Shown here: positions 1 to 64,000 of the stretch, piece after piece
Layout of the letters: each line of letters starts with the position of its first letter
Position numbering within the stretch: position 1 is the first letter of the stretch
Assembly: GCA_041662205.1 (NCBI GenBank)
Contig: JBAZSZ010000001.1
Location: 295,978-359,977 of the forward strand
DNA from: Minisyncoccota bacterium
GTDB taxonomy: Bacteria; Patescibacteriota; Minisyncoccia; Phycocordibacterales; UBA9973
Direction of reading: 5' to 3'
DNA length: 64,000 nucleotides
Position numbers and translations under genes: made by a program
The notes under the pieces: model-generated
Database searches by the model: none
What the model was told of the DNA's origin: nothing
The model's input: the letters and a program-made list of their open reading frames with translations, nothing else

Positions 1-532
1 TTTTTTAATGTCCAGAAATCCTGCTTATAGTGAAAATCTAGCAGAGTTGATAAAAGATCTCAAAAAAGAAACAACACAATGTAAAGAATGTTACAGGTTT
101 TTTATTTTGAATTCCAAGAAAGAAAAATTATGTGATAATTGTTCTAATATAAATACTGACGCTTCTACTTTAATGATCATAGAAAAAGATTCTGATTTAG
201 AATCTATTAAAAAAAGTGGGATTTATCATGGGAAATATTTTATTCTGGGTGGGCTTGTACCTATAGTTGAAAAAAATACTAAAAGCCGAGTACGTATTGA
301 AGAGCTAAAAAATAAAATTTCATCTAGTAAAAATCTTAAAGAAATAATCTTGGCCTTTTCCATAAGTCCTCAAGGCAACCATACTGATCAATATGTTCGT
401 GAGCAATTAAAAGATATTACTGAAAAATTAAATATAAAAATCTCCTCGCTTGGCAAAGGACTCTCTACTGGCACAGAGCTAGAATATTCAGACAACGACA
501 CTCTCAAAAATGCCCTAAAAAATAGGCAATAA
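1..532 (+). CDS. recR: Recombination protein RecR (N-terminus probably lies beyond window edge; HhH motif absent)
   Basis: C4 zinc finger CKECYRF..CDNC followed by Toprim-like block LMIIEKDSDLESIKKSGIYHGKYFILGG; aligns from about residue 33 of E. coli RecR; reading frame open to position 2. Confidence 0.8.
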   Translation, partial: FLMSRNPAYSENLAELIKDLKKETTQCKECYRFFILNSKKEKLCDNCSNINTDASTLMIIEKDSDLESIKKSGIYHGKYFILGGLVPIVEKNTKSRVRIEELKNKISSSKNLKEIILAFSISPQGNHTDQYVREQLKDITEKLNIKISSLGKGLSTGTELEYSDNDTLKNALKNRQ

Positions 533-557
533 AAAAATAATCCTGCCGATGGCGGGA

Positions 558-884
558 TTATTTTATAGAAGTAATTTTTACTTTGAAAAAAGGCTGGCGG
601 TGGCCATTGCGTTTTAGGTAACGAGATTTTTGCTTATATTTTACAACAAGAATTTTTCTAGCGCGTCCTATTTCTACAATTTCTGCATCCACTTTTGCGC
701 TCTTGATATAAGGTGTACCTATGGTCGTATCTTTGCCATCATCAACTAATAGCACTTTATCAAATACGAGCTTATCTCCTTTTTTGTACTCGACTCCTGT
801 CGTCTTTATTTTCTCAATAGAAACAAGGGTCCCTTTGGAGACCTTATATTGCTTTCCGCCTGTTTGTATAACTGCAAATTCCAT
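558..884 (-). CDS. rplU: 50S ribosomal protein L21
   Basis: MEFAVIQTGGKQYKVSKG... 108 aa, canonical L21 N-terminus and size. Confidence 0.9.
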   Translation of the reverse strand: MEFAVIQTGGKQYKVSKGTLVSIEKIKTTGVEYKKGDKLVFDKVLLVDDGKDTTIGTPYIKSAKVDAEIVEIGRARKILVVKYKQKSRYLKRNGHRQPFFKVKITSIK

Positions 885-943
885 AAGTTACATATTATAT
901 GAAATTTCACAAAAACGCAAGACTTTGTTATACTTAACCACAT

Positions 944-1951
944 ATGCCACCAAAAACTATAGAAAAGTATTTTTTCTTTGGACTATTTTTTATCACTTTA
1001 ATTTTCTCTTTTTTAATTTTTCAACCTTTTTGGATTGTCCTTGTATTGGGAGCCTCTTTTTCTATAATGCTCTATCCTGTACATGAATGGCTCAATAAAA
1101 AACTTCCAGCTACTTGGCTTGCCTCTCTTTTAACTTTATTATTTTTCATCATTGTACTGTGTGTTCCACTTTTTGGTCTTGGGTCCATAGTCTTTAATCA
1201 ATCTCAAAATCTTTATCATTCTTTTGTAAATAATGGAAATGTTTTTCCTTTTATTGCTTCTGTTGGGGATAAAATAAATCAAATATTACCAAATGGCATA
1301 TCTTTTGATATGAATGAAAAAATTTCAACTTTTATTTCTTTTGTAACAAATAATATTACAAATATTTTTACTGCTACTTTATCTGTTTTGTTCTTATTTG
1401 TATTATTTCTTTTATCTATCTTTTATTTTTTAAAAGATGGCAAAGAATGGAGAAAAACATTAATAAAACTAAGTCCACTTTCAGATACTGATGATGAAAA
1501 AATAATTATTAAACTTTCACAAACAATAAATAGCGTAATAAAAGGAACTCTTTTAATTGCTCTCATTCAAGGTATTTTAATGGGTATAGGCCTCACTATT
1601 TTTGGTATACAGCATGCAGCTATATGGGGTGTAGTAGCAGCCATAACATCACTCATACCATCTATCGGCACCGCAATGGTTTCTATTCCAGCTGTAATTT
1701 TTCTTTTTGCCACTGATCACGTCATATCCGCTATTGGCCTTACGATATGGGCAATACTTGTAGTCGGAACAATTGATAATTTCTTAGCTCCATACATAAT
1801 TGGAAAAAGAATAAATATTCCACCATTCTTAATCCTCTTTTCTGTATTAGGTGGAATCGCTCTCTTGGGTCCTGTCGGTATTTTAATCGGCCCACTTGCA
1901 ATTAGCTTACTCTATGTATTAATTGAAATATATCAAAATAAATTCGAGTAA
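944..1951 (+). CDS. AI-2E family transporter (PerM/UPF0118-like permease)
   Basis: about 8 TM helices, conserved C-terminal GxxxGPLAIS-like block typical of AI-2E family. Confidence 0.6.
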   Translation: MPPKTIEKYFFFGLFFITLIFSFLIFQPFWIVLVLGASFSIMLYPVHEWLNKKLPATWLASLLTLLFFIIVLCVPLFGLGSIVFNQSQNLYHSFVNNGNVFPFIASVGDKINQILPNGISFDMNEKISTFISFVTNNITNIFTATLSVLFLFVLFLLSIFYFLKDGKEWRKTLIKLSPLSDTDDEKIIIKLSQTINSVIKGTLLIALIQGILMGIGLTIFGIQHAAIWGVVAAITSLIPSIGTAMVSIPAVIFLFATDHVISAIGLTIWAILVVGTIDNFLAPYIIGKRINIPPFLILFSVLGGIALLGPVGILIGPLAISLLYVLIEIYQNKFE

Positions 1952-1962
1952 CAAAATAAATA

Positions 1963-3342
1963 ATGTCATTAAAATTTTACAACACTCTAACACGAGAAAA
2001 AGAAATTTTTACTCCACTTGATCCACATGAAGTTCGTATGTACACTTGTGGTCCGACAGTTTATAACTATACTCACATAGGCAACTTGCGCGCTTTTGTC
2101 TTTGCTGATATTTTACGCCGTACTTTGCAATATTATGACTTTGAAGTAAAACAAATAATGAACATCACTGACATCGGTCATCTTTCCAGTGATGCGGATT
2201 CAGGCGAGGATAAAATGACCAAAGGGCTCTTGCGTGAAGGAAAAGAATTAACCTTAAAAAATATGCGTGCCTTAGCAGAATTTTATACTGACACTTTCAA
2301 GCAAGATTTAAAAATACTTAATATTAAAATGCCAAACGGCATGTATTTTGCAAGTGATTACATAAAAGAGGATATTGATCTAGTAAAAAAATTAGAAGAA
2401 AAAGGATATGCTTATCGCACCACGGATGGCGTGTATTTTGATATTTCAAAAATGCCAGACTACGGGGCACTCTGGGGTGGTAAAAGAGATTGGAATAAAG
2501 AAGGCGCTCGTTTAATTGAAAATTCTGAAAAAAGAAACCCTGAGGATTTTGCTCTTTGGAAATTTAACAACACAATCGGTTTCGAATCCCCTTTTGGTAA
2601 AGGTTTCCCAGGTTGGCATATCGAATGCTCAGCAATGGGATTAAAATTTCTAGGAGAGCAATTTGATATTCATACTGGTGGGATTGATTTAATTCCTACT
2701 CATCACACCAACGAAATAGCTCAATCTGAATGCGCTACTAGTAAAAAACCATTCGTCAAATTTTGGATGCACAATGAATTCGTTGATACTAGTGGAGAAA
2801 AGATGTCTAAATCATCTGGAAATTTCCTCAGAACCCAAAACTTATTGGAAAAAAATATTAATCCCCTTGCTTACCGTTTTTGGCTCCTAATGGCTAATTA
2901 TCGCACAAAGGTCAACTTTAACTGGGAAGCGCTAGAAGCATCAGAAACAGCCTTAAAACGCTTATACGGCCTATACACAAGCCTGGGGGCTGATATAGGA
3001 AACATTCACAAAGAATATCAAAATAAGTTTAAAGAATTTATAGAAAATGACTTAGACACACCTAGAGCACTATCATTATTGTGGGACGTTTTCAAGGATA
3101 AAAATATGTCCGATAGCGACAAAAAAGCAACTATTCTTGATTTCGATAAAGTGTTGGGACTTGGCTTCGAAAACTTAAAACAAGATATAATTCCAGAGGA
3201 AATTTTGAAACTAGCTAATAAACGCGAAGAAGCTCGCCAAAATAAAGATTTCCAAAAATCTGATGAACTAAGAAAAGAAGTGAATTCTCTGGGTTATGAA
3301 ATAAAGGACACTTCGGAAGGACAAAAGATTTCTAAAATTTAA
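1963..3342 (+). CDS. cysS: Cysteine--tRNA ligase
   Basis: class I aaRS motifs HIGN and KMSKS, CGPTVYNYTHIGNLR N-terminus, 459 aa. Confidence 0.95.
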   Translation: MSLKFYNTLTREKEIFTPLDPHEVRMYTCGPTVYNYTHIGNLRAFVFADILRRTLQYYDFEVKQIMNITDIGHLSSDADSGEDKMTKGLLREGKELTLKNMRALAEFYTDTFKQDLKILNIKMPNGMYFASDYIKEDIDLVKKLEEKGYAYRTTDGVYFDISKMPDYGALWGGKRDWNKEGARLIENSEKRNPEDFALWKFNNTIGFESPFGKGFPGWHIECSAMGLKFLGEQFDIHTGGIDLIPTHHTNEIAQSECATSKKPFVKFWMHNEFVDTSGEKMSKSSGNFLRTQNLLEKNINPLAYRFWLLMANYRTKVNFNWEALEASETALKRLYGLYTSLGADIGNIHKEYQNKFKEFIENDLDTPRALSLLWDVFKDKNMSDSDKKATILDFDKVLGLGFENLKQDIIPEEILKLANKREEARQNKDFQKSDELRKEVNSLGYEIKDTSEGQKISKI

Positions 3343-3910
3343 AAATCTTTTTGCGGTAAATACAAAAAACAACTGCTAAATTTATTATTATAAAATAGAT
3401 ATTGAAAGAATAAATAGAAAAAATCCAATTTTTAATAATCAATAAACCCAACATACTATTTAAAGCAGCTATCAAATATACAGTACTCGCTTCAGTCTCT
3501 GGAAATTTCCAAGATTTTATTAGCGTCGGTGTTGCCGCTAAGCCATCACTTAATATTGCAAAAAAAATAGAGATTCCTAAATTATGAGTAATCATATAAA
3601 GTATCAAGGATGTAATGGCAAGTGCTCCACAATATAAATCAAAAGCATTTATTTTCCAATAACCGTTTTTAACTAAAATTGCTGTAATAATAATTACTAA
3701 AGAAAAAAAGGCGTCCATAAATATCGGCAAACTTACAAGCCCCGCACCTGCTTTATATTGAAAAAATACTCCAATAAGCGGAGCCAAGACCCAAATAAAC
3801 CAAGAAACTAAATTAGGCTTTGCCCGCCCACTTATTATGCTTTTGATATAAGAAAAATGACCCAAAAAACTTAGAAGAATAACGATATAAATAATATTCT
3901 GAGAAATCAT
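3332..3910 (-). CDS. Multi-pass membrane protein of unknown function, immediately downstream of and coupled to dnaJ
   Basis: 192 aa, 5-6 hydrophobic helices; start 2 nt after dnaJ stop. Confidence 0.45.
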   Translation of the reverse strand: MISQNIIYIVILLSFLGHFSYIKSIISGRAKPNLVSWFIWVLAPLIGVFFQYKAGAGLVSLPIFMDAFFSLVIIITAILVKNGYWKINAFDLYCGALAITSLILYMITHNLGISIFFAILSDGLAATPTLIKSWKFPETEASTVYLIAALNSMLGLLIIKNWIFSIYSFNIYFIIINLAVVFCIYRKKIFKF

Positions 3911-3911
3911 T

Positions 3912-5012
3912 TTAGATCCCCTCTTTTTTGAGTTCTTCTATGAGGGTACGAGAAGAGCGGGAAAGTTTTGACGGAAGTTTGATGTTGAGTTTGATTAACA
4001 GATCCCCTCTTTTATTTTTTCCTGCAGGCACTCCTTTGCCACGAACACGAAGAATTTCATTAATAGAAACTCCCTCTGGAATCGTCACTTCAATTTCTCC
4101 GTCTAAAGTTTGAATGGGATATTTCACTCCCAATAAAGCGTCAGAAAGCTTCAAATTTAGATTCATTACCAAGTCATTGCCTTCACGCTTAAACACTGGG
4201 TGCGGGGCAACATTTATTTTTATATAAAGATCTCCTGTTGTTCCTTTAGAAACTGCCTCACCATAACCCGTCATGCGGATCATCTCACCATCACGTATGC
4301 CTGCTGGAATCACAATAGAGACCTCTTCTTCACGGCGAAGGACTCCTTTACCTTTGCATTTTTCACAAATTTCTTTTGGTACTTCACCCGCACCCAGACA
4401 AACTTCACAAAGTTTTGTACTAGCAATATTTCCAAAAATTGTTCTTTTTGATTCACGAATTTTTCCTTGACCATTGCAATGCTTACAGGTTTCCATTTTA
4501 GTCCCGACTTTTGCACCAGAGCCTCCACATGTCTGACAAGTGGAAGTTTTAGTAATTAAAACTTTTCTATTTACGCCAAAAATGGAATCTGCAAAAGAAA
4601 TTTGAATCTCAGTAGAAATATCTCGGCCTCGGCGCACCTCTTGCCTTCCTCCACCCATTCCACCTCCAAAGAAATCACTAAAAATATCATTCAGGTCAAA
4701 TTCTGCAGAACCATTTTGAAAACCTCCAAAACCTTGAGAGAAATCGAATCCTCCAAAACCTCCTTGCCTTGGGTCACCGTAGCCTCCTTGTTGTCCCATA
4801 TTTTCAAAACCTGATCCATATTGATCGTATTTTGAACGTTTGGCGTCATCAGAAAGCACTTGATAAGCTTCATTTGCTTGCTTGAATTTTGTTTCATTAC
4901 CACCCTTTTTATCGGGATGATATTTTTGCGCCAACTTATAAAAAGCCTTCTTAATTTCATCTTTGGAGGCAGTTTTTTCAACACCTAAAATGTTATAATA
5001 GTCTTTATTCAT
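3912..5012 (-). CDS. dnaJ: Chaperone DnaJ (J-domain, G/F-rich linker, 4x CxxCxGxG zinc-finger, C-terminal domain)
   Basis: [12 protein letters not shown]-domain; repeated CxxCxGxG motifs. Confidence 0.95.
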
Positions 5013-5027
5013 AAGGTTATTTTGCTA

Positions 5028-6545
5028 TTATATCATAGGTTCAGCCTCTTGTGAAGTCTTAGTTTTTGTTTTTAGATTTTCTTCTACTGCCTCGCCGGAA
5101 CCTTCTGTATCGACGGATTCTCCACTTACCTTTTTTCCTTTATTTTTTCCTTCAATAATCGCTTTTTCTTCTGCACTTCGAATAATGGTGGCTTCTTCTT
5201 CAGCAATAAGTTTCGCTGCATCACCTTTTGGTATTGAATATTTTCTGCGAGAAGCTGCTATGATCTCTTCTCTATAAGATGGATGAGTAGGTGGTAACAC
5301 CCGTAGAGTCTCCGCAGAAAAAGGATCATAAGATTCTCCATCAATGGTCATTTTGATATAAAATTCTGTAACTGCTAGATTGATCATATCTTTCACATCA
5401 AAGAGTGGAGCAAATTCCGGCTTCATTTTGACGGCATCCTCACCACCAATACGAAAAGTGATAACACTCCCGACATTACCCAGGACTGCTTGATGAACTT
5501 TTGGTAAAATCTGTCCGACATACTGATGCGCGATAGTTAAATTAAGCCCGTATTTACGAGCCTCAGATAAAATATTTTCAAAAGTTTGGGTAACGACGTT
5601 TTGAAACTCATCAACGTATAAATAAAAATCTTTACGTTCTCTTTCTGGTATAGCCGCACGTTCCATACCCGCTTGTTTTATTTTTGTTAAAAACATCGAA
5701 CCGAGAAAAGAAGAATTCTCCTCACCTAGTCGGCCTTTAGAAAGATTGATAAAGATTATTTTTTCTTGATTCATTAATTCACTAATATCAATTTTATTTT
5801 GTCTTTGGCCGAAAATATTTCGAAGCAATGGATCAGAAAGAAATTGTCCGAGTTTGTTTACAAGCGGGATAATGGCATCCGTATCAAATTTTTCAGACCA
5901 ATCAGCGAATTCAATAGCGAAGAATCTTTTGACCATGTCATCTGTAATATATTCCACCACTTTCTGTCTGTAATTTCTATCCGTCAACATTGAAATCATC
6001 CCACGCATGGTTGCATGAGGGTAATCCAAAAGTGCTAAACAAGTAAAACGAAAAACGTGTTCCAGACGAGGAGTCCAATTCGCTCCGAACTGTTTTTGAA
6101 AAACTTCAATCAACCCTTGAGTCAATTGAAATTTAAACATTGGATCGACATTTGCGAGCGGATTGAAAGATGCGGGAAATTCAGTATCTGGCGGATCTAT
6201 AATACAGACATCTTCAATACGTTCTTTTGGCACATAGTCTAACATTGCGTCTATTAATTCACCGTGTGGATCGATAATGCAAAGCCCATGTCCATACGAA
6301 ATGTCCTGCCGAAGCATTAGTTCCATAAGTTTTGATTTGCCAACTCCAGACTTTCCAACTATATAAAGATGCCTACGACGATCTACTCGTTTAATACCAA
6401 AAACGAATTTTTTCTCTTCTAATGAAGCGACGTAATTAGTTCGCCCGATAAAAGAAACATCATCAGGTTTTACTTTTCCAAAAACAGGTAGCTCTGGTGG
6501 TGGTGGTCCGTATTTTATTATTTGCACTCGATTCGGCTTGGACAT
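5028..6545 (-). CDS. TM-less TraD/VirD4/TrwB-family (type IV coupling protein-like) P-loop ATPase, paralog 1
   Basis: RRRHLYIVGKSGVGKS Walker A preceded by Arg cluster; IIDPHGEL; FNPL; Walker B DFYLYVDEFQN; TraG-D_C-like block LTIAHQYVGQI..GNVGSVITFRIGGEDA; no TM helices; start 15 nt downstream of stop... (stop 15 nt upstream of dnaJ start). Confidence 0.7.
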   Translation of the reverse strand: MSKPNRVQIIKYGPPPPELPVFGKVKPDDVSFIGRTNYVASLEEKKFVFGIKRVDRRRHLYIVGKSGVGKSKLMELMLRQDISYGHGLCIIDPHGELIDAMLDYVPKERIEDVCIIDPPDTEFPASFNPLANVDPMFKFQLTQGLIEVFQKQFGANWTPRLEHVFRFTCLALLDYPHATMRGMISMLTDRNYRQKVVEYITDDMVKRFFAIEFADWSEKFDTDAIIPLVNKLGQFLSDPLLRNIFGQRQNKIDISELMNQEKIIFINLSKGRLGEENSSFLGSMFLTKIKQAGMERAAIPERERKDFYLYVDEFQNVVTQTFENILSEARKYGLNLTIAHQYVGQILPKVHQAVLGNVGSVITFRIGGEDAVKMKPEFAPLFDVKDMINLAVTEFYIKMTIDGESYDPFSAETLRVLPPTHPSYREEIIAASRRKYSIPKGDAAKLIAEEEATIIRSAEEKAIIEGKNKGKKVSGESVDTEGSGEAVEENLKTKTKTSQEAEPMI

Positions 6546-6583
6546 ATATTGATTATTTTAACATAAAATTACCTCACCCCCTA

Positions 6584-6608
6584 CCCCTCTCCTCATAAAG
6601 GAGAGGGG
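6584..6608. repeat. GC-rich hairpin CCCCTCTCC-N7-GGAGAGGGG immediately after stop of Cys-rich protein A, 38 nt upstream of ATPase-1 start
   Basis: 9-bp perfect inverted repeat in AT-rich context, seen directly. Confidence 0.6.
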
Positions 6609-8285
6609 TTAATATACCTCTTGCTGATAACACTTCTCGCAGTAGACAATCTCCGGCCTTTCTGGAGCAAAATTAGTGATAATTTTTTTCTGACATTTAG
6701 CACAATTACGATCCCAGAATTTATATGGACCTCGACGAATTACCCGATCTTGATGCCTGCAATAAAAACATTTTCTTGAAATTGGAATATTTATTTTTCG
6801 GTAAAATAAAAGTTCTTGATCTATAACCTTATAATTTCTTTTACAAGAAATACATTTTAAAATTTCACTCGTTATAGAATCCTCCACATCTTTTATGTGG
6901 TCAGGAATATCTTCTGTTTGTAATGTTTCTTTACCTTCTGTCTTTTGAATATCAACTTCCCATCTATAACCTTGCGCGAGAGCTTCTTCTTTTGAAAGGG
7001 GGAAATTTTCTTGAGCCATAGTTTCATTGTAGGCAAAAGGAGCAAGCTCATAGGATATCATTAATCCATATAAATCTAGATCAGTTAATTCTTTTATTAT
7101 TTTTTCCCTTAATCTTTCATACTCTTCTTTAGAATATTGCTTATTTAAAATAAAATATTGTCCATTTTTCAATCCATCACAACCAATACAGTTTTTGCAA
7201 TTCCTATTATAAAATCCATATAAAACATTACTGGAATTCTCTACTGCATAAGAACCAATAATATTATTCCCATACCCAGAAGCTACTACTTCGAGCAACT
7301 GTTCAGAGTTTATCCCATGACCAATTGTACCGATAGAATCTTTTATATGCTTTGACGAGTGAGTATGATGACAGTCTTCCCCATTGTTTATCTCAAAAGA
7401 TTTTTGAACATTTTTACACGAAAAAAGATAATCTCCCGTAGAATTTACAGTTTTTATATTATTATTTTCTCGCATTGGAAAATTTAAAATAAATTTCTCA
7501 AATTCTTTTTTAAATTCCTCTAATTTCTTATAAGATCCTAAAATATCACTCACTTTTTTAGTGTACTCATCTGCCCCCATCGGCTTATTTAAGAAATAGT
7601 GAGATTTATTATTCAAATTAACACAACCAAAACAATTTAAAACATTTCTACAATTAAAGACAAAACAAGAATCTACTGAACTGTTTATATTTTGACCATA
7701 AAGAATCCCAGAAGAATGTTGAATATTTATAGATTCGTAGCATCTTTCTACTTTTATTCCAAAATACAAATCACTAGAATCCTTGACATCTATTGCTCCT
7801 CTAGAATAAAGCACTTCCTCGGCTGGTCCAGTGTTGAAAACAAGATAACAATTCTTGCATCCACCAGCCATATTGATATACTCGCTATTTATGTTTGGAC
7901 CTGGACCAATAGAAATATAGGTAGTAATTTTAGGAACTTTTAATAAGAGCTCTTTATAGTGTTCTAAAAAAGATCGATTCTCATCAAAATCCATAGCATA
8001 ATCTCTCGCTTCCCATTTTTCAGAATAAAAACATTTTTCACAATAAATAACATAAGGGGATTTTGGATTATATATCGAAATAACATTTTTTTCACAGAGA
8101 GCGCATTTTCGTCCTGAATATAAACTCATCTCATTTCTAAATAAAGCGCGCATTATAAAACGACAATCTGGGCATATCTTTGGATTTGGTACCTTCATCT
8201 TTTCATAAAATCCAAGCTCGTCAGAGGAAAATGAAAAATCTTGTTTGCATTTTTTACAGTTTTTTATTTCTTTTATATTTTCCAT
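6609..8285 (-). CDS. Cys-rich multi-zinc-ribbon protein, paralog A (unknown function)
   Basis: 558 aa, about 40 Cys; N-terminal CxxC..FYxKxxVPxPxxCPxCR..RNExxLY..C module repeated near C-terminus; internal CxxCxxCxGC..NLxNK..NKQYSKEEY repeats; tail PERPEIVYCEKCYQQEVY; no signal peptide. Confidence 0.8.
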   Translation of the reverse strand: MENIKEIKNCKKCKQDFSFSSDELGFYEKMKVPNPKICPDCRFIMRALFRNEMSLYSGRKCALCEKNVISIYNPKSPYVIYCEKCFYSEKWEARDYAMDFDENRSFLEHYKELLLKVPKITTYISIGPGPNINSEYINMAGGCKNCYLVFNTGPAEEVLYSRGAIDVKDSSDLYFGIKVERCYESINIQHSSGILYGQNINSSVDSCFVFNCRNVLNCFGCVNLNNKSHYFLNKPMGADEYTKKVSDILGSYKKLEEFKKEFEKFILNFPMRENNNIKTVNSTGDYLFSCKNVQKSFEINNGEDCHHTHSSKHIKDSIGTIGHGINSEQLLEVVASGYGNNIIGSYAVENSSNVLYGFYNRNCKNCIGCDGLKNGQYFILNKQYSKEEYERLREKIIKELTDLDLYGLMISYELAPFAYNETMAQENFPLSKEEALAQGYRWEVDIQKTEGKETLQTEDIPDHIKDVEDSITSEILKCISCKRNYKVIDQELLFYRKINIPISRKCFYCRHQDRVIRRGPYKFWDRNCAKCQKKIITNFAPERPEIVYCEKCYQQEVY

Positions 8286-8313
8286 ATTAAAATACTTTAG
8301 TTAAGTAAAGTAA

Positions 8314-10065
8314 CTAGTATACTTCTTGCTGGTAACACTTCTCACAATACACTATCTCTGGTCGGTCAGGTGCATACGAAGTTTCAAATTCAACTTCACA
8401 TTTTTCATTGCCGTGAAAATGGTTCTCTTTGTCACACATGCAAGATCTATGCCAAATTTTCATAGGATTACGCATTTTTAGTCTATTTTCGTGACGACAC
8501 AAAAAACACAATCTGGGTAAAGGTACTCCGAGTTTTCGATATAAATTTAATTCATCTATAGTTATTTTATATGCTCCTCTGCAACAATTACTGGATTTTT
8601 CTTTATTATCACATCCAATAATTTCCTTCGTGATGGAATCTGTTACATCATCCAAACTAGACGGAAGGTCTTTAGCTTCTATTGTTGTTTGATACTCATT
8701 TACTTTTTTTTCACGCCATCGATAACCCATTTTGATTGCCTGCTCTTTGGAAAGAGGAAAATAATCTTGCGCCTGAGTTTCATTATAACAAAAAGTAGAA
8801 AGTTCACTAGGAAAAAATTCTCCATATTTATAGACAATTCCCCTCTTGTCCACATAAGGCACTTCATTCATCTGTTGTTCAATTTTTGGAATTAATTTTT
8901 CATATTCTTCTTTGGAATATTGTTTATTTAGAATACAATATTTCTTGTTTCGCACACCAATACAACCAAATAAATTTGAGCTTCCATGACAATTAAAAGA
9001 ATATTCAATATCATTTGAGCCATAAATCACACTACCAAAAAGATTACGAGAACCCCCTATTCCCGTATCAAAAACTTCATAAAGCATTTCGCCTTCCCCT
9101 ACTCCAGGACCAGAATCATAAGCATCTTTAAGACTTTTTACTGCCCAGTGTGAAAATTTTGCATCCTCTATGTCTCCAGTTGCGTCAAAACAAATTTTGC
9201 AATTTTTAGTACCTTCTAAATTATCGCCCGTTGAATCCACAGTCTTTATTTTAACAGCAAACCGATGAAGTGATTTTAGGCATATTTCTCTAAACTTATT
9301 TTTAAGTTCTTGGATAGTTCTATAATCCTTAAAACTATATTCTGCTATTTTTTTGTGATATTCTTCTCTAGAAAATTGCTCATTCCACATACAATATGAT
9401 TTATTGCGTAAATTAGTACAACCAAAACAATCTGTACATCCTACGCAATCATAAAGAAAATATGAATCTACACAACTTTTGCAATTTAGAGAATATAATA
9501 AATGATAGCTATCCGAGCAAAGCACGTCTTCATAACAAAGTTCAGAACGATTAACAACGTATAAATCTGCAGAATCTTTTGTTCCTGTAATTCTGTTTGC
9601 ATATAAAGTTCTTTCTATTCTCCAAGAACCGGAACACATATAGCTATCCTTACTAGCTTCCGCAACATTACAATAATCACTGTTTGTATCTTTTATATTT
9701 GAAAGAGATTGCAGAGGAATATTGTCTCTCAAATTTTTCCATTGTTCAAAAAAAGGATTTAAAAAATCATATTCTTTACCATACGAAAGTGGATCCCAGC
9801 CATCACCCCACCAAGCATCAGAACAATATACTGTAAGTTTTTCTTCTGGAGGTAAAAAAGAAATAAGCATTTCATTGTGTCCTGGCGCATCGCATTTTCT
9901 TTTAAATAAAGACATCTCATTTCGCCAAGTTAGACGCCGAATAGTTCTACACTCCGGACAAAAAGTCGGTGGAAGAACTTTTATCTTTTCATAAAAGTTA
10001 AAATCTTCCGGCTCTATAATAAAATCTTGTTTGCAGTTCTGACAGATCTTAGTTTCTGAATTCAT
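8314..10065 (-). CDS. Cys-rich multi-zinc-ribbon protein, paralog B
   Basis: 583 aa; same architecture as A; closest to paralog C; start 1 nt after ATPase-2 stop. Confidence 0.8.
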   Translation of the reverse strand: MNSETKICQNCKQDFIIEPEDFNFYEKIKVLPPTFCPECRTIRRLTWRNEMSLFKRKCDAPGHNEMLISFLPPEEKLTVYCSDAWWGDGWDPLSYGKEYDFLNPFFEQWKNLRDNIPLQSLSNIKDTNSDYCNVAEASKDSYMCSGSWRIERTLYANRITGTKDSADLYVVNRSELCYEDVLCSDSYHLLYSLNCKSCVDSYFLYDCVGCTDCFGCTNLRNKSYCMWNEQFSREEYHKKIAEYSFKDYRTIQELKNKFREICLKSLHRFAVKIKTVDSTGDNLEGTKNCKICFDATGDIEDAKFSHWAVKSLKDAYDSGPGVGEGEMLYEVFDTGIGGSRNLFGSVIYGSNDIEYSFNCHGSSNLFGCIGVRNKKYCILNKQYSKEEYEKLIPKIEQQMNEVPYVDKRGIVYKYGEFFPSELSTFCYNETQAQDYFPLSKEQAIKMGYRWREKKVNEYQTTIEAKDLPSSLDDVTDSITKEIIGCDNKEKSSNCCRGAYKITIDELNLYRKLGVPLPRLCFLCRHENRLKMRNPMKIWHRSCMCDKENHFHGNEKCEVEFETSYAPDRPEIVYCEKCYQQEVY

Positions 10066-10066
10066 A

Positions 10067-12028
10067 TTATTCTAAAATTTTTCTTAAAACATCTTCCGGC
10101 ACTTCTGGTGGATTAGATTTTTGAGACACAGGTGCAGGTGTGGGAGTAATATCCTTTTCTATTTTTCCCGATGTGGCAGTGGCAATCAAATCCTTTAATT
10201 TATTCATATCTTCTGCTGTAGCAGCACGATCATTTTTCATAGGAGGAATAAATTTTTTATTATCTTCATTTTTCTTTTTTAGGGAATCAAGAGAGATTGG
10301 TGCTGGCACAGTTTTATCTTCTACTACTATTTTATTTAAAACATTTTTCAATGACGAAGTATCTCTATTTATTGGATAAGTGGATTTAGGTCTGACAGGG
10401 GCTGGGACTTGTTTTGTGAAAACTTTCTTAAAGGTCTTTATTATTCCTGCAGGTTTTGTTGATACTGGAGCTTGTTGAAATTCGATACCCAAATCAGCTA
10501 ATGGTTTATAAAATTTAGATTCATCATATTTAATTTGATCTTGTCCTCTTTTTTCCACCTTAACTTCTCCAGATTTTATTTTTGCAATACATTCCTTACA
10601 ATAAGCAGCTCGGCCCGGCTCAGGCTTAAAAGGCACAGTTTTTTCTAATTTACAAAGTGAACAAATTACAGGGAATTTTTCTATATTTCCATTTGTAGTA
10701 AAAGTGTCATTACCTAATGACATTCCACTCCATTCATTGATTTCTCGCTCTACCGCCTCGCGGGACCTACAGTAAAGATCACGAGAAGATTTTATTACTT
10801 CTTCTTCCACTTTTTTATCACCGGACTTTACCATGGGCGGCAAGGTCTTAGCAGAAAATGGACGGGAGGTTACACCGTCAATCATTAATTTTAAATAAAT
10901 TTTATAGTTTGGTAAATTTACGATATCAGAAGGAGTAAATTCTGGATCAAATTCTTTTTCTAAAAAATCTGCGTCATCGGAACCAACACGAAAAACTATC
11001 ATTGTACCTACGTTACCAAAGACAGCATCACGCACTGCTGAGCTTTTATCCACCACTAGCTGCGCAGTGTATTGGTGGGCCACGGTTAGATTAAGCCTGT
11101 ACTTTCTAGCCTCAGATAAAATACCAGCAAAAGCATCTGTCACAAAGTTTTGAAATTCGTCCACATATAAATAAAAGTCTTTGCGATGTTCTTCGGGGAT
11201 ACGTACACGCTCCATGGCAGCCAGTTGAATCTTGGTAATGATCATTCCTCCCAAAAGACCAGAGTTGTCTTCACCGATACGCCCCTTAGAAACATTCACG
11301 AGAAAAATCTTCCCGTCATTCATAATATCAAAAATATTAATCGTGCTTTTAGATTGACCCACAACATTACGAATAATAGAGGTAGAAAGAAATTGTCCAA
11401 CCTTATTTTGAATCGGTGCGATAGCTTCATTACGAAATTTATCCTGCCAGGCTTCATACTCATGGACCCAAAAAGCCTTAATCACTGGGTCTTTCAAATT
11501 GGCAATTATTTTCTGACGATAATCTTTGTCCACCAGCATACGAGGAATTCCTAAAAGTGTCGTCCCTGGAGTATCGAGTAATGCTAAAATACAATTATTT
11601 AAAATATATTCCATTCGCGCACTCCAAGCATTCGCCCAGATTTTAGTAAAAATACCCATCAGTCCAGAAGCTACTAGATGTTTATATTGTGGATCAATTA
11701 ATTCTAAAACATTAAAACCGATATGGTAGTCTACATCTGCTGGATTAAAATAAACTACATCCTTCATTCGCTCTGGTGGAATAGCGGAAAGAACTCCTTC
11801 GACGAGTTCTCCATGCGGATCAACCACACAAACTCCCTCACCATTTTTAATGTTCTGAATAATCATATTGAACATCAGGACAGATTTACCTGAACCAGAT
11901 TTCCCTAGAATATAAACATGCTGACGTCTGTCTTTGCGCTTGATACCAAAAAGTTGATTTTTATCACGAAAAGTTGTTAGCCCAAGATAAGTAATGTCTT
12001 TTTTTATAGGCAATTCTGGAAGTTCCAT
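10067..12028 (-). CDS. TM-less TraD/VirD4-family P-loop ATPase, paralog 2, with C-terminal CxxC-x17-CxxC zinc ribbon and K/P-rich tail
   Basis: RRQHVYILGKSGSGKS, VVDPHGEL, FNVL, DFYLYVDEFQN, LTVAHQYTAQL; C-terminal ICSLCK..PFKPEPGRAAYCKEC resembles the PxRPxxxYCxKC tail of the Cys-rich paralogs. Confidence 0.7.
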   Translation of the reverse strand: MELPELPIKKDITYLGLTTFRDKNQLFGIKRKDRRQHVYILGKSGSGKSVLMFNMIIQNIKNGEGVCVVDPHGELVEGVLSAIPPERMKDVVYFNPADVDYHIGFNVLELIDPQYKHLVASGLMGIFTKIWANAWSARMEYILNNCILALLDTPGTTLLGIPRMLVDKDYRQKIIANLKDPVIKAFWVHEYEAWQDKFRNEAIAPIQNKVGQFLSTSIIRNVVGQSKSTINIFDIMNDGKIFLVNVSKGRIGEDNSGLLGGMIITKIQLAAMERVRIPEEHRKDFYLYVDEFQNFVTDAFAGILSEARKYRLNLTVAHQYTAQLVVDKSSAVRDAVFGNVGTMIVFRVGSDDADFLEKEFDPEFTPSDIVNLPNYKIYLKLMIDGVTSRPFSAKTLPPMVKSGDKKVEEEVIKSSRDLYCRSREAVEREINEWSGMSLGNDTFTTNGNIEKFPVICSLCKLEKTVPFKPEPGRAAYCKECIAKIKSGEVKVEKRGQDQIKYDESKFYKPLADLGIEFQQAPVSTKPAGIIKTFKKVFTKQVPAPVRPKSTYPINRDTSSLKNVLNKIVVEDKTVPAPISLDSLKKKNEDNKKFIPPMKNDRAATAEDMNKLKDLIATATSGKIEKDITPTPAPVSQKSNPPEVPEDVLRKILE

Positions 12029-12061
12029 ATACTATACATTTTACAACAAAATTACCAAAAC

Positions 12062-12086
12062 AAAAAGCCCTATAAGGGGCTTTTTG
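12062..12086. terminator. Hairpin AGCCC-TATAAG-GGGCT flanked by A-run and T-run (bidirectional intrinsic terminator) between secreted-protein gene and ATPase-2
   Basis: seen in sequence. Confidence 0.5.
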
Positions 12087-12107
12087 TTTTGGTAAAAGAA
12101 AATTATA

Positions 12108-13322
12108 TTATAACCAAGTAAAATTAGTAGCACTATTATTTAATATCTGCACGGTTAATTTTCCAATCGGATTGGTTCCAAAAGTATTATTAAATTTAAC
12201 TTCCAATGTTGCTACTGTTCCAACTACTGTTATAATTTGAGCATCAATTCCTGCTCCTGCTCCTACACCAGCTGTTGCTTCACCGCTGTCAGTACAAGAT
12301 CCACTCACTGTTCCAGCATTATTTATAAACGCACATACAAAAATTCCACCATGGGATCCAGCGTTTACACCATCAGTTACAGTATAAGTAAATGACATAT
12401 GAACGATAGCTCCAGTATTGGCAGTAGGTAAATTTATTGAATAAATTTGTGTATTTACATTATCCGGCATAGAATAAACTTTATTATGAATCATAAATTT
12501 ATGAATTAGCGCTTGGTCTGCAGTACCACTAGAAGTTCCCATAACTGTCGTAGCTAGGTTTATGTCTGCTGGTTGCGCATTGCCAGTAGATAACCCAGCA
12601 TGCAAATGCAAAGCTCCTCCTGTCTTATTTGTTGATAAAACAGTTGCTCCACCTGCTTGAAGAGTCAAGTTATTTCCAGTAGTATCTGCGATGGTATTTC
12701 TTTCCATCCAAATTGTTCTATCAGCTGTGCCCCCAAGAGAAAATAAATTAGTAGGAGATGTTGTTCCAAAACCAACATTACCATCTTTGAAATAAATACC
12801 GGCAGTTGAAGAAGGACCAATCCAAGATTCAGCCAAAGTAGTTAGAGGGTTAATGAGAGAAAAAGAATTGGTAGCATCAAGACGAGTAATATTCGTGGTA
12901 TCAGATAGATCAGTAGAAGCAATACTAATGTCAGCTGATCCATCAAAAGATACTCCAGCAATATTGCGAGCATTTGTTAGTGTGGCAGCGCTACCTGTTA
13001 TACTTCCGACAATTGGATTAGTAACTTCAAAATCTGTAAACCATCCTTTGGTAAGTCTAGACCCAGTTGTTCCGATAGAACCAGTAGATGTAATATCTTT
13101 AGTACCCATATCCAAGGCACCACCCAACACAACTTTTCCTGTAGTTAAATTATTTCCTATTGTAATGTTTGAAGTTGCACTACTGTTTAATGATAAAGAA
13201 CCATTATTTGTAAGACCTGCAGCATCAAATATAAGATTAGCTTCAGCGGGTAAAACTCCGATTCCAATAACAAAAATCAAAATAACAAAACTTAAATTAA
13301 AATATTCAAATTTATTTTTCAT
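12108..13322 (-). CDS. Secreted G/S/T/N-rich low-complexity protein (possible surface/adhesin-like beta-rich protein)
   Basis: N-terminal signal peptide (FVILIFVIGIGVLPAEA); 404 aa dominated by T, G, S, N, A; no recognisable catalytic motif. Confidence 0.6.
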   Translation of the reverse strand: MKNKFEYFNLSFVILIFVIGIGVLPAEANLIFDAAGLTNNGSLSLNSSATSNITIGNNLTTGKVVLGGALDMGTKDITSTGSIGTTGSRLTKGWFTDFEVTNPIVGSITGSAATLTNARNIAGVSFDGSADISIASTDLSDTTNITRLDATNSFSLINPLTTLAESWIGPSSTAGIYFKDGNVGFGTTSPTNLFSLGGTADRTIWMERNTIADTTGNNLTLQAGGATVLSTNKTGGALHLHAGLSTGNAQPADINLATTVMGTSSGTADQALIHKFMIHNKVYSMPDNVNTQIYSINLPTANTGAIVHMSFTYTVTDGVNAGSHGGIFVCAFINNAGTVSGSCTDSGEATAGVGAGAGIDAQIITVVGTVATLEVKFNNTFGTNPIGKLTVQILNNSATNFTWL

Positions 13323-13409
13323 TTTTTTATTTTAATTAATAATAGATAACAAAAATTATACCATATTTTAATAAAAAAATACTAATTATGGTTTTATTTC
13401 CATCATATT

Positions 13410-13431
13410 AAAAGCCCCTTAAGGGGCTTTT
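13410..13431 (-). terminator. Intrinsic terminator after dnaK (AAAAGCCCCTTAAGGGGCTTTT)
   Basis: perfect 7-bp GC stem with flanking A/T runs, ends 9 nt after dnaK stop codon. Confidence 0.7.
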
Positions 13432-13439
13432 AATATGAT

Positions 13440-15356
13440 TTATGCTTTTGATTCTCCGTCTTCAGAAGGTTTTTCTTTAAACTCTGCATCATGGACTTCA
13501 GGTGGTTGTTCTTCGGGAGTCGAAGGTCCTGTACTTGCTGAAGCATCAGTTCCCCCAGCTTTCGCCATCGCCTCCCCTATCTTAGACATTTCGGTAGAGA
13601 GCTCTTCGGTAGCTTTTTTGATCGCTTCTCCATCGGTGCCATCTTTTACCCCTCTCAAAGCAGTTATTTTTGCGTTTACTTCATCTTTTAATTCTACAGG
13701 TATTTTTTCTTCATTCTCTTTAAGAGCTTTTTCGGCAGTATAGATGATCATCTCTGCGGTATTTTTTACTTCTGCATTTTCTTTTTTCTTTTTATCTTCC
13801 TCTGCGTGAAGCTCTGCATCAGCTTGCATTTTTTTAATGTCTTCTTCTTTGAGCCCAGAACTTGCTTCAATTTTAATGGATTGGGTTTTTCCTGAAGCTT
13901 TGTCTTTAGCAGAAACATTTAGAATTCCATTCACATCTACATCAAAAGCAACTTCAATTTGAGGCATTCCGCGAGGTGCTGGTGGCACTCCATCTAAAAT
14001 AAATCTGCCGAGAGATTTATTATCGGACGCCATCGGACGCTCTCCCTGCACAATGTGTATTTCGACAGAAGTCTGATTATCGGCAGCCGTAGAAAATGTT
14101 TGAGATTTACTAGAAGGAATAGTGGTATTTCTTTCAATCAATTTTGTAGCCACTCCTCCCAAAGTCTCAATACCTAATGAAAGCGGTATCACATCGAGAA
14201 GTAATACATCCCGCACATCACCTTGCAACACACCAGCCTGAACGGCTGCACCGAGCGCCACAACTTCATCAGGGTTAATGGACATATTTGGAGCCTTACC
14301 GAAAAGATCTTGCACAGCAGATACAATAGCTGGCATTCTCGTCTGACCACCTACCATGATAATTTCATTTATTTCATTTATTTTGAATGGAGATGCGTCC
14401 AAAGCTCTCTTGGTAATCTTAATAGACAGATCAATATATTCTTTCGCTAGAGATTCCAACATTGCTCGAGACATTTTAAGTAAAAGATGTTTTGGTCCAG
14501 AGCTGTCTGAAGTTATGAATGGTATGTTGATCTCTGTTTCAGTAGTTGTAGAAAGTTCATGCTTAGCTTTTTCAGCAGCTTCTTTTAATCTTTGGTGCGC
14601 TAGAGGATCTTTTATAACATCAATGCCAGACTCTTTTTTATACTCTTCAGCAATCCAAGAAATAATTTTTCTATCAATGTCACCTCCACCCATATGACTG
14701 TCTCCATCGGTAGATTTTACTTCTATCACATCGTCACCTATTTCCAATACAGACACATCAAAGGTTCCTCCACCGAAATCGTATACAACAATCTTTTCAT
14801 TTTTCTTTTTATTAAAACCATAAGCAAGTGCTGCAGCTGTCGGCTCATTGATGATGCGTTTTACGTCAAGGCCAGCAATTGCTCCCGCGTCTTTGGTCGC
14901 TTTTCTTTGCGCATCATTAAAATATGCTGGCACGGTTATTATTGCTTCAGTAATCTTTTCTCCGAGCTTCGCCTCAACATCAGCCTTAATTTTTTGTAAA
15001 ACCATTGCAGAAATTTCTTCCGGTCGATAAAATTTATCTGACATTTTTATTTTTACTCCACCTCCGTCTCCTGTTTCAATTTTAAATGAAGCAGTCTCAC
15101 GATCTTTTTGCACTTCTGGATCATCAAACCTATGCCCCATATAACGCTTTATTTCAGCAATAGTATTTTCTGGATTTGTAACCGCTTGTCTTTTTGCCAG
15201 AAGGCCGACAATACGATCTCCATTTTTTGCAGTCGCCACGACAGAAGGCGTCGTGCGATTACCTTCCACATTCTCCACAATTTTTGGTGCACCACCCTCA
15301 ATGATAGCGACTGCTGAATTTGTTGTACCTAAATCTATACCTATTATTTTACTCAT
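13440..15356 (-). CDS. dnaK: Chaperone DnaK (Hsp70)
   Basis: [10 protein letters not shown].. N-terminus, [11 protein letters not shown]..., 638 aa full length. Confidence 0.97.
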
Positions 15357-15443
15357 ATATTTTATATGTTATTTATAATTTAACTTATATTTCGCGACCA
15401 CTAAAAACTTGTATAAATAGAGTATATATGATAGCGTATTAGT

Positions 15444-15950
15444 ATGTCAAGTTATTCCAAAAAAATACTTAAAAAGTTAACTGAAAGACCTGCAATTTCG
15501 ACAAAAGATCTAAAAGAAAAAGATGTAAGAACAACTTATGCCATTTCTCGTGCCTTAAAAAATCTAATAGAAAGCAAATGTGCTGAAATTCATGAATCAG
15601 GAAGACAAGATTATGTAAAAATTACTCCGCTTGGAAAAAATAAATTAAATACCTTGCTCTTAGAAAATGACGAAGCATTAGTCCCGCAAAATTGGGATGG
15701 ATTTTGGCGAATTATTTTACTAGACCTGCCAGAAAACAGAAAGGCTGAACGTGAATCTCTACGTTATCTTCTTAAAAAAGCTGGCTTCGTTTGTTTAAAA
15801 AATTCTGCGTGGATTTCCCCTTTCCCTTTTGAACATTTATTTACAAATATAAAGCGTGACCTAGACCTCACCACAGAAATGATGATCATCGTCACAGAAA
15901 ATATTGACGAAGAAAGTAAAAAAGTTTTATTTGAAACTTTCGGAAAATAA
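15444..15950 (+). CDS. PaaX-family-like transcriptional regulator (N-terminal wHTH + C-terminal Cas2-fold PaaX_C-like domain), divergent from dnaK
   Basis: NWDGFWRIILLDLPENRKAERESLRYLLKKAGFVCLKNSAWISP matches PaaX WDGKW..R..LR..L...GFG.L...VW.SP block. Confidence 0.6.
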   Translation: MSSYSKKILKKLTERPAISTKDLKEKDVRTTYAISRALKNLIESKCAEIHESGRQDYVKITPLGKNKLNTLLLENDEALVPQNWDGFWRIILLDLPENRKAERESLRYLLKKAGFVCLKNSAWISPFPFEHLFTNIKRDLDLTTEMMIIVTENIDEESKKVLFETFGK

Positions 15951-16013
15951 AAAATCTTTTAATAAACTATCCACAGGCTTACCTGCCTACGGCAGTGCCA
16001 AAGGCGACCAGGG

Positions 16014-17756
16014 CTAGTAAATCTCCTGTTGATAGCATTTTTCACAATAAACTATCTCTGGCCTCTCAGGCGCATAACTCGTTTCAAATTCTATTTCACA
16101 TTTACTTTCGTGAGTATGATTTTCTTTTTCACACATACAAGTTCTTTTCCATAATTTCCATGCTGGTAATTGATAAAACCTTTCATAATATCTACAATTG
16201 GGACACAAAATCGGGAGCGGTATTTTATTTTTCTTATAAAAATCAAGTTCAAAATTTGCTAAACGAAAAGCGATATTGCATTGATGAATACAACTTCCCT
16301 TGTGTGCACATTCTAATACTTCTCCTAAAATTTTATCATCTACTTCATCTATTGTATCGGGAATATTTTCTACAGGTATGGTAATCTGGAAATTCTTTAC
16401 ATCTTGCTCTAACCATCGATAACCGTTTTTTTCTACTTCTGTTTTAGTCATTGGATTAATTTCTTGGGCAAAAGTTTCGTTGTAAGCAAAAGGACAGACT
16501 TCTATAGGAAAAAATTCTCCATATTTATAAACTCTACCCGCCTTGTCCACAAAAGGTATATTTTCCATTTGTTTTATAATTTCTAAGCGAAGTTTATCAA
16601 ATTCATCTTTTGAACAAATTTTATTGAAAATTACATTTTCTTTATTTCTTATTCCAATACAACCAAATAAATTTGAGCTATTAATACAAGAATCAGTATA
16701 CTCCACATTGCTGACAGAACTAAAAGCGGAATGAGAAAATTTCACATTATAATCATTTAGAGATCCAGTAACATATTCATACATCAATTCTGACTTCATT
16801 GCCTGAGAAGAATCCATGGAATCCTTAAAAGACTCCAATACTCTATAACAGTATTTCAAATTTTCCGCATTGTAAACATCAAAACAATTTTGACAATTTT
16901 TTACATTTGAAAGATTATTTCCAGTAGCGTTTACTGAACGTACAATGTTAGTAAAACGATAAATAGATTTTTCTTTTATTTCTTTAAATTCCTTAAGAAA
17001 AACTTCCAGAGAATCCCTGCTTGATAAATTTAATCTTTCTTTTTCTTTTAAATATTCTTCTTTTGAATACTGCTTATTGCGAATATAAAATTCTTTATTA
17101 CGTAAATTGTAAGAAAGTAAGCAATTGCTACAGTTTACACAATCAACTAAAAAATAAGAATCTAAACAATTTTTTGAAAGTAATAAATACTGACAATTGT
17201 AATTTTTCTCACTTTGAATATTCTCATATAAATTTTGCCCTTCGTTAATATTTAAGCAATCAATAATGTCCGTAGACTTATCTACATTCTTTGAATAAAA
17301 AACATTTTCTGAACCCTTAACGACCGAAAATGATAAATAAACATTCTTAGACTCACCCGCATAATTTGTATAATCAGAGTTAATTACATTTCTATGCCAC
17401 AAAGCTAATCGAGGCACGACATTCATTAATTTATTAAATTGCTCAAAAAATGGTCTAGAAAAATCATAATCTCTACTAAAAGAAGTGGCTTCCCAACCAT
17501 CTCCAAACCAACATTCTCGACAATATACAGGGAAAGGCACGGATTCATGGTACATTGAAATAATGTTTTTCTTACACAAATCACATTTACGTTTATATAA
17601 AGTTCTTTCATTACGCCAAGCCATTCTCCTTTGCAACCTACACCAAGGACAAAAAGTAGGTGCGGGAACTTGTATCTTTTTGTAATAATTAAAATCTTCT
17701 GGCTCTATTTTAAAGTCTTTTTTGCAATTCTGGCAATTTTTAGTTTCACTTTTCAT
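16014..17756 (-). CDS. Cys-rich multi-zinc-ribbon protein, paralog C
   Basis: 580 aa; N-terminus CQNCKKDFKIEPEDFNYYKKIQVPAPTFCPWCR..WRNERTLYKRKC; tail FETSYAPERPEIVYCEKCYQQEIY; start 1 nt after paralog D stop. Confidence 0.8.
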   Translation of the reverse strand: MKSETKNCQNCKKDFKIEPEDFNYYKKIQVPAPTFCPWCRLQRRMAWRNERTLYKRKCDLCKKNIISMYHESVPFPVYCRECWFGDGWEATSFSRDYDFSRPFFEQFNKLMNVVPRLALWHRNVINSDYTNYAGESKNVYLSFSVVKGSENVFYSKNVDKSTDIIDCLNINEGQNLYENIQSEKNYNCQYLLLSKNCLDSYFLVDCVNCSNCLLSYNLRNKEFYIRNKQYSKEEYLKEKERLNLSSRDSLEVFLKEFKEIKEKSIYRFTNIVRSVNATGNNLSNVKNCQNCFDVYNAENLKYCYRVLESFKDSMDSSQAMKSELMYEYVTGSLNDYNVKFSHSAFSSVSNVEYTDSCINSSNLFGCIGIRNKENVIFNKICSKDEFDKLRLEIIKQMENIPFVDKAGRVYKYGEFFPIEVCPFAYNETFAQEINPMTKTEVEKNGYRWLEQDVKNFQITIPVENIPDTIDEVDDKILGEVLECAHKGSCIHQCNIAFRLANFELDFYKKNKIPLPILCPNCRYYERFYQLPAWKLWKRTCMCEKENHTHESKCEIEFETSYAPERPEIVYCEKCYQQEIY

Positions 17757-17757
17757 A

Positions 17758-19434
17758 TCAAGCTATATTTTGTTTATAACATTCTTCGCAAGCAATTTTC
17801 TGGTATCCCCATTCCGGCAAATAATATGCATCGACATCCTTTTTACAATAAAAACATTTATATTGATGTGCTTGCAAGATAGTCAAATATTTCAAACTAT
17901 TTTTTATTCGCACATCAAAATGATAACGTGGAAGTGGGATATTATTTTCTTTGTAAAAAGAAAGTTCATTTTGGGCAATATTGAAACGCCAGCCCGTTTC
18001 AGGGCAAATCAGTGCCTGAGTGATGATAGTATTCGGAACGTCTTTGATATCGTCAGGCAACTCCGCTGTAGGCATGCCGTCTACATGACTCTCTGTGACA
18101 TCCTCCCAATAACCGCCAAATTTTAAAATATCTTCTTTTTTAGTTTCTGGAAAATACAGAAAAGCAGTAGAAAAATTAAAAGGTCCCAAGCTCATGGAAT
18201 AAGGTAAAAATTTCCCATATTCTCCACTCTTTTTCATATCAGAAATTATCTTATTTTTTAAAGTTTCATATTCTTCTTTACTATACTGTTTGTTTAAAAT
18301 ACAATATTTCTTTTTCCCCAAACCCACACAACCAAAACAATATTCACATTCAAGACATAGATCTAAATATTCAGAATATCTTGAGGACGACCAACTGGAA
18401 TATTTGAGAGCATAACCACTTGGTTGGCAGGAACTACAATTGCCTGATACTTCTAAATACTGACAACCATTTATGTCGACGCAAGACTCTAATCCTGTGC
18501 CTCTGATACAGTTAGAGCAATCCTTAGAATCAGAGATTGTGAAACAATTTTGGCAATTTTTACAATCAATTAAGTAATCGCCAATGGAATTGAAAACTTT
18601 TAAATTGAAGTTCGGTCTATGCGCCACCTCATTTTTAATTATTTCTTTAAAATGTTTTTTAAGTTTTTGAATAGAATCATAAGAACCAAGATTAAATAAT
18701 TGGATTTTTTTATCATATTCCTCCTTAGAATACTGCACATTTTCTATACAATAGGATTTATTGCGAAGATTCCAACACATAAAACAATTTTGACAGTTTC
18801 GGCAATCATATAAAAAACTTGATTGTATGCAATCGCGGGAATGTTTCGAATAAAAAAGTTTGTAGGAATGATGACATTCAGAAGAATCAAAACATTTTTC
18901 ACTATTATAACAAACAACCACATCAATAGAATTTTTTACCCCTATATTCCTATATGAATAAAATAAATTTTCGCAATCTACCATTGAACGAGAAAGATAA
19001 CTATCCTTACAATTCCAAACATCATCACACCAATCACAACCTGTACTTTTAATACCATCTTGATGCGGACGAGGAACTTTCTCTTGAAGATTTTGTAATT
19101 GCTCAAAAAATAATTTTTTTTCGTCATAGTCTGCCCCATAATCCATCGCGTCCCACTTGTCGCTATACCACTCATTTAAAGTGTAAATCGGATATCTAGT
19201 CTTCTCTGGTAAAACGGTAATTAAACTTTCTCCAGAGAGATCTGATTTACCCCTGCGAAATTTTCCAAACATCCAAAAAGATAAATGTAATTTTACTCGA
19301 CAAAAAAAACAAAGTGTCGGTAATTCAATATCAACTTTTTTATATAAAGATAATTCTTCTTCTGTAATTAAGAAGTCTCGTTTGCAGTGTTCACAAACTC
19401 TAGTTTGCAGGTCCTTTGTATTCATATACATCAA
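17758..19434 (-). CDS. Cys-rich multi-zinc-ribbon protein, paralog D (most divergent)
   Basis: 558 aa; CEHCKRDF..LSLYKKVDIELPTLCFFCR; CRNCQNCFMCWNLRNKSYC..YSKEEY repeats; start overlaps grpE 3' end by about 25-35 nt. Confidence 0.75.
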   Translation of the reverse strand: MMYMNTKDLQTRVCEHCKRDFLITEEELSLYKKVDIELPTLCFFCRVKLHLSFWMFGKFRRGKSDLSGESLITVLPEKTRYPIYTLNEWYSDKWDAMDYGADYDEKKLFFEQLQNLQEKVPRPHQDGIKSTGCDWCDDVWNCKDSYLSRSMVDCENLFYSYRNIGVKNSIDVVVCYNSEKCFDSSECHHSYKLFYSKHSRDCIQSSFLYDCRNCQNCFMCWNLRNKSYCIENVQYSKEEYDKKIQLFNLGSYDSIQKLKKHFKEIIKNEVAHRPNFNLKVFNSIGDYLIDCKNCQNCFTISDSKDCSNCIRGTGLESCVDINGCQYLEVSGNCSSCQPSGYALKYSSWSSSRYSEYLDLCLECEYCFGCVGLGKKKYCILNKQYSKEEYETLKNKIISDMKKSGEYGKFLPYSMSLGPFNFSTAFLYFPETKKEDILKFGGYWEDVTESHVDGMPTAELPDDIKDVPNTIITQALICPETGWRFNIAQNELSFYKENNIPLPRYHFDVRIKNSLKYLTILQAHQYKCFYCKKDVDAYYLPEWGYQKIACEECYKQNIA

Positions 19435-19987
19435 CCCTCGCTGCGCGAATTACGCGCTCGCCTAGTTTGTAGCCTTTTTGAATTACATTTGCAACTTTGT
19501 GTTCTAACTCTTTTTTGTCTGTTTCTACCACATCAATAGATTGATGAATATTTGGATCAAAACTCTCTCCTACCTCGCCCATGGATTTAACCCCATATTC
19601 CTCAAAAATTGTATTCATCTGCGCGTAAATATATTCCACACCCTTTCGCCAATTTTCATCCACTTTCTCCCAAGCTTCCTTGTTCGCAAAAGCCATATTA
19701 AAACTATCAATCACAGAAAGGAAGCGAGTCAAAATCCTCTCTCGCATTGCCTCTGAAAAAAGTGCTTTTCTATCTTCTTCTTGTTTACGGTAATTCACAA
19801 AGTCCGCTCGCTCTTTTTGCCAACCAGTCAAATATTCTTCCTTTTCGGCCTTGCACGCCTTCAGATCGGCTCTAAATTTCTTTAAAGTTTTCTTTAAATC
19901 CTCTTCTCCATCTTCATTGAATTCAAACTCTAAAACTTCAGAAGTGTCTTCTTTTGGTTCTTCTTTTTTTTCTTCTTCGTCTGACAT
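19400..19987 (-). CDS. grpE: Nucleotide exchange factor GrpE
   Basis: acidic N-terminus, coiled coil, C-terminal VIQKGYKLGERVIRAARV GrpE signature. Confidence 0.9.
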   Translation of the reverse strand: MSDEEEKKEEPKEDTSEVLEFEFNEDGEEDLKKTLKKFRADLKACKAEKEEYLTGWQKERADFVNYRKQEEDRKALFSEAMRERILTRFLSVIDSFNMAFANKEAWEKVDENWRKGVEYIYAQMNTIFEEYGVKSMGEVGESFDPNIHQSIDVVETDKKELEHKVANVIQKGYKLGERVIRAARVDVYEYKGPAN

Positions 19988-20006
19988 ATATTGTTTATCT
20001 TAACAT

Positions 20007-20035
20007 AAAAATACCCCTATTTTCAAGGGGTATTT
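20007..20035 (-). terminator. Intrinsic terminator after rpsI (AAAATACCCCTATTTTCAAGGGGTATTTT)
   Basis: 8-bp stem ACCCCTAT/TCAAGGGGT with flanking T/A runs, 6 nt after rpsI stop. Confidence 0.65.
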
Positions 20036-20040
20036 TAGAA

Positions 20041-20472
20041 TTAACGTTTTGACCACTGAGGTGCCTTACGAGCTTTCTTGAGGCCGAATTTTCTACGTTC
20101 TTTAGCTCTCGGATCACGTTTTAGAAAACCTAATTTTTTCAAACTATCACGCAGGGTAGCATCTGATTCTATAAGAGCTCGAGCAAGTCCATGACGGACT
20201 GCCTCTGACTGAGAATGAATCCCACCACCTGAGACATGCGCTTCTACCTCCCATTTTATATCCGATTTTGTTCCGCTAGTTGATGTTCCTTTGATCATCG
20301 GATCTAAAATTAAACGACGCTGATCTTCCGTTTTAAAATATTCTTTGGCATCTTTACCATTTACTATAAAATGAGACTTAGCTGCTTTTGTGATACGCAC
20401 CCTAGCAGTAGAAGTTTTTCTTCTTCCTACGGCTTCAATATATTTTTCTTTTTTTACTGTATCTTTATCCAT
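20041..20472 (-). CDS. rpsI: 30S ribosomal protein S9
   Basis: C-terminal ...RDPRAKERRKFGLKKARKAPQWSKR. Confidence 0.95.
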   Translation of the reverse strand: MDKDTVKKEKYIEAVGRRKTSTARVRITKAAKSHFIVNGKDAKEYFKTEDQRRLILDPMIKGTSTSGTKSDIKWEVEAHVSGGGIHSQSEAVRHGLARALIESDATLRDSLKKLGFLKRDPRAKERRKFGLKKARKAPQWSKR

Positions 20473-20477
20473 AATTT

Positions 20478-20849
20478 TTAGTCTTCAATTGTTAAGTTTT
20501 TCATCATAATTCTTCGTAATTTATTTCCAGGAAGCATTTGATATGTCGCAAGTTTAATCAATTCTTTCAATCCTTTTTTTTCTGCTGTTTCTGTACCTTT
20601 TAAAATACGAAGACCGCCAGGAATACCTGAGTATCTAGTATGATAAATTTCGGCTAATTTTTTGGTGGTAATACGAAGCTTGCTTGCATTGACTACTTTC
20701 ACCGGAAAGCCAGAATAAACATTACGCTCAAAAGTCGCCTTAGTTTTACCCATCAAAGACATCGCTACTTCACTGGCCACTCTTCCTAATGTTCGTCCGC
20801 TAGCATCTATCGTTTTCACCTCTTTAGTTTTATTTTTTTCTGTTTTCAT
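20478..20849 (-). CDS. rplM: 50S ribosomal protein L13
   Basis: IDASGRTLGRVASEVA..., 123 aa. Confidence 0.9.
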   Translation of the reverse strand: MKTEKNKTKEVKTIDASGRTLGRVASEVAMSLMGKTKATFERNVYSGFPVKVVNASKLRITTKKLAEIYHTRYSGIPGGLRILKGTETAEKKGLKELIKLATYQMLPGNKLRRIMMKNLTIED

Positions 20850-20864
20850 TATTAAAAATTAAAT

Positions 20865-21218
20865 TTAGACAAATTCTATTATTGCCATCTTGGCGCCATC
20901 CGACTTTCTAGCTCCTAATTTTAAAATTCTTGTATAACCACCTTTTTTATCAGCATATTTTGGAGCAATAACATCAAAAAGTTTCTTAACTTCAGAGCTA
21001 CGATTTGAAAGCCTTGCAATTATCAGTCTGCGAGTAGCTAAACTACCTCCCTTTGCACGAGTTACAAGTTTCTCCATAAAAGGTCGAAGTTCGCGTGCTT
21101 TAGGTTCAGTCGTTTTTATTTTTTCACGCACAATCAAATTAAGTGCTAAGGAATTCAAAAGAGCTTTCTTCTGATTTTTATTTCTGCCGAATTTTCTAAC
21201 ATTATTATGGTGTCGCAT
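20865..21218 (-). CDS. rplQ: 50S ribosomal protein L17
   Basis: MRHHNNVRKFGRNKNQKKALL..., 117 aa. Confidence 0.92.
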   Translation of the reverse strand: MRHHNNVRKFGRNKNQKKALLNSLALNLIVREKIKTTEPKARELRPFMEKLVTRAKGGSLATRRLIIARLSNRSSEVKKLFDVIAPKYADKKGGYTRILKLGARKSDGAKMAIIEFV

Positions 21219-21222
21219 AGAA

Positions 21223-22209
21223 TTATTCTTTTAAATTTAAACCAAATTTATTTAAAACTTTTTTAATTTCTGTAATACCTTTTTCTCCAATACCTTCAAT
21301 CTCAAGTAAATCCTCCCTCTTTTTTCGAGCAAGACCTCCAAGAGTTCGAATATTTGCAGAAGTAAGCGCATTCAGTGTTCTAGTAGATAGATCAAGGCTA
21401 TCTGTGCGAGTTTTTAAAACATCAACAAAATCAGCTCCTTTTTTGTCTTCTGCTTCTTCTTTTTCTCCTTTTGAAACTTTTTTATTTCCACCAATCAATG
21501 TACTGGTTTCTTCTTCCGTTTCCTTGAAATCAATGATGGCTTTAAGTTGATTTATCATAATTTCGATAGAACGGGAAAGAGCTTCTCGAGCAGAAAGTGT
21601 ACCATCTGTCTCAATTGAAATTCTTAGACGGTTGTGGTTTGTTTTATCACCGACACGCATATTTTCAACTTCATAAGCAACTCTACGAATCGGAGAGAAA
21701 ATCGCATCAACAGCGATAGTACCGACATCTACTTTTTCTTTTTGAAACGCTTCTTTTGCGATAAAACCTAAACCTTTTTCAATCCTCATTTCTATATTTA
21801 AATTTACTTTACCAGTAACTTCTACTATATGGAGTTCAGGGTTTAAAATTTCTACTTGTCCTCCAGTTTTTATATCTCCTGCTAAAACATCTTTGGGACC
21901 TTTTATAGAAAGTGTAACTACTTGAGGTTCATCGGAAATCATTTTAAAACGAGTCTTTTTCAAATTTAAAATCATTACAATAACATCTTCTTTGATACCA
22001 TCCATGGTTTGAAATTCATGACTTACTCCATCAATCTTGATAGAAGTGATACTAGCACCAGGAAGTGAAGAAAGAATTATTCTTCTTAGACTGTTTCCTA
22101 ATGTATGGCCATATCCAGGGTAAAGACCATCTATTTCAAATACTCCTTTATTGCCCTCCTCTAAAACAACACGAGGCTTAGAAGGCATAATAATTTTATA
22201 TTCAGGCAT
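21223..22209 (-). CDS. rpoA: DNA-directed RNA polymerase alpha subunit (start assigned to internal ATG MPEYKII..; the ORF-track start at 22248 is a GTG inside a GC hairpin)
   Basis: GYGHTLGNSLRRIILSSLPG N-terminal domain motif; C-terminal alpha-CTD. Confidence 0.9.
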   Translation of the reverse strand: MPEYKIIMPSKPRVVLEEGNKGVFEIDGLYPGYGHTLGNSLRRIILSSLPGASITSIKIDGVSHEFQTMDGIKEDVIVMILNLKKTRFKMISDEPQVVTLSIKGPKDVLAGDIKTGGQVEILNPELHIVEVTGKVNLNIEMRIEKGLGFIAKEAFQKEKVDVGTIAVDAIFSPIRRVAYEVENMRVGDKTNHNRLRISIETDGTLSAREALSRSIEIMINQLKAIIDFKETEEETSTLIGGNKKVSKGEKEEAEDKKGADFVDVLKTRTDSLDLSTRTLNALTSANIRTLGGLARKKREDLLEIEGIGEKGITEIKKVLNKFGLNLKE

Positions 22210-22243
22210 AATAATTTTTATAATTAATTTGTAATAATACTTG

Positions 22244-22274
22244 CCCACTCTGCCCCGCGAGCGGGGCAGAGTGG
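22244..22274. repeat. GC-rich perfect palindrome CACTCTGCCCCG-CGA-CGGGGCAGAGTG between rpsD and rpoA
   Basis: 12-bp arms, seen directly; related motif at 25566 and 54329. Confidence 0.7.
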
Positions 22275-22280
22275 AATAAT

Positions 22281-22883
22281 TTAACGACTATAAAACTCCA
22301 GGACAGCATTAATATTAAGAAAGGTTTCAATATTTTTTGGCTTGGCTAAAATGCGTCCTTCCATATTATTTAAATCGAAACTAACCCAAGTCGGAGCTGT
22401 GTAATCTTTAAGTTTATCTGTAAGATTTTCAAAAATTTTCTTTGCTTTACTTCCTTCACGAATTTTTATAACATCTCCAATTTTTACTTCATAAGAAGGA
22501 ACGGTAGTTCTATGATTATTTACAACGAAATGCCCATGGGAGACCATTTGCCTAGCTGCGCGACGAGAGGCTGCAAGACCCATTCGATAAATCACATTAT
22601 CAAGACGAGACTCAAGTCCTTCATAAAGTTTCTCTGCAGTTCCGGCACCCTTTACGCCAGAAACTTTTTTAACATAATTAGAAAGTTGACGTTCTGATAT
22701 ACCATATGAAAAACGTATCTTTTGCTTTTCGATAAGCTGTACACCATATTCTGTAGGAGCCTTTGGACGCTTGCCTCCAGGTAAGGTTTTAAGAGAAGAA
22801 GCTGAAAATTTACTAGTTTGACATTTGTCATAAACACCTGGGCCAAGTCTTCTACAAATTTTAAATTTTGGTTTTGATATCAT
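22281..22883 (-). CDS. rpsD: 30S ribosomal protein S4
   Basis: KFKICRRLGPGVYDKCQT N-terminus; S4 domain. Confidence 0.92.
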   Translation of the reverse strand: MISKPKFKICRRLGPGVYDKCQTSKFSASSLKTLPGGKRPKAPTEYGVQLIEKQKIRFSYGISERQLSNYVKKVSGVKGAGTAEKLYEGLESRLDNVIYRMGLAASRRAARQMVSHGHFVVNNHRTTVPSYEVKIGDVIKIREGSKAKKIFENLTDKLKDYTAPTWVSFDLNNMEGRILAKPKNIETFLNINAVLEFYSR

Positions 22884-22891
22884 AAATTTTT

Positions 22892-23326
22892 TTATACTCT
22901 TCTTGGCTTCTTAGCTTTTGGACCATTGTGAGGAACTGGAGTTGCATCTAATATGGAAGTAATTTCTATACCATGAGCCATAAAGGCTCTAACAGCAGGC
23001 TCCCGACCAGACCCAACACCCAAGATAACCACATCAGCATCTTTTACACCAAGAGCTTCTGCTTTACCGCCAATAATATCTCCTACCTTTCCGGCTGCAA
23101 ATGGAGTTCCCTTTTTTGCTCCTCTAAAACCTAAGCTTCCAGCACTTGACCAAAATAAGGTATTGCCTAATTTATCTGAAAAAAGAACTTTCGTATTATT
23201 AAAGGTAGCTTCAACATGTAAAACACCAGAATTAATTTTCTTTTTTGCTGTTTTTGATGAAACTTTTTTTGTTTCTTCTATCCCAGCTTCCTCTTTTTTT
23301 TCTTCAGTTATTTTTGTTTTTGGCAT
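22892..23326 (-). CDS. rpsK: 30S ribosomal protein S11
   Basis: GVLHVEATFNNTKVLFSD...FRGAKKGTPFAA. Confidence 0.92.
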   Translation of the reverse strand: MPKTKITEEKKEEAGIEETKKVSSKTAKKKINSGVLHVEATFNNTKVLFSDKLGNTLFWSSAGSLGFRGAKKGTPFAAGKVGDIIGGKAEALGVKDADVVILGVGSGREPAVRAFMAHGIEITSILDATPVPHNGPKAKKPRRV

Positions 23327-23359
23327 TCGTAATTCGTAATTTATAATTCGTAATTGATC

Positions 23360-23740
23360 TTATGTCTTACTTTCTTTTCTCTTTCCTGAGGCCATTGTTT
23401 TTCTAACATTACCTCTAATGGTTCTGGAATTAGTTTTAGTGCGTTGTCCACGAACAGGCAATCTTTTCATGTGGCGTACTCCTCGATAACTTTTTATGTC
23501 TTTCAGTCTTTTTATATTTGCAGATATTTCTCTTTTTAGATTTCCTTCAATCGATATTTTCTCTACGATAGAACGAATACTATTTTCTTCATCTAAAGTT
23601 AAATCTTTAGCTTTTTTCCCGTGATCAATATTAACTTGATCTAGAATTTTACGAGCAGAAGAAATACCTATACCATATAAGCAAGTTAAGCCAATCTCGA
23701 GTCTTTTTTCATTTGGTACTGTAATTCCTAATATTCTCAT
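23360..23740 (-). CDS. rpsM: 30S ribosomal protein S13
   Basis: MRILGITVPNEKRLEIGLTCLYGIG. Confidence 0.92.
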   Translation of the reverse strand: MRILGITVPNEKRLEIGLTCLYGIGISSARKILDQVNIDHGKKAKDLTLDEENSIRSIVEKISIEGNLKREISANIKRLKDIKSYRGVRHMKRLPVRGQRTKTNSRTIRGNVRKTMASGKRKESKT

Positions 23741-23743
23741 AAA

Positions 23744-23854
23744 TTATTGTTTTTGTTTATGTTTAGGGTTAGAGCAAATTATTCTTAAATGTCTGGCTCT
23801 TTTAACCATTTTACAATTGGCGCAAATTTTTTTTATTGCTGATTTTATTTTCAT
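23744..23854 (-). CDS. rpmJ: 50S ribosomal protein L36 (not in ORF track; 36 aa)
   Basis: reverse-strand translation MKIKSAIKKICANCKMVKRARHLRIICSNPKHKQKQ matches L36 C-x2-C...C-x-NPKH zinc ribbon. Confidence 0.85.
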   Translation of the reverse strand: MKIKSAIKKICANCKMVKRARHLRIICSNPKHKQKQ

Positions 23855-23991
23855 AAAAATTTTTAATCGAAAAATAAGATTTTAAACAACGTAAAAGAAA
23901 AATAGGGAAAATACCCTTATTTTTTAATACTATAACTCTCTAAAACTCACAATTAATATAATACACTATTATTAAAAAAATTACAACCTAA

Positions 23992-24225
23992 TTACAATCT
24001 TTTGATTATTCTGCCCTTTCCGCCATACGGATCAAGCACCATCTCAACTGAATCCCCAATCAAAACTTTGATTCTATGCATACGCATTTTTCCTCCTAAG
24101 TATGCAAGAATTTCTTTCGGGTCCTCTGTTTTGTCTTCAACTTTTACTCTAAATAAAGTAGAAGGTAAAGCTTCAGTGACGACTCCTCTAGCTGTTACTA
24201 TTTTTTCCTTTCTTGGGTCACTCAT
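23992..24225 (-). CDS. infA: Translation initiation factor IF-1
   Basis: S1-like OB fold, ARGVVTEALP..FRVKVE..., 77 aa. Confidence 0.92.
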   Translation of the reverse strand: MSDPRKEKIVTARGVVTEALPSTLFRVKVEDKTEDPKEILAYLGGKMRMHRIKVLIGDSVEMVLDPYGGKGRIIKRL

Positions 24226-24301
24226 GTATATAATTTAATTATAATAAAATTAAAGAAAAGAGTCAATATAAAATATATTATTAGATTAAACAGTAGTTAT
24301 T

Positions 24302-25555
24302 TTATTTTTTATAATCCATAATAACTTTTATATTTTTTATTTTACTTGGGAGAGACTGTATCCAAGGAGGATTTAATTTTACCAAGGTTGAATCAATATT
24401 GGGATACTGCGACAAAATTTGGTTAAAATCTTTTTTTGGTTTATTTAATAAATCAGCTGTGAATTTATCAACATCGAGTTTCCAAACAATTTTTGCGGAC
24501 CCTGATAAATTAAAATTTATACTTTTTACACTATCAAATAAAACATTCTCCTTATCAGAAAGAGAGAAAATTAAATCTTTAATATTCGGTATATAAACTT
24601 CGCTGCCATCATATTTATCAAAATTATCTTTTGCAATTTTTTGAGTCAATCTCTGTTCATTGAAAATAATACCGTAAAGAGTTCCCTTGAGAGTTAAAAC
24701 TACTGAACCGAGAGGAGATACTGGACCAGTTATAAAATCATCAATTTTAAAAAATGTAGCATCTTTGTATAATAAAAATCCTGGAATTTGACTCGAAATT
24801 TCATTAAAAAGTTTATTTTCTAAAATTTTCTTTAATTCCCCTTCAGTTTCTATCTTTTGTATATCACTAACTTGATGTGATTTACCAATAATCCCACCAG
24901 TAATATCTCCTACTGACCTACCATAAAACTTTTCATATTTTACCGTCCCCTTAAAACCAGCAATTTTAAAATCAAGCGGAGTACTATTATAATCCGCTCC
25001 TTCTTTTTCCGCATAAATATCTACACTGACTTGCCCCGGAGTACCATTTTTACTCATACCTGGAATGGTGACTTTCGTACTCGTTTTGTACATTTTATTA
25101 TTTGACCCATCGAGACGTGTATTGATCGCTAATGATTGAGAAGATACACTAAATTTATTAAAAAGAATGATCGTACCTTTAGCCTTTTCATTAAAATCTT
25201 TTTCTTCTAAGGTAATGGTCTTGGATGCATCTCCAGAGATATGAGTAAGCTCAAAAGGTAAAACATCAACACCTGCATCTAAACCAGCAGACAAATTTTT
25301 ATTTAAAACAATATCTTTTGTTTTTAGATTTACAAAAACTTCCGCTTTTGAAAATAAAGAGGATAAAGCAAAAAAACAAAATACTACAGAAACTGATGCT
25401 ACAAACCAAAGTAGATATCTATATTTATTTTTAGAATGCTTGACCTCTACATCAGCTGAATAAACTAAGTGCTCTATTTTTTTCGGCTCTTTTTGGGGAA
25501 TATTCTTCTTATTATTTTTTACCCTTACCATGTCTTCTAAGAAATGTTTAGGCAT
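24302..25555 (-). CDS. Membrane-anchored hypothetical protein (single N-terminal TM, large extracytoplasmic domain) downstream of actin-like ATPase
   Basis: TM at about residues 45-65; no recognisable motif; possibly PilN/PilO- or FtsQ-like partner. Confidence 0.45.
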   Translation of the reverse strand: MPKHFLEDMVRVKNNKKNIPQKEPKKIEHLVYSADVEVKHSKNKYRYLLWFVASVSVVFCFFALSSLFSKAEVFVNLKTKDIVLNKNLSAGLDAGVDVLPFELTHISGDASKTITLEEKDFNEKAKGTIILFNKFSVSSQSLAINTRLDGSNNKMYKTSTKVTIPGMSKNGTPGQVSVDIYAEKEGADYNSTPLDFKIAGFKGTVKYEKFYGRSVGDITGGIIGKSHQVSDIQKIETEGELKKILENKLFNEISSQIPGFLLYKDATFFKIDDFITGPVSPLGSVVLTLKGTLYGIIFNEQRLTQKIAKDNFDKYDGSEVYIPNIKDLIFSLSDKENVLFDSVKSINFNLSGSAKIVWKLDVDKFTADLLNKPKKDFNQILSQYPNIDSTLVKLNPPWIQSLPSKIKNIKVIMDYKK

Positions 25556-25559
25556 AAAA

Positions 25560-26759
25560 TTATACTTGCCCCGATATGGCGGGGTAAATTAAAAAACGAT
25601 TAATATAAACAGAATCAATGACTGAAAAAGGTTCACGAAATACATTCTCTTTAAATACTACATTTCCTTCGAGTATCTTTGAATTTAAGAAAATAATCTC
25701 AAACTTTGATTCTGTTAAAGTGTATTGGCTAAATTGCTCAGTTTTTATTGTTTCAGAAAAAAAATCTACTAAATCTTTATCGATAACTATATATATAGTC
25801 GATGGAATAGAAATGTCATTCGATAAATTAGCTAAAGAGTCTTGAAATTTATTCAACCATTCTGTTCTTAATTTATTTAAAATTATTGTGAGTTTTTTGG
25901 CTATTGCTTCTTCTGCATGTCCATCTTTAAAAAGAGAAATAAAAGATTCAGCTTCGCTCAAGGAACAATTTAAATCTAAAGCGACTCCACGTGTTAGAAA
26001 ATTACACCCGAGAGGAAAAGACGCCGACTCACGCATTATATCCTTCTTTACCATAGAAATATCGGTCACCTCTCCACCTATTTCTAATAAAAGAAAGTTC
26101 TCTTGTTTTTTATATATATCACGCACTGTTGTAAAAAAAGATAATAAAAAAGAAACAAATTTTATTTGTTTAAAGTGAAAATATTTACCTATTGTATCCT
26201 CAATTTCTTTTAGTATTTGTTCTCCGCTCATAGAAATAAAAATATTCATTTCTAATTCCTTAATTTTTTTATTTAAAGATTCAGATGTTTCATAACCATT
26301 TAATGTTATTTTGATATTTTTGAGTTCGATCATTCGGACTTTATTTTTATAATTACCGAATTCAAGAGCATTTTCCTCTTCAAGAAGTTTTATTTCTTTT
26401 TGTATTAATTCATCAGCTAATTTTTCAGTAAATATAAAAGGAGTATTTTTCTTTAAATTGATTATTCTTGTTTGAGAAACACACCAAGGTGAAGATAATA
26501 CACAAAAAACATGTGAGGGTGCGCCCAAGCCTGCTTTGTAAATTTTTTCAACAACAATTTCTAGTGATTTTATTGTTGATAATAAAAAATTATTAATATC
26601 AACTTTTTCTTCTATTTTTATCAACTCTTTAATAGAGAAAATTATTTTAGGAGTTCCAGAATTTTGAGCTTCAAAAAGTGCTCCCTCTATAGAGGAAGAT
26701 CCAATATTAAAAACTAACACTAATTCACTTTTTTCTTTAAGTTTAGAAAAAATACTCAT
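25560..26759 (-). CDS. Actin-fold ATPase, FtsA/PilM-like
   Basis: LVFNIGSSSIEGALFE phosphate-1-like motif; LEIGGEVTDISMV (cf. DIGGGTTD) and FPLGCNFLTRGVALDLNCSLSEAE (cf. FtsA/PilM IPIGG..IT.DIA..L....EAE). Confidence 0.5.
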   Translation of the reverse strand: MSIFSKLKEKSELVLVFNIGSSSIEGALFEAQNSGTPKIIFSIKELIKIEEKVDINNFLLSTIKSLEIVVEKIYKAGLGAPSHVFCVLSSPWCVSQTRIINLKKNTPFIFTEKLADELIQKEIKLLEEENALEFGNYKNKVRMIELKNIKITLNGYETSESLNKKIKELEMNIFISMSGEQILKEIEDTIGKYFHFKQIKFVSFLLSFFTTVRDIYKKQENFLLLEIGGEVTDISMVKKDIMRESASFPLGCNFLTRGVALDLNCSLSEAESFISLFKDGHAEEAIAKKLTIILNKLRTEWLNKFQDSLANLSNDISIPSTIYIVIDKDLVDFFSETIKTEQFSQYTLTESKFEIIFLNSKILEGNVVFKENVFREPFSVIDSVYINRFLIYPAISGQV

Positions 26760-26794
26760 GCGATAATTGTATCACAAAAAAGACTACCAGAAAA

Positions 26795-28531
26795 CTAAAA
26801 AAGTACAGCTTTAATACGTCGTATTCCGTGAGCCACTGCTTCTTCCTTTTGAATTTTAAATTTACCTAATTCACCAGTATTAGAAACATGCGGGCCACCG
26901 CAAAATTCTCTACTAAAATATCCGGTTTTTTCATCTCCTACGGAATAAACTTTAACCACTTCACCATATTTTTCGTTAAAAGAATGCGCGGCAATTTTCT
27001 CGGCATCAGCTTTAGGCATTTCTACAAAACTAACTGACAATTTCTCAGCAATTTTATCATTAACAATTTCTTCTACTTTTTTCTTTTCTTCTTCAGTCAT
27101 TTTTTGTATATGAGTAAAATCAAAACGCAATCGCTCCCCAGTAATATTACTCCCCTTTTGCATGACGTGATTGCCGAGAACCTGCTTGAGGGCAGCATTT
27201 AATAGATGTGTGGCAGTATGTAATTTTTTAGCTTCTTCTCCACTATCCGCCAATCCTCCCTTAAACATTCCAGCTGAAGCAGTTTGGGAAAGTTTCTGAT
27301 GCTCTGTCATTTTTTTATCAAAATCATCACGATCAATTACAATACCTTTTTCTTTTGCTAATTCTTCAGTAAGTTCTACTGGAAAACCATAAGTAGTGGA
27401 TAAAATAAAAGGATCAGTACCCTTTTCAAACTCTTTTAAACCCTGCAAAATTGTTTGATTAAATTTATTTGATTCATCTTTGATAACATTTTTTATATAC
27501 TCAGATTTTTCCTTAATATTTTTATATATATTTCCGTATTTTATTACAATCACATCTACTAAAGAAGAAACCTCAGCATCCTTCATTTTGTGTTCAGAAA
27601 AACAGAAAATTGCTCGACGTATTAATCTGCGAAGTACATAACCTTGATCTTTATTGGATGGAATCACACCATCAGAAATTAAAAACACACTAGCTCGAAT
27701 ATGGTCTGCGATAATTCTTTTTTTTCCTATATCTTGACCCACAGATATCAACACCGCACTAATATCAGAAAACAAATCAGTATCATATGCGGTTTTTTTC
27801 CCTTGCATCACAGCAGTAATTCTTTCTAGCCCAGCACCAGTATCTACATTTTTCTGTTTTAATTTCCCAATAACTTTTCCATCTTTCTTTTCAAATTCCA
27901 TAAAAACGTCATTCCAAATCTCTATAACATCTTCTTTCTTTACTGCACCTAAAAATTCTTCTTTAGATAAATCTCCAACGACACCAGACATATCGTAAAA
28001 CATTTCACTACAGGGCCCACATGGACCATTGTCTCCTGGGCTCCACCAATTATCATCCGCTGGTAAAGCATAAATACGATTTTCCGAAATACCCATACTC
28101 ATCCAAATATCTTTTGATTCTTGGTCAAATGGAGCATTTTCGTCACCTTCAAATATTGTAAAATATAAACGATTTGTATCTAATCCTAAGCCTTCTTCTT
28201 TAGAAGTTAGAAATTCATAGCTCCATTTTATAGCATCTTCTTTAAAATAATCCCCTAGAGACCAATTGCCCAACATTTCAAAAAAAGAAAAATGGCGATT
28301 GTCTCCAATATCATCCAAGTCTCCTGTACGCACACATTTTTGGACATTCACTAGTCTATTTCCCATTGGATGCACTTCTCCTAAAAGATAGGGTACGAGA
28401 GGTTGCATTCCGGCCGTATTAAACAAAACAGAAGGATCATTTTCTGGCACTAGTGAAGCCGAAGGAATAATTTTATGTCCTCGATTCTCAAAAAATTTTA
28501 AAAATTTTAATCTAATTTCATCTGATTGCAT
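26795..28531 (-). CDS. alaS: Alanine--tRNA ligase, shortened form lacking C-Ala domain
   Basis: N-terminal FLKFFENRGHKIIPSASLVP..., editing-domain HxxxH and CGGPHV motifs; 578 aa. Confidence 0.9.
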   Translation of the reverse strand: MQSDEIRLKFLKFFENRGHKIIPSASLVPENDPSVLFNTAGMQPLVPYLLGEVHPMGNRLVNVQKCVRTGDLDDIGDNRHFSFFEMLGNWSLGDYFKEDAIKWSYEFLTSKEEGLGLDTNRLYFTIFEGDENAPFDQESKDIWMSMGISENRIYALPADDNWWSPGDNGPCGPCSEMFYDMSGVVGDLSKEEFLGAVKKEDVIEIWNDVFMEFEKKDGKVIGKLKQKNVDTGAGLERITAVMQGKKTAYDTDLFSDISAVLISVGQDIGKKRIIADHIRASVFLISDGVIPSNKDQGYVLRRLIRRAIFCFSEHKMKDAEVSSLVDVIVIKYGNIYKNIKEKSEYIKNVIKDESNKFNQTILQGLKEFEKGTDPFILSTTYGFPVELTEELAKEKGIVIDRDDFDKKMTEHQKLSQTASAGMFKGGLADSGEEAKKLHTATHLLNAALKQVLGNHVMQKGSNITGERLRFDFTHIQKMTEEEKKKVEEIVNDKIAEKLSVSFVEMPKADAEKIAAHSFNEKYGEVVKVYSVGDEKTGYFSREFCGGPHVSNTGELGKFKIQKEEAVAHGIRRIKAVLF

Positions 28532-28537
28532 ATAACT

Positions 28538-29023
28538 TTATTTCTTTGGTTGATCTATCCCTTCAGAAATTTTCCTAATAGGTTTTTCAATTATATTTAT
28601 TAAAATTAATATTGAAAGTACTAGGATAGTAACAAGAATTGCTAAATTATAAAATCCAAAACCAGCAGCCATACCGATACCTGCAGTCACCCAAAGTCCA
28701 CCAGCCGTAGTGAGACCCCGAAGCTGGGAACCATAAAGCATTATCGAACCAGCCCCCAGAAAACCAATACCCACAACAATTTGAGATGGAATCATCGTCG
28801 GACTAAGACCAGGAAAATTAATATATTTTTGAATCATCGCTTCTGAAATTAATACAAAAACTGCTGAACCCAAAGAAACCAGAGCGTGCGTTTTCATCCC
28901 AGCATCTTTGTGGACGAAAAATCTTTCTGCTCCTACTAAAAGACCTAGACCTACTGCTGTCACCAATTTTAAAATAACTTCACTATTTTGTATAAAAAAT
29001 TGTTCCATTGAATGATTATACAA
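28538..29023 (-). CDS. MgtC/SapB family membrane protein
   Basis: GLGLLVGAERFFVHKDAGMKTHALV and RGLTTAGGLW signature. Confidence 0.75.
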   Translation of the reverse strand: MYNHSMEQFFIQNSEVILKLVTAVGLGLLVGAERFFVHKDAGMKTHALVSLGSAVFVLISEAMIQKYINFPGLSPTMIPSQIVVGIGFLGAGSIMLYGSQLRGLTTAGGLWVTAGIGMAAGFGFYNLAILVTILVLSILILINIIEKPIRKISEGIDQPKK

Positions 29024-30224
29024 CTACCCCGCCACCCAAGCAAATATCACCATCATAAATAACACAAGATTGACCGGAGGCAACCATGATCGGCTTTTTA
29101 AAAATTACTTTTGCCCTTCGACTACGCTCAGGACCTTCGGCGGCTTCAATTATGCATGATAAAAACTCTCCATGATAACGAATCTGTGCAGTGTAGTTTT
29201 TATTTTCTTTTGGAACTTCAGAAATCCAATTTACATTACTCAAATCTACAGAATCCCAAGCAACGCTTTCTGCGGTATTCGCAACTAAAGCTCGGTCAGC
29301 CATGTTCAAGATAGAGTGCGAGCCGTGAGAAAGCAACTGCTTTGGATTTTGTGACACATATAAAATATTCTTTTTAATGTCTTTACCAAATACATAATAA
29401 GCTCCATCTGTTGGTATTTTTTTTGTAATGGTAAAACCATGCCTTTCTCCAAGAGTATAAAAAACTACTCCATAATGATGACCAATTTCTTCCCCTATTT
29501 CATTTAACACCTTGCCTTTTTTTTCTTTTATATAATGTTTCAAAAATTCTTTTAAATCAACTGCTCCTAAAAAACAAATACCTTGACTGTCTTTTTTTTG
29601 TGCAACCAAAAGCTTGAATTTTTTTGCTAATTTTCTCACTTCAGTCTTTTTTAGATGACCTATAGGGAATAAAATTTTCTTCAATTGTTCTTGTCTCAGC
29701 GTCCACAAAAAATAACTTTGATCTTTAGAAGAATCTTCCCCTTTCGCAAGATAAAAAGATATGCCTTTTTCGGTACTCGCAACCAAAGCTCGGTCAGCCA
29801 TGTTCAAGATAGAGTGCGAGCCGTGAAAAGGTATTATCTTTTTATCTTGCGCATAATGCCCAGTAGCCACAAAGTCAGCTCCCATAGAAATAGCTTTTTT
29901 TAGAAAAGCTCCAAATTTCACTTCTTTATTACACATCACATCTGGGTTCGGAGTTCGTCCGAGTTTATATTCACTAATCATATAATCCGCCACTTCTTTC
30001 TTATAAACATCTTCAAAATCAAAAGTAAGAAATGGTATATCTAGAGCTGCTGCCACCCGCATCGCATCCATGCGTTCTTCTTCTTCGTTGCAAACTAAAA
30101 AATCTGGGTGCCAAGTTTTAATAAAAACTCCCACGACTTCATAACCTTGTTTTTTCAACAATGCTGCACTAACTGCCGAGTCAACACCACCAGACAAACC
30201 AACAAAGACTACTTTCTTTTTCAT
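29016..30224 (-). CDS. mnmA: tRNA-specific 2-thiouridylase MnmA, carrying two in-frame copies of a 48-bp repeat
   Basis: VVFVGLSGGVDSAVSA PP-loop, DSQGICFLG catalytic Cys region, C-terminal CLGGGVV. Confidence 0.9.
   Translation of the reverse strand: MKKKVVFVGLSGGVDSAVSAALLKKQGYEVVGVFIKTWHPDFLVCNEEEERMDAMRVAAALDIPFLTFDFEDVYKKEVADYMISEYKLGRTPNPDVMCNKEVKFGAFLKKAISMGADFVATGHYAQDKKIIPFHGSHSILNMADRALVASTEKGISFYLAKGEDSSKDQSYFLWTLRQEQLKKILFPIGHLKKTEVRKLAKKFKLLVAQKKDSQGICFLGAVDLKEFLKHYIKEKKGKVLNEIGEEIGHHYGVVFYTLGERHGFTITKKIPTDGAYYVFGKDIKKNILYVSQNPKQLLSHGSHSILNMADRALVANTAESVAWDSVDLSNVNWISEVPKENKNYTAQIRYHGEFLSCIIEAAEGPERSRRAKVIFKKPIMVASGQSCVIYDGDICLGGGVVV
29277..29325. repeat. Direct repeat copy 1 (about 48 bp) inside mnmA encoding HGSHSILNMADRALVA
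   Basis: near-identical to 29775-29825. Confidence 0.8.
29775..29825. repeat. Direct repeat copy 2 inside mnmA
   Basis: near-identical to 29277-29325 (AAAGCTCGGTCAGCCATGTTCAAGATAGAGTGCGAGCCGTGA). Confidence 0.8.
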
Positions 30225-30233
30225 AGGTTAAAC

Positions 30234-30761
30234 TTACAATTCCATCAGCTTTTTGTAAAGCTCAAAAGTAGCGCGCGCATCTGAAAGAGCATTGTGTGGT
30301 CGCTCATTTTTAATACCAAAATACAAACACAATTCTCTTAAAGAAAAATGTTCAAAATCTTTATCGTTATGAAGTCTCGCCCAAGCGACAGAAATAGTAT
30401 CTAATTTATGATAATGCATAGTATTTAGAATCTCTGTTTTATTAAATACATATTCTAAAAATCCTGCATCAAAAGCGACATTGTGGCCCACCATAATGCA
30501 GTCTTTTACTTTTTTAGAAAGAATTTCTATTGCTTTTTTCAGACTAATTGCTTCTTTCCAATCTTGAATATTATAATGATTCACTTTTATAGCAACAGGA
30601 TCAGCATTATGAATGTGCTCTGGTATAATTTTTAATTCAAATTCTTCTAATACTTCCAGGGTAGGCGACGTAAGCACGCAACCGATTTCGATAATCTCAT
30701 GTTTAAGTAAATTAAGACCAGTGGTTTCTATGTCAATAAAAGCAAAATTATGTTTTCTCAT
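30234..30761 (-). CDS. DEDDh 3'-5' exonuclease (DnaQ/epsilon-like)
   Basis: FAFIDIETTGL (Exo I), HNVAFD (Exo II), HNALSDARAT (Exo III). Confidence 0.8.
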   Translation of the reverse strand: MRKHNFAFIDIETTGLNLLKHEIIEIGCVLTSPTLEVLEEFELKIIPEHIHNADPVAIKVNHYNIQDWKEAISLKKAIEILSKKVKDCIMVGHNVAFDAGFLEYVFNKTEILNTMHYHKLDTISVAWARLHNDKDFEHFSLRELCLYFGIKNERPHNALSDARATFELYKKLMEL

Positions 30762-30797
30762 GTTTTTTTATTTGATTTAGTAAAATCACCTACCAAG

Positions 30798-31739
30798 TTA
30801 AATATTAGTTAAATATTTTTTTATATTTGCACGATGCTCAGCAAAAGTTTTTGCATAATATATTTTACCATTTTTATCATGAAGATAATAAAAGTAAGGT
30901 GAGCTTTGTGGATGAATAGCTGCTAATATCGCAGCAAGACCTGGATTCCCTATCGGGCTTTTTGGTAATCCTTTTGTTTTATAGGTCAAGGGAGCAGCAT
31001 CTACTTGAAGAGGCATTCCTTTAGAGATTCTTTTCCATAAGATTCCGGAAATTATTTCCCGATCCATGTCACCTTTTGATTCTTTTTCAATAATTGAGGC
31101 CATGATAATGATATCCTTTTCAGACTTACCAGATAAGGTAATCTCTGGAAGCAGAGGAGTAATTTTTTTATTAAAATTTTCAGTCATTGATTTTATGACA
31201 TTGGTTTCGTTTGCATTAGTAAAGAAAAAATAAGTATCAGGAAAAAGATACCCTTCTAAGTCTTTAGCTCCAACAAAAAATTTGGCCTTATCAAAATTTT
31301 CTAATTTTAAAGAAGCAATATCTCCAATTTGTTTTATATCAAAACCCTCTGGAATCGTTATCACTACGGGTACAGTTCGATGTTCACCTCCAGTGATACG
31401 TCTAGCAATTTCAAAAACAGATAATTTCTTTTCAAATAAATAATCAGCAGATATTATATGTTTTTCTCCTCCATAAATCATTACAAAAAATTCAAATATT
31501 TGCATTGAGGAAATTACATGCTCTTGTTTTAGTTGTAAGGACACACTCCGCAAGCTCACCCCAGTTTCTATTTTTATTACATTATTAACTGGAAAATCCG
31601 ACGGCGCGGTAAAAAATAGAAAATAAAAAAAAGCTAAAAAAATAACAACACCTAATATATGAAAAATATTTTTGTTCTGCATATATTTATATTGGCAAAT
31701 TTGTTGGAGGAGAAGCTTCTTTGGACTCAATACGTTCAA
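30798..31739 (-). CDS. mltG: Endolytic murein transglycosylase MltG (YceG family)
   Basis: N-terminal TM, C-terminal KGLPKSPIGNPGLAAILAAIHP...YYLHD..G...FA.T..EH. Confidence 0.8.
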   Translation of the reverse strand: MNVLSPKKLLLQQICQYKYMQNKNIFHILGVVIFLAFFYFLFFTAPSDFPVNNVIKIETGVSLRSVSLQLKQEHVISSMQIFEFFVMIYGGEKHIISADYLFEKKLSVFEIARRITGGEHRTVPVVITIPEGFDIKQIGDIASLKLENFDKAKFFVGAKDLEGYLFPDTYFFFTNANETNVIKSMTENFNKKITPLLPEITLSGKSEKDIIIMASIIEKESKGDMDREIISGILWKRISKGMPLQVDAAPLTYKTKGLPKSPIGNPGLAAILAAIHPQSSPYFYYLHDKNGKIYYAKTFAEHRANIKKYLTNI

Positions 31740-33030
31740 GTGTAGGAACTTTCAAGATCTGACCTGGGAAGTGCCAAATAGTCGCCAACTCTTCTACATT
31801 TAAAACATAAGTATCATGATGAGCATATGCATTAATCACGGAATCAAGAGGCCATTTCCAAACATGCTTAGAAAAAAGATGATGTCGAAGCGGAAGATGA
31901 AAAAAAGCGCGTTCACGGTATTCATGTAGCATTCTGTTTGCCAACATCATCACTGTTTCTGCAGATGCGGAAAATATACCACTATAGAAATCCGCCTGAG
32001 CTGAATTTATACGATAAAATTCATTACAGTCCGGCTTGGCATATTGGCGAAACAGAAGACGCATGTTTCTTCTATTGCTCATATCATATACTTCTTTTTT
32101 GGCTATATACATTATTCGAACACCAGTCTCAAATCCTACCTTAGAAGTCTTGGCAGATATTGCTGTGACCATATTTTTATAAACATCAGGGGTACGAATT
32201 TCTATTCTTGCACCCTCATCTTTGACAGCAGTAAATGGCTTTAATATGTTAAATATTTCTTTTTTAGACTCTTCTACCCAGCTATGTGGAACATTGTCGG
32301 TACTTGGTTTTGGTGTAATAACAATCTGAATCCATGCCTGCTCCCCCTTTTTGAGCGAACCAAAAAATTCTACCACTGGGGAGATGGGGTCAACTTTAAA
32401 TTCTTCTTTAGGATCTTTGTCTAAGCCGAAATCAACGTATGTTTTGATAGGATAAGCCTGATGTTTTGTCAGCTTAAACTCACATCCCCAGCCGTTCCAA
32501 GAACTTTTAGGAGAAATATCATCCACTGCTAAAGTATAATCTTCTACGACTTTCACCTGAGCCTGAGGATATTGCGCGTACATTTGGGTTTCGATAAGGT
32601 CTTTAATACGGGTCGGGGTGCGAATATAAAAATGCACCTGTCCCTCAAGAGAAACAATTTCCAATGAAAACCAAAGCCACACGGCTCCCTGCCACCACTC
32701 TTCCTTGCCTCCTTTTATACTCCAGTGATAAAGGGCATTAGTAAAGAAAAGCTCCATCGCTTTCGGACTTCGCAATACCTCACGCGGAGGCACTATTTCA
32801 AGCAATACATAATCTATGCCAGAAATAAAATCCTGCTGAACATAATGCAACCAAAGCTTCCAAGCGAGCCACCCTAAAAAAATTGTCCCAGCCAAAGCCA
32901 AAACTCCTATTACCGCATTATATTTCCACACAAAATAACCTAAGATTATAACAATAATCCAGAGCCAAGATTCTTTTATAAAATTAAAAATAGATACTTC
33001 TATACTCGGTCCTACTTTTGCTTCCGCCAT
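31687..33030 (-). CDS. Membrane protein of unknown function (2 N-terminal TM helices plus large soluble domain)
   Basis: 447 aa; hydrophobic segments at about residues 20-60; no recognised motif. Confidence 0.4.
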   Translation of the reverse strand: MAEAKVGPSIEVSIFNFIKESWLWIIVIILGYFVWKYNAVIGVLALAGTIFLGWLAWKLWLHYVQQDFISGIDYVLLEIVPPREVLRSPKAMELFFTNALYHWSIKGGKEEWWQGAVWLWFSLEIVSLEGQVHFYIRTPTRIKDLIETQMYAQYPQAQVKVVEDYTLAVDDISPKSSWNGWGCEFKLTKHQAYPIKTYVDFGLDKDPKEEFKVDPISPVVEFFGSLKKGEQAWIQIVITPKPSTDNVPHSWVEESKKEIFNILKPFTAVKDEGARIEIRTPDVYKNMVTAISAKTSKVGFETGVRIMYIAKKEVYDMSNRRNMRLLFRQYAKPDCNEFYRINSAQADFYSGIFSASAETVMMLANRMLHEYRERAFFHLPLRHHLFSKHVWKWPLDSVINAYAHHDTYVLNVEELATIWHFPGQILKVPTLERIESKEASPPTNLPI

Positions 33031-33076
33031 TAGTATATTTTAATACATATGCATTAAAATAACAAAGAAAAAACTT

Positions 33077-34108
33077 TTACGCTATAGTATAAAATCCGTT
33101 TTTGTTTTTCTTGAAATATTTTGAATTAGCGAGATTCACTAAAATAGTATTCTTTTTGAAATATCTTTCTTTCATCACCCTTTTTACTATCTCATCCTTT
33201 GATAAGGGCTCCCCTTCTTTTTTAAGAATATCTTGGATGACTTCACGAGCAATACCTGACTTATAACCCCATTCAGCAAGAGCATATATTCCTCTACCAA
33301 CTAAAATAAAACGAGAATCTTTTATGAGCTCATTGTGACAAGTGGCGTAATGTATTTTTTTACCAAAAGTTTTAGAAATGGAATCTGCAACTTCTTTAAA
33401 ATGCATTGGCGAACCGTGACGTCTCATTATCAAAAAAGCATAATCTTTAACTCCCCGAGTACGAATATTCGGAGAAGAAGCCTTACCCCATTCTCCTAAT
33501 TCATTTTTGGCAATAGTCTTAGAAATAGAAAGCCATCTTTTAGCCATCTCTTCATTTTTATATTCTTCAGATATATCTTTCATGTGATCAAGGAACTTTT
33601 TTATCATTTCTGTTTCTGGAATCAGATCTTCATCTTTAAGACTTGCATAAAGTTTCCGAAGAGCCTCATGGACTTTATTGGCCATAGCATCATCGACACT
33701 GTAGCGAGTATGAAAATGTTCATCTTCACGATGTTTTTTAAAAACATCAGCTAATACCAAGAAAAAATTGATATGATTTTGGGTATTTTTATCTTTAGAA
33801 ATGTAAGGCAAAAATTCATGTTCGGCGACAATAGATCCTAAGTTGTGAACTATCTGCCTTAACTCATCAAAAATAGCTTGCTCATCTTTATAAGCATCAG
33901 ACTTTTTAATAAGATTAATGGCTGCCTCTTCAACTTGACGAACACGTTCCCTTGTAATTTTATATTTTTTTCCAATCTCTTCGAGAGTTTTTTTGCTACC
34001 ATCGGGAGTTAAACCAAAACGATTCATAATAACGTCCAAGGTACGATTGGGTAAATGTGAAGTTATTTTTTTGGTTATTTTTTGAGGTTTAAAAGTTATC
34101 GTTGACAT
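33077..34108 (-). CDS. Protein with N-terminal sigma-70 region-4-like HTH and C-terminal HARE-HTH domain
   Basis: TLEEIGKKYKITRERVRQVEEAAI (sigma r4.2-like); C-terminal HFKEVADSI...DSRFILVGRGIYALAEW matches HARE-HTH (..SRF..VGRG.Y.L.EW). Confidence 0.55.
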   Translation of the reverse strand: MSTITFKPQKITKKITSHLPNRTLDVIMNRFGLTPDGSKKTLEEIGKKYKITRERVRQVEEAAINLIKKSDAYKDEQAIFDELRQIVHNLGSIVAEHEFLPYISKDKNTQNHINFFLVLADVFKKHREDEHFHTRYSVDDAMANKVHEALRKLYASLKDEDLIPETEMIKKFLDHMKDISEEYKNEEMAKRWLSISKTIAKNELGEWGKASSPNIRTRGVKDYAFLIMRRHGSPMHFKEVADSISKTFGKKIHYATCHNELIKDSRFILVGRGIYALAEWGYKSGIAREVIQDILKKEGEPLSKDEIVKRVMKERYFKKNTILVNLANSKYFKKNKNGFYTIA

Positions 34109-34114
34109 ATATTT

Positions 34115-35926
34115 TTATCTTTTTGATTTAGCTCTATCTAGCTCAGTTAAAAATCTTTTACGAAGTCTGACAGATTTTGGTGTAATTTCTAAATATTCAT
34201 CTCCATTCATAACCTCTAGGCCTCGCTCGATGCTCAAAGTAAAAACTGGATTCAGAGTTATTGCTTCATCAGTACCAGAAGCTCGCATATTAGTAAGCTG
34301 TTTACCCTTTGTAGGATTAACAGACATGTCATCTCCTTTCAGAACATTACCAACAACCATCCCTTCGTAAACATCTGTTCCATGACCTATATACAGTATA
34401 CCACGTTCTTGCAAGTTTGCAAGAGAAAAAGCCACTGCCTTGCCAGAAACCATAGAAGCCATAGAGCCATACTCTCTTTTTTTTATTTCTCCAGCGTATT
34501 CTCTAAAGCCGGTAACTCTCGAACTCATTATTCCTTCTCCTTTTGTGTCTATAATAAATTCACTACGATAACCTAAAAGTCCACGAGTCGGTATATCAAA
34601 AATAACCCTTGCAATACCTTCTTTTTCCACCATGTCTTTCATAATACCTCGTCTTTTGCCAATTTTTTCTATGACACTCCCAGAAAATTCCATTGGAACA
34701 TCTATCACTAATTCTTCATAAGGCTCTGTCTTTATTCCATCTTTTTCTTTTATAATAACTTCTGGCTGAGAAACTTGCATTTCAAAACCTTCTCTTCGCA
34801 TATTTTCTAACAATATTGCAATATGCAATTCTCCTCGGCCATATACTTTAAAAAATGAAGGGCCTACTTGCTGACTATTTTTACTGTCTTGATCTGGAGA
34901 AAAATCAACTTTAAGTCCAACGTTTATTTCTAATTCTTTTTCTAGTCTCTCTTTGATTTGTCTGGATGTGACAAACTTGCCTTCAAGGCCCGCAAAAGGA
35001 GAATCGTTTACTAAAAAATTAAGGGAAAGGGTTGGTTCATCAATAGCGATGTGGGGCAATATTTCTACAGTTTCATCTTCGCATATTGTTTCCCCAATAT
35101 AAATATCTGGAATTCCAGCCAAGAGAACAATATCACCTGAAGTAGCAGAATTTGTTTCTTTTCTATTTATACCCTCAAAAATAAAAAGCTTTGTAATTTT
35201 TCCTTTACGTGTTCCATTTTCCCCTTTTACAAAAACCTGACTACCTGATGTTATTTTTCCAGAATAAATTCTAGCCACTGCCATTCTGCCTAAAAAATTA
35301 TCATAGCCCAAATTAAAAACTTGCGCGGACATTTTTTTTTCTTCATTAATGGAAGCTGAAGAAACTTTTTCTAATATTAAATCGAGTAAAGGAGAAAGGT
35401 CGGCAGACTCATCACCTAGATTTCTAAACGCTTTTCCTTGTCGTCCAATTGCATAGATTGTTTCAAAGTTTGCTTGCTCTTCATTTGCGCCTAATTCAAA
35501 AAATAACTCCAAAATTTCTTCGTGTACTTTGTGCGGATCAGCTGCTGGCTTGTCTATTTTGTTTATGACCACTATCGGCTTGAGGCCTAATTCTAAAGAT
35601 TTTTTTAGAACAAATCTAGTCTGGGGCATTGGTCCCTCCGCTGCATCTACCAACAACAACACGGAATCTATCGCGCGTAAAACACGCTCTACCTCTGAAC
35701 CAAAATCCGCGTGTCCAGGAGTATCCACAATATTTATCTTCGTATCCTTATAGTAGATAGAAGTATTTTTAGAATAAATAGTAATACCACGCTCTTTTTC
35801 TAGATCGTTTGAGTCCATTGAAAGTCCCTCATCTTGGAGACCACCATTTTGCTTCATCAAGGCATCAGTCAAAGTAGTCTTGCCGTGATCCACATGAGCT
35901 ATTATTGCTATATTTCTAATTTCCAT
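34115..35926 (-). CDS. typA: Translational GTPase TypA/BipA
   Basis: IRNIAIIAHVDHGKTTLTDALM G1 motif, 603 aa, EF-G-like domain order. Confidence 0.92.
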   Translation of the reverse strand: MEIRNIAIIAHVDHGKTTLTDALMKQNGGLQDEGLSMDSNDLEKERGITIYSKNTSIYYKDTKINIVDTPGHADFGSEVERVLRAIDSVLLLVDAAEGPMPQTRFVLKKSLELGLKPIVVINKIDKPAADPHKVHEEILELFFELGANEEQANFETIYAIGRQGKAFRNLGDESADLSPLLDLILEKVSSASINEEKKMSAQVFNLGYDNFLGRMAVARIYSGKITSGSQVFVKGENGTRKGKITKLFIFEGINRKETNSATSGDIVLLAGIPDIYIGETICEDETVEILPHIAIDEPTLSLNFLVNDSPFAGLEGKFVTSRQIKERLEKELEINVGLKVDFSPDQDSKNSQQVGPSFFKVYGRGELHIAILLENMRREGFEMQVSQPEVIIKEKDGIKTEPYEELVIDVPMEFSGSVIEKIGKRRGIMKDMVEKEGIARVIFDIPTRGLLGYRSEFIIDTKGEGIMSSRVTGFREYAGEIKKREYGSMASMVSGKAVAFSLANLQERGILYIGHGTDVYEGMVVGNVLKGDDMSVNPTKGKQLTNMRASGTDEAITLNPVFTLSIERGLEVMNGDEYLEITPKSVRLRKRFLTELDRAKSKR

Positions 35927-36074
35927 ATTTTTTATTTATATTTTTATCTTAACGAAACAAAAAAGCCCTAAGGCCTTTTTGAAATATATTTTATAATAAC
36001 ATTGTTTTTTGTAAACAACAAGTCTAAAAATAAAAAGATGCAAAAAATATAATTTTGTGTTAATTTATATTCAT

Positions 36075-36160
36075 GCGTCGGTGGTAGAGCGGTCAAATAC
36101 AAGGGACTGTAAATCCCTCGCCTTCGGGCTACGAAGGTTCGAATCCTTCCCGGCGCACCA
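36075..36160 (+). tRNA. tRNA-Tyr (anticodon GTA), class II long variable arm, CCA encoded
   Basis: acceptor GCGTCGG/CCGGCGC, anticodon stem AGGGA/TCCCT, loop CTGTAAA, T-loop TTCGAATC. Confidence 0.85.
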
Positions 36161-36163
36161 GAG

Positions 36164-38896
36164 TTAAACCGAGGATCTAGATTTTACTCGAATTGAGCTT
36201 TTGACTTTACCTGCCCGTCCTTTGGTGTGGTCTTTTTTGGTTTCTACAGTAATCTCATTATTTTTTTCTGAAACAATGACCGTATCCCCTTTGGAAACTT
36301 TGTTTGAAATTATATAAGATGCAACTGAATTCAAAATCTTATTTTGAATCAAGCGGTTAAGTGGTCTCGCACCATAATGCGGATTATAGCCTTCTTTGGC
36401 TAAATATGAAAGCGCCCCATCAGAAATTTCAAAATTTATTCCTTTAGCTTTCAAGCGATCAACCACAACTTTAATTCGCAAATTAACTATTTCTTTTAGA
36501 GCCTCCTCTGACAAAACATCAAAGACGATAATCTCATCCAGACGATTTAAAAATTCTGGACGAAAATTATCCTTTAGTGCTTCTGTGACTTTTTCTTTCA
36601 TACTGCCGTAATCTTGTTTTTGAGAGTTGTTCGAAAATCCAATTGATTCCATTTTTTCTACGAATTGCGAACCGATATTGGAAGTCAAAATTATAATAGT
36701 ATTTTTAAAATTCACTACTCTTCCTTTGCCATCAGTCAATCTTCCTTCATCAATCACTTGTAAAAGCATATTAAAAACTTCTGGATGAGCTTTTTCAATT
36801 TCATCAAAAAGAATTACCGCATATGGACGATGCCGAACAGCTTCAGTCAATTGACCAGCTTCATCATATCCCACATATCCTGGTGGAGATCCGATAAGCT
36901 TGGACATGGAATGTCTCTCTGTGTATTCAGACATATCCACTCGGATAATAGCGCTCTCATCATTAAACATGAATTGTCCGAGCGCTTTGGTGAGCTCTGT
37001 TTTGCCGACACCAGATGGACCTAGAAAAATAAAAGAACCAATCGGACGATTTGGATCTCCGATACCAGCACGAGAACGGCGAATAACATCTGACACACGT
37101 AGGATTGCAGCGTCCTGACCCACCACTCTCTTTTTTAATTCAACTTCCATTTTTTCAAGTTTTTCACGTTCTTCTTCGAGCATCTTGGTGAGCGGTATCC
37201 CCGTCCAACGAGCTACCACCTCGGCAATGTCTTCAGCGGTAATTTCTTCTTTCAAAATTCTGCGGGATTTTTGTAATTTCTTTAATCGTGCAAGTTTTAT
37301 ATCAAGTTCTTTTTGAAGTGTCGGAATTTTTCCATAACGTAATTCAGCAGCCAAGGTAAGATCTGCTTTCATTTCTGCATCCTCAGCCTCTAGACGAATA
37401 CCCTCAAGATCTTTCTTGATACCTCTGATTTCCAAAACGATTGCTTTTTCATTCTGCCATTTTAATTCTAATTCCTTTGTCTTCTCAGACAAATTTCCTA
37501 TTTCTTTGTCTATTTCTTTAATTCTATTTTTTATTTCATTATTTTTTTCTTGTGCTTTCCCTTTTTCTTTTTCTTCCCCACCAGAAGAGCTGATCTCTTT
37601 CTTTAGAGCTTCTTTTTCAATTTCTAAACGCATTGTTTTTTTATTCGCATCTTCTAAAATTGGTGGCTTATTTTCAAGCATTATCTTTAGGGAAGAAGAA
37701 GCTTCATCAATCAAATCCACTGCTTTGTCTGGTAAAAATCTATTTGTGATATAACGAGAAGAAAGGTTGACTGCAGACACGATAGCATCATCAGTGATTC
37801 TAATACCATGGAAAAGTTCATATCTCTCTTTGAGTCCTCGAAGGATGGTAATTGTATCTTCTATACTTGGCTCGTCAATATAGACAGGCTGAAAACGACG
37901 CGCAAGAGCGGGATCTTTTTCAATATGTTTTTGATATTCTCGCAAGGTTGTGGCGCCGATAGCTCGAAGTTCTCCGCGAGAAAGCGCTGGCTTCAACATA
38001 TTTGAAGCATCCATTGTGCCTTCAGCTCCGCCTGCACCGACTATCGTATGAATCTCGTCAATAAAAAGAATTATTTTTCCAGCAGACCGTTCGATCTCTT
38101 TCATAATACCTTTCAATCTCTCTTCAAACTCTCCACGATATTTTGTACCAGCCACGAGCATTCCTAGATCAAGAGAAACAACTTCTTTGTCTTTTAAAGA
38201 TTCAGGAATATTATTTTTTGCAATCAATTGAGCCAGCCCCTCCACTACCGCAGTTTTGCCAGTCCCCGCCTCACCAATTAAAATAGGATTATTTTTTGTT
38301 CGACGTGAGAGAATCTGCATGATGCGAGTGATTTCATTATCCCGACCAATAACTGGATCTAATTTATCTTCTTTAGCTAGCTTGGTTAAATTACGAGTAT
38401 ACTTCATTAATAATTTAAATTGTTTTGGCGGGGTTACGTCTGTGATATTTTGACTACGAAGTTCTTCTAAAACTTTCAGAACTTGATCTTTGTGAATACG
38501 AAATCTAGCTAAAGTCTCACGCGCCTCACTTGTGACTTCTAAAATTGCGATAAAAAGATGTTCTGTCGAAACAAAATCATCTTTCATAAATTCTGCTAAT
38601 TTAGCCGACTGCTCTATGACTTGGGCTAAATCGGGATTGAGATAAATCTGATACGAAGGTGAAATAGTGCTACGTGTTTCTGGGGCTTCAATTAATTCTA
38701 AAACAGAATCAGTCAAAAGCATTGTATCGATTTCCAATTTATCTAAAATAGAATTCACCATGGATTCCTCCTGTAATAAGAGTGCACCGAGTAAATGCAA
38801 TGACGAAACATGATTCATTCCTCGTTCAATAGCCAGCTCATGGGCTTTTTTGATGGCATCTTTAGCTTTAGTTGTAAATTTATTTAAGGGTGGCAT
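36164..38896 (-). CDS. clpB: Chaperone ClpB (two AAA+ modules with long middle coiled coil)
   Basis: Clp N domain, [15 protein letters not shown] and [15 protein letters not shown] Walker A motifs, 910 aa. Confidence 0.92.
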
Positions 38897-38970
38897 ATAT
38901 ATTTAAATTAGGTTATATATTTTATATTATACACTACCTGTCAAGCGTAAAAAGTTTTATTAAATTTTTT

Positions 38971-39780
38971 TTACGAATTAGTCTCTATCTTTTTTGGATT
39001 TAACGCTTCTAAAGCATTATTGATTGTCTTAATTGAAATAAAGTCTGTCACATCATTGAAGAGAGCAATACCGAGAGCTTCCCCGTTTAGATTAAGAACT
39101 ATTCCCCCAGCATTTGATTTTATAACATTAATATCAACATTTTTATCTCCTTCATAAATAGAAGAAGAAATACTACTACCTAAGACTAAAACTTTTTGCC
39201 CTATTTTCATTTTATCTAAATCTCCAAAAACTGGCACCGTAAAAGCTAATTTGTTTTTCTCATCGAGCGGAGATCCTATTTTAAGAAAAGAAAATCCAGA
39301 CTTGTCAGTAGATACAAAATCTGCTTTAAATTTTCCGCTGTCATTTTTTACAAAATAAATTCCTTTATCAAAAACAAAAAATGCATCAGCGACAATAATT
39401 CCATCACTAGAAATTGCGAATCCTCTTCCAGCTCCTATCTCAATAGTTTTAAACTCTGCATCCTGTGATTCTTTCGTAATAGAAAACACTGCCGATTTAT
39501 TTTTAGCAATTGCATCCACGACTAGGTCTTCTTCTTTGATGATCACTGTCTTTACTGTAGTTTTTCCTTCAACCTGCTCTATTTTTTCAATTGTTTGCTG
39601 AACAATTCGGTTAATAGGAGTAGTAACAGAAGCTGGCGCTTGTTGCATCAAAGTCACCGTCGTTATCCCTGTCGCAATAGAAGTGACAAAGCTAAGCAAG
39701 ACAGCGAGCAAGATAAGTTGTGTTTTATTTAATTCCTTTATATCCATATTCTTATCATACCATTTTTTTAGTTTAGTCAA
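38971..39780 (-). CDS. Membrane-anchored trypsin-fold (HtrA-like) pseudo-protease; catalytic triad substituted
   Basis: N-terminal TM; GRGFAISSDGIIVADAFFV (His to Phe), INVIKSNAGGIVLNLNGEALGI (GNSGG to SNAGG). Confidence 0.55.
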   Translation of the reverse strand: MTKLKKWYDKNMDIKELNKTQLILLAVLLSFVTSIATGITTVTLMQQAPASVTTPINRIVQQTIEKIEQVEGKTTVKTVIIKEEDLVVDAIAKNKSAVFSITKESQDAEFKTIEIGAGRGFAISSDGIIVADAFFVFDKGIYFVKNDSGKFKADFVSTDKSGFSFLKIGSPLDEKNKLAFTVPVFGDLDKMKIGQKVLVLGSSISSSIYEGDKNVDINVIKSNAGGIVLNLNGEALGIALFNDVTDFISIKTINNALEALNPKKIETNS

Positions 39781-39853
39781 AATATAAAAAAGACAAAGTA
39801 AAAAACCGTTCCTCAGACGGCTTTTACGTTCTGATGAAACGGTTTTGATAATA

Positions 39854-40333
39854 TCAAGCTTTTGTTGGAATAAAAACGCGACAACTATCGTACACCTTAC
39901 TGTGATCTAACGAATACACAGTAAGGGACAAATCTAATATCCAATTTTTTTCTACGATTACTTCTGCAAAAGCGAGTATCCCATTTTTTTTCTTGAATAA
40001 AAATAGGTTTGCCCCGCTCAAAAGAAGCAGGGTTCTTTTTTTACGGCACAGATCCACAATCTGCGCCTCCGTCCAACAAAGACTCTTTGGGTCCTTTTTG
40101 AACTCTGCAAAAAAATGCAGAGGTGCTCCTACCCCTACACTTTGATACACCCCTATCTTTGTTTTTTTAGTGGGCTCACAGCCCACTATCTCTTCCGCGC
40201 CGATAATTCTGGCGCGAAAAACATCTACGGCTTTTGCCAGAGTTTCCTTTCCGTTTAATTCTTCGAGCTCAAAAGTAAAGCTTGAATATATTCTAACTAA
40301 ACGGATTACCTTTTCCTTTTCATTTTTCTTCAT
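39854..40333 (-). CDS. Hypothetical protein
   Basis: 159 aa ORF, no recognisable motif. Confidence 0.35.
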   Translation of the reverse strand: MKKNEKEKVIRLVRIYSSFTFELEELNGKETLAKAVDVFRARIIGAEEIVGCEPTKKTKIGVYQSVGVGAPLHFFAEFKKDPKSLCWTEAQIVDLCRKKRTLLLLSGANLFLFKKKNGILAFAEVIVEKNWILDLSLTVYSLDHSKVYDSCRVFIPTKA

Positions 40334-40394
40334 ATTTCCCCCCTTTTTATTTTGACAAAGATTTTTTTATTTATACATCTAATAGAACTTTATG

Positions 40395-41606
40395 TCAATA
40401 CCACTTTTTTAGTTTCATTAAAATTTTATCTAAAACTTTTATCGTATAATCAATATCTTTTTTAGTGGTATCTCTACCCAAAGAAAAACGTACTCCGCCA
40501 ATTTCATCATTATTACGAATTGCTTTGATGACATACGAGCCTCCACTCTCCCCGCTCTTGCAAGCACTCTTGGCTGATGCCATTATTCCCTTCTCGGAAA
40601 GCTCAATCACTAAAAGATCACTAGGAATATTAGGAAATGTTATATTTACATTATTTGGTAATCTATTTTTCAAATCACCATTTACTACAAAATTAAAATC
40701 AAAATTTTCGAGATGGTCTGGACCCAAGCCAAGGACCCGAGAAAATTTTAGATTTTTATTTTGTAACTCTTTTAAAAAATAATCACGAAGTTTTTCTAAA
40801 CGTTTACTTTCTTTTTCTTTTATTTTTTGTGTAGTTTTTAATGCAAGAGAAAATTTCAAAATCTCCGGCAAATTTTCTGTACCCGGACGAACTCCCCCTT
40901 CTTGGTCTCCTCCACCGAACACTTTCGCGAGCTTTACTGTTTTCTTTTTATAAAGAACTCCAACTTTACTGGCCCCTTCTATCTTTGAACCAGAAAGTGA
41001 AAGCAAATCCACTCCGAGTTTTTCTACATTTAAATCCAGATAATTCACTGCCTGCACTGCGTCGGTGTGAAATAAAGGAAAGGAAAAATTTTCTGACCTA
41101 ATTTTCTTAAAATGTCGAATTTCTTTGGCAATTTCTTTTATTGGTTGAATCGTGCCGATTTCATTATTCGCGTACATTACTGAAACAAGTACTGTATTTT
41201 TTTTAATTTCTTTTTTTATTTTCTTTGGATCCACTATTCCATTTGCTTCTACTGGTACGATTGTTATTTCTACTAATTTTCTTTTTGCCAATAATTTATA
41301 AGTCTCTAGCACTGATGGATGTTCTATATTAGTAGTTATAATATGTGGTAAAATTTTTCCTTGCCAATTTAGCACCACTCCTTGAATTGCGAGATTATTA
41401 CTCTCCGTACCACCACTCGTAAAAATAATTTCTTCCGGCCGAGCACTCAAAATATCAGCGACTTCCCTACGCGCAATTTGAAGTTTCGTTTTTACCTCTA
41501 CTCCAGCCCTATGCACAGAACTAGGATTGGCTGATGCACTCGCAGCATAATCAAAATATACGTATTTATTTAGTTTTTTATTTAAACCGTTATTTGATTT
41601 AGGCAT
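40395..41606 (-). CDS. Cysteine desulfurase (class V aminotransferase, NifS/IscS-like); start set at internal ATG MPKSNNG
   Basis: FDYAASA..., SxSGHK-like SLSGSKIEGASKVGVLY PLP-lysine region. Confidence 0.85.
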   Translation of the reverse strand: MPKSNNGLNKKLNKYVYFDYAASASANPSSVHRAGVEVKTKLQIARREVADILSARPEEIIFTSGGTESNNLAIQGVVLNWQGKILPHIITTNIEHPSVLETYKLLAKRKLVEITIVPVEANGIVDPKKIKKEIKKNTVLVSVMYANNEIGTIQPIKEIAKEIRHFKKIRSENFSFPLFHTDAVQAVNYLDLNVEKLGVDLLSLSGSKIEGASKVGVLYKKKTVKLAKVFGGGDQEGGVRPGTENLPEILKFSLALKTTQKIKEKESKRLEKLRDYFLKELQNKNLKFSRVLGLGPDHLENFDFNFVVNGDLKNRLPNNVNITFPNIPSDLLVIELSEKGIMASAKSACKSGESGGSYVIKAIRNNDEIGGVRFSLGRDTTKKDIDYTIKVLDKILMKLKKWY

Positions 41607-41630
41607 AAAAATAGTATATATTGAAATTAC

Positions 41631-42089
41631 ATGAACACAAAGCTTCAAATTGTTTTTTTTATTTTCACTGGACTCATCCTTCTACTTGGTGCCATTTGGA
41701 TCATCATTACCGAAAAACGTTTAAAGAGGTTTTTTCTTGGTAAAAAAGCAAAGGATTTGGAAGACACTCTCATTACACTCGAAAACAATATCACTGAATT
41801 AAACAAGGCTAGAGATATCATCCAAAAAGACATTACCATAATAAATGACAAACTGAAAAAAAGTATTCGAGGACTTGAAACCATGCGCTTCAATCCTTTT
41901 CCTGATCAAGGTAGCAATCAAAGTTTTGCCATTGGAATGTTAAACGAAGAAAACGATGGCTTAGTAATTTCAAGTTTATATTCTCGAGAACGAATGAGTG
42001 TCTTTGCCAAACCTATCAAAAATGGGAAATCAGAATACGAACTCACCGCTGAAGAAAAAGAAGTTTTGAAAAAAATTCAGATTAATTAA
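41631..42089 (+). CDS. DUF4446-like membrane-anchored protein
   Basis: N-terminal TM, RFNPFPDQGSNQSFAIGMLNEENDGLVISSLYSRE pattern. Confidence 0.5.
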   Translation: MNTKLQIVFFIFTGLILLLGAIWIIITEKRLKRFFLGKKAKDLEDTLITLENNITELNKARDIIQKDITIINDKLKKSIRGLETMRFNPFPDQGSNQSFAIGMLNEENDGLVISSLYSRERMSVFAKPIKNGKSEYELTAEEKEVLKKIQIN

Positions 42090-42095
42090 AATAAA

Positions 42096-43610
42096 ATGCC
42101 AGAAAACAAAAACAATAAAATAACAGAGCGTCCGCCAGTCGTAGTGGTCATGGGTCATATTGACCATGGCAAATCAACCTTGCTTGACTACATAAGAAAA
42201 ACGAATATCACCGAAAAAGAAACTGGGGGAATAACTCAAAAAATTTCCGCTTATGAAGTTATTCATCAAAATAAAAAAATAACTTTCTTAGATACTCCCG
42301 GGCACGAAGCTTTTTCAAAAATGCGCGAGCGTGGTGCCAAGATAGCCGACATTGCTATTTTAGTCGTCTCAGCTGAGGATGGAGTAAAACCTCAAACAAT
42401 CGAAGCATGGAAAACTATCGTAGAATCAAATACCCCATGCATCGTCGCGATAAATAAAATAGACAAGCCAGCAGCCGACACAGAAAAAACAAAAAAAGAA
42501 TTAGCAGAAAATGAAATCTATTTAGAAAATTATGGAGGTAAAATTCCTTTTGTAGAAATTTCCGCGAAAGTTGGCACTGGAGTAGATGACTTGCTCTCCC
42601 TCATTTTAATTCTTGCAGAAATGGAAAATTTTACAGGAGATAGCTCCCTGCCTGCTTCTGGTTTTGTAATTGAAGTAAATTTGGATTCTAAGCGTGGAAT
42701 ACTAGCGACCTTGATTATCAAAAATGGAACCATGGAAAATGGAATGACCGTAACAGTTAGAGATGCTATATGTTCTGCACGCATCATTGAAAACTTTTTG
42801 GGAAAAACAATCAATGAAGCCACTTTCTCTTCCCCTGTTCGAGTAGTCGGTTTTGATAAGATGCCTAAAGTTGGTGCGCAATTCAAAACTTTTCAAAAAA
42901 AATCAGATGCCATAAAATATATAGAGGAATTACCCCCCCACCCTACGAACACTGCCTTTTCTCAAGGAGGAGAAATTGGAAACAAAAAAATAATACCGAT
43001 AATATTAAAAGCTGATGTCTCCGGCTCGATCGAAGCAATAGAAAAAGAAATTTCTAAAATAAATTCTAAACTTGGCGCCACTGCAAGTAAAAATGCTGAA
43101 TTTAAAATTGTCGGAAAAGGTATCGGACCTATTTCAGAATCTGACATAAAAGGAGTCTCCTCAGGTATAGATGCTATCGTCATAGGATTCAATGTAAAAG
43201 CTGATAAAAGCGCCATCAATACCGCTCAAAATAGAGGCGTCACAATTTCTTTCTTTGATATTATTTATAAAATGACAGAATGGCTAGAAATACAAATGGA
43301 AGAAAGAAGACCTAAAGTTGAAACCCTAGAAACAACCGGTCGCGCAAAAATCATTCGAGCTTTTAGTAAAACTAAAGAACGCCAAATATTAGGTGGCAAA
43401 GTCATAGAAGGACAAATCAATCTAAGCAGCACTATTAGAATAATGCGTCGAGAATTTGAAATTGGCCGAGCTAAAATAGTCAATCTAGAAAAAAATAAAA
43501 TAAAAACGAGTGAAATCCCTGAAGGCTCTGAATTTGGAATGATGATTGAGTCAAAAATAGAAGTGGTCGCTGGAGATATATTAGAATCTTTTTCAATAAC
43601 CCAAAAATGA
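42096..43610 (+). CDS. infB: Translation initiation factor IF-2 (short form, G-domain onward)
   Basis: [33 protein letters not shown]. Confidence 0.92.
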
Positions 43611-43933
43611 CAACTCAAAGAAATGAAAAAGTAGCGAAAGAGATAAAAGAACTCTCCGCTCAATTTTTAGGACGAGAAAATAATAGAACTTCATTGATCA
43701 CCGTCACAGGAGCCTCTACTTCCCCTGACTTCAAAAGAGCCACTATCTTCATCACAGTACTTCCAAACTCAAAAGAAAAGTCTGCTTTGGATTTTGTAAA
43801 ACGAAGACTCAAAGATTTACGAGAATATTTGAAAAAAAATATGCCGATAAAAATAATCCCTTTCCTTGATGTAGCCATAGACCTAGGAGAAAAAAATCGA
43901 CAGAAAATTGACGAACTGCTGCGAAAAAACTAA
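43607..43933 (+). CDS. rbfA: Ribosome-binding factor A
   Basis: KH-like RbfA pattern ..ITVTGASTSPDFKRATIFITVL...; position after infB. Confidence 0.85.
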   Translation: MTTQRNEKVAKEIKELSAQFLGRENNRTSLITVTGASTSPDFKRATIFITVLPNSKEKSALDFVKRRLKDLREYLKKNMPIKIIPFLDVAIDLGEKNRQKIDELLRKN

Positions 43934-43936
43934 AAG

Positions 43937-44008
43937 AGGCCTGGGGCGGAATCGAACCGCCGTATATTCCTTTTGCAGAGGAATGCCTTACCACTTGGCT
44001 ACCAGGCC
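43937..44008 (-). tRNA. tRNA-Cys (GCA)
   Basis: acceptor GGCCTGG/CCAGGCC, anticodon loop CTGCAAA, T-loop TTCGATT. Confidence 0.85.
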
Positions 44009-44046
44009 GAAATTTATTTACTAAATTTAAATAACTTAAAAACTTG

Positions 44047-44128
44047 TGCCGGGAGGGAGACTCGAACTCCCAAGGGTTGCCCCACTAGTTCCTAAGACTA
44101 GCGCGTATACCAATTCCGCCATCCCGGC
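44047..44128 (-). tRNA. tRNA-Leu (TAG), class II
   Basis: GCCGGGATGGCGGAATTGGTA..., anticodon stem CTAGT/ACTAG loop CTTAGGA, long variable arm. Confidence 0.8.
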
Positions 44129-44131
44129 ATG

Positions 44132-44204
44132 TGCGCCCTGAAGGGATCGAACCTTCGACCTTATCCTTAAGAGGGATCTGCTCTACCAGCTGAGCTAAGG
44201 GCGC
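44132..44204 (-). tRNA. tRNA-Lys (CTT)
   Basis: GCGCCCTTAGCTCAGCTGGTAGAGC..., anticodon loop CTCTTAA, T-loop TTCGATC. Confidence 0.75.
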
Positions 44205-44230
44205 AAAATTTTATTTTAAAAAACTCCTCT

Positions 44231-44313
44231 GTGCCCGAGGTGGGAATCGAACCCACATCCCTTGCGAGACACGATTTTAAGTCGTGCGCGTATACCGGTT
44301 CCGCCACTCGGGC
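44231..44313 (-). tRNA. tRNA-Leu (TAA), class II
   Basis: GCCCGAGTGGCGGAACCGGTA..., anticodon stem CACGA/TCGTG loop CTTAAAA. Confidence 0.8.
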
Positions 44314-44387
44314 AACAAAATCAATTATAAGTAAAAAATGATTAAATAACAAGCTTTTTAGGTATATTCTCACACAATATAACATAC

Positions 44388-44416
44388 TTGACATTTTTAT
44401 TCATAAGTGCTATACT
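44388..44416 (+). promoter_or_regulatory. Sigma-70-like promoter TTGACA-N17-TATACT; predicted TSS 1-3 nt before ATG 44425 (leaderless mRNA)
   Basis: consensus -35 and -10 with 17-nt spacer, seen directly. Confidence 0.5.
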
Positions 44417-44424
44417 GTGTTTGT

Positions 44425-45093
44425 ATGAATAAAATAAACAACAACAAAATAATTTTAAGTTTGAAAGTATTATCTTTATTAGCGTTTTGCTTGTTACTTA
44501 TTCCAGCAAAGGTTTTTGCCACTCCTGGCTATGTTGATAATCCAACACCCTATATTTCATCCATTACTCCAAATTCTATTAATAACCTAGGATCAAATAT
44601 GGTTATCACTATAACGGGAAATGGATTTATTCCAAGTTCAATTGTTAGAATCAATGGTTCCGACAGAACGGCAACTTTTATAGATTCCACTCATATTTTG
44701 GTTAGAATAAATTCAAATGACATATCTGACACTGATGGATTCTACATTAATGTCTTTAATGGATTCCCTGGTGGAGGATATTCTAATGCAGAATTCTTTA
44801 CAGTAAATAAAAATAATTCCACTACTATAACTAGCACCACTACAAACACAGAAAATAACATCAACAATAACAATACTTATTCAAATACCAACCAAACACA
44901 AAATACAACTACTAAAAATTCAAATTTCAACAACCTTGCTTCCACCGCCATCTTCGGATCAAACAGCTTCTTCCCTTCCGGCCTAATTCAGTGGATACTA
45001 TTTGCTATAATAATCTTGCTTATCATTATTTTAGCTAGAAGAATTTTCGGGGCTCACGCAAAATACAATGAAGCACCGATGAAAAGTCCGTAA
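44425..45093 (+). CDS. Cell-surface protein: signal peptide, IPT/TIG-like Ig domain, N/T-rich linker, C-terminal TM anchor
   Basis: SLLAFCLLLIPAKVFA signal; ISSITPNS..VITITGNGFIPSSIVRINGSDRTATFIDSTHILVRI IPT-like; C-terminal WILFAIIILLIIILARR. Confidence 0.6.
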   Translation: MNKINNNKIILSLKVLSLLAFCLLLIPAKVFATPGYVDNPTPYISSITPNSINNLGSNMVITITGNGFIPSSIVRINGSDRTATFIDSTHILVRINSNDISDTDGFYINVFNGFPGGGYSNAEFFTVNKNNSTTITSTTTNTENNINNNNTYSNTNQTQNTTTKNSNFNNLASTAIFGSNSFFPSGLIQWILFAIIILLIIILARRIFGAHAKYNEAPMKSP

Positions 45094-45126
45094 AAATAAT
45101 TATAAAATAAAGAAAATTCATAAAAA

Positions 45127-45153
45127 GTCAGCCCCAAAAGGGGTTGACTTTTT
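45127..45153 (+). terminator. Intrinsic terminator GTCAGCCCC-AAAA-GGGGTTGAC followed by T5
   Basis: 9-bp stem (one G-U) plus T-run, 34 nt after stop of surface-protein gene. Confidence 0.65.
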
Positions 45154-45172
45154 AGTTTTTATGTGATACTAT
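45144..45172 (+). promoter_or_regulatory. Candidate promoter TTGACT-N17-TACTAT overlapping terminator descending arm, upstream of SPFH gene
   Basis: seen in sequence. Confidence 0.35.
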
Positions 45173-45296
45173 ACATGGATAGTCTGTCCCTTGAAAACAA
45201 AAAAATACGGAGGAATTCTCTCCGCTAGAATATAAAATAGAAGGGCTTCCCTTTTATAAAAAATTGTGGGTTAAAAAAAAGAAAAAGGAGAAAGTC

Positions 45297-46238
45297 ATGG
45301 AAAACGAAGAAAGAGAAATAGAAAAAAACGAAAACAGAGAAGAGGGAAAAGGAAACAAGAGAGAACAAAAAAATTCTACTCTCGATGTTGTACTAGCGGT
45401 CTCGTTCGTCGGATTCACAATCGCTGGCGGAATTTTTGGAATCAGAATTGGTTTTGCTGGATCTTGGCTCGCTATGTTTATCCTCCTGCTTCTGGGGGGG
45501 ATTATTCTGGCTTTAAGTCTTAAAAAAATTAAAGTCGGGCATCGCGCCCAATATTTATTTTTAGGACGAAGAATACAATACTTCGTGAAAGAGGGCTTAC
45601 ATGTAGTTTTGTGGCCTTTTTTCACAATCAAGGAGATAGATTGTCGTGCAAAGACAACTACCTTGAATGAGGAGAACATATTCACCTCTGATAACGTGGA
45701 GGTGAAATTAGAAAAGCCTTCTATCGTGTCAAAAATTGTGGATTTAAATAAGTATCAAGATCTGGATCCCGAAAACCTACCGGGGCTTCTTGATGATGTA
45801 GTGGATGAAAATGTCCGCTATAAAATAAGAAACGCCCCTTTGGAAAAAGTCCTCGGAATGAGATTTAGTATCGACGAAGAAGACATTAAACACGGTCTCG
45901 GTAACTGGGGCATAAGCATTGTAAGAATTATTGTGCCGGATGTTGTGCCGGTCAATAAGGATTTCATTGAAGCCCAAGAATTGAAAACGAAAGAAAGTCT
46001 TCAGCGTGAAGGACAAAGAGTTCAGGCTAGACATCATGCTGACCTGATCAAGTTCTTCTCTGGAAGTGAACAACTCGGAGAAGAAGGTCCTTCAGGACCT
46101 GAGTTAAGCCCAGAGCTAGCGTATGAAGCTGCTTTAATCCATATGGATAAAGCAGAAAAGAAAAAACTAGCGTCAAATAATTTTGGCCTTGACGCCACCA
46201 CAGTAGATGCCATCGCAAAAGCGGTAATAAGGAGGTAG
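45297..46238 (+). CDS. SPFH/Band-7 (stomatin/prohibitin-like) membrane protein; start set at ATG preceded by AAGGAG
   Basis: N-terminal TM followed by SPFH-domain-like HVVLWPFFTIKEIDCRAKTTTL..VEVKLE.. Confidence 0.6.
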   Translation: MENEEREIEKNENREEGKGNKREQKNSTLDVVLAVSFVGFTIAGGIFGIRIGFAGSWLAMFILLLLGGIILALSLKKIKVGHRAQYLFLGRRIQYFVKEGLHVVLWPFFTIKEIDCRAKTTTLNEENIFTSDNVEVKLEKPSIVSKIVDLNKYQDLDPENLPGLLDDVVDENVRYKIRNAPLEKVLGMRFSIDEEDIKHGLGNWGISIVRIIVPDVVPVNKDFIEAQELKTKESLQREGQRVQARHHADLIKFFSGSEQLGEEGPSGPELSPELAYEAALIHMDKAEKKKLASNNFGLDATTVDAIAKAVIRR

Positions 46239-46240
46239 TA

Positions 46241-46648
46241 ATGATAAAAAGAACTGTGTTTTTAATATCTCTAGCCCTTATCTTAATATTTGGGGTGGTC
46301 TGGGGTTCACATTGGGCAACAAAATGGTACGAAAAAAAAGAAACAAAAAAGGTAGAAGGGTTAAAAGCGAAGGAACTCACTAAAACTCAGCCACCGGCAA
46401 CAATCAACAGCAAAGGAGGAAAACACAAAACACTGCTTGTCTTCCTACCTAATGGGTGTATTGCAAAACACCTTCAGGGAAGGTGGGAAAGATATCCCAA
46501 AGGAGGAAAGATAAAATTCCTTGACTCTAATGGGAAAGTGGTTTTGATTGATGAGCCAGGTACTTATGTACCCTCATCATTGCCTGCAGGAGAATACAAA
46601 ATCTGCAAAGCAAGTCCCGAAGCATGGGGCGTTGAGATCTGGGAGTAA
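46241..46648 (+). CDS. Membrane-anchored small protein co-transcribed with SPFH gene (possible NfeD-like partner)
   Basis: N-terminal TM, 135 aa, start 3 nt after SPFH stop. Confidence 0.4.
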   Translation: MIKRTVFLISLALILIFGVVWGSHWATKWYEKKETKKVEGLKAKELTKTQPPATINSKGGKHKTLLVFLPNGCIAKHLQGRWERYPKGGKIKFLDSNGKVVLIDEPGTYVPSSLPAGEYKICKASPEAWGVEIWE

Positions 46649-46685
46649 TGGCCAATATCGTGTCTGGCCAACACAAAACAAAAAA

Positions 46686-46721
46686 AGGGCAGACTCGTGT
46701 TTTACACACAGTCTGCCCTTT
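46686..46721. terminator. Bidirectional intrinsic terminator (GGGCAGACT...AGTCTGCCC) between convergent genes
   Basis: 9-bp perfect stem, A-run 5' and T-run 3'. Confidence 0.7.
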
Positions 46722-46737
46722 CTCATTTTTACTTTTT

Positions 46738-47067
46738 TTATTGACTCAAATTCACTGTTCCATTTTCTGGATCTATTTGACTTTCATTTATTCCCAAAGT
46801 ATTTAATACAATACTGAGAATAGTCCAAACTCCCATCATGATAGTGATACCAATAATTCCCCAAATCATATGATTTCTGCCAGCTGTCTTTTTATCTGCT
46901 TCTTCTTGATTGGAAAGAAATTGAAATACACCATAAAGAAAATACACAATAGCTAAAGCAAAGAGGAGCTCAATAAGTGGATTGATAATCATATTATCAA
47001 TCTTGCCGATAAAATCATTCAAGCCAGAACTAGCTCCATAAGCTATCTTTGTAGAAAAAAAATCCAT
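46738..47067 (-). CDS. VirB2/TrbC-like two-TM pilin-like protein, paralog 5
   Basis: two hydrophobic helices separated by charged loop NQEEADKKTAGRNHMIWGIIG. Confidence 0.55.
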   Translation of the reverse strand: MDFFSTKIAYGASSGLNDFIGKIDNMIINPLIELLFALAIVYFLYGVFQFLSNQEEADKKTAGRNHMIWGIIGITIMMGVWTILSIVLNTLGINESQIDPENGTVNLSQ

Positions 47068-47075
47068 ATTTCAAT

Positions 47076-47459
47076 TTATTGTATTGTAGGTAAAACAATA
47101 CTATCAGCATTAGTACCAGTAAGCCCAAAAGTATTAGTCAATATTCTTACGAGTCCCCATAAAGCTACGATAACTGCAAAACCAATAATACCATAAATAA
47201 TTCTGTCTCTACCTTTTGATTTTGCTTCTTCATCATCATTGATAACATAGCTGACGACTCCCCAGACAAAAAATACAACTGCCAAGGCAATCAAAACTGG
47301 AACGACAGCATTAAGGAGCTGACTAATTTTACACATTATTCCTCCTATGTCACTAATCTGTCCTGCATTACAAGGACCAGTACCCACAGTCGCTGCTAAC
47401 GCAGCCACTGGAGCTAAACCCAAAACAAAACCTGACAATGCAATTAATTTCTTTTTCAT
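47076..47459 (-). CDS. VirB2/TrbC-like pilin-like protein, paralog 4 (with signal peptide)
   Basis: signal peptide ..PVAALAA; VVFFVWGVVSYVINDDEEAKSKGRDRIIYGIIGFAVIVALWGLV. Confidence 0.6.
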   Translation of the reverse strand: MKKKLIALSGFVLGLAPVAALAATVGTGPCNAGQISDIGGIMCKISQLLNAVVPVLIALAVVFFVWGVVSYVINDDEEAKSKGRDRIIYGIIGFAVIVALWGLVRILTNTFGLTGTNADSIVLPTIQ

Positions 47460-47572
47460 AATTTTTCTAAAAACACTTTTTAATAATTTTATCCGCCTTT
47501 GGCGGAAAAGCGACCTAATAATAAACTAATAATATCTTTTAATTATAACCTCTCATAAAAATCAAAGCAAAT

Positions 47573-48160
47573 TTATTGAGGGGGGACGACCCTTGGGAGA
47601 ATTGACGTATTTAGATCAAAAGTACTGCCAAGAATTCCGACCAATCCCCAAACAGATAACATCACCGCTAAAGCAACAATCCCCCAGATCATAAATTCCT
47701 TGCCTTGTTCCCTCTTTGCTTCTTCATCAGCATTAATAATAAAAAATTGCACTACACCCCAAATAAACATAATGGTAGCTAATGCAAAAATCAAAGGAAT
47801 AATTGAGTCACTAATAATTTTAGTGATATAACACAAAACGTCTTGAAATTTAGGATTACCAGCTAGACTACAAGAAGTAGAATTTACGGTACTAACTAAA
47901 GGTTCAAGTGTGGGAGCAGTAGTATCAAGATCAAAAGTGTTAACCACAATATTTACCAACCCCCATAAAGCAGTGATAACAGCAAAACCAATAATACCAT
48001 AAATAATTCTGTCTTTACCTTTGGCCTTAGCCTCCTCCTCATCTGCGATGACGTATTGCACCACTCCCCAGACAAAATAAACCACCCCGAGAGCAACTAA
48101 AACCGGTAGGATGGAATCAAGAATATCTTTAAACTGTACTATTAAATCTTGTATGTCCAT
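47573..48160 (-). CDS. Tandem-duplicated (fused double) pilin-like protein, paralog 3
   Basis: two consecutive copies of ..VYFVWGVVQYVIADEEEAKAKGKDRIIYGIIGFAVITALWGLV.. / ..IMFIWGVVQFFIINADEEAKREQGKEFMIWGIVALAVMLSVWGLV.. Confidence 0.6.
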   Translation of the reverse strand: MDIQDLIVQFKDILDSILPVLVALGVVYFVWGVVQYVIADEEEAKAKGKDRIIYGIIGFAVITALWGLVNIVVNTFDLDTTAPTLEPLVSTVNSTSCSLAGNPKFQDVLCYITKIISDSIIPLIFALATIMFIWGVVQFFIINADEEAKREQGKEFMIWGIVALAVMLSVWGLVGILGSTFDLNTSILPRVVPPQ

Positions 48161-48180
48161 AATTTATAATTCGTAATTAA

Positions 48181-48558
48181 TTATAATAATCCTTTCACTG
48201 TCGCTTCTATCATCTTGGCTATAGCAAATGATCCTAATAATATTCCAGCGCCGATCAATGTCCAGACAAGCGCGTCTTTAGCTTTAGTTAATTCTTCTGA
48301 ATTACCTTGAGCTTTTACAAAAAGAAAACCACAGTAAATGATAGCAAGGGCTATGATCGGAATACCGATCATCAGTACACCTTCTAAGATTTTTTGAACA
48401 AGTCCTGAGATTGAAGTTATGCTAGGAATTGGGTTTATAATTTTGCCCTGAGTAGGATCAGTATTGGGACCATCGGCTAAAGAAATAACTGGAACAATAA
48501 ACACATAAACTAGAAAAATAATCTTCTGCCAACTTTTATTAATAAATTTCATCTTCAT
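48181..48558 (-). CDS. Pilin-like protein, paralog 2 (with signal peptide)
   Basis: signal peptide, ...IYCGFLFVKAQGNSEELTKAKDALVWTLIGAGILLG. Confidence 0.5.
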   Translation of the reverse strand: MKMKFINKSWQKIIFLVYVFIVPVISLADGPNTDPTQGKIINPIPSITSISGLVQKILEGVLMIGIPIIALAIIYCGFLFVKAQGNSEELTKAKDALVWTLIGAGILLGSFAIAKMIEATVKGLL

Positions 48559-48564
48559 ATTATA

Positions 48565-48972
48565 CTATGGAAAAGGATTGAAACCAATCCAATCACCCTC
48601 GTAACCCAAGATTGATAAAATCGTTCTAATAATTATAAAAGCAGCCAATGCAATTATCAACCCAAGGACTGTATTAGTAAAAACGGATTTCATCCTATTC
48701 TTTGCTTCCGTTGATCCTCCTGATGTAACCATCAGAAAGCCAGCATAAGCGAACATAATAGCTGAAATAGGAATAACTAAATCAAAAAGAATAAATTTAA
48801 TTACTTTATTTATTAATGCCATAAATGCATTGAAGTCACAAAGGTTCTCAGCTGAATTATCACAAGGAACTAAGCCCAAACCATCTGCACTCGCTAAAGA
48901 AATGACAGGAATAATAAGAATTAAAAATATTAAGAATGAAATTATATTTTTTTTTGTTTTTTGCATAATCAT
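48565..48972 (-). CDS. Pilin-like protein, paralog 1 (with signal peptide)
   Basis: signal peptide ..PVISLASA; ..IMFAYAGFLMVTSGGSTEAKNRMKSVFTNTVLGLIIALAAF. Confidence 0.5.
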   Translation of the reverse strand: MIMQKTKKNIISFLIFLILIIPVISLASADGLGLVPCDNSAENLCDFNAFMALINKVIKFILFDLVIPISAIMFAYAGFLMVTSGGSTEAKNRMKSVFTNTVLGLIIALAAFIIIRTILSILGYEGDWIGFNPFP

Positions 48973-48976
48973 TTGT

Positions 48977-49022
48977 TCCCTAAACCTTGCTTAGGGGAAT
49001 TCCCCTAAGCAAGGTTTAGGGA
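48977..49022. repeat. 46-bp perfect palindrome TCCCTAAACCTTGCTTAGGGGA-AT-TCCCCTAAGCAAGGTTTAGGGA centred on GAATTC, 4 nt upstream of the first pilin-like gene's ATG
   Basis: seen directly; overlaps the AGGGAA SD-like element. Confidence 0.85.
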
Positions 49023-49029
49023 CCTGTAT

Positions 49030-50319
49030 TCATTTAAATAATAAAAGACTCAACTTAGTATTGGCATCTTTGACCGCATCAGCTACTGACATATTATTAG
49101 AAATTACCGCATTTGTCATCTCACTAAAAATAACATCAGTATCTTTTGATGATGGGTCGAGCCAGCTCTTGCCATATAAAGCTGAACTATAAAAAATAGG
49201 AGAATAAGCATCTTGTAATTTGATAGCGAGCAAGTCTCGGCGTGCCGGAGGCACACCTGTAACCGTAGTGAACTTTGAAGCAAAATCCCCTGTCGTCATC
49301 AAGCTCGCCGCGAGAAAAGCGGTGCTGATATTTTTAGAAAAGGAAGAAATAGCAATTCCAGTCACTCGAGCCATCGTCACTTTTGAATTAGCATTTTTAA
49401 TTTGAGGAATAGGAGCGACAAAGAAATTTTGATTGGGATTTCTTTTTACCATAGATTGGAGCTCAGAAGCATATCCGAAATAAAAAGCTAAATCCTCTTT
49501 AGAAAAAGCATCGTTCGAATTTGGAAATGACCTATTCCAAGAATATAAAGGATTATTGGGATTCGCAAAATCTGTGTAGAATTTTAACATTGAAGGAAGG
49601 TTGAAATTTCCAATGGATGAGTCTAAAGTCGAAATCAAAGATCCATCTTTTTCTTTTACGATCGGATTGCCTGCCTGCATGAAAAGAGTGGCTAGAATAT
49701 CTTTAAAATGAACTATATTTGAAGAATATCCAAACGCAATGGCGCTTTTAGTTATTTTATTTGAATCATCTTTTTTAGTAAGAGTAGATGTTATGTTTGT
49801 CATCTCATCCCAATAAGCTGGAGGAAAGACAACGCCATTTGCATCAAGCATACTCCTATTGTAATACATCATAAGTGGATCAATAGAGATCGGAAAAGCT
49901 AAAATGCCACCAGAAGTAAGAAACACCTCCCCTGCGCCGGCGAAATTATTCTTGAAAGAAGTGAGGGAATAATTCTCATATGGAATAGCAAAAATTTTAT
50001 TGGCGTAATGAAAAACTAAATCGTCAGACAAGAAGAACATATCCGGTCCTGTGCCCGAAGCAGCCGCTTCGAGTAAATCTTGATCAAAAGTATCAATAGA
50101 TTTTTGGACATAAGAGACGGTAAAAGTAGGATTAGCATTGTTAAAATCCATCATAATATTAGACATCGTGGTATTTGGTACTGTTCCCCATAGAACTACT
50201 TTACCCAAACTCCCTGTGCCAGTCTTCCCGACTGGAATCGCTCCAGAAAAAACCAAAACACCTAAAATAGCCGCAGCAATAAATATAACTAAAATGATTA
50301 CTTGAAAATTTCCTTTCAT
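49030..50319 (-). CDS. Membrane-anchored extracellular solute-binding-protein-like (SBP family 1-like) protein, orphan
   Basis: N-terminal TM, 429 aa, overall SBP_bac_1-like composition and C-terminal pattern; no ABC permease adjacent. Confidence 0.45.
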   Translation of the reverse strand: MKGNFQVIILVIFIAAAILGVLVFSGAIPVGKTGTGSLGKVVLWGTVPNTTMSNIMMDFNNANPTFTVSYVQKSIDTFDQDLLEAAASGTGPDMFFLSDDLVFHYANKIFAIPYENYSLTSFKNNFAGAGEVFLTSGGILAFPISIDPLMMYYNRSMLDANGVVFPPAYWDEMTNITSTLTKKDDSNKITKSAIAFGYSSNIVHFKDILATLFMQAGNPIVKEKDGSLISTLDSSIGNFNLPSMLKFYTDFANPNNPLYSWNRSFPNSNDAFSKEDLAFYFGYASELQSMVKRNPNQNFFVAPIPQIKNANSKVTMARVTGIAISSFSKNISTAFLAASLMTTGDFASKFTTVTGVPPARRDLLAIKLQDAYSPIFYSSALYGKSWLDPSSKDTDVIFSEMTNAVISNNMSVADAVKDANTKLSLLLFK

Positions 50320-50354
50320 GAATTATTTTGGATTTTGCTTGATAACTTTTTGTA

Positions 50355-50870
50355 TTATGACTTAGTTAATATCATACCATAATGATGATCTCCTACATCA
50401 ATTTCTCTTTCCTCAATAAAACCTTTTTTCTTAAACATTTCTAAAGCTTTATCTTTAGGGACTATAATATTTTCACTCATGACTGATGATAGAGACCAAT
50501 CAATCAACAAAACCCTCCCTTTTATTTTCAATATTCTTTTTATCTCTTCAATAAAATTTTCTTTATTTTCTACTTGAAAAAGTATATTTGAAACAATAAC
50601 TGCATCTGCTATACCATCTCCCATCTTCGTTCCCTTGAGTTTCTCTACATCCCCTAAAATAACTTCAACATTGTTTAAATGAGCTTCGAGTATTTTTCTT
50701 TTAATAGTATCTAAAAAATCTTTTTGTAATTCAATTGCATAAACTTTTCCTTTTGGCACAAGTGATCCCAAGGCGACAGAGTAATAACCAGTCCCCGCTC
50801 CTAAATCCGCTACAATATTATCTTCTCTTAATCCAAAGGCTTTTAAATTTTTTACTGGATCAGTGAACAT
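50355..50870 (-). CDS. Class I SAM-dependent methyltransferase
   Basis: motif I VADLGAGTGYYSVAL; 171 aa. Confidence 0.75.
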   Translation of the reverse strand: MFTDPVKNLKAFGLREDNIVADLGAGTGYYSVALGSLVPKGKVYAIELQKDFLDTIKRKILEAHLNNVEVILGDVEKLKGTKMGDGIADAVIVSNILFQVENKENFIEEIKRILKIKGRVLLIDWSLSSVMSENIIVPKDKALEMFKKKGFIEEREIDVGDHHYGMILTKS

Positions 50871-50877
50871 AATTTAA

Positions 50878-53352
50878 TTATATACAAGCGAGAGACGCAA
50901 TGCCATCACCTGAGCGTAAGCGCATTATCGTCACCCCTTGGGTCTGACGACCTAGAGAAGAAATATCTTTTAGAGCTGTACGAATAACTTGTCCTTTCTT
51001 GGACATGGCAATCAATTCTATTTCTTCTCCCATTAAAACTTTTGCCACGATAAGTTTGCCAGTTTTAGGAGTCACTTTGGCTGTTTTTACCCCTGAACCA
51101 CCACGCTTTTGAACCTTATATTCTTTTAAATTTGTTTTCTTACCAAAACCATTCGCACTCATCGTCAAGAATGCACCTACCCCGTCACCTTTTTTTTGAC
51201 TATTTTTTATGACGTCAACTCCGATAACTTCATCAGCCTTACTAAGCCTGATACCGCTCACTCCTCCAGCTGTTCTGCCCATTTCACGGACATCAGACTC
51301 TTTAAATCTAATTGATTGCCCATTTGTTGTAGCAATCATGACCTCATCACCCTTTTCTGTTTGCAAGGCGGCAACAAGCTGATCATCCTTATCTAAGCGA
51401 ATAGCTATAATACCGCTCCTACGTACATCTTTGAAACTTTCAGAAGACATTTTTTTGGCTGTGCCATTTTTTGTAACCAACATAAGCGAAGAAGAAGTTT
51501 TAGTTAAATCTTTTGGCATTGCTAAAATAGAAGTTACTTTTTCTTCAGGAGAAAGCGCTAAAAAGTTCATAATTGATTTACCACGAGTCGCCCTCCTGCC
51601 TTCTGGAATATCATACATTTTCATTTGATAAACTTTACCTAGATTTGTAAAGAAAAGTAAATTGCTATGAGTAGAACCTGAAACAAGCATCGTAACAAAA
51701 TCTTCTTCTTTGGTTTCCAGATCCACCACTCCCACTCCTCCTCTTTTTTGCGCGCGATATTCAGACGGGTCGGTGCATTTCACATAACCGCCTGAAGTAA
51801 GTACAAGCATGGTCTCTTTTTCTGGAATCAAATCTTCATCAGAAATTTCTTTCACTCCACCTTTGACTATTCTAGTTCGGCGTTCATCTGCATATTTTTC
51901 ACGGATTTCTTTCAATTCATCAGCAATCACTTTTAATATTTTTTTTGCGCTAGAAAGTAAATCTTTCATTGACTCAATAAATTTTTGTTTTTCTGCAAGT
52001 TCGTCTTCCACAGCTTTTCTTTCCAGCCCAGCTAATTTGGCTAATTTCATTTCCAAAATAGCAGTCGCCTGTAAATCTGAAAATTTAAATTCTTTTATTA
52101 AATTTAATTTAGCAATTTGAGAATTCTTGGATCCGCGGATTAGAGTAATGACACGGTCTATCTTGTCTAAAGCTTTTTTTAATCCAAGTAAAATATGCTC
52201 ACGTTCTTGTGCTTTTTTCAAATCAAAGGCGGTCCTCCTTTTCACAATTTCTTTTCGATGCTCGATAAATAAGGCCAAGATGGATTTGAGTGAAAGTGTC
52301 TGTGGTACTCCATCTACCAAAGCAACCATATTAAAATTAAAATTTGATTCAAGCTGAGTATTTTTATAAATATAATTCAAAACTTTTTCAGGATGTGCAC
52401 TTCCTTTTAGGTCAATAACAATTCTGATATCTTTTGTAGATTCATCACGAAGTCCCTTGATACCTTCAAGTTTTTTTTCTTGAACTAATTCCGCAATACT
52501 AATTATCAAATTAGCTTTATTTACTCTAAAAGGAATTGAGGTAATAATAATAGAAAAATTACCATCTTTTTGTTCTACTATCTCTGCTTCACCTCGACAC
52601 ACTACTCCGCCCCGTCCTGATCCATATGCGTGGAGCATGTCCTTGTATCCATAAGCAATTCCGCCAGTTGGAAAATCTGGACCTTTCACAAATTGCATTA
52701 AATCTTCTGTCGTGGCCTCGTCGTTTTCAATTAAATAATTTGTAGCATCTAAGATTTCTGCCAAGTTGTGTGATGGAATATTTGTCGCCATACCAACAGC
52801 GATACCGAGCGTACCATTTAAAAGCAAAGCTGGAACAGCCGACGGTAAAACAATTGGTTCTTTGCGTGTTTGATCATAATTTGGACGAAAATCAACAGTT
52901 TCTTTTTCTAAATCTCTTAATAATTCATTGGAAATCTTTGTCATCTTCGCTTCCGTATAACGCATCGCAGCTGCGTTGTCTCCATCGATCGAACCAAAAT
53001 TTCCTTGTCCCCAAATCAAAGGGTAACGATAAGAAAATTCCTGTGCCATTCCAACCATCGTATCGTAAACAGCGGTATCTCCATGTGGATGATATTTTCC
53101 GAGCACATCTCCCACAATCGCTGCTGATTTACGAAAACGCGCCGAAGAAGTAAGTCCCATTTCATTCATCCCAAATAAAATTCTACGATGCACAGGTTTT
53201 AAACCATCCCGTACATCCGGCAAGGCTCGAGAAGTAATAACCGTCATAGCATAAGCTATATAAGATTCTTTCATTTCTACCACGATATCAACTGGCAGAA
53301 TTGTATCTGTCTTTATTTCTCTATTTGATTCAGGTGTATATTTTTTTGCCAT
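50878..53352 (-). CDS. gyrA: DNA gyrase subunit A
   Basis: [30 protein letters not shown]-terminal beta-pinwheel repeats, 824 aa. Confidence 0.95.
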
Positions 53353-53355
53353 CTA

Positions 53356-53562
53356 CTATTGTATTATATTATCTTTTAATATAGAAAAAGGTTTTATATC
53401 TTGGATCATTTTTACTTGAGTATCTGTATTGGTCAAAGTTGTGCCAAGTGAATAAATCCAAAATAAAAATAAAATGACTGCACAGATGATGATAGTAACA
53501 TTTAAAATGTGTCGCTTGACGTGTTCAGGTTGTTTTCTAATGTGATGAATTATTTTTTTCAT
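53356..53562 (-). CDS. Small membrane protein (68 aa) upstream of gyrA
   Basis: single TM ILNVTIIICAVILFLFWIY; stop 4 nt before gyrA start. Confidence 0.35.
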   Translation of the reverse strand: MKKIIHHIRKQPEHVKRHILNVTIIICAVILFLFWIYSLGTTLTNTDTQVKMIQDIKPFSILKDNIIQ

Positions 53563-53614
53563 TTGATTTTACGAGATCATGTCGTGGTATCGTCCATTAA
53601 AGCGCGACACTCTA

Positions 53615-54262
53615 TTATGTAGTTTTTAATATAATTACTTCTCCTTCTTTATTATCTAAATCTTTTCTCTTAAGGGTCAACTTATCCACCGCCTCTGCTT
53701 TCTCTTCTCCTATTTCTTTTAAAAATAATTTCAAGGTGTTTTCATCAAAATCCATTGGAATTATTAATTTTGGTTCAAGAGAAGAAGCTAATTTAGCCGC
53801 CATTTTTGCATCTAAAAAGCCTGTCTCTTTTCCTTTGCCACCTACTGGGATAAAAAGAATATCTGGATTATTTAATGCTTCACGTGATTCTTTGGATAAT
53901 TCTCCTTCAGACAACGCCCCTAAAAATAAAATATCAATATTATCAACCGATAAAGAATAAATAGTATTAATATATTTTTTTTCAGAAATCAATGAATGCG
54001 ACAAAAGTCCTTTAATAAAAATTTCTTTTATTTCGTAATCCCCCGGTCCATTAATGACAAAAGGTGCTCGTTCTCCATGGCTCAACTGTTCAACACCATT
54101 GTAATCAGGATGGTTGGTAGTTATTAAAGCAATATCTGCACCAAAGTGTGCAGATATGCCAGTTTTTGAAGTTTTACTAGCGGGATTAAAAGCTAGAACC
54201 ATCTCTCCTTGTTGTATTTTAAAAAATTGTTTTCCGAAATATGTGATTATCATTGTTTGCAT
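53615..54262 (-). CDS. MBL-fold metallo-hydrolase-like protein (degenerate metal motif)
   Basis: MIITYFGKQFFKIQ..LAFNP...ADIALITTNHPDY.. pattern of Lactamase_B_3/UPF0173 family. Confidence 0.45.
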   Translation of the reverse strand: MQTMIITYFGKQFFKIQQGEMVLAFNPASKTSKTGISAHFGADIALITTNHPDYNGVEQLSHGERAPFVINGPGDYEIKEIFIKGLLSHSLISEKKYINTIYSLSVDNIDILFLGALSEGELSKESREALNNPDILFIPVGGKGKETGFLDAKMAAKLASSLEPKLIIPMDFDENTLKLFLKEIGEEKAEAVDKLTLKRKDLDNKEGEVIILKTT

Positions 54263-54378
54263 TCTAACATATTTTTTGTTAGAGTAAAAGTATTAGAAGC
54301 AGTTTTAGGGTAACCCTATTGAAGTGCTTGCCCCGCCACTTGGCGAGGCGAACAACCTCTTTAGAACCTAAACCTTAT

Positions 54379-54400
54379 ATCCGCTTCATGCGGATTTTTT
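54379..54400 (+). terminator. Intrinsic terminator ATCCGC-TTCAT-GCGGAT-T6 ending 6 nt before S1 start codon
   Basis: seen directly. Confidence 0.65.
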
Positions 54401-54406
54401 AATTAT

Positions 54407-55483
54407 ATGGATAACGAAGAAATAAAAGAAAATTTAGTATTAAACTCAGTCGTAGACAGAAGCGCAAATAAGCCAGAAATTGATTCTCTGGTAGAAGGTC
54501 CAGTAATTTTAATAGAAAAATCTTCCGTGTACTTAGACTTGGCACCCTTTGGTGTAGGTATTATTTATGGCCGAGAATTTATCAATGCAAAAGATGTCAT
54601 AAATAAGATTAACTTAGGTGACATCATCAAAGCAAAAATCGTTGAAACAGAAAACGAAAACGGCTATATAGAACTCTCCCTAAAAGAAGCTAGACAAGCT
54701 CTCGCTTGGAGTGAGGCTGAAAAAGCAATCAAAGCAAAAACAATTTTAAACTTAGAAGTAAAAGATGCAAATAAAGGAGGCCTCATCTTGGAATGGCAAG
54801 GTATCCAAGGGTTTCTCCCTGCTTCACAACTCAAAACAGATCATTATCCTCGAGTATTAGATTCAGATAAAGACAAGATCTTAAAGGAGCTAAAAAAACT
54901 TATTGGGGAACATATTTCTGTAATGATTATCTCTACCCTTCCTAAAGAAGGAAAATTGATCTTTTCTGAGAAAGACAATAATCCAGAAGAGAAAAAAGAA
55001 ATCCTAAATAAATATAATGTTGGTGACAATTTAGATTGTACTGTTGCGGGAATAGTTGATTTTGGAATATTCTTGAAATTAGAAGATGGACTAGAAGGAC
55101 TTGTTCATATCTCTGAACTAGATTGGGGGCTCGTAGAAGACCCAAGAAATATTTTTAAAGTTGGAGATAAAGTAAAAGCCAAAGTTATTGAAATAAAAGA
55201 CGGCAAAATATCTCTTTCAGTCAAAGCTCTGAAAGAAAATCCCTGGAAAGAATTTGAAGGCAAATTGAAAAAGGGAGATATCATTAAAGGGGTAGTCATT
55301 AAATACAATAAACACGGCGCGCTTGTATCCATCAAAGAAGGTGTCGCTGGATTGGTACACAACTCTACCTTTGCTTCTGAAGCAAAACTTCGAGAGAAAT
55401 TAGAGCTTGGAAAAAATTATAATTTCCAGATCACTCTATTTGAACCCAAAGATCAAAAAATGACATTGATCCATTTAGAATAA
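54407..55483 (+). CDS. rpsA: Ribosomal protein S1-like (four S1/OB RNA-binding repeats)
   Basis: four repeats of G..v.G.V..i..fG.FV.l..g..GL.H.S pattern, 358 aa. Confidence 0.7.
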   Translation: MDNEEIKENLVLNSVVDRSANKPEIDSLVEGPVILIEKSSVYLDLAPFGVGIIYGREFINAKDVINKINLGDIIKAKIVETENENGYIELSLKEARQALAWSEAEKAIKAKTILNLEVKDANKGGLILEWQGIQGFLPASQLKTDHYPRVLDSDKDKILKELKKLIGEHISVMIISTLPKEGKLIFSEKDNNPEEKKEILNKYNVGDNLDCTVAGIVDFGIFLKLEDGLEGLVHISELDWGLVEDPRNIFKVGDKVKAKVIEIKDGKISLSVKALKENPWKEFEGKLKKGDIIKGVVIKYNKHGALVSIKEGVAGLVHNSTFASEAKLREKLELGKNYNFQITLFEPKDQKMTLIHLE

Positions 55484-55506
55484 AAAATTAACTTAAAAAT
55501 AAAAAA

Positions 55507-55528
55507 ATCTCTCAATTAATTGAGAGAT
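55507..55528. terminator. Bidirectional terminator, perfect palindrome ATCTCTCAATT-AATTGAGAGAT with flanking A/T runs
   Basis: seen directly between convergent S1 and glucosaminidase-like genes. Confidence 0.7.
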
Positions 55529-55538
55529 TTTTTTATTT

Positions 55539-56132
55539 TTAAGTAGTTAAATTAGGAGTCACTATTAAATCCGCGTCTCCAATATCATCCATAATAGCTA
55601 TTACTTGCTCGGCATATTTCAACACGATAGAAGGTGGATTGTAAGCATGGAGAATTCCCTTAGTATTTTTATCATCATAATGTTTAGCGGTTCTTGGATT
55701 ATTCCCCCCCAAATTTCTAGCCACAGTTTCAATAGCACTATCAACTGATTTAAATCCGATCTTACAAGAACCCCAACCAAAAGGGTTATTTTTTACTTTT
55801 TTACAAGCAAACTTACCACCAGTAGACTCTCGTACTGCAATAGACGGCAACAGACGCCAATCGAGGTCGTTCTTTTCCGCTTCCTCTACCATTTTCATAC
55901 CAGTTCCTTTAAGGGGCATATCATGTTCAGCAAAATATGCATCGATAGCATTAGCCTTTAATTTTAAGGCCTGCTCAATTTGTTGATCTTTTGCTGGAGC
56001 GGTAATTGCAACTTGTGGTTGATTTACCACGTTAAAACCATTATTCGGAATAGTTCCGAAAGGTGTCATCATTGTCATTATTGGTAAAATAACAAACGAC
56101 TCCACAAACCTTATTGTTTTTGTTTTTTTCAT
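55539..56132 (-). CDS. Glucosaminidase/FlgJ-like peptidoglycan hydrolase domain protein (secreted)
   Basis: signal/TM N-terminus; LLPSIAVRESTGGKF...NNPFGWG resembles PF01832 glucosaminidase core. Confidence 0.5.
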   Translation of the reverse strand: MKKTKTIRFVESFVILPIMTMMTPFGTIPNNGFNVVNQPQVAITAPAKDQQIEQALKLKANAIDAYFAEHDMPLKGTGMKMVEEAEKNDLDWRLLPSIAVRESTGGKFACKKVKNNPFGWGSCKIGFKSVDSAIETVARNLGGNNPRTAKHYDDKNTKGILHAYNPPSIVLKYAEQVIAIMDDIGDADLIVTPNLTT

Positions 56133-56173
56133 AATAAGCGGTTGTGCTCCGCCAAACCAAAGGCTGTGAAAAC

Positions 56174-56214
56174 TAAAAAACCCTTACATAATAAGCTTTC
56201 GCCTATACTGTAAG
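56174..56214 (-). terminator. Leader-embedded intrinsic terminator (CCTTACA..20 nt..TGTAAGG + U6) 42 nt upstream of glucosaminidase-like start
   Basis: 7-bp stem plus U-run on minus strand. Confidence 0.5.
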
Positions 56215-56255
56215 GATATACTCACATAATAGCCTATTTAGAGCTGAAAGTCAAC

Positions 56256-56284
56256 ATTTATACAATGATTTTAAAAGATGTCAA
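56256..56284 (-). promoter_or_regulatory. Sigma-70-like promoter on minus strand TTGACA-N17-TATAAA(T)
   Basis: consensus -35, 17-nt spacer, seen directly. Confidence 0.5.
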
Positions 56285-56388
56285 ATCAAGCATATAGTTT
56301 TTTTGCCTTGTAAAATAAGGATATTTAAAGACACGCCTATTGACAAAATTATATAAAAATAGAACAATAAAAGACTTGTGTACAACTT

Positions 56389-57711
56389 TTAAGTGAGCTT
56401 GAATACTTTTTCAGCTACCTTATAAGCTTCCCCTGCTCCCATCGTCACAAATATGTCATTTTCACCTAGTTTTAGGCTTCCTATATAGTCCTCAGCAGCT
56501 GTAAAATCTTTAAAAGCAGTAGCTTCTCCCTTATGATTCTTTATAGCAACGGCCAATATCTCACTAGAGACCTCAGGATCAGGATTTTCACGGGCAAAGA
56601 ATATGGGCAAAAGAAAAACATTGTCAGCTTGATCAAAACAAGTCACAAATTCATCAAAAAGAGCTTTAGTTCGGCTGTAAAGATGAGGCTGAAAAAGAAT
56701 TATAATATTCTTCTTCCCCTTAGGATAAAGTTCCCGCAGAGCTTCTAAGCTTGCCCTTACCTCCGTCGGATGATGGGCATAATCATCATAAATGATAGCG
56801 CCTTCTTTAGTTATTCCTTTTTTCTCCAGCCTACGCCAAGTACCTGAAAATTCACTCAATGCTTTCTCGGCGACTTCTTCTTTAATGTTTAGAATATCTG
56901 CCACTGCTAAAGCTGCAGCTGAGTTCATTCGGTTGTGTACTCCAGGCACTGAGAGCTGTGGAACTTTTTCTAAATATTTTCCATAATCTACAATTTTTGC
57001 TCTGTATTTCCCCTTTGAGTCTTTTTTTAATACATGAGAAACTGAAATATCATCAGGATTACAAACTATAAAATTATCTGTCTGCATTGCCATCTCCGAA
57101 AAAGCAGATTCTATGTCTGCTATATCTTTATAATAATCTAGATGATCCGCCTCAATATTAGTAATCACTAAAATTTTTGGTTTTATATTTAAAAAAGATC
57201 TCTCGTACTCACAAGCTTCAACCACAAAAAATTCGCTTTTCCCGACAATTAAATTTGATTTGGATTCCTTTAACAAAGACCCGACAATTACGGATGGATC
57301 TTTCTTTGCTTCAATTAAAACTTTGGCAATCATGGCTGTGGTAGTAGTCTTGCCATGAGTGCCTGAGACTGCAATAGTATATTTGTTGGCCGTTACAATT
57401 CCCAAAGTTTCTGGATAACTTAATATCTGAATATTTGAGCTTTGTAATTTTTTAAAAAATTCTGGATCATATTTAACGATTGAAATTGAATAAACAACCA
57501 AATCAACATCTTCTGGAATTAATTCCATCGCTTGTCCTGATACTATCTTTGCCCCGAGTTTTTGTAGCTCATCAGTTATTCCACTCATTGAAATATCCGA
57601 CCCAGAAACTTCTTTCCCCTCCAAAAGCATCATCCGAGCAATAGCCGAAATGCCTATCCCGCCGATCCCAACAAAGAAAACCTTTTTAATTTTTGATAAA
57701 TCCAGATTCAT
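56389..57711 (-). CDS. murC: UDP-N-acetylmuramate--L-alanine ligase
   Basis: VFFVGIGGIGISAIARMM, VSGTHGKTTTTAMIAKVL. Confidence 0.92.
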   Translation of the reverse strand: MNLDLSKIKKVFFVGIGGIGISAIARMMLLEGKEVSGSDISMSGITDELQKLGAKIVSGQAMELIPEDVDLVVYSISIVKYDPEFFKKLQSSNIQILSYPETLGIVTANKYTIAVSGTHGKTTTTAMIAKVLIEAKKDPSVIVGSLLKESKSNLIVGKSEFFVVEACEYERSFLNIKPKILVITNIEADHLDYYKDIADIESAFSEMAMQTDNFIVCNPDDISVSHVLKKDSKGKYRAKIVDYGKYLEKVPQLSVPGVHNRMNSAAALAVADILNIKEEVAEKALSEFSGTWRRLEKKGITKEGAIIYDDYAHHPTEVRASLEALRELYPKGKKNIIILFQPHLYSRTKALFDEFVTCFDQADNVFLLPIFFARENPDPEVSSEILAVAIKNHKGEATAFKDFTAAEDYIGSLKLGENDIFVTMGAGEAYKVAEKVFKLT

Positions 57712-57757
57712 TATTAAGTTAATATACCATAAACATTAAATATGCTAAACTACAAAA

Positions 57758-58576
57758 ATGAAAAAAGGGATGAGAATTGGTATTTTTGATTCAGGGCTTG
57801 GTGGACTGATAATCGCTCGAGCAATACGAAAAACCATGCCGGAATATGATTATGTTTACTTTGGGGATACAAAGAGACTGCCTTATGGTAACAAATCACA
57901 TGAAGCAGTATATGAATTCACAAAAAACGCCGTAGATTATCTTTTCCGTAAGGAAAATTGTACTATCGTAATAATCGCTTGCAATACAGCTTCTGCTAGA
58001 GCCTTGCGAGAATTGCAACAAAAATACTTACCAAAAAAATTTAAAGACCGGAAAATTCTTGGGGTTTTGATTCCAACCGCTGAAATAGCTTCAAATTATA
58101 AAAAAATTGGTATATTAGCAACCCTTGGCACAGTAGCTTCAAACACTTGGATAAAAGAAATAAAAAAAATAAATAATAAAACAAAAGTTTTTCAAAATCC
58201 TGCACCTATGCTTGCACCACTTGTTGATAATGGAGAAAACATAATGGCAAAACCCTTTCTTTTAAAATACTTAAACCCATTTAAGAATAAAAAATTAGAT
58301 GCTCTTGTTTTAGGTTGTACTCATTATCCAATGTTTAAAAAAGAAATAAGAAAAATTATACCAAAAAAAATAAAAGTAATTTCTCAAGACGAGATAATTC
58401 CTAAAAAATTAAAAGAATATTTAAAAAAACATCCAGAAATTACTCAAAAACTATCCAAAAATAAAACTATGAAAATATTTGTTACTGACCAAACACAAAA
58501 TATTAATATATTTACCAAAAAATGGTTCGGTAAAATAAAAATAAATATTATTTCAGACTCTTCACTATTTTCATAA
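57758..58576 (+). CDS. murI: Glutamate racemase
   Basis: IGIFDSGLGGL, IIACNTAS, LGCTHYP. Confidence 0.9.
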   Translation: MKKGMRIGIFDSGLGGLIIARAIRKTMPEYDYVYFGDTKRLPYGNKSHEAVYEFTKNAVDYLFRKENCTIVIIACNTASARALRELQQKYLPKKFKDRKILGVLIPTAEIASNYKKIGILATLGTVASNTWIKEIKKINNKTKVFQNPAPMLAPLVDNGENIMAKPFLLKYLNPFKNKKLDALVLGCTHYPMFKKEIRKIIPKKIKVISQDEIIPKKLKEYLKKHPEITQKLSKNKTMKIFVTDQTQNINIFTKKWFGKIKINIISDSSLFS

Positions 58577-59918
58577 ATTTATCCCCTCTATCGTATTCAT
58601 TCTTAAAATATTTTCCAAAAGAAGAAAATGCTGGACTGTATAAAATAGTTTCACCCTTTTTTGCGACAGAAAATGCTTTTTTCACTGTATTCCTAAGACC
58701 TTCTTCTTCATAAACATCAATTCCTTTTCCTCTGAATTTAAACACTTTTGCGCGAATCAGGTCTGTGCCTTTTTCTTTAAATAAAATAACTTTAGAGCAA
58801 AATTGGGGAATCTCTTTTAGAAGTTTAGACATATCTAAGAATTTTTTATCACCTCCAATTATCAGAACTGTATTGCGTTTCTTCGTATTCCCTACTGCCT
58901 GCAACGCTGCGATAGTAGCCTCTGGAGTTGTCGAGCTATTATCATTATAAATTTTTACACCATTTAGCTTGCGCAAAAATTCAAGTCTGCCTGATAGTGG
59001 AGAGAAGGTTGCTAGAGCTTTTTTAATTTTAAGATCTGGTATAGATAATGATCTCGCAACTTCTATTGCCAGTCCTGCATTATATTCATTATGGACCCCT
59101 GGTAAATTAAATTTCCAATCTTTTGACAATCTTTCAGGGGAAACAACTATTCTACTTTTTATCTTTTCTTTATTTTCCTTTTGCCATTTTTTAATAAATG
59201 GATATGCTTGCTTGCCAACAATCAATACAGCCTCTTTTTTTTGATATTTAAAAATATTAGCCTTATCTGAAAAATATTTCTTCATATCTCCCTTATAATA
59301 ATTCATATGATCCCCAAACAAATTGGTGAAAACAGAAATATTTGGTGAAATCTTACTATTACCAAATCCTTGGAGTTGCCATGAATCTAATTCCAAGACT
59401 GCTATCTCCGCATTTTTTACTTGTTTTAATAGCTGAAGATTAGAAATGCCACGCACATTCCCTCCTAAAATTATTTTCTTATCAGCAGACTTTAAAATAT
59501 GCTCAACGAGATGCGTAACAGTAGACTTACCTCGAGTTCCAGTAATAGCAATAATAGGCAAATCTGCCAGTTTAACGAAAAGTGATGCACTCATTTCCAC
59601 AGAAACATTATTTCTTTTTGCTTCTTTTATATAGATTGAATCAAGGGGCACTCCCGCAGCTTTTAAAACAAAATCACGATTTTGAAAATCTTCTAGCTTA
59701 TGTCTACCTAAGACATATTTTATGTTTTTAAATTTTTTTAATTTATTTAAAGATTCTTTTAATTGTTCTTTTTTCTTTAAATCTGTAACAGTTAATTTTG
59801 CTCCACATTCTGCTAAAAACATAACATCTCCAACTCCTCGCCCGAGCAAACCTAAACCCATGACAGTTATCTTTTTATCTTTAAAAAATTCTTTATAATC
59901 TATACTTTTATTTTGCAT
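58548..59918 (-). CDS. murD: UDP-N-acetylmuramoylalanine--D-glutamate ligase
   Basis: ITVMGLGLLGRG, IIAITGTRGKSTVTHLVEHIL. Confidence 0.9.
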   Translation of the reverse strand: MQNKSIDYKEFFKDKKITVMGLGLLGRGVGDVMFLAECGAKLTVTDLKKKEQLKESLNKLKKFKNIKYVLGRHKLEDFQNRDFVLKAAGVPLDSIYIKEAKRNNVSVEMSASLFVKLADLPIIAITGTRGKSTVTHLVEHILKSADKKIILGGNVRGISNLQLLKQVKNAEIAVLELDSWQLQGFGNSKISPNISVFTNLFGDHMNYYKGDMKKYFSDKANIFKYQKKEAVLIVGKQAYPFIKKWQKENKEKIKSRIVVSPERLSKDWKFNLPGVHNEYNAGLAIEVARSLSIPDLKIKKALATFSPLSGRLEFLRKLNGVKIYNDNSSTTPEATIAALQAVGNTKKRNTVLIIGGDKKFLDMSKLLKEIPQFCSKVILFKEKGTDLIRAKVFKFRGKGIDVYEEEGLRNTVKKAFSVAKKGETILYSPAFSSFGKYFKNEYDRGDKFMKIVKSLK

Positions 59919-61185
59919 AAGATTTTCTGAATTCTTCTATATCACTAAAATGATGCTTCACACCTTTTATTTCTTGATAGTCTTCGTGTCCTTTGCCAGC
60001 GCAAAGGATGATGTCTCCTTTTTGCGCTATCTTAACTGCCTCCATTATTGCTTCATGACGATTGGTAATAGTTTTTACTTTTTTCAACATTTCGTCAGAT
60101 AAGCTTTCTTTCATTTGATCAATAATTTTATCAGGGTCTTCGCTTCTAGGGTTATCAGAGGTGAAGATCGTAATATCAGAATTATTTACACCGATTTCCC
60201 CCATCAAAGGGCGCTTGAGTGGATCTCTATCACCACCACAACCAAATACAGAAATTATCTTGCCCGCCTTTGGCTGGTTTACTTCATTCTCACCAGAGGC
60301 GAGCAAGTCTTTTATTGCCATTAATATTTTCTCTAAGGCATCTGGTGTATGCGCATAATCTACAATCACCAGCACGCTACTTTTAGACAGAAAATGTTCG
60401 AAACGTCCACGAGGAGGCTCAATATTTTCTAAAATCTTTTTAACTATATCCATATCAAAACCCAAGAGCTCACAAGCGCTCCAAACCGCAAGCAAATTAT
60501 AAGCATTAAACTTACCTAGAAGTTTTGAGCTTACTTCTATCCCATTAAAATTTAGAACTAAACCAGAAAAACCAAGCTTAGTAATCTCGCCATGAAAATC
60601 CTCTCCGCCATTGAATCCATAAGACACTCTTCCTGTTTTAATTTCTTCTAGCATTTTCTCTCCATATTCATCATCTGTATTAGAAAGAGCAAAAGCATGT
60701 TGTGGAAGCATTTTTAAAAATTTCTTTTTTGCCCCAAAATAATTCTCAAAATTTTTATGATAATCCAAATGATCATGCGTCAAATTAGTAAAAATACCTC
60801 CAGCAAAACTTATTCCTGCCACCCGATTTTGATCTAGTGCATGTGAGCTCACTTCCATAAAAACATATTCACAGCCTTTCTCTGCCATTTCATTTAATAA
60901 TTTATACAGATTTACAGGATCAGGGGTTGTGCCCGGAATTGGTCTACCTTCTTTAGTCAAAACAATTTCTCCATTGATTATATTTTCTACAGTACTGATC
61001 AGTCCTGCTTTATAACCAAGGCCTATTGTGATTTTATAAAGAAGCGTTGCTGTCGTCGTCTTTCCATTTGTCCCCGTTACCCCGACAATCTTTATTTTTT
61101 TTGAAGGATTACCATAAAAATGCATCCCTGCCAACAATGCAATCCCTCGTCTCTTTAATTTTAAATTTTTAATTATTCTTTGCAT
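59908..61185 (-). CDS. murE: UDP-N-acetylmuramoyl-tripeptide synthetase (DAP-adding, DNPR motif), N-terminally short
   Basis: IVGVTGTNGKTTTATLL, DNPRSEDP. Confidence 0.88.
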   Translation of the reverse strand: MQRIIKNLKLKRRGIALLAGMHFYGNPSKKIKIVGVTGTNGKTTTATLLYKITIGLGYKAGLISTVENIINGEIVLTKEGRPIPGTTPDPVNLYKLLNEMAEKGCEYVFMEVSSHALDQNRVAGISFAGGIFTNLTHDHLDYHKNFENYFGAKKKFLKMLPQHAFALSNTDDEYGEKMLEEIKTGRVSYGFNGGEDFHGEITKLGFSGLVLNFNGIEVSSKLLGKFNAYNLLAVWSACELLGFDMDIVKKILENIEPPRGRFEHFLSKSSVLVIVDYAHTPDALEKILMAIKDLLASGENEVNQPKAGKIISVFGCGGDRDPLKRPLMGEIGVNNSDITIFTSDNPRSEDPDKIIDQMKESLSDEMLKKVKTITNRHEAIMEAVKIAQKGDIILCAGKGHEDYQEIKGVKHHFSDIEEFRKSYAK

Positions 61186-61417
61186 TTGGTTTTACTAAAA
61201 TTTCTTCTTCTACTTTTTTAAATCGTTCAATTTCTTTACCGTCCAAGACAATATTTTCTAAAAACATATGCTTTGGCCTAGCCCAAATACCACCATCTTC
61301 TAAGTGCATATAAATAACCACGTGTTCTAGTGTTTCACTATCTTTCGCCTCAAAAAGAACTCTCACCTTAGTTCCTTTATAATGTTTATAAATTCCTCCA
61401 ATTTCTAAACTTTTCAT
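61169..61417 (-). CDS. DUF1653-like small protein
   Basis: GGIYKHYKGTKVRVLFEAKDSETLEHVVIYMHLEDGGIWARPKHMF. Confidence 0.6.
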   Translation of the reverse strand: MKSLEIGGIYKHYKGTKVRVLFEAKDSETLEHVVIYMHLEDGGIWARPKHMFLENIVLDGKEIERFKKVEEEILVKPNAKNN

Positions 61418-61525
61418 AACTATTATATAATATCCCTAAAATTAATTTATTACAAAAGTAGACGACCGCATTATTTTATAGCACATATGTAAAAAATTCA
61501 TAATCAAAAAAAACCTAATATATAA

Positions 61526-62071
61526 TTACGTCAAATTGAAATGTTTTCGTAGGTTTTCATCATAATCTAATTTTTCCACTACCATATATCTTATATTTTT
61601 ACCAAAAGCCAAATCAGTTTTCAAAAGTTCAATGAATTCTGCACAATTGTAAGGATAAATCCAGACACTGCGTTGAAGCTGGATAAAACCAAAATCTTTT
61701 ATTTCCATTCGCAAAAGATTTCTTTTAGACCTGGCATTTTCCCAAACATCAAAAATAACCACTCTCCACTTGCCATCCCACTTAACATCTTTCTTTTTTT
61801 CTTTAATCTGATAATAAATAAGTCTTCTCTTCCCCTTCTCAGTCAAGGATAAAAATTGTTTTCCATTTTCAATTTCTATTTTAAGAAAACCGTCTTTTAC
61901 TAATTTTCTCGCCTTTTGGTTTAAATAATATTTTAGGTTATATTTTTTCTTTTGCTTTAAAAAGGGTTTTAAAATTTGTAAAGCATTAGGCGCAAGTACG
62001 GCTATAGCCAAAATACCAGTAGTGGCAACCGTCATTAAAATAACTCTTTTAAAATCAATCTTGTTTTTCAT
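61526..62071 (-). CDS. PaaX_C/Cas2-fold domain protein with N-terminal TM anchor (paralog of 15444-15950)
   Basis: WDGKWRVVIFDVWENARSKRNLLRMEIKDFGFIQLQRSVWIYP; N-terminal VILMTVATTGILAIAVLAPNAL. Confidence 0.55.
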   Translation of the reverse strand: MKNKIDFKRVILMTVATTGILAIAVLAPNALQILKPFLKQKKKYNLKYYLNQKARKLVKDGFLKIEIENGKQFLSLTEKGKRRLIYYQIKEKKKDVKWDGKWRVVIFDVWENARSKRNLLRMEIKDFGFIQLQRSVWIYPYNCAEFIELLKTDLAFGKNIRYMVVEKLDYDENLRKHFNLT

Positions 62072-62115
62072 AATTTTATTATACTATAAAACAAGACGAC
62101 CGCATCTTTTTACAA

Positions 62116-62520
62116 CTAAGTTTTTAATATTATTTTTCTATGAGCTTCCTCCGCTTTTTCTTTGCTAATATTGAATTTTTGCAAATGGTTTACTACCTTA
62201 TGAACCTTTTTACAATTTCCACAAAAATTAGAAACATTTTTAGGCAAACCAACAGATAAATAAATCTCGCCCCAGACTGGTTTTCTATTAATAAATTTTG
62301 CTACAGAATTTTTTGTTATTCTCCAAATCTTTCCGTTTATTCCAAAACGCCAATACAACCAAAGCTGTAAAAAATGCAATACATCCTCAAATTCCTCCTG
62401 AATTCCTTTTTTATTTAATTTTATAATTTCTACAACTAGTTCTCTAACCTCTCCAAGAAGTTCTCTAAACGTGATTCTCTCACCATTAGAATATTCTTTT
62501 ACATATTCGCTGATTTTCAT
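62116..62520 (-). CDS. Hypothetical protein
   Basis: 134 aa ORF in gene-dense context. Confidence 0.35.
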   Translation of the reverse strand: MKISEYVKEYSNGERITFRELLGEVRELVVEIIKLNKKGIQEEFEDVLHFLQLWLYWRFGINGKIWRITKNSVAKFINRKPVWGEIYLSVGLPKNVSNFCGNCKKVHKVVNHLQKFNISKEKAEEAHRKIILKT

Positions 62521-62535
62521 TTAATTTTTTTGAAT

Positions 62536-62847
62536 TCAATTCTTTATATCTTCCCTTGGAAGAATTATGTAATTTTTATTTATATATAAAAGATCACTCA
62601 TAACTTTACGAATAGAGGTAAGTTGTAATTCTCGCATTTCAGGAGTTACATTTTCATTTTTTATAGTTTCTTCAAAAAAACGTAAAATACTTGTGAGAGT
62701 TGTCGTATAATCTCCAGCCTCTAAATGAAAAACTAGACTCTTATGATCAGAGGCTTGCTCTAATTCTAGACAATATACGTTTTTTGAACCATCTTTTGTA
62801 AGTAAGTATTCAGAAATATTTACGTTGTATGATGAATCAGAAGACAT
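62536..62847 (-). CDS. Hypothetical protein downstream of secA
   Basis: 103 aa ORF, start 10 nt after secA stop. Confidence 0.35.
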   Translation of the reverse strand: MSSDSSYNVNISEYLLTKDGSKNVYCLELEQASDHKSLVFHLEAGDYTTTLTSILRFFEETIKNENVTPEMRELQLTSIRKVMSDLLYINKNYIILPREDIKN

Positions 62848-62856
62848 AAAGTTATT

Positions 62857-64000
62857 TTAATTTACTAATGACTTTCGATGTTGAGGCGCATTAATCATTC
62901 CACACTTTTTCCATTTATAGCATTCACCCGTGGCTGGATTGATAGCCCCACAAGGACATGGGTCATTTCTACCGACTTCTGCACCATTTACAGACAAATC
63001 TTTTTCCCCTCCAATTTCGCTTGGTTCTTCATGACTTGTAATTAAGGTCTGTTTCGGTGAATTATCCTCTACTTTTACATTCACAACATTTTCGGTATTT
63101 ATTGTACTAATAAGTGAAAAAACCTGCTCCTTAAAAGCTTCCTCCATTTCTTTAAACATTGCAAGTCCATCTTTTTTATATTCCACTATCGGTTCCCGCT
63201 GACCATAAGCTCGCAAATTTACCGATGAACGCAAATAATCCATCGCTTCTAAATGTTCCATCCAGAGCATATCATTTGCATAAAAAGCAATTCTTCTGAC
63301 GGTTTCAAAAAAAGCTTCATCACCTAACTTTCTTCTTTTTTCCTCTAAAACCTTATCAAAGCCTTCTCTGGTCGCTGATATATTATTAAGTAAAACTTCA
63401 ATTTCTGTTTTGTCTGCTCGCAACATTTTTTGTCTCCTTTCGTAGATTATCTTGCGTTGATGATTCATCACGTCATCATATTCAAGAGTATTTTTTCTAG
63501 CATCAAAATGAAAACCCTCAATTTTGGCTTGGGCCCCTTCTAAGGTTTTACTGATAAAACGATTTTCTATCGGTTGATCCTCTGATATACCAAAACGCCC
63601 CATCATTGTTTTGATTTTTTCTGAACCAAACACTCGCATTAGATCATCATCTAAGGAAACATAAAACTGGGTAGCGCCGGGATCACCTTGCCTACCAGCG
63701 CGCCCCCTTAACTGATTATCAATTCTTCTTGCTTCGTGTCTCTCTGTGCCTAAAACAAAAAGCCCACCTACACTTTTTACATAGTCGTATTCTTCTTTTA
63801 TTAAAGGATTACCTCCGAGTTTAATATCTATTCCGCGTCCAGCCATATTTGTAGCGATAGTCACTGCACCTCGGCGACCCGCCTGCGCAATTATTTCACC
63901 CTCCTTCTCATGATTCTTTGCATTTAAGATAGTATGCTGTACTCCTTCTTGCTTGAGATACACAGAGAGAAGTTCATTTTTTTCAATAGAAATAGTACCA
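62857..64000 (-). CDS. secA: Preprotein translocase SecA, C-terminal part (5' end beyond window; ORF-track start is an internal GTG)
   Basis: VTIATNMAGRGIDI, RIDNQLRGRAGRQGDPG, C-terminal Zn-binding CPCG..C; frame stays open to position 64000 (..ILNAKNHEKEGEIIAQAG). Confidence 0.9.
   Translation of the reverse strand, partial: GTISIEKNELLSVYLKQEGVQHTILNAKNHEKEGEIIAQAGRRGAVTIATNMAGRGIDIKLGGNPLIKEEYDYVKSVGGLFVLGTERHEARRIDNQLRGRAGRQGDPGATQFYVSLDDDLMRVFGSEKIKTMMGRFGISEDQPIENRFISKTLEGAQAKIEGFHFDARKNTLEYDDVMNHQRKIIYERRQKMLRADKTEIEVLLNNISATREGFDKVLEEKRRKLGDEAFFETVRRIAFYANDMLWMEHLEAMDYLRSSVNLRAYGQREPIVEYKKDGLAMFKEMEEAFKEQVFSLISTINTENVVNVKVEDNSPKQTLITSHEEPSEIGGEKDLSVNGAEVGRNDPCPCGAINPATGECYKWKKCGMINAPQHRKSLVN

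Follow-up and report, generated by a model that had tools for sequence, protein, structure and literature searches.

A T4CP-like ATPase pair and Cys-rich proteins within the inherited Hsp70 gene neighbourhood of a Paceibacteria clade

The Bacillus-type hrcA-grpE-dnaK-dnaJ operon carries a CIRCE operator. We analysed a 64-kb stretch of DNA (64,000 nucleotides, hereafter the window, to which all coordinates refer) in which grpE, dnaK and dnaJ are interspersed with genes for T4CP-like ATPases, Cys-rich proteins and a divergent PaaX_M-like regulator. The T4CPs (VirD4/TrwB/TraD/DotL/Cag-beta) have an N-terminal transmembrane anchor, whereas the ATPases described here have none. In CPR genomes, 5,713 VirD4-like T4CP homologues have been found in 2,918 genomes, about two in each, only 148 of them near virB4; the authors allow that they were 'exapted for other functions', and report the t4cp homologue of Southlakia to be non-essential (bioRxiv 10.1101/2025.01.22.634366). 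These are probably the same proteins as the ATPases studied here. The word "dnak" occurs 0 times in the main text of that preprint, which gives no account of the pairing of paralogues, the zinc finger or the Cys-rich neighbours, all present in our locus. The preliminary description of this DNA knew of no account of such an arrangement; T4CP homologues away from virB4 were already known in CPR, but their embedding with dnaK and dnaJ is absent from that preprint. Lastly, the CxxC-x17-CxxC domain, also found here, binds zinc in small proteins of Methanosarcina mazei (PMC12704099).

Our study showed that the gene order of this locus was inherited and is standard for the Hsp70 region of a large Paceibacteria clade; it did not arise by insertion. 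The best explanation of the locus as a whole, which we hold with modest confidence, combines this vertically inherited layout with an inferred ATPase motor and a separately regulated dnaK.

Gene order in the window and in related genomes

All the genes initially named at this locus were found, on the strands and in the order first given. The grpE gene (19400-19987, minus strand) matches GrpE models only, all under their equivalog cut-offs, and its orthologues in relatives carry PF01025. It is followed on the same strand by the Cys-rich paralogues CysD (17758-19434, with the ATG at 19425 as its likely start) and CysC (16014-17756), the latter ending at a terminator-like hairpin (15971-15992). 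The PaaX_M-like gene (15444-15950) lies on the plus strand, divergent from dnaK (13440-15356, minus strand; TIGR02350, 895.5 bits against a cut-off of 822.55). The remaining genes are again on the minus strand. The variable slot between dnaK and ATPase-2 holds a gene (12108-13322) for a 404-aa G/S/T-rich protein with a hydrophobic N-terminus, which matches no family and has a homologue in 0 of 80 related loci; it is strain-specific. ATPase-2 (10067-12028) is followed by CysB (8314-10065), CysA (6609-8285, 28 nt after CysB), ATPase-1 (5028-6545), dnaJ (3912-5012; TIGR02349, 383.8 bits against 377.2), encoding a type I protein with a J domain, CXXCXGXG zinc fingers and a C-terminal domain, and a gene for a 192-aa protein (3332-3910) that is convergent with cysS. 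This last protein, with no Pfam match even at E<=5 and no family hit, is presumed to be a polytopic membrane protein from the hydrophobic stretches that largely make up its sequence.

We compared 80 species-representative genomes of Nomurabacteria-like Paceibacteria and found in them the skeleton seen here: S9, grpE with zero to four Cys genes, the PaaX_M-like regulator divergent from dnaK, a variable slot, ATPase-2, zero to four Cys genes, ATPase-1, dnaJ, zero to two Cys genes, the 192-aa membrane protein and cysS. Of the 63 testable loci (those with enough flank), 59 have dnaK upstream of ATPase-2, and independent gene calls match the same layout. The comparison with relatives proposed in the preliminary description thus shows the ATPase and Cys-rich genes to be kept beside the chaperone genes. 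Its picture of a chaperone locus invaded by a module is nonetheless not supported: the two ATPase genes are part of the ancestral skeleton, from which the Cys genes stand apart as a component of variable copy number. The slot between ATPase-2 and ATPase-1 contains no Cys gene in 18 loci, one in 19, two in 18, three in five and four in one; the corresponding figures for the slot between grpE and PaaX are 12, 10, 18, five and two, and the slot between dnaJ and the membrane protein is empty in 43 loci, with one Cys gene in five and two in one. Cys genes are lacking from seven loci in six genomes (L005/L015, L008, L012, L020, L022 and L070), the minimal form being dnaK followed by ATPase-2-ATPase-1-dnaJ-membrane protein. 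Because some loci lack them, the Cys genes count as accessory to the ATPase/chaperone core.

These data make it extremely improbable that strain-specific mobile DNA was inserted into a canonical grpE-dnaK-dnaJ operon. The GC content of the Cys genes is indeed low (0.30-0.32 versus 0.36-0.38), conjugative elements typically carry T4CP-type ATPases, and the 404-aa gene is strain-specific. However, GC is equally low elsewhere in the window, the ATPases are conserved like DnaK and RpoA (see below), and the arrangement is kept in 59/63 testable species-level genomes. Nor did we find integrase genes or flanking att-like repeats, the signs of mobility named at the outset, or a relaxase or flanking direct repeats; apart from paralogous coding sequence and a promoter cassette, nothing is repeated. 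For the ATPases and the Cys genes, the conservation and the lack of integrase, relaxase and flanking repeats effectively refute an origin in mobile DNA.

Transcription units and the dnaK control region

The locus in the window consists of about six predicted transcription units, split by hairpins and extended -10 promoters. The terminator-like hairpin of S9 (20014-20029) is followed by an extended -10 promoter (TGTTAAGAT) that belongs to grpE, whose ATG comes about 9 nt later; a TGnTAnnnT motif precedes the grpE ATG in 39 of 42 loci. The predicted hairpins were all recovered, as strong terminator-like structures at 13402-13439 and 12052-12095 and as a GC-rich hairpin (6584-6608) between CysA and ATPase-1. 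The latter is part of a minus-strand region (6546-6608) that includes an extended -10 promoter (TGTTAAAAT, 6555-6563), 9 nt ahead of the ATPase-1 ATG; this hairpin/promoter cassette matches the one before grpE with 91% identity over 33 nt. The 404-aa gene lies between a promoter of its own (TGGTATAAT) and the terminator at 12052-12095, and dnaK is monocistronic in this genome, between its own promoter and the terminator at 13402-13439.

Tight coupling is seen only within grpE-CysD-CysC, ATPase-2-CysB-CysA and ATPase-1-dnaJ-membrane protein. The gaps reported for CysD/CysC (1 nt), ATPase-2/CysB (1 nt) and ATPase-1/dnaJ (15 nt) were exact, and the membrane protein gene closely follows dnaJ, at 1 nt and not the 2 nt first given. 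grpE and CysD do overlap, although not through an ATGA-type stop/start: they share 26-35 nt, depending on the choice of start codon. Close junctions thus hold for grpE-CysD and ATPase-1-dnaJ, but coupling does not extend across the locus, with its separate dnaK. Among relatives, ATPase-1 and dnaJ are separated by a median of 34 nt and by at least 7 nt (60 loci), grpE and CysD overlap by a median of 29 nt, and the membrane protein gene lies directly after dnaJ in 43 loci (median gap 4 nt) and behind Cys genes in six more. In loci without a Cys gene between them, 4-8 nt separate the stop of ATPase-2 from the start of ATPase-1; the ancestral operon is therefore ATPase-2-ATPase-1-dnaJ-membrane protein, led by a promoter of its own immediately downstream of dnaK.

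It is possible, though rather doubtful in our view, that the ATPase pair and the Cys genes came to lie among the chaperone genes through rearrangement in the ancestor of the clade, that shared operons are a matter of convenient access to strong constitutive promoters, and that nothing ties these genes functionally to Hsp70. The flanking genes (rp operon, cysS, AI-2E transporter, L21, recR and dnaB) are equally syntenic across the clade, so that conservation by itself tells little about function and the adjacency may be historical; that dnaK is a separate unit points the same way. Neutral rearrangement accounts less well for the conserved tight spacing around dnaJ, the conserved grpE/CysD overlap, the near-identical promoter cassettes before grpE and ATPase-1, and the repeated accumulation of Cys genes in the same three slots.

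The control region of dnaK (15381-15450, minus strand) contains a sigma-70-like promoter, TTGACA-N18-TATACT (15450-15421), whose score of 11/12 is the joint highest of any promoter-like sequence in 3000-20500. Its -10 box is closely followed by a conserved 35-bp imperfect palindrome (15415-15381), with the consensus TATACAAGTATTTCGTGGTCGCGAAATACTTGTTA over 55 loci, 14-nt arms and a 2-nt centre; the copy in this window, the only site in its 64 kb, is degenerate, with pairing at about 8 of the 14 arm positions. All matches above 18 bits (loci L001-L086, 80 of them from the genome scan) are immediately upstream of dnaK, and in the PaaX/dnaK gap wherever the contig includes the regulator gene. The latter is divergent from dnaK in 58 of the 58 loci that include this stretch. 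It encodes a small protein with a wHTH and a PaaX_M (Cas2-like) domain (PF20803, 70.3 bits against a cut-off of 24; TIGR02277, 27.9 against 264.55), which has 1,825 homologues, the best 120 of these being at least 70% identical. A second PaaX_M-like gene is found elsewhere in the window (61526-62071). The absence of CIRCE, remarked on from the start, was confirmed: no such element occurs at up to three mismatches anywhere in the 64 kb. Among the 64 window ORFs compared with Pfam or NCBIfam, a set from outside the ribosomal-protein/rpoA block, none has an HrcA domain. Judging from sequence, the PaaX_M-like protein is a candidate repressor of dnaK, and the palindrome at the dnaK promoter, beside its gene, is likely to be the substitute for HrcA/CIRCE.

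The ATPase pair and the Cys-rich proteins

Membership of the ATPases in the T4CP family, as first proposed, is borne out both by Pfam thresholds and by fold. TrwB_AAD_bind, DUF87 and T4SS-DNA_transf exceed their gathering scores in both proteins, and TraG-D_C only in ATPase-2 (24.7 against 22, with 21.8 for ATPase-1). The two share 46% identity, both have intact Walker A and B motifs, and neither sequence contains a TM segment. In ATPase-2, residues 1-440 form the P-loop ATPase and residues 451-484 (nt 10577-10678) a CxxC-x17-CxxC treble-clef zinc finger that ATPase-1 lacks, after which a variable linker leads to a conserved tail at the C-terminus (EVPEDVLRKILE). The structure model of ATPase-2 is poor (pLDDT 53.8), and HerA scores almost as high as the T4CPs. 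Both ATPases are soluble proteins, placed as paralogues on the T4CP (VirD4/TrwB/DotL) branch of the FtsK/HerA P-loop ATPases. ATPase-1 is conserved as strongly as DnaK or RpoA (median identity 87%, minimum 81%, over 61 loci, compared to 84% for DnaK and 87% for RpoA), and the N-domain of ATPase-2 is nearly invariant.

Both belong to an ancient CPR-wide family, often found as adjacent pairs and comprising 23,036 clusters at 50% identity (E<=1e-3); paralogue pairs also occur in distant lineages, TM-anchored forms among them. In 80 metagenome loci with distant homologues (47-72% identity), dnaK, dnaJ or grpE was in no case present within 10 kb, the neighbours being unrelated and varying housekeeping genes. 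The chaperone linkage is thus clade-specific, and the ATPase has no general need to sit with DnaK/DnaJ. These loci favour neutral rearrangement, as does the presence of Cys genes in unrelated contexts, such as between TerC and RNR in L001.

CysA to CysD are paralogues, with CysB, CysC and CysD 33-41% identical to CysA. Their termini carry treble-clef zinc fingers and their middle an internally duplicated beta-solenoid (pLDDT only about 60), and a signal peptide is absent; CysA has zf_Tbcl at its N-terminus (24.1/24) and a weak zf_Tbcl_2 at its C-terminus. The zinc-finger modules (Pfam; A2 invariant Cys) agree with the metal-binding character predicted for them earlier. A CysD-type gene comes next after grpE in 27 of the 28 cases where the upstream gene is known, and a CysA-type gene next after ATPase-2 in 23 of 27. 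The Cys-rich proteins are position-specific ancient paralogues of a large uncharacterised family.

The preliminary description saw here a dedicated system: the T4CP-like ATPase and the Cys-rich metal proteins would be folded, loaded or handled by DnaK/DnaJ/GrpE. We consider this unlikely. Its supporting elements, conserved adjacency and coupling within sub-operons, stand; multi-zinc beta-solenoid proteins would be plausible hard-to-fold clients, and DnaJ is itself a zinc-finger co-chaperone. However, the locus is not a single unit, the linkage is missing outside the clade (0/80 distant loci), the seven Cys-free loci retain both ATPases and chaperones, and the presence of ClpB and a normal DnaK/DnaJ/GrpE set suggests general proteostasis.

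In the account that we favour, of an inherited layout with a motor and a separately controlled dnaK, the two ATPases may form a hetero-oligomeric ring motor that would act at the membrane, possibly via the membrane protein encoded in the same operon, and serve as coupling or translocation ATPase for a polymer. The polymer could be the substrate of a T4SS-like apparatus, VirB2-like pilin paralogues being present in the window (46738-48972), or another polypeptide or DNA. Co-expression of DnaJ with the motor might serve the hand-over of unfolded substrates, or reflect only a common high constitutive expression. The Cys proteins, which have the CxxC-x17-CxxC finger in common with the ATPase-2 C-terminus, would be candidate clients or adaptors of the motor. 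dnaK would be regulated apart, most likely through repression by the PaaX_M-like protein bound to the 35-bp palindrome.

Comparison with known systems

Compared to described T4CPs, the ATPases here are two tandem paralogues with housekeeping-level conservation, one of them with a CxxC-x17-CxxC zinc finger, and no relaxase or VirB4 gene is found in the window or its 10-kb flanks. Their NCBIfam T4CP equivalog scores (44-49 bits) are far under the cut-offs of 250-647, and the sequence match to TrwB is confined to the Walker A region. The ATPase-2 C-terminus and the Cys protein ends have the CxxC-x17-CxxC motif in common with small proteins (TIGR04272, PF23477 and PF13451), but the fingers here, with predicted metal binding, cap 560-580-aa beta-solenoid proteins and an ATPase. 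The modelled resemblance of the Cys proteins to the ice-binding protein 3ult and left-handed beta-helix acyltransferases comes with 3-13% sequence identity and is no evidence of common function.

The regulator has the central Cas2-like PaaX_M domain and the N-terminal winged-helix region in common with PaaX, the repressor of phenylacetate catabolism, but is half as long, has no PaaX_C domain and is not accompanied by paa genes. As in the Bacillus-type operon, grpE, dnaK and dnaJ follow one another in the same order on one strand, with a regulator gene adjacent and a long palindrome between the dnaK -10 box and the start codon. In contrast to that operon, the locus here has a divergent PaaX_M-type regulator and a palindrome of different sequence and geometry in place of CIRCE, and its genes are distributed over separate units with six to ten extra genes.

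Gene content and conservation of the chaperone locus

The locus holds a complete bacterial Hsp70 set on the minus strand, consisting of a DnaK (13440-15356; TIGR02350, 895.5 vs 822.55) and a DnaJ (3912-5012; TIGR02349, 383.8 vs 377.2) at the level of NCBIfam equivalogs, and a GrpE-family protein (19400-19987) that is matched by GrpE models only (best score 91.6, under their cut-offs) and whose orthologues carry PF01025. Also on this strand are four Cys-rich paralogues, CysD (17758-19434), CysC (16014-17756), CysB (8314-10065) and CysA (6609-8285), two paralogous ATPases recognised by T4CP domain models, ATPase-2 (10067-12028) and ATPase-1 (5028-6545), a G/S/T-rich protein of 404 aa with a hydrophobic N-terminus (12108-13322), and a 192-aa protein (3332-3910) that consists mostly of hydrophobic stretches and is presumed to be a polytopic membrane protein. 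A PaaX_M-like protein (15444-15950; PaaX_M, 70.3 bits) is encoded on the plus strand. ORF mapping and family scans recovered every gene named in the preliminary description, in the order and on the strands given there, and the hairpins it placed 3' of dnaK, 3' of the 404-aa gene and between CysA and ATPase-1 were likewise found. Pfam, searched at E<=5, gave no match for the membrane protein, the 404-aa protein, CysB, CysC or CysD. Elsewhere the window carries ordinary core-chromosome genes: alaS, mnmA, typA, infB, clpB, gyrA, mur ligases, secA and tRNAs, as well as ribosomal proteins and rpoA, named via their similarity to Pfam-annotated orthologues of related loci.

The preliminary description read this arrangement as an Hsp70 locus invaded by an ATPase and zinc-ribbon module. 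This reading is not supported: the same skeleton recurs across related genomes. Scanning a single genome for each GTDB species yielded 80 loci with an ATPase-2 67-89% identical to that of the window, and their annotation by BLASTP against the window proteins gave the recurrent order rpoA-L17-L13-S9-grpE-[Cys]n-PaaX(-)-dnaK-ATPase-2-[Cys]n-ATPase-1-dnaJ-[Cys]n-membrane protein-cysS(-). Of the 63 loci with sufficient flanking sequence, 59 have dnaK upstream of ATPase-2. The layout is the same in independently called genes for which Pfam domains had been precomputed. The locus is a conserved supra-operon architecture specific to its clade. Its only strain-specific gene is that of the 404-aa protein, which has no family match and no homologue among the 80 related loci; it is flanked by two strong terminator hairpins and occupies the slot between dnaK and ATPase-2, the content of which varies among relatives.

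Median identities to the window proteins across related loci are 87% for ATPase-1 (minimum 81%), the same as for RpoA, followed by DnaK (84%), GrpE and L13 (both 82%), DnaJ (80%), S9 (75%) and ATPase-2 (74%, a value lowered by its variable C-terminal linker), and then by CysA (66%), the PaaX_M-like regulator (63%), CysD (56%), the membrane protein (55%), CysC (47%) and CysB (45%). Close homologues of ATPase-2 number more than 8,000, and residues 1-440 of the protein are nearly invariant over 22 species. Judged by these comparisons, the ATPases are under housekeeping-level constraint, unlike plasmid coupling proteins, which usually evolve fast. The locus has neither an integrase nor a relaxase gene and is not flanked by direct repeats; the only repeats within 3000-20500 are paralogous Cys coding sequence and one promoter cassette. 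A mobile element or island was rejected because the arrangement is conserved, integrase and att-like repeats are missing, and the sequences are this strongly constrained.

The Cys-rich proteins

The grpE-regulator interval and the interval separating the two ATPases each hold 0-4 Cys genes, and 0-2 follow dnaJ. In seven loci from six genomes (L005 and L015 being the same contig) there are none at all, which makes the ATPase pair the conserved core and the Cys genes a separate, accessory component of variable copy number. Even so, these paralogues are old and position-specific: the gene following grpE is of the CysD type in 27 of 28 cases, and the one following ATPase-2 is of the CysA type in 23 of 27. 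In one relative (L003), six Cys genes follow grpE consecutively within 14 kb, and in another (L001) there are copies beyond the chaperone locus.

CysA is 33-41% identical to the other three proteins. CysB has more than 7,600 homologues (clusters at 90% identity), every one of them annotated as hypothetical. In the alignment of the family, both termini carry invariant Cys pairs and the interior has CxxCxxCxxC ladders. In an AlphaFold model (pLDDT 78.5, pTM 0.82), the ends are confidently predicted as a zinc-finger/helical N-domain and a zinc-ribbon C-domain, and the middle as two lower-confidence beta-solenoid stretches, each closed by a conserved helix; an internal 57-nt duplication, found twice per Cys gene, agrees with the two modelled solenoid stretches. 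CysA has a borderline N-terminal zf_Tbcl match (PF13451, 24.1/24) and a weak C-terminal zf_Tbcl_2, a finger of the same type as that of ATPase-2; in CysB, CysC and CysD the finger models score below threshold, yet the invariant Cys pairs align. The CxxC-x17-CxxC domain binds zinc in small proteins of Methanosarcina (PMC12704099). None of the Cys proteins has a signal peptide, and a PDB sequence-profile search was uninformative for the family. Comparison of the loci shows these putative zinc-finger/beta-solenoid paralogues to be accessory and coupled to grpE and ATPase-2. They form a large uncharacterised protein family, with four copies in this 64-kb window, and make up a sizeable share of these regions in very small genomes.

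Predicted transcription units and control of dnaK

The junction spacings were as originally claimed except that the gap between dnaJ and the membrane protein gene is 1 nt rather than 2, and grpE and CysD do overlap, although their frames share 26-35 nt and no stop/start. Coupling of the whole locus is not borne out, as hairpins and predicted promoters split it into units. Junction sequences and a consensus scan revealed a recurring pattern of a hairpin followed by an extended -10 promoter (TGnTAnnnT) about 8-9 nt 5' of the ATG. Such promoters precede grpE, ATPase-2, ATPase-1 and the 404-aa gene, and the motif is found before grpE in 39 of 42 loci. The 33-nt cassettes before ATPase-1 (6541-6573) and grpE (19983-20015) are 91% identical, and hold the extended -10 boxes TGTTAAAAT and TGTTAAGAT, respectively, about 9 nt from the ATG. 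Many genes of the related loci share this short promoter-ATG geometry. Such spacing suggests leaderless or near-leaderless mRNAs, which may thus be widespread in the clade. From these signals we infer the units [grpE-CysD-CysC], [PaaX_M-like], [dnaK], [404-aa gene], [ATPase-2-CysB-CysA] and [ATPase-1-dnaJ-membrane protein]. Where no Cys gene intervenes, the ATPase-2 stop is 4-8 nt from the ATPase-1 ATG, and we predict an ancestral operon ATPase-2-ATPase-1-dnaJ-membrane protein.

The reported absence of HrcA and CIRCE held within the window: even when up to 3 mismatches are allowed, the CIRCE element TTAGCACTC-N9-GAGTGCTAA occurs nowhere in the 64 kb, and the scanned ORFs contain no HrcA domain. 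The space that dnaK shares with the divergent PaaX_M-like gene contains a conserved promoter-like site of the sigma-70 type, TTGACA-N18-TATACT, whose score (11/12) is the joint highest in the region. Directly downstream of it is a 35-bp imperfect palindrome (15381-15415, within the minus-strand control region 15381-15450), with the consensus TATACAAGTATTTCGTGGTCGCGAAATACTTGTTA and 14-nt arms about a 2-nt centre. An alignment of 55 loci shows the palindrome to be conserved; the copy in this window is degenerate. Among loci L001-L086, which include the 80 of the genome scan, every palindrome match is immediately upstream of dnaK and, if the contig extends to the regulator gene, lies between the two. 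A position-weight scan gave a single site in the 64-kb window and none upstream of grpE, ATPase-2 or clpB; as the 80 genome loci likewise showed no further copy within 10 kb on either side, the palindrome was rejected as a regulon-wide operator. In some relatives the outer ends of the palindrome read TTAGCA...TGCTAA, recalling those of CIRCE. In GCA_001785985.1 (L006/L034), an insertion comprising a Y1 transposase gene (Y1_Tnp, weak) and a small ORF separates the PaaX-like gene from the dnaK control region, and the palindrome is kept beside dnaK.

The regulator is a conserved small wHTH protein of the PaaX_M type with 1,825 homologues, the best 120 of which are at least 70% identical to it. 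A full PaaX repressor has wHTH, PaaX_M and PaaX_C domains, whereas the regulator matches the PaaX_M model only (TIGR02277, 27.9 vs 264.55) and is 168 aa long compared to the 279 positions of the TIGR02277 PaaX model. We infer that it forms with the palindrome a candidate dedicated repressor/operator pair for dnaK, in place of HrcA/CIRCE; alternatively, the palindrome may act at the RNA level, as a hairpin in the 5' UTR. At a dnaK promoter that lacks CIRCE, the small PaaX_M-type protein and the conserved palindrome are a candidate heat-shock regulator and operator. A second PaaX_M-domain protein (181 aa; 61526-62071, minus strand), 28% identical to the dnaK-adjacent one, makes this regulator type a small family in this genome. 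The window also encodes a full-length ClpB-type disaggregase (36164-38896, minus strand; TIGR03346, 1156 bits, just under 1232), whose gene is apparently outside the dnaK regulon since it lacks the dnaK-type palindrome.

The T4CP-like ATPases and their linkage to the chaperones

ATPase-1 and ATPase-2 are 46% identical, and both have an FtsK/HerA-type P-loop NTPase domain recognised by T4CP models, with intact Walker A (GKSGxGKS) and Walker B (YLYVDEFQ) motifs. In Pfam, ATPase-2 scores 40.6/20.5 with TrwB_AAD_bind, 31.4/20.1 with T4SS-DNA_transf and 24.7/22 with TraG-D_C, the values for ATPase-1 being 35.6/20.5, 29.4/20.1 and 21.8/22 (just under), and both are over the gathering score of DUF87. 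Neither has an equivalog-level match to a named T4CP family in NCBIfam (best SXT_TraD, 49/366, and conju_CD1115, 48.8/250), and in a PDB sequence search the match to TrwB covers the Walker A region only. Unlike the T4CPs VirD4, TraD and TrwB, the window ATPases have no N-terminal transmembrane anchor; Walker A begins at residue 42 in ATPase-2 and 64 in ATPase-1, behind hydrophilic N-termini. ATPase-2 was modelled poorly by AlphaFold (pLDDT 53.8); in the model, a helical segment is inserted between the two Walker motifs. Residues 451-484 of this protein form a CxxC-x17-CxxC treble-clef zinc finger (PF23477, 34.4/27; TIGR04272, 36.9/36), followed by the variable linker and an invariant C-terminal tail.

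The family is large, with 23,036 clusters at 50% identity (E<=1e-3), or 6,464 at E<=1e-30. Many relatives have an N-terminal TM helix and an extra domain of about 380 aa: in four ATPase-2 relatives examined (P0271, P0284, P0289 and P0304) the ATPase domain is behind an uncharacterised N-terminal domain of this size, and a TM helix is predicted at the N-terminus of all but P0271. Adjacent ATPase paralogue pairs recur in distant lineages, and five of the distant loci (L128-L130, L135 and L161) have two long paralogues (~830 and 860-1,060 aa) within a few kb.

Relaxase, VirB4 and mating-pair-formation genes are absent within 10 kb of the ATPases in the 80 genome loci and from the scanned window ORFs. 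The only T4SS-type genes of the window are VirB2-like pilins some 35 kb away, in the form of five tandem small genes (46738-48972, minus strand; 109, 127, 195, 125 and 135 aa), each coding for a T4SS pilin (VirB2/TrbC-like) domain or, in one case, two such domains; the window has no VirB4. A defence system was rejected, as PADLOC gave only generic matches at the ATPase level (mad8, ~50 bits; HerA, <=34 bits) and none for the Cys proteins, and the full-length ClpB rules out the ATPases as its replacement. Patescibacteria have about two VirD4-like ATPases per genome that are seldom near T4SS genes; the survey of CPR homologues reporting this states that exaptation cannot be excluded and does not mention DnaK (bioRxiv 10.1101/2025.01.22.634366). 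Our search of the literature on DnaK, HrcA and coupling proteins in Patescibacteria/CPR found no description of the present arrangement.

The linkage to the chaperones was followed outside the clade in 80 metagenome loci (L087-L166) with an ATPase 47-72% identical to ATPase-2, fetched with distant soluble representatives. No dnaK, dnaJ or grpE was present within 10 kb in any of them, ruling out a CPR-wide link between chaperones and ATPase and confining it to the Nomurabacteria-like clade. Two "dnaK" matches at only 27% identity are probably other actin-fold proteins of the MreB/FtsA type. The recurrent neighbours of the distant ATPase are unrelated housekeeping genes; the commonest upstream one (27 of 80 loci) encodes a sigma70_r4+HARE-HTH protein, and others, which by eye from their translations we take to be secF, pgk, mnmA, recJ-like, RNase H and murJ, are also present. 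A homologue of the former, a 343-aa protein with sigma-70 region 4 and HARE-HTH, is encoded at 33077-34108 (minus strand) in the window.

The ATPases and Cys genes could lie beside the chaperones by history, with no functional link to Hsp70. The 80 chaperone-free distant loci favour this explanation, as does the synteny of the whole neighbourhood in the Nomurabacteria-like clade; we consider it possible, if rather unlikely. Since the whole neighbourhood is syntenic and the linkage clade-specific, little function can be read from adjacency. The dedicated, chaperone-handled system proposed in the preliminary description is an unlikely reading, weaker than claimed; in its favour are the conserved locus and the coupling at the level of sub-operons. 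Across the loci, the paired TM-less T4CP-like ATPases show very strong constraint and a predicted operon with dnaJ and the membrane protein. The two ATPases might form a hetero-oligomeric ring motor at the membrane, acting on a polymer substrate, with which DnaJ would be co-expressed and of which the Cys proteins could be clients or adaptors; such a motor might feed a T4SS-like apparatus that includes the five VirB2-like pilins. On a bolder reading, an exapted soluble T4CP-derived ATPase pair, DnaJ (and DnaK/GrpE) and the small polytopic membrane protein would constitute a device, coupled to the chaperones, for the unfolding, loading or export of a dedicated family of zinc-finger-capped beta-solenoid proteins. 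Recognition would rely on the CxxC-x17-CxxC finger that ATPase-2 and these proteins share and on the conserved C-terminal tails, and a PaaX_M-type repressor and new palindromic operator would substitute for HrcA/CIRCE. We regard this scheme as quite improbable; if true, a coupling-protein/Hsp70 machine of a new type would be at work.

The value of the locus lies in sharply defined, functionally unproven hypotheses. It offers a testable context for the role of CPR VirD4-like ATPases, conserved at the level of DnaK and predicted to be co-operonic with dnaJ and a membrane protein throughout one large clade. Compared with known systems, the locus is a variant of Hsp70 operon organisation combined with orphan CPR T4CP homologues, both of known kinds.

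Follow-up and report, generated by a model that had tools for sequence, protein, structure and literature searches.

A chromosomal pair of VirD4/TrwB-type ATPases as candidate soluble subunits of a membrane-tethered motor in Patescibacteria

This work indicated that the 64,000-nucleotide stretch of DNA analyzed here (hereafter the window) encodes two ATPases, T4CP1 and T4CP2, which we regard, with moderate confidence, as the soluble subunits of a two-ATPase motor that is fixed in the chromosome, shared across Patescibacteria, tethered to the membrane and descended from the coupling protein of monoderms. Patescibacteria account for much of bacterial diversity and spend their lives attached to other cells; how material passes between them and their hosts remains a central question. 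A recent survey found orphan VirD4-like genes at about two per genome in this phylum, in passages that leave their role open (Quinonero-Coronel et al., 2025; PMC12102498). That count may now be turned into a defined and testable module, consisting of two different ATPase paralogues, an N-domain that carries a membrane anchor and has become a separate gene, and a zinc-ribbon tail, together with a Cys-rich partner family in Paceibacteria (Table 1). A tempting but wrong lead, the coupling of these ATPases to chaperones, is removed, and sequence similarity connects the module with one particular class of conjugation ATPases from Gram-positive bacteria, a class open to study in an organism that can be cultured.

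Table 1. Positions in the window of the genes and hairpins discussed in the text.
Feature	Position	Strand	Description
mem192	3332-3910	-	multi-pass membrane protein; travels with Cys-rich genes
dnaJ	3912-5012
T4CP1	5028-6545	-	short VirD4/TrwB-type ATPase, 505 aa
Cys-rich paralogue, 558 aa	6609-8285	-	between T4CP1 and T4CP2; zf_Tbcl N-terminus, zf_Tbcl_2 C-terminus; 38% identity to the 583-aa paralogue
Cys-rich paralogue, 583 aa	8314-10065	-	1 nt from the T4CP2 ORF
T4CP2	10067-12028	-	T4CP1 paralogue, 653 aa, with C-terminal extension
Terminator-like hairpin	12052-12095	-	19 bp + T-run; just upstream of T4CP2, parting it from the dnaK-side genes
Terminator-like hairpin	13402-13439		after dnaK
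dnaK	13440-15356
Cys-rich paralogue, 580 aa	16014-17756	-	upstream of dnaK; 44% identity to the 583-aa paralogue
Cys-rich paralogue, 558 aa	17758-19434	-	directly downstream of grpE; 31-33% identity to the other three
GrpE	19400-19987
u453	31687-33030	-	separately encoded coupling-protein N-terminal half (translation, blastp, linker comparison)
ClpB, normal	36164-38896

Both ATPase open reading frames start with ATG, lie where the first-pass annotation had placed them and are indeed paralogous (46% identity over 429 aligned aa, E = 1e-136), and all the motifs that it had listed were readable in their translations. The Walker A region reads RVDRRRHLYIVGKSGVGKS in T4CP1 and RKDRRQHVYILGKSGSGKS in T4CP2; the presence of GKSGxGKS and hhhhDEFQN in both, the latter as an identical YLYVDEFQN, points to intact Walker A and Walker B motifs. 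IDPHGEL and FNPL in T4CP1 correspond to VDPHGEL and FNVL in T4CP2, and AHQY..Q...GNVG..I.FR is common to the two proteins. T4CP1 is built, in this order, of a linker motif, a RecA-like NBD, an all-alpha insertion, a C-terminal beta/alpha cap and an acidic disordered tail. In the AF2 model, the core is RecA-like and the insertion corresponds to helices (residues 135-245) located between core strands; the Pfam TrwB_AAD_bind alignment runs over residues 56-364. The extension of T4CP2 carries a CxxC-x17-CxxC zinc ribbon (aa 451-483; zf_Tbcl_2, E 1.8e-8; TIGR04272, E 2.3e-9), which 51 of the 54 full-length orthologues of T4CP2 have and none of the 82 T4CP1 proteins, and its tail is basic (pI 9.2) and probably disordered. 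The pair is kept together, T4CP2 being found within 10 kb on either side of T4CP1 in 29 of the 33 loci having at least 8 kb on both flanks, and tandem ATPase-ATPase fusions occur among relatives. T4CP2 itself is 100% identical to a protein of a 'Candidatus Paceibacterota' MAG.

Profile ranking in Pfam, NCBIfam and PDB sequences upheld the assignment to the VirD4/TrwB-type lineage, and a HerA or FtsK identity was rejected on this ranking. TrwB_AAD_bind was matched with 35.6 bits in T4CP1 and 40.6 bits in T4CP2 (gathering cut-off 20.5), T4SS-DNA_transf with 29.4 and 31.4 bits (cut-off 20.1), and TraG-D_C with 21.8 and 24.7 bits. The DUF87/HerA scores nearly equaled those of TrwB_AAD_bind (33.9 and 36.2 bits), with a match in T4CP1 limited to the P-loop stretch 57-136, whereas HerA is recognized by a full-length DUF87 central domain, an N-terminal HAS barrel and a nuclease partner; neither NurA nor Sir2 appeared among the window ORFs scanned. 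Against PDB sequences, the family profile ranked TrwB first (7.9e-8), followed by DotL (1.1e-5) and HerA (5e-4). The top NCBIfam match was VirD4-like CD1115, at 48.8 bits versus a cut-off of 250, and all equivalog-level cut-offs (TraD, VirD4-like CD1115, etc.) lay far above the scores obtained. Profile searches of the pair recovered neither the motor and gamma domains of FtsK/SpoIIIE nor the AAA_10 and CagE_TrbE_VirB profiles and N-terminal domain typical of VirB4/TraC. The pair as a replacement for FtsK was considered and dropped, literature on the TM7x transcriptome, a weak indication, mentioning FtsK. No relaxase or VirB4 was found by Pfam among the window ORFs (most of those above ~140 aa, about 15 smaller or shadow ORFs being set aside), and none was linked to the pair within 10 kb on either side in 81 related loci, as judged by annotated recurrent gene clusters.

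The lack of TM helices reported by the first-pass annotation was borne out, the maximum 19-residue Kyte-Doolittle mean being 1.05 in T4CP1 and 1.13 in T4CP2, compared with 2.8 in a permease of the window, and on this scale neither polypeptide carries an N-terminal TM anchor of its own. Its description of the ATPases as cytoplasmic is nevertheless not supported, since u453 codes for an N-terminal half bearing two TM helices, a half that in many relatives is part of the ATPase polypeptide. Translation of u453 gives two N-terminal TM helices (~aa 22-61), then a ~390-aa domain, and ends with an ...EELATIWHFP...SKEASPPTNLPI linker. This protein is homologous, near full length, to the ATPase-fused N-terminal extensions found in 61 of 150 family representatives (blastp, E down to 2.5e-38), and the starts of T4CP1 and T4CP2 coincide with the PPxxLP linker which trails a ~300-400-aa N-domain in the fused relatives. 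T4CP1 and T4CP2 lack TM helices because gene fission put their N-terminal half in u453, and the membrane anchor would be supplied in trans by the product of this gene. In 25 of 65 loci, u453 lies at most 3 kb upstream of T4CP1 on the same strand, the gap being 8 nt in locus L070; in the lineage of the window it lies ~25 kb away from the ATPase genes. It had no match in Pfam (single sequences, and all 27 members at E<=1), in NCBIfam or among PDB sequences.

Among homologues from cultivated organisms whose gene context is informative, the nearest is WP_121549396.1, an 886-aa protein encoded by a Bacillus subtilis plasmid (NZ_CP032854.1). It aligns to residues 2-434 of T4CP1, linker included (27% identity, E 7e-34), and its N-domain is matched by the u453 family HMM (48.9 bits). 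The genes downstream encode Replic_Relax, TcpC, TcpE and an AAA_10 VirB4-like ATPase, and the protein is a DUF87-type ATPase of the kind heading Gram-positive Tcp/pLS20-like conjugation modules. It shares its N-domain-plus-ATPase architecture with the fused Patescibacteria forms; unlike the split and chromosomal proteins of the window, it is a single plasmid-borne polypeptide with no predicted TM helix, and it has neither the zinc ribbon nor the Cys-rich partners. Descent of the pair from a coupling protein of monoderm conjugation systems would best explain these sequence relationships. As for plasmids, the best match was from Sulfitobacter (36.7% identity), amid transposases and in an uninformative context.

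A family of Cys-rich proteins accompanies the pair. The first-pass annotation saw the ATPases as serving these proteins, and the association indeed extends beyond the window, since Cys-rich genes occur within 10 kb on either side in 57 of 81 related loci, distant ones included; an exclusive tie is not supported, several lineages having the pair with no Cys-rich genes nearby, copy number ranging from 0 to 7 per conserved T4CP1 + T4CP2 unit. The 583-aa paralogue was modeled by AF2 (pLDDT 82) with zinc-ribbon modules at both ends of a beta-solenoid core; in the PDB it gave no more than weak matches to solenoids, and it has over 7,600 homologues, every one of them annotated as 'hypothetical'. The Cys-rich proteins have the CxxC-x17-CxxC ribbon type in common with T4CP2, and their C-terminus is near-invariant in three of the four copies that the window encodes. 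A literature search on the function of CxxC-x17-CxxC and on mad8 returned nothing relevant. The membrane protein mem192, with no match in Pfam or NCBIfam, was found in 26 loci and adjoins Cys-rich genes in distant ones (L030, L032, L035 and L061); we tentatively consider it part of the module.

From a mechanistic point of view, u453 would tether a hetero-oligomeric, probably ring-shaped motor of T4CP1 and T4CP2 to the membrane, where the zinc-ribbon tail of T4CP2 may act as a recruiting arm, by analogy with the C-terminal tails of TraD and DotL, and where ATP would be spent to feed a substrate into a membrane channel. This channel would most plausibly be the non-conjugative type IV secretion system of the phylum; alternatively, the motor may have been co-opted for a separate function. 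According to passages of the 2025 survey (PMC12102498), 2,918 of the 3,035 Patescibacteria genomes have VirD4-like genes, 5,713 in total, of which just 148 are near virB4, and only 109 relaxases occur in the Patescibacteria surveyed. They also report that T4CP-like genes are present in 96% of genomes versus 80% for VirB4, and that Southlakia can do without its T4CP homologue but not without the T4SS (PMC12102498); this difference in prevalence and this non-essentiality speak against the pair being simply 'the coupling protein of the T4SS'. The same passages describe VirD4-like genes with no reference to a split N-domain or anchor gene, to two paralogue types, to a zinc-ribbon tail or to Cys-rich neighbors. 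As clients or adaptors in Paceibacteria, the best candidates would be the Cys-rich zinc-ribbon/beta-solenoid proteins encoded alongside, with their shared ribbon type and near-invariant C-terminus. Zinc-folded cytoplasmic proteins nevertheless make awkward secretion substrates and, as a counterpoint to the proposed motor, everything in it past homology and gene order is inference. A broader proposal, which we put forward tentatively and against the balance of our own judgment, is that the pair and its anchor/N-domain protein constitute an undescribed housekeeping motor for secretion or uptake, near-universal in Patescibacteria, which would have arisen from a conjugative coupling protein yet work independently of conjugation, possibly also of the VirB4 machinery, with the Cys-rich proteins as dedicated cargo or adaptors. 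Its multi-ATPase logic would be similar to that of EccC in type VII secretion.

The membrane-tethered pair might instead pump DNA, for instance taking it in or passing it on during natural transformation (ComEC/type IV machinery), or take part in other DNA handling at the membrane, with zinc ribbons binding nucleic acid, as ribbons of the T4CP2/Cys-rich type often do. We consider this unlikely. The superfamily (TrwB, VirB4, DptH, HerA, FtsK) consists mostly of DNA translocases, and these were the top matches in a fold search that cannot by itself tell VirB4, DptH, TrwB and HerA apart. In gene order, a HARE-HTH/sigma70_r4 protein always precedes u453, 16 loci have a DEDDh/RNase_T exonuclease between u453 and T4CP1, and four distant loci have ComEC-like genes, recognized by sequence only, at 2-5 kb downstream of T4CP2. 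Such neighbors may however represent plain housekeeping synteny, having remained in place in the window after the ATPase block moved, and the Cys-rich proteins are overall neutral to acidic (pI 5.6-7.3). Moreover, the phylum has hardly any relaxases according to the passages cited above (PMC12102498), and competence via ComEC is described as non-essential in Southlakia in a review (PMC12857230).

A free cytoplasmic hexameric unfoldase or translocase, acting with DnaK and DnaJ on the Cys-rich proteins, was the model of the first-pass annotation, and we give it little credence. The genes dnaJ and dnaK are present where it placed them, the ATPase and Cys-rich genes being interleaved with grpE, dnaK and dnaJ in the window and its close relatives, and the Cys-rich genes are conserved neighbors. 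The functional link drawn from this placement did not stand, since adjacency to dnaJ/dnaK was seen in 35 of 81 loci, all in the window's closest (Nomurabacteria-like) clade, in a sample (best 80 of 592 kept) itself skewed to the window's close relatives. Nearly all of these chaperone-adjacent loci have a T4CP1 identity of at least 82%, the lowest being ~75%. Distant loci follow instead the order SecDF-HARE-u453-exonuclease-T4CP1-...-T4CP2-EF-P-like-MnmA, Nramp/CutA contexts replace the chaperone neighborhood in others, and the unit that is widely kept is T4CP1 + T4CP2. Co-transcription with dnaK is not supported in view of the two terminator-like hairpins of Table 1 and of dnaJ having its own 11/12 promoter-like site, so that hairpins and separate promoter-like sites part dnaK, T4CP2 and dnaJ. 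Chaperone coupling is rejected because of this clade-restricted synteny and these intervening hairpins, and the dnaK/dnaJ neighborhood is a lineage-specific relocation of the ATPase block. The existence of a membrane-anchored partner domain and of a normal ClpB in the genome also speaks against the unfoldase model.

A HerA-like or defense ATPase (cf. DptH, HerA-NurA, HerA-Sir2, MADS mad8), working together with a nuclease against DNA that is foreign or damaged, appears highly improbable. The DUF87 score is close to that of TrwB_AAD_bind, PADLOC returned mad8 (E 5e-13) and HerA models, and an exonuclease gene adjoins the pair in some lineages. These PADLOC matches are however generic ATPase matches only, and the conservation pattern opposes a defense identity: defense genes are patchy and fast-evolving, whereas T4CP1 is as conserved as DnaK (median identity 86% versus 83.5%), the synteny is of a fixed housekeeping type with only core genes as annotated neighbors in the window, and the pair is reported in 96% of the genomes of the phylum in the survey passages (PMC12102498). 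No NurA, Sir2 or Dnd partner was seen among the window ORFs scanned, profile searches rank VirD4/TrwB above HerA, and the B. subtilis homologue belongs to a conjugation module. That the pair is a decaying remnant of an integrated conjugative element, devoid of current function, is scarcely credible, its homology to conjugation-module ATPases and the lack of nearby relaxase/VirB genes among the window ORFs scanned notwithstanding, and is effectively refuted by the level of conservation, with catalytic motifs intact in both ATPases, 83-91% identity among the 120 relatives listed, conserved synteny, a GC content resembling that of the surrounding genes and a family of 21,386 cluster representatives.

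Returning to the membrane-tethered two-ATPase motor that we favor, its relation to known systems can be stated more closely. Fold and sequence similarity to EccC/EssC of type VII secretion is much weaker than to VirB4/VirD4, and no other T7SS components were seen, so that the likeness is one of analogy and not of membership. TrwB of R388 (PDB 1e9r), DotL and Cag-beta are closer, and the window ATPases differ from them by having no TM helices in cis. Compared with VirD4, TrwB and TraD, they form a duplicated and fixed pair, chromosomal and conserved in a housekeeping-like manner with no relaxase/VirB genes nearby, and their membrane anchor is carried by a separate ~390-aa N-domain protein.

The two ATPases of the window, T4CP1 and T4CP2, are paralogous, with 46% identity over 429 residues (E=1e-136), as the first-pass annotation had proposed, and all the motifs which it named are readable in both translations. 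In Pfam, both exceeded the gathering score for TrwB_AAD_bind and T4SS-DNA_transf and matched TraG-D_C more weakly; DUF87/HerA scored almost equally, in T4CP1 over the P-loop stretch only, and the top NCBIfam matches (VirD4-like CD1115 and SXT/TOL TraD families) all lay far under equivalog cut-offs. A family profile of 28 diverse members, searched against PDB sequences, ranked TrwB (7.9e-8) ahead of DotL (1.1e-5) and HerA (5e-4). In the AlphaFold2 model of T4CP1 (pLDDT 79), residues 135-245 form an all-helical insertion in a RecA-like core, a predicted fold which places the protein in the VirB4/VirD4/HerA branch without separating the branch members, and sequence profiles favour VirD4/TrwB. The earlier assignment to the coupling proteins was essentially right, HerA and FtsK not being the best matches, with a small Pfam margin over DUF87. 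This family comprises 21,386 representatives of 50%-identity clusters (E<=1e-3). A protein of a 'Candidatus Paceibacterota' MAG matches T4CP2 at 100% identity, and the closest relatives are Nomurabacteria/Paceibacteria MAGs. Three representatives of about 1,200 aa, whose source composition appears high-GC, carry a tandem pair of T4CP-like ATPase modules, and offer independent, Rosetta-stone-type support for the joint working of two such modules.

Features of the ATPase module and its surroundings (window positions)
Feature	Position	Strand	Description
mem192	3332-3910	-	multi-pass membrane protein, 192 aa; no family assignment; after dnaJ
T4CP1	5028-6545	-	ATPase, 505 aa
Cys-rich paralogue 1	6609-8285	-	zinc ribbons at both ends
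Cys-rich paralogue 2	8314-10065	-	zinc ribbons at both ends
T4CP2	10067-12028	-	ATPase, 653 aa
Terminator-like hairpin	12095-12052		19 bp + T-run; 5' of T4CP2; pattern match
404-aa protein	12108-13322	-	N-terminal signal/anchor; S/T/G/N-rich
Terminator-like hairpin	13402-13439		palindromic; 3' of dnaK; pattern match
PaaX-like regulator	15444-15950	+	Cas2-like middle domain; divergent from dnaK
Cys-rich paralogue 3	16014-17756	-	zinc ribbons at both ends
Cys-rich paralogue 4	17758-19434	-	zinc ribbons at both ends
ORF, ~400 aa	24302-25555	-	adjoins the next
ORF, ~400 aa	25560-26759	-	adjoins the preceding
Exonuclease	30234-30761	-	DEDDh/RNase_T-type, 3'-5'; adjoins MnmA; YceG gene between it and u453
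u453	31687-33030	-	447 aa; two N-terminal hydrophobic helices (~aa 22-61), then soluble domain
HARE-HTH protein	33077-34108	-	sigma-70 region 4 + HARE-HTH (RNAP-delta-like); directly upstream of u453

A hydropathy scan found no membrane helix in T4CP1 or T4CP2, which bears out the absence of N-terminal membrane helices remarked on earlier. Many family representatives measure 700-1,100 aa and carry an N-terminal extension of 290-400 aa, which has no Pfam match and often opens with a hydrophobic helix. Of the 150 top representatives, 61 have such an extension to which the product of u453, present as one copy in the window, aligns almost full length (best E 2.5e-38). The junction of the fused proteins reads ...LNxEELAtLfHxP...SKkgePPxnLP...TxFaxTNFR..FGIK.DRRRH.Y..GKsGxGKs, the window u453 ends in ...EELATIWHFPGQILKVPTLERIESKEASPPTNLPI, and T4CP1 and T4CP2 start with MSKPNRVQIIKYGPPPPELPVFG... 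and MELPELPIKK..., respectively; both ATPases therefore begin exactly at the linker following the N-domain (the soluble part of u453), and u453 ends just beyond it. Window-gene homologues were mapped on 81 related loci (the best 80 of 592, from species-representative genomes, and one metagenome locus): a u453 homologue lies within 3 kb upstream of T4CP1, on the same strand, in 25 of the 65 loci with enough upstream sequence, the smallest gap noted being 8 nt (one locus). In a rough, distance-based neighbour-joining tree with midpoint rooting, the fused forms branch between a short T4CP1-like clade and a T4CP2-like clade with C-terminal extensions, a topology compatible with an N-domain-fused ancestor. 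The two ATPases lack membrane helices by fission from a u453-type half.

The pairing is conserved, T4CP2 occurring within 10 kb on either side of T4CP1 in 29/33 loci that reach 8 kb or more in both directions. Median identity, among genomes with the window's arrangement, reached 86% for T4CP1, 83.5% for DnaK, 77% for DnaJ and 59% for CysS; judged by these values, T4CP1 is conserved as a core gene, not as a mobile or defence gene. The tail of T4CP2 carries a CxxC-x17-CxxC zinc ribbon (consensus C..C....TVPF.P..GRPVYC..C), found in 51 of 54 full-length T4CP2 orthologues versus none of 82 T4CP1 orthologues, independently of Cys-rich genes nearby. This domain binds zinc in small Methanosarcina proteins (PMC12704099). 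The four Cys-rich proteins of the window (558-583 aa, 5-6.5% Cys, mutual identity 31-44%) bear it at each end, together with a zf_Tbcl-type ribbon; they are neutral to acidic, without signal peptide, and the C-terminus ...RPEIVYCEKCYQQE(V/I)Y is common to three of them. In an AF2 model of the 583-aa copy (pLDDT 82), ribbon modules flank a beta-solenoid core, which holds CxxCxxCxxC-like runs, and there is no significant match to solved structures. Their homologues exceed 7,600, all unnamed, and the genes occur at 57/81 loci in 0-7 copies. The shared ribbon type, variable copy number and conserved C-terminus make it plausible that they are clients or adaptors of the ATPase pair. Several lineages have the pair without Cys-rich genes, so that these proteins are not the whole story.

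All annotated window genes are housekeeping genes (CysS, RecR, GrpE, DnaK, DnaJ, ClpB, RpoA, ribosomal proteins, AlaRS, MnmA, BipA, IF-2, GyrA, Mur ligases and SecA), and neither relaxase nor VirB4 was found among the ORFs scanned, all but about 15 smaller ones. It is in the window's closest clade alone (35/81 loci, nearly all with at least 82% T4CP1 identity, minimum about 75%) that dnaJ directly follows T4CP1 and T4CP2 has dnaK on its upstream side. More distant Paceibacteria and Giovannoni-, Morani- and Uhrbacteria-labelled genomes display other contexts, namely SecD-SecF-(HARE-HTH/sigma70_r4 protein)-u453-(DEDDh exonuclease)-T4CP1-[Cys-rich]n-T4CP2-(EF-P-like)-MnmA, or Nramp-T4CP1-CutA-cytidylyltransferase-[Cys-rich]n-T4CP2. 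At ~29-34 kb of the window, the HARE-u453-(YceG)-exonuclease-MnmA genes are still clustered; in this lineage, the ATPase/Cys-rich block therefore appears to have been relocated from there to the region of grpE, dnaK and dnaJ. In addition, dnaJ has its own promoter-like site (pattern match, 11/12, extended -10 TG). These comparative data, with the pattern-matched hairpins and promoter-like site, speak for an incidental adjacency to the chaperone genes; it no longer serves as the functional clue for which the first-pass annotation took it, and the cytoplasmic unfoldase or translocase proposed there is mostly unsupported.

Several neighbours deserve mention in their own right. At 13440-19987 the grpE-dnaK-dnaJ operon is interrupted, with two Cys-rich genes after grpE, and the PaaX-like regulator, kept there in 15 related loci, may substitute for HrcA. 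The 404-aa ORF, between dnaK and T4CP2, is flanked by both strong terminator-like hairpins; it has no family match and, at E<=1e-8, no homologue among the 81 loci compared. One of the two adjoining ~400-aa ORFs has a weak FtsA-like (actin-fold) match alone, the other no family match. Homologues of mem192 lie amid Cys-rich genes in four distant loci. The Nramp-T4CP1-CutA-cytidylyltransferase-[Cys-rich] order was seen in eight loci of another Paceibacteria clade, where metal-handling genes beside zinc-rich proteins may or may not be meaningful. Four distant loci carry ComEC-like genes, so called on a membrane domain and a metallo-beta-lactamase part read from sequence alone, at 2-5 kb downstream of T4CP2.

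From a mechanistic point of view, u453 would serve as the membrane tether of a mixed T4CP1/T4CP2 oligomer, partners would be recruited by the T4CP2 tail, and ATP hydrolysis would push the substrate to a channel, most plausibly that of the phylum's non-conjugative T4SS, otherwise an autonomous route. A role in protein handling or in coupling, for which the Cys-rich proteins are candidates, is rated somewhat above one in DNA handling, which is suggested by superfamily precedent and by the ComEC-like neighbours, the HARE-HTH protein (directly 5' of u453 in the window and 23 related loci) and the exonuclease (homologue between u453 and T4CP1 in 16 related loci). Well below both stand a chaperone-unfoldase, given the clade-restricted synteny, a defence system, given the core-gene conservation, and a remnant.

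A recent survey (Quinonero-Coronel et al., 2025; PMC12102498) reports 5,713 VirD4-like homologues in 2,918 of 3,035 Patescibacteria genomes. Of these homologues, just 148 are close to virB4; VirB4 itself occurs in 2,417 genomes, and relaxases number only 109. That a genome has about two orphan genes of the T4CP-like kind was therefore already known. In Southlakia, the VirD4-like homologue is non-essential and the T4SS essential, and exaptation was left possible by the authors (PMC12102498). No description of a split anchor gene, two paralogue types or Cys-rich partners was found in the survey passages or in the limited literature searched. The module lends structure to this acknowledged unknown of Patescibacteria biology, and is for that reason of moderate to high interest. 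Regarding conjugation systems, tblastn against a plasmid collection retrieved 309 records, every one below 60% identity and mostly typed non-mobilisable. One Bacillus subtilis plasmid, of 24.7 kb, encodes a 'DUF87 domain-containing protein' of 886 aa that aligns with T4CP1 residues 2-434 (27% identity, E 7e-34). Downstream of it come a Replic_Relax protein, TcpC, TcpE and a VirB4-like ATPase (AAA_10); the set is a Gram-positive conjugation module, in which the 886-aa protein takes the place of the coupling protein. The N-terminal domain and linker of this 886-aa protein are matched by an HMM from 27 u453 homologues (48.9 bits, E 2.3e-17, single comparison). The N-domain-plus-ATPase build of the fused Patescibacteria-type forms is therefore common to monoderm conjugation modules, which fits the published conclusion that the Patescibacteria T4SS derives from monoderm machinery (PMC12102498). 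The pair, duplicated, split and fixed in the chromosome, descends from a monoderm coupling protein.

Follow-up and report, generated by a model that had tools for sequence, protein, structure and literature searches.

The closest described relatives of the motor considered here are the type IV coupling proteins VirD4, TrwB, and TraD, which combine a P-loop NTPase domain with an all-alpha domain and are held by an N-terminal transmembrane anchor. The C-terminal extensions of TraD, DotL, and FtsK recruit substrates or adaptors, and so does the zinc-binding domain of ClpX, an N-terminal C4 module that recognizes adaptors and substrates and also dimerizes on its ring ATPase. In Patescibacteria, about two VirD4-like ATPases are encoded per genome, unlinked to type IV secretion genes (5,713 genes in 2,918 genomes, 148 of them near virB4), and exaptation has been raised as a possibility (PMC12102498).

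The closest relatives of the zinc domain are free-standing archaeal and bacterial proteins of 41–76 aa of the PF23477/TIGR04272 family, found in Methanosarcina, Bathyarchaeia, Thermoplasmata, and others. Zinc binding has been shown by ICP-MS for two members of this family from Methanosarcina mazei (PMC12704099). The stand-alone members have basic and RGG-like flanks or tails, and their genomic contexts, i.e., archaeal contigs with nearby permease, TsaD, DNA polymerase B, and radical SAM genes, provided no functional hint. Literature searches on PF23477, TIGR04272, and PF13451 returned no papers, and neither the literature nor PDB sequences yielded an experiment or a solved structure revealing what any PF23477 domain binds.

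A VirD4-like ATPase pair in a chaperone operon

The ATPase described here, ATPase-2, is encoded in a 64,000-nucleotide stretch from an uncultured, Paceibacteria-type member of the Minisyncoccota (hereinafter, the window). Its gene (10067..12028, minus strand; 653 aa) specifies a soluble P-loop ATPase of VirD4/TrwB-like type, to which a four-cysteine domain, here called the ribbon, and a long tail are appended. The core (aa 1–430; 10739..12028, minus strand) has a Walker A motif GKSGSGKS beginning at aa 42 and a Walker B motif FYLYVDEF. The NTPase and all-alpha domains shared with VirD4, TrwB, and TraD score above the Pfam cut-offs of PF10412 (40.6 vs. 20.5 bits) and PF02534 (31.4 vs. 20.1 bits); PF01935 and PF12696 likewise exceed theirs. 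TrwB is the best match among PDB sequences. Scores against the NCBIfam equivalog and subfamily models of TraD and VirD4 stay under the cut-offs, the best being 49 bits compared with 366 (TIGR03743) and the others falling far below.

Unlike type IV coupling proteins, ATPase-2 is devoid of an N-terminal transmembrane anchor, as judged by hydropathy: no hydrophobic segment is present, the maximum 19-aa Kyte-Doolittle value being 1.13 for the whole protein and 0.88 in the first 60 residues. A further difference is its setting: the gene shares a grpE-dnaK-dnaJ operon with that of a paralog, amid housekeeping genes. The paralog, ATPase-1 (505 aa; 5028..6545, minus strand), has no ribbon and is 46% identical to ATPase-2 over aa 4–420. 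The neighboring genes of ATPase-2 encode GrpE, DnaK, DnaJ, ribosomal proteins, and CysS, and the ten largest other open reading frames of the window include those for ClpB, GyrA, BipA, AlaRS, IF-2, and Mur ligases; among these neighbors and ten frames, no VirB4 or relaxase was found near ATPase-2 within the window. The ribbon-bearing ATPase is conserved across Paceibacteria and related lineages of Patescibacteria, usually beside a ribbon-less paralog, and this distribution is well supported.

Several other observations concern the operon. The suggestion that the ATPase pair substitutes for ClpB as a partner of DnaK was rejected, as a complete ClpB is encoded at 36164–38896. We found no evidence of a defense system, PADLOC yielding generic mad8/HerA P-loop matches for the ATPases and none for the adjacent cysteine-rich proteins. 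A promoter scan gave 73 sites against 68 expected, which is the background level. Two long hairpins were picked up in the same scan.

Identity and fold of the cysteine domain

A first-pass annotation of this DNA had placed a CxxC-x17-CxxC zinc ribbon at the C-terminus of ATPase-2, in positions 10067–10400. The motif itself was confirmed, the spacing of the cysteine pairs in FPVICSLCKLEKTVPFKPEPGRAAYCKECIAK (FPVICSLCK...CKECIAK; aa 452–483) being exactly as described. Its placement had to be corrected: the ribbon occupies 10580..10675 on the minus strand, and the interval 10067–10400 covers aa 543–653, that is, the tail only. Nor is the domain C-terminal, since it starts approximately 20 residues after the NTPase core and is followed by 170 residues. 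As had been noted, it is absent from ATPase-1, which has no cysteine C-terminal to its core; the same is true of 56 further ribbon-less ATPases from related loci.

The ribbon scores 34.4 bits against Pfam PF23477 (zf_Tbcl_2; curated cut-off 27) and 36.9 bits against NCBIfam TIGR04272 (curated cut-off 36). PF23477 is present in all 120 of the ATPase-2 orthologs listed, many of which carry the public name "CxxC-x17-CxxC domain-containing protein". In 80 related genome loci, several of which encode two ATPase paralogs, and the window, a profile HMM found the ribbon in 70 ATPases, 69 of them matching the CxxC...CxxC pattern; hence, the motif of ATPase-2 is not a chance occurrence. It is thus well supported that this domain is a canonical, already catalogued PF23477/TIGR04272 mini-domain with predicted zinc binding. 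With the free-standing proteins it shares the exact spacing, the conserved core C..CG...VPFKP...RPVYC..C, and a predicted treble-clef fold, and the two profiles align in hhalign with a probability of 99.4% (E 1e-21). The copy in ATPase-2 differs from them in its fusion to a preceding ATPase core and in the 170-residue tail that comes after it.

The predicted fold differs from that of a classical zinc ribbon, in which both CxxC pairs reside on beta-hairpin knuckles. In the AlphaFold2 (AF2) model of ATPase-2, strands 452–455 and 462–465 are followed by a helix at 478–485 that is opened by the second CxxC, and helices in the corresponding position are modeled in the cysteine-rich protein CysB (550–556 and 83–86). 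The domain is therefore predicted to be a treble clef, as Pfam names the family. The full-length model, built from 61 close orthologs, is poor (pLDDT 48, pTM 0.27) and readable for the ribbon, its most confident part (pLDDT 74–81), and a few helices. When the ribbon profile was compared with PDB sequences, nothing significant came up, the best hit (E 0.031) being a partial knuckle in S27e, and the ClpX-type domain PF06689 has no match in ATPase-2 among Pfam hits at E <= 0.1.

Immediately after the ribbon lies a conserved segment (aa 484–520, IKSGEVKVEK...KPLADLGIEF; 10469..10579, minus strand) that is kept in orthologs, its LGIEF part being retained in distant lineages as well. The remainder (aa 521–653; 10070..10468, minus strand) is mostly disordered, judging by composition and low pLDDT, and the K/P-rich tail reported earlier is borne out by 27 lysines and 17 prolines among the 170 post-ribbon residues. 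Two short conserved helices interrupt the disorder, at aa 600–619 (nt 10172–10231) and at the terminal EVPEDVLRKILE (nt 10070–10105); AF2 models them at 605–619 and 645–652. The C-terminal motifs of ATPase-2 orthologs are conserved and lineage-specific. TraD and DotL are similarly extended at the C-terminus; as there, the conserved motifs at the very end of ATPase-2 could serve to recruit partners.

The cysteine-rich protein family

Close downstream of ATPase-2, as previously described, lies the gene of CysA: the ATPase-2 stop codon (TAA, 10067–10069) and the CysA start codon (ATG, 10063–10065) are separated by 1 nt. Three cysteine-rich proteins had been recognized in the window, each with a ribbon at the extreme C-terminus. 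Their tails do belong to the ribbon family; the set was incomplete, as there are four paralogs, and the ribbons are not confined to the tails, a second copy being located around aa 57–90 in CysB and CysC.

CysA (583 aa; 8314..10065, minus strand) has a tail ribbon at aa 536–583 (nt 8317–8460) with an expanded first knuckle, CMCDKENHFHGNEKC, which is matched by a combined ribbon HMM (i-E 2.5e-11), and a degenerate N-proximal copy. CysB (558 aa; 6609..8285, minus strand) carries ribbons at aa 524–558 (nt 6612–6716) and aa 57–90 (nt 8016–8117), two PF13451-type treble clefs (aa 10–41 and 478–509), and a beta-solenoid core. In CysC (580 aa; 16014..17756, minus strand), the tail copy is at aa 535–580 (nt 16017–16154) and the N-proximal one at aa 54–87 (nt 17496–17597). 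The fourth paralog, CysD (558 aa; 17758..19434, minus strand), is 33% identical to CysB and ends in a CxxC-x18-CxxC motif at aa 527–552 (within nt 17761–17868).

Compared with the free-standing proteins, the copies in cysteine-rich proteins are divergent and sub-threshold. The CysB tail scores 20.4 bits against PF23477 (cut-off 27) and 16 bits against TIGR04272 (cut-off 36); CysA, CysC, and CysD have no match to either model at E <= 0.1, and in precomputed Pfam annotation PF23477 is assigned to two of 120 CysB orthologs. Each PF23477-type ribbon of these proteins is directly preceded by PF13451 (zf_Tbcl), which has the spacing CxxC-x24-CxxC and is likewise predicted to fold as a small four-cysteine treble clef. 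PF13451 is a distinct family, aligning to the ATPase ribbon at 0.5–3.5% in hhalign, and it is absent from ATPase-2. It is well supported that the cysteine-rich proteins contain divergent PF23477-family copies at the C-terminus and, in CysB and CysC, near the N-terminus. In general, members of the family are about 560–600 aa long, with a beta-solenoid core flanked on either side by treble clefs, and occur in zero to eight tandem copies; in viral contigs of IMG/VR the family is essentially absent (one marginal fragment).

The ATPase ribbon and the cysteine-rich tails belong to one family

The first-pass annotation had likened the ATPase ribbon to the tail consensus YAP(D/E)RPEIVYCEKCY and named profile–profile comparison as a check. 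Comparison by hhalign yields 92.8% (E 4.1e-7, 30 columns) and arrives at the same alignment, placing VPFKPEPGRAAYCKEC over TNFAPERPEIVYCEKC; the consensus itself needs amendment, as CysB reads FAP. Two other CxxC domains from the same cysteine-rich proteins, used as controls, gave 0.5–3.5%, and none of 200 column shuffles with the four cysteine columns fixed attained the observed score. The tails also align with the free-standing PF23477 members (95.9%, E 6e-9), and an HMM of the canonical small proteins matches the CysB tail of the window (i-E 3.2e-5) and tails of the family in related loci (domain E about 2e-7 to 8e-5). Direct HMM cross-matches between ATPase ribbon and tails are weak (i-E 0.019 and 1.2). 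At the level of sequence, the assignment of both to the single family PF23477/TIGR04272 holds. Within it, the ATPase ribbon is far nearer to the free-standing small zinc proteins than to the tails, which are divergent members with no special kinship to the ATPase copy.

Linkage between ribbon ATPases and cysteine-rich genes

From the shared domain, docking between ribbons had been proposed, which, homotypic or heterotypic, would link the motor with the neighbors to which it is translationally coupled; the expectation was that the ATPase ribbon occurs only alongside them. The genomic data do not support this expectation. Thirteen of 32 ribbon-bearing loci (those of at least 18 kb) have no cysteine-rich gene within 10 kb, and ribbon identity is the same without such neighbors (0.78) as with them (0.77). 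Conversely, no such ATPase is found in 20 of 35 loci centered on a cysteine-rich gene. In one genome, five tandem cysteine-rich genes follow rpoB-rpoC-dnaG-rpoD. In two loci (L058 and L047), cysteine-rich genes adjoin only ribbon-less ATPases, and the number of their copies varies from zero to eight while the ribbon stays constant. There is a weak positive trend for the ribbon to accompany cysteine-rich neighbors (odds ratio 7.3, Fisher p = 0.08), confounded by phylogeny.

Linkage is thus facultative in both directions. Since, in addition, the ATPase ribbon is nearer to the free-standing proteins, nothing points to ATPase ribbon and cysteine-rich tail being a dedicated pair, and we consider docking unlikely. 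As cysteine-rich genes could be situated elsewhere in genomes without local copies, a functional link is possible; it is also possible that ATPase ribbon and tails bind a common class of ligand.

A possible role for the tethered domain

The best overall explanation, to which we attach about even confidence, is that a known domain has been fused to a VirD4-like motor and serves as a tethered recognition head. In this model, zinc would stabilize the ribbon as a small head that is flexibly tethered to the C-terminal face of the motor, presumably a ring; the ribbon, the conserved segment behind it, and the short tail helices would jointly recruit the motor's substrate or an adaptor. This mechanistic part is the most likely one by analogy, the best functional parallel, for docking as well, being the ClpX zinc-binding domain. 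Both would be treble-clef-type four-cysteine zinc domains flexibly tethered to a ring ATPase; the ClpX domain differs in being N-terminal, in residing on an AAA+ protein, and in having no sequence relationship to the ribbon. As ligand, a nucleic acid or a generic partner is favored, because free-standing members have RGG or basic tails, over the neighboring cysteine-rich proteins specifically, because the ribbon is unchanged where no such gene is nearby. The cysteine-rich proteins would employ the same module independently of the ATPase. The ribbon of ATPase-2 is itself mildly basic (net charge +3), a point that we count against this favored choice of ligand.

Alternatively, the ribbon might be a purely structural or oligomerization element that pairs adjacent ATPase-2 subunits or caps the ring without an external ligand. 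Its strong conservation, its location directly after the core, and its being folded better than the rest of the C-terminal region are consistent with such a role, for which the dimerizing zinc domain of the ClpX ring sets a precedent. ATPase-1, however, does without a ribbon, as do the ribbon-less lineages L058, L061, L071, L073, L074, and L080, and the existence of the free-standing 41–76 aa proteins argues for an autonomous binding module; this alternative appears improbable.

Still more doubtful is a Patescibacteria-specific machine built from both soluble VirD4-like ATPases and the expandable cysteine-rich family and co-expressed with GrpE, DnaK, and DnaJ, in which shared PF23477 heads would join motor and solenoid proteins on a common ligand or to each other. 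Finally, a coincidental resemblance between unrelated CxxC...CxxC motifs in the ATPase and the tails, although it would account for the weak direct cross-matches and the sub-threshold CysB tail, is essentially refuted by the two high hhalign values compared with other CxxC domains, the cysteine-anchored shuffles, and the independent small-protein HMM that recognizes several tails of the family.

Implications for Patescibacteria

The presence of the ribbon on the ATPase is in itself nothing new, the domain being catalogued and the protein named for it in public annotation. A modest novelty lies in an unannotated, widespread cysteine-rich family of Paceibacteria with divergent PF23477 copies at both ends, for which we provide a first partial annotation, [PF13451][PF23477]-beta-solenoid-[PF13451][PF23477]. 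Experimental handles on the VirD4-like ATPases of this phylum are offered by a conserved pair of ATPases that often lies in or beside the dnaK operon and by the tethered zinc head, accompanied by terminal motifs specific to each lineage. If the joint machine of ATPases and cysteine-rich proteins were real, it would constitute a new chaperone-linked translocation or remodeling system that evolved from a coupling protein of conjugation.

Domain identity of the ATPase-2 ribbon

The cysteine motif of ATPase-2 is a real, catalogued domain that had been mislocated. The peptide quoted in the first-pass annotation is present with the exact CxxC-x17-CxxC spacing, yet it occupies aa 452–483 (nt 10580–10675) and not 10067–10400, which codes for aa 543–653, a portion of the K/P-rich tail. 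As had been described, this tail follows the ribbon (27 K and 17 P in the 170 residues from aa 484), and the ribbon is missing from the paralog ATPase-1 (46% identity, aa 4–420), which has no cysteine past its core. The ribbon exceeds the curated cut-offs of both Pfam PF23477 (zf_Tbcl_2, described as a "probable treble clef zinc finger"; score 34.4 bits, cut-off 27) and NCBIfam TIGR04272 (CxxC-x17-CxxC domain; 36.9 bits, cut-off 36). PF23477 was found in 120 of 120 orthologs (≥73% identity; the best 120 of more than 8,000 matches), and many orthologs are already named "CxxC-x17-CxxC domain-containing protein" by NCBI and JGI.

A search with a profile made from the ribbons of twelve distant ATPases yielded 52 free-standing PF23477 proteins of 41–76 aa (E 4e-15 to 7e-11), with RGG-like or basic flanks and with sources including Bathyarchaeia and Thermoplasmata. 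Two members of the PF23477/TIGR04272 family from Methanosarcina mazei bind zinc (PMC12704099). The ribbon profile had no match among PDB chains. The AlphaFold2 model of ATPase-2 is poor overall, the ribbon being its highest-scoring part. A beta-hairpin and then a helix starting at the second CxxC are predicted in ATPase-2 (E452–455, E462–465, H478–485) and in both the C-terminal (E524–527, E534–537, H550–556) and N-proximal (E56–60, E67–70, H83–86) copies of CysB, one of the four Cys-rich paralogs CysA–CysD. Hence, the topology in these models is that of a treble clef and not of a classical zinc ribbon.

Like TrwB/VirD4, ATPase-2 has an NTPase domain and an all-alpha domain; both PF10412 and PF02534 exceed the cut-off, and TrwB is the top match in a PDB sequence search. 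Unlike TrwB/VirD4, it has no transmembrane anchor and no neighboring T4SS genes, and neither VirB4 nor a relaxase is encoded in the window. Its NCBIfam equivalog scores are far under the cut-off. A survey of 2,918 Patescibacteria genomes counted 5,713 VirD4-like genes, about two per genome, in agreement with the ATPase pair observed here; only 148 of them lie near virB4, and exaptation is one possibility that its authors raise (PMC12102498).

Relationship to the Cys-rich tails

The resemblance proposed between the ribbon and the C-terminal tails of the Cys-rich proteins holds in profile-profile comparison, and in the same register. With profiles of 112 ATPase and 119 CysB orthologs, hhalign matched the ribbon to the CysB C-tail over 30 columns (92.8%, E 4.1e-7) and to the N-proximal CysB ribbon (89.3%, E 2.1e-6), versus 3.5% and 0.5% for the two PF13451-type CxxC domains of CysB used as controls. 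When the four cysteine columns were fixed and all others permuted, none of 200 permutations attained the observed score of 31.4 (null 13.2 ± 3.7, maximum 25.7).

The free-standing family scores higher still, against the ATPase ribbon (99.4%, E 1e-21) as well as the C-terminal (95.9%, E 6e-9) and N-proximal (93.6%, E 2e-7) CysB ribbons, versus 2.9% and 1.0% for the controls. Its HMM detects Cys-family tails of related loci (domain E 2e-7 to 8e-5) and the CysB tail of the window (i-E 3.2e-5). Compared directly, ATPase ribbon and Cys tails match each other weakly (i-E 0.019 and 1.2). The CysB tail is under the curated cut-off (20.4 vs. 27), and CysA, CysC, and CysD do not match the curated family. 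Thus, by sequence comparison, the ATPase ribbon is a canonical family member and the Cys-rich ribbons are divergent ones, with no special closeness to each other.

Genomic context

In the window (G+C 34%), the grpE-dnaK-dnaJ operon (3912–19987, minus strand) is interrupted by the ATPase pair and by Cys genes, whose number varies among genomes. The order on this strand is GrpE (19400–19987), CysD (17758–19434), CysC (16014–17756), DnaK (13440–15356), a 404-aa hypothetical protein (12108–13322), ATPase-2 (10067–12028), CysA (8314–10065), CysB (6609–8285), ATPase-1 (5028–6545), and DnaJ (3912–5012). The remaining genes are housekeeping (ClpB at 36164–38896, GyrA, BipA, AlaRS, IF-2, Mur ligases). 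A single nucleotide separates the ATPase-2 stop from the CysA start, a spacing compatible with translational coupling, and the CysD stop from the CysC start. The listed TTG start of CysD gives a 35-nt overlap with the grpE end (19400–19434); the true start is probably a downstream ATG (MYMN...). A small PaaX_M/MarR-like regulator gene (15444–15950, plus strand) lies opposite to the operon, with the upstream Cys genes on one side and dnaK on the other, as it does in at least one other genome (L088, 4921–5439), and might control the grpE-dnaK-dnaJ/ATPase/Cys operon. The 404-aa protein, with an N-terminal hydrophobic segment and G/T/S/N-rich sequence, has no family match; its gene is flanked by two long perfect hairpins (12095–12052, minus strand, 19 bp; 13402–13439, 17 bp; span 12052–13439). 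This protein occurs in none of 80 related genome loci, suggesting a local insertion in the space from dnaK to ATPase-2.

These eighty loci, surrounding ATPase homologs (48–79% identity) and annotated with our own HMMs, cover Nomurabacteria-like genomes, Sungbacteria, Staskawiczbacteria, Moraniibacteria, Doudnabacteria, and others. The recurrent unit is a ribbon ATPase adjoining a ribbon-less paralog, with 0 to 6 Cys-family copies per locus. Nomurabacteria-like genomes show GrpE-(Cys)n-DnaK-ATPase+ribbon-(Cys)n-ATPase-DnaJ, and the other genomes ATPase-(Cys)n-ATPase+ribbon. The split chaperone operon occurs in many Nomurabacteria-like genomes (L001–L028, L043, L088, L091–L092, L119–L120), and the ATPases lie beside DnaK or DnaJ in other lineages too (L045, L067, L051).

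At the locus level, the ribbon is independent of Cys neighbors. Among loci of at least 18 kb, ribbon ATPases occur with a Cys gene in 19 and without one in 13, and loci lacking a ribbon ATPase number one and five, respectively (Fisher's test, p = 0.083, a comparison confounded by phylogeny); these counts cover about 10 kb on each side, and Cys genes may sit elsewhere in the genome. Six loci (L002, L004, L008, L010, L026, L028) have DnaK-ATPase+ribbon-ATPase-DnaJ without any Cys gene. Ribbon identity to the window among close orthologs is 0.77 with Cys genes at the locus and 0.78 without. Conversely, of 35 metagenomic loci centered on Cys genes (≥12 kb), eight have a ribbon ATPase, seven only a ribbon-less one, and 20 no such ATPase. 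The 13 ribbon loci without Cys genes and these 20 loci without ATPases make the linkage facultative in both directions.

Possible role of the ribbon

The ribbon is conserved across lineages. In ribbon ATPases (L001–L079), the last 8–12 residues are conserved within a lineage and differ between lineages: EVPEDVLRKILE in Nomurabacteria-like genomes (nt 10070–10105 in the window), K/I-x-PGE-T/A-VKF (...PGETVKF) in Sungbacteria, Staskawiczbacteria, and others, and ...VRQLIxESL... in Moraniibacteria. These ends resemble short docking motifs.

C-terminal extensions of TraD, DotL, and FtsK and the zinc-binding domain of ClpX offer a comparison for recruitment. By analogy with them, the ribbon may be a tethered recognition head of ATPase-2, which would work with the conserved post-ribbon segment IKSGEVKVEK...KPLADLGIEF, and with the conserved helices that lie in the disordered tail (aa 600–619 and the terminal motif), to recruit a substrate or an adaptor. 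With modest confidence, we favor nucleic acid or some generic partner as its ligand, rather than the Cys-rich proteins in particular. Direct docking of the ATPase-2 ribbon to Cys-rich ribbons is possible; its premise of homology stands, but the inference of docking is weakened by the lack of co-variation with Cys neighbors, a criterion set in the first-pass annotation itself.

The Cys-rich family

The Cys-rich proteins have the architecture [PF13451-type][PF23477-type]-core-[PF13451-type][PF23477-type], the N- and C-terminal copies matching each other in hhalign (98.2% and 97.9%); CysA and CysD have a degenerate first PF23477-type copy. In the tails of CysA (8317–8460) and CysC (16017–16154), an insertion C-M-C-[DE]-K-E-N-H-x-H-x(3,4)-C replaces the first zinc knuckle. 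The variant recurs in L087 (CTCSQESHGHNSPC), and its additional Cys and His ligands might form a second metal site. Tandem arrays also occur apart from ATPases: five Cys genes immediately behind rpoB-rpoC-dnaG-rpoD in L087 (10001–19162), five in L128, and up to eight (seven full-length and one fragment) in L165. Copy number shifts fast among close relatives. For the Cys-rich family, the assignment of its ribbons provides a partial annotation, of modest novelty.

Follow-up and report, generated by a model that had tools for sequence, protein, structure and literature searches.

The gene studied here, paaXL, is an open reading frame with an ATG start at positions 15444-15950 on the plus strand of a 64,000-nucleotide stretch of DNA (the window), and it encodes a protein of 168 aa. 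On the minus strand and transcribed away from it lies dnaK (13440-15356), which was identified from its ORF, from HSP70 Pfam matches of its orthologues in two related loci (L001 and L004) and from conserved pairing, and which is the presumed regulated target. Between the two genes is an intergenic region of 87 bp (15357-15443) that holds the operator-like and putative promoter elements. A preliminary description of this DNA had reported a 168-aa ORF divergent from dnaK across an 87-bp gap, and we confirmed this arrangement. Downstream of paaXL, a sequence scan identified a terminator-like hairpin (15971-15992, minus strand) between paaXL and a convergent block of grpE and Cys-rich genes. Two Cys-rich genes, each of about 570 aa, separate paaXL from grpE (19400-19987, minus strand), an ORF that is convergent with paaXL and has its own short promoter region lacking the operator. 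The window has a GC content of 34%, and the nearest matches to its proteins carry the annotations Candidatus Paceibacterota and Nomurabacteria (Patescibacteria/CPR).

We examined synteny in one genome per GTDB species, which gave 73 loci from relatives at 36-80% identity. The 5' end of dnaK lies upstream of paaXL on the opposite strand in 66 of the 73 species-representative loci (protein identity 49-80%), and the other seven are truncated contigs or a distant paralogue. The gap between dnaK and paaXL is 350 bp or less in 54 of the 66 paired loci, and it is exactly 87 bp in 13 species-level loci. Downstream, grpE is found on the minus strand and convergent with paaXL in 44/66 loci, with zero to four Cys-rich paralogues in between. 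The composition of the divergent unit varies. It is a grpE-dnaK operon with paaXL directly upstream in L066, a membrane J-domain protein plus dnaK in L057, and a conserved 93-aa gene plus dnaK in L067, L068 and L071. In L072 and L074, an IS200-like transposase is inserted just past the original start codon.

Fold and domains of the paaXL protein

Pfam placed PaaX_M (PF20803, "PaaX central Cas2-like domain") over residues 82-159 of paaXL (E=1.5e-19, 70.3 bits, cutoff 24). The N-terminal winged helix was weak at the sequence level, with sub-threshold Pfam matches to DUF6293_C (E=0.0088) and MarR (E=0.026; score of 14.9 against a cutoff of 24.6). Neither the PaaX N-terminal models nor the PaaX_C domain matched paaXL in Pfam at E up to 10, and the protein stops at residue 168, just past the Cas2-like domain. 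Against the PaaX equivalog TIGR02277, paaXL scored 27.9 bits, far under the cutoff of 264.55, and only its residues 51-158 aligned, to model positions 54-158 of 279. We modelled the protein with AlphaFold2 from 66 sequences (pLDDT 80.6). The model has a clear, canonical N-terminal winged helix made up of H1 (residues 3-14), H2 (20-23), a recognition helix (28-43), a beta-hairpin wing (47-60) and H4 (62-74). Past a linker, residues 88-166 form a ferredoxin-like beta-alpha-beta-beta-alpha-beta Cas2-like domain. The top PDB matches of the model in Foldseek spanned both domains and were E. coli PaaX (8a39), a Jannaschia PaaX-like protein (3l09) and 3kfw/Rv0674; a PDB search with the Cas2-like domain as a single sequence returned nothing informative. 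Given the PaaX_M match, the AlphaFold2 model and the Foldseek matches, we conclude that the original assignment of a PaaX-like wHTH plus Cas2 fold was correct. The WDGxW motif, which had been read as a PaaX C-terminal signature, belongs to the middle, Cas2-like domain, and the C-terminal domain is absent. Because that domain is missing, a sensor or ligand domain is not evident in paaXL. The protein therefore has the PaaX fold, yet is not a PaaX.

The second domain of paaXL shares with Cas2 its ferredoxin-like beta-alpha-beta-beta-alpha-beta topology and a weak sequence similarity over beta1-alpha1 (E=0.03-0.11 for paaXL, 2.6e-4 for a paralogue in the window). Beta1 ends in a nearly invariant Asp (D94), at what we take to be the place of the metal-binding Asp in Cas2, and no other part of the protein is as conserved as the Cas2-like domain, with a mean conservation of 0.89 versus 0.55-0.70 for the wHTH. 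These features would fit an active nuclease or a toxin/defence module, with the wHTH merely targeting or autoregulating it. The domain differs from Cas2, however, in being fused to a wHTH and in scoring 12.8 on TIGR01573, against a cutoff of 24.5 (PADLOC Cas2 E=0.03). In addition, no cas family was found among the scanned neighbour ORFs of the window, and neither a cas gene, a partner antitoxin nor a defence family gave a significant match there. Furthermore, paaXL is single-copy and pinned to dnaK across the lineage, and its best structural matches are PaaX repressors. We consider a nuclease or toxin/defence function very unlikely. A defence or phage role was also rejected at the level of the domain searches, where the wHTH and Cas2 matches were weak only. 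The higher conservation of the Cas2-like domain may hint at a second function beyond dimerisation, such as sensing of a partner or signal.

A conserved palindrome between paaXL and dnaK

The intergenic region contains an operator-like element at 15382-15415, recognised from an alignment of 56-64 distinct loci and a PWM, with the core TTTCGCGACCACTAAA (TTTCGCG-AC-CACTAAA) at 15390-15405. A conserved operator motif had been suggested as something to look for in 15357-15443 across related genomes, and this palindrome is such a motif. The preliminary description had seen no CIRCE inverted repeats in the 87 bp; this holds for CIRCE itself, but a degenerate palindrome that is not CIRCE is present there. 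In relatives, the family palindrome has a 13-2-13 layout, CAAGTATTTCGYG-NN-CRCGAAATACTTG, and is perfect or near-perfect in many loci, including L040 (GCAAGTTTTTCGTGGTCACGAAATACTTGTC) and L043, where it is perfect. The consensus is TTTMGYG-NN-CRCKAAA with CAAGT arms. The copy in the window (AACTTATATTTCGCG-AC-CACTAAAAACTTGTA at 15382-15413) is degenerate and keeps 8 of 15 dyad positions, compared with a median of 10 and a maximum of 13 across loci.

The element is unique to the locus and fixed relative to paaXL. With a 34-column PWM, the cognate site of each locus scored 24-51 bits, with one site per locus, and no further copy above 12 bits was detected on either strand in about 800 kb. The 16-nt core has a single exact match in the window, and exact and two-mismatch searches of the window returned the dnaK/paaXL site only. 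The site sits about 62 nt ahead of the paaXL ATG, a distance that is fixed in nearly all loci, and this register is retained even where dnaK has moved away. We compared the conservation of the operator with that of third positions in the first 80 dnaK codons from the same 64 loci. Operator columns carried 1.33 bits (core 1.48) versus 0.66 bits at the third positions, and mean pairwise identity was 72% versus 46%; we conclude that the element is under purifying selection. Scanning metagenomes for a 23-nt operator pattern yielded at least 120 loci. Among the matches listed, at least 50 adjoin paaXL, dnaK or grpE, all of them at 32 bits or more, and at least 70 are unlinked and low-scoring (median about 10 bits), most of them from contigs of high GC. 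Among those listed, one unlinked match, L132, exceeds 30 bits, and it lies inside an unrelated Wzz-like coding sequence.

The conservation of the operator is paralleled in the recognition helix, whose motif YAITRSLK is shared by every paaXL orthologue, including those at 49% identity. When recognition helix and operator variants were compared by eye, both were too conserved for informative co-variation.

The palindrome overlaps predicted promoter elements. The inferred paaXL promoter (15409-15437, plus strand) consists of a -35 TTGTAT at 15409-15414, a 17-nt spacer, a TG at 15429-15430 and a -10 TAGCGT at 15432-15437, and its putative -35 falls inside the right operator arm. Across loci the right arm reads TTGTAT or TTGTCA and is followed after 17 nt by an extended -10 (TGnTAGnnT or TAATAT), with the ATG 6-7 nt further on. 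Since the ATG in the window is just 6 nt past the -10, the paaXL mRNA is probably leaderless. A leaderless reading fits this genome, because just 8 of the window's 61 genes have an SD-like motif and several genes have an extended -10 directly ahead of the ATG. Toward dnaK, one subgroup and the most divergent group have TTGCTA or TTGTCA in the left arm, 17 nt from a conserved TATAAT, so that both putative -35 boxes would lie inside the operator in these groups. They differ from the window's own subgroup, which has a degenerate left arm, and the window itself no longer has a left -35.

A consensus scan of the window also identified an alternative or additional promoter-like site directed toward dnaK (15421-15450, minus strand). 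It consists of TTGACA at 15450-15445 and TATACT at 15426-15421, 18 nt apart, and is the best sigma-70 match in the region (11/12); the TTGACA overlaps the paaXL start codon. Fifty-five of 69 loci conserve ATGTCAAG at the nucleotide level, also across changes of residue 3 between Ser and Arg. This conservation and the strength of the minus-strand site make a second or alternative dnaK promoter plausible. Transcription of dnaK from such a promoter would begin at about 15414, and the operator would then span +1 to +33 of the leader and not cover a -35. With either promoter geometry, one bound dimer could hinder both transcription units. The promoter hexamers are consensus guesses in a genome of 34% GC.

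An operator in the dnaK leader could also work as RNA, in the form of a 5' hairpin or thermometer to which the paaXL protein would be unrelated. The minus-strand TTGACA-18-TATACT site would put the palindrome at the 5' end of the dnaK mRNA, and the perfect palindromes could form stems of 12-13 bp. However, mismatches between the dyad arms comprised 154 non-wobble pairs versus 53 A.C and 43 G.T, with no wobble enrichment or bias on either strand, and it is the sequence itself that is conserved, not pairing alone. The RNA on the dnaK side of the window is unstructured (MFE -1.5 kcal/mol, z +1.48), an Rfam search gave no match, and the hairpin would be well removed from the dnaK start codon, by a spacing that differs between loci. 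The types of mismatch, the folding energy and the Rfam search led us to reject an RNA element, and it would be surprising if the palindrome acted in this way. The mismatch spectrum, weak folding, lack of an Rfam match and sequence conservation taken together favour a DNA site bound by protein.

The simplest candidate for that protein is the adjacent paaXL product, because the site is in register with paaXL, the YAITRSLK helix is conserved and paralogues of paaXL likewise have palindromes upstream (see below). Sites that overlap a -35 or the early transcribed region have a geometry typical of repression. The operator is placed in this manner and not upstream of a -35, which argues against the paaXL protein being an activator or dual regulator of dnaK, a reading that we regard as improbable. 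We infer that paaXL binds the site, and this geometry makes repression the probable sign of regulation.

We also considered that paaXL is purely an autoregulator, such that the palindrome serves the paaXL promoter and dnaK, though conserved as a neighbour, is outside the control of the site. The operator keeps its register of about 62 nt with paaXL, and its spacing to dnaK ranges, through insertions, between 87 and more than 300 bp. In the subgroup of the window, the arm and the -35 on the dnaK side are degenerate, and paralogues that are not linked to dnaK have upstream palindromes as well. In contrast, pairing with dnaK, grpE-dnaK or J-protein-dnaK is retained in 66 species-level genomes despite other rearrangements, the left arm in one subgroup has a -35 placed 17 nt from a conserved TATAAT toward dnaK, and the alternative dnaK promoter would transcribe straight across the operator. 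Weighing these observations, we consider an autoregulator without influence on dnaK to be unlikely, although it deserves more weight than an activator or an RNA element.

Extent of the regulon and the place of HrcA

HrcA is a winged-helix repressor encoded beside grpE and dnaK that acts on an inverted repeat at chaperone promoters, and this repeat, CIRCE, is TTAGCACTC-N9-GAGTGCTAA. The locus had been described as lacking both, and we detected neither in the window. CIRCE had no matches in the whole window with up to three mismatches allowed, and no HrcA family matched among the scanned ORFs of at least 300 aa (those other than dnaK, a MurE-like ORF and a SecA fragment). Neither the HrcA C-terminal domain (PF01628) nor the HrcA DNA-binding domain (PF03444) matched paaXL. 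An HrcA query, validated as a positive control (Pfam E=1.9e-71), was then run against six-frame ORFs of the window and 81 loci, about 865 kb of dnaK/grpE neighbourhoods, and gave nothing at E<1. We conclude that none of these genomes has hrcA in the neighbourhood of its chaperone genes.

The other chaperone genes of the window are also without the operator. Both dnaJ (3912-5012) and clpB (36164-38896) lack it and CIRCE, and no operator lies upstream of grpE, dnaJ or clpB in the window. The related loci and the listed metagenome matches did not show the operator at any further place either. The absence of a site at grpE, dnaJ and clpB indicates a local switch for dnaK, together with paaXL itself, and not a general heat-shock regulon. 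The preliminary description had proposed an alternative heat-shock or chaperone-locus regulator. The chaperone-locus part of that proposal gains from the pairing with dnaK in 66/73 loci and from the palindrome, but a general heat-shock regulon does not agree with the missing sites.

Related proteins, known regulators and a proposed mechanism

A membrane-anchored paralogue had been noted at 61526-62071 (minus strand), and our results bear this out. It has 28% identity to paaXL (E=4e-17), is not linked to dnaK and carries an N-terminal hydrophobic anchor at residues 10-28 (Kyte-Doolittle 2.24), a segment that is kept in 110 of 114 homologues and occurs in none of the dnaK-linked paaXL type. At three paralogue loci, CGRYCG-centred palindromes lie directly upstream of leaderless-looking promoters, and these are GCGGTCG in the window, two CGATCG-centred arms in L079 and AACGGCCGTT in L081. 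The paralogue palindromes suggest that autoregulation could be a family-wide habit. The short wHTH + PaaX_M architecture is found in 2,472 clusters (50% identity) at E<=1e-3 and in 348 at 1e-10, mostly as proteins of 180-200 aa, and the dnaK-linked orthogroup is a tight subset of 10 clusters at 1e-30.

PaaX is a phenylacetyl-CoA-responsive repressor of paa genes (TIGR02277). It is autoregulated, hinders RNA polymerase at its own promoter and recognises a PaaX box, TGATTC-N27-GAATCA (PMC9493321). At the level of fold, the paaXL protein resembles the N-terminal part of PaaX, with a winged helix ahead of a Cas2-like PaaX_M. It differs from PaaX in being half the size, in having neither PaaX_C nor a domain for a CoA ligand and in failing the equivalog cutoff. 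The operator at the paaXL locus is a compact 13-2-13 palindrome and not TGATTC-N27-GAATCA, and the neighbours of paaXL are dnaK, grpE and Cys-rich genes, not paa genes. The proposed mode of action of paaXL resembles that of a MarR-type divergent autorepressor. Unlike MarR and PadR proteins, however, paaXL is predicted to dimerise through its Cas2-like alpha/beta domain and not through the MarR helical bundle.

We also compared paaXL with dedicated chaperone repressors. In L066, where paaXL is directly upstream of grpE-dnaK, it occupies the usual place of hrcA. In contrast to HrcA, paaXL lacks an HrcA domain, its operator is unrelated to CIRCE, the gene is divergent and not the first gene of the operon, and the site was not found at the other chaperone genes of the window. 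HspR/HAIR, CtsR and RheA are small repressors encoded in or beside their own chaperone operons, with feedback or intrinsic thermosensing. They have folds of the MerR, CtsR and TetR families, respectively, and other operators. The functional analogy of paaXL with HrcA, HspR, CtsR and RheA is limited to a small predicted repressor encoded beside chaperone genes.

The locus combines the fold and domain content of paaXL, conserved synteny and a unique dyad-symmetric site in fixed register with the paaXL start. As in a divergent autoregulated repressor, a conserved dyad-symmetric site lies over the predicted promoter(s) in the space between regulator and target. Our preferred reading, held with moderate confidence, is that paaXL is a dimeric, autoregulated repressor dedicated to dnaK that acts at this conserved palindrome. 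The product would be a small homodimeric transcription factor with a MarR-like winged helix and a PaaX/Cas2-like dimerisation domain, with the latter assigned its role by analogy with PaaX. It would bind the palindromic operator centred at 15397/15398, whose outer arms are predicted to contain, or lie next to, the -35 hexamers of the two divergent promoters. With the hexamers placed in or at the operator arms, the bound protein would repress both its own leaderless gene and dnaK, and in some relatives the repressed target would be the grpE-dnaK or J-protein-dnaK operon. Release of paaXL would de-repress dnaK, for which heat, unfolded protein or DnaK feedback are candidate inputs. In these Patescibacteria, paaXL would occupy the chromosomal position that is held by hrcA elsewhere.

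A wider proposal is possible, and we put it forward tentatively, as one that may well prove wrong. In Nomurabacteria-like Patescibacteria, a wHTH + Cas2-fold protein might have taken dnaK over from HrcA as a new class of chaperone repressor with the unusually conserved Cas2-like domain as its stress sensor, and the short PaaX_M family of roughly 2,500 clusters, membrane-anchored members included, might be major CPR transcription factors, each with a CGRYCG-centred palindrome. Stress could then be sensed through thermolabile dimerisation or through titration by DnaK or unfolded proteins.

Full-text literature searches returned no publication that connects PaaX-like proteins or HrcA with the control of chaperones in Patescibacteria/CPR. 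To our knowledge, regulation in Patescibacteria/CPR is almost unexplored. The dedicated dnaK repressor that we favour is probably a previously undescribed type of dnaK on/off switch, present in one lineage of ultrasmall Patescibacteria. It offers a testable pair of a 168-aa protein and a 28-34-bp palindrome, with a central chaperone gene as the target. If this is true, the few dedicated heat-shock repressors (HrcA, HspR, CtsR, RheA and Phr) would be joined by one with a new combination of folds, and a widespread family annotated as "hypothetical / PaaX-like" that comprises about 2,472 clusters at 50% identity would be assigned a function. The locus would also provide the first defined promoter/operator module, apparently a leaderless one, for genetic tools in these organisms.

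Conserved start of the paaXL gene

Among 68 orthologues of the paaXL protein, conservation was higher in the Cas2-like domain (residues 88-166; 0.89) than in the DNA-binding domain (0.55-0.70). The Cas2-like domain carries a near-invariant aspartate, D94, at the end of beta1, a position that we take to be that of the metal-binding Asp of Cas2. At the nucleotide level, the start of the gene (ATGTCAAG, window positions 15444-15451) was kept in 55 of 69 loci, despite variation at residue 3 (Ser or Arg) and differing N-terminal length. On the minus strand, this start reads CTTGACAT, a consensus -35 element with TATACT 18 nt away, and its conservation could reflect a promoter directed toward dnaK. 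The start also resembles the outer arm of the operator (CAAG), and could instead be a third half-site. Alternatively, it could be held constant by the constraints of a leaderless mRNA. When all 61 gene starts of the window were considered, an SD-like motif was found at just 8, and in several genes, including grpE, dnaJ, the TraG-like genes and the paaXL paralogue, the ATG is preceded at a distance of a few nucleotides by an extended -10 (TGnTAAAAT or TATAAT). Together, these two features suggest that leaderless or very short-leader mRNAs are widespread in this genome. In two related genomes, an IS200/Y1-transposase-like gene (L072, 5214-5969; L074, 5245-5976) is inserted directly after the conserved ATGTCAA of paaXL, parting the gene from its promoter and operator.

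Variation on the dnaK side

Insertions of GC-rich, hairpin-forming repeats lie in the operator-dnaK spacer of related loci L010, L012, L014, L028, L031, L034, L037, L038, L043, L052 and L054 (for example CCCGACGTTTCAGTCGGGACCCGAC..., AATCCCGATCCGATAATCGGGGTT and GGCTCGCCGTAGC...GGCGGC). These repeats look like MITE elements, which would explain the variable length of the operator-dnaK spacer. The immediate back-to-back partner of paaXL differs in the most divergent relatives, where it is a gene for a conserved 93-aa protein (MVDPTKVDF...; L067, 5532-5813; L068, 981-1262; L071, 5453-5734). In L057 (4870-5742), the partner encodes a membrane protein of 290 aa that has a J-domain. In either arrangement, dnaK is located downstream of the partner gene.

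Genes surrounding the chaperone locus

The window holds four copies of a Cys-rich gene, all on the minus strand (6609-8285, 8314-10065, 16014-17756 and 17758-19434), with products some 560-585 aa long. Two TraG/VirD4/TrwB-like type IV coupling ATPase genes, also on the minus strand (5028-6545 and 10067-12028), lie between dnaJ (3912-5012) and dnaK and flank Cys-rich genes; one of the ATPases contains a treble-clef zinc finger (zf_Tbcl_2). Relatives (L001-L078) have zero to four tandem Cys-rich copies between grpE and paaXL, and their additional copies adjoin TraG/VirD4-like ATPases. The family has more than 5,388 homologues, every one annotated as hypothetical and all from Paceibacterota. Pfam matches were confined to treble-clef zinc fingers close to the ends of a single copy. 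An AF2 model was confident (pTM 0.81); a PDB search with it returned nothing below E = 0.29, and its likeness to a left-handed beta-helix is faint.

Elsewhere in the window, a 343-aa protein (33077-34108, minus strand) joins sigma-70 region 4 to HARE-HTH and also matches the Rok winged helix weakly, an unusual combination of transcription-related domains. Four tRNA genes cluster at 43937-44313 (minus strand), and a single tRNA gene (36075-36157, plus strand) is immediately downstream of clpB.

Palindromes upstream of the anchored paralogue

The membrane-anchored PaaX_M paralogue (61526-62071, minus strand) has secA upstream, as does its relative in L079. Relatives of the paralogue carry their own palindromes immediately upstream, exemplified by L081 (3950-3985; halves AGAGAAACAGTAACGG and CCGTTACTGTTTCTCT) and L079 (3895-3995; CGATCG-centred arms). 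The corresponding sequence upstream of the window paralogue (62072-62115) contains GCGGTCG, followed by CTTGT and TATAAT. These palindromes hint that autoregulation through CGRYCG-centred sites extends across the family, an arrangement that would be odd for an N-terminally anchored protein.
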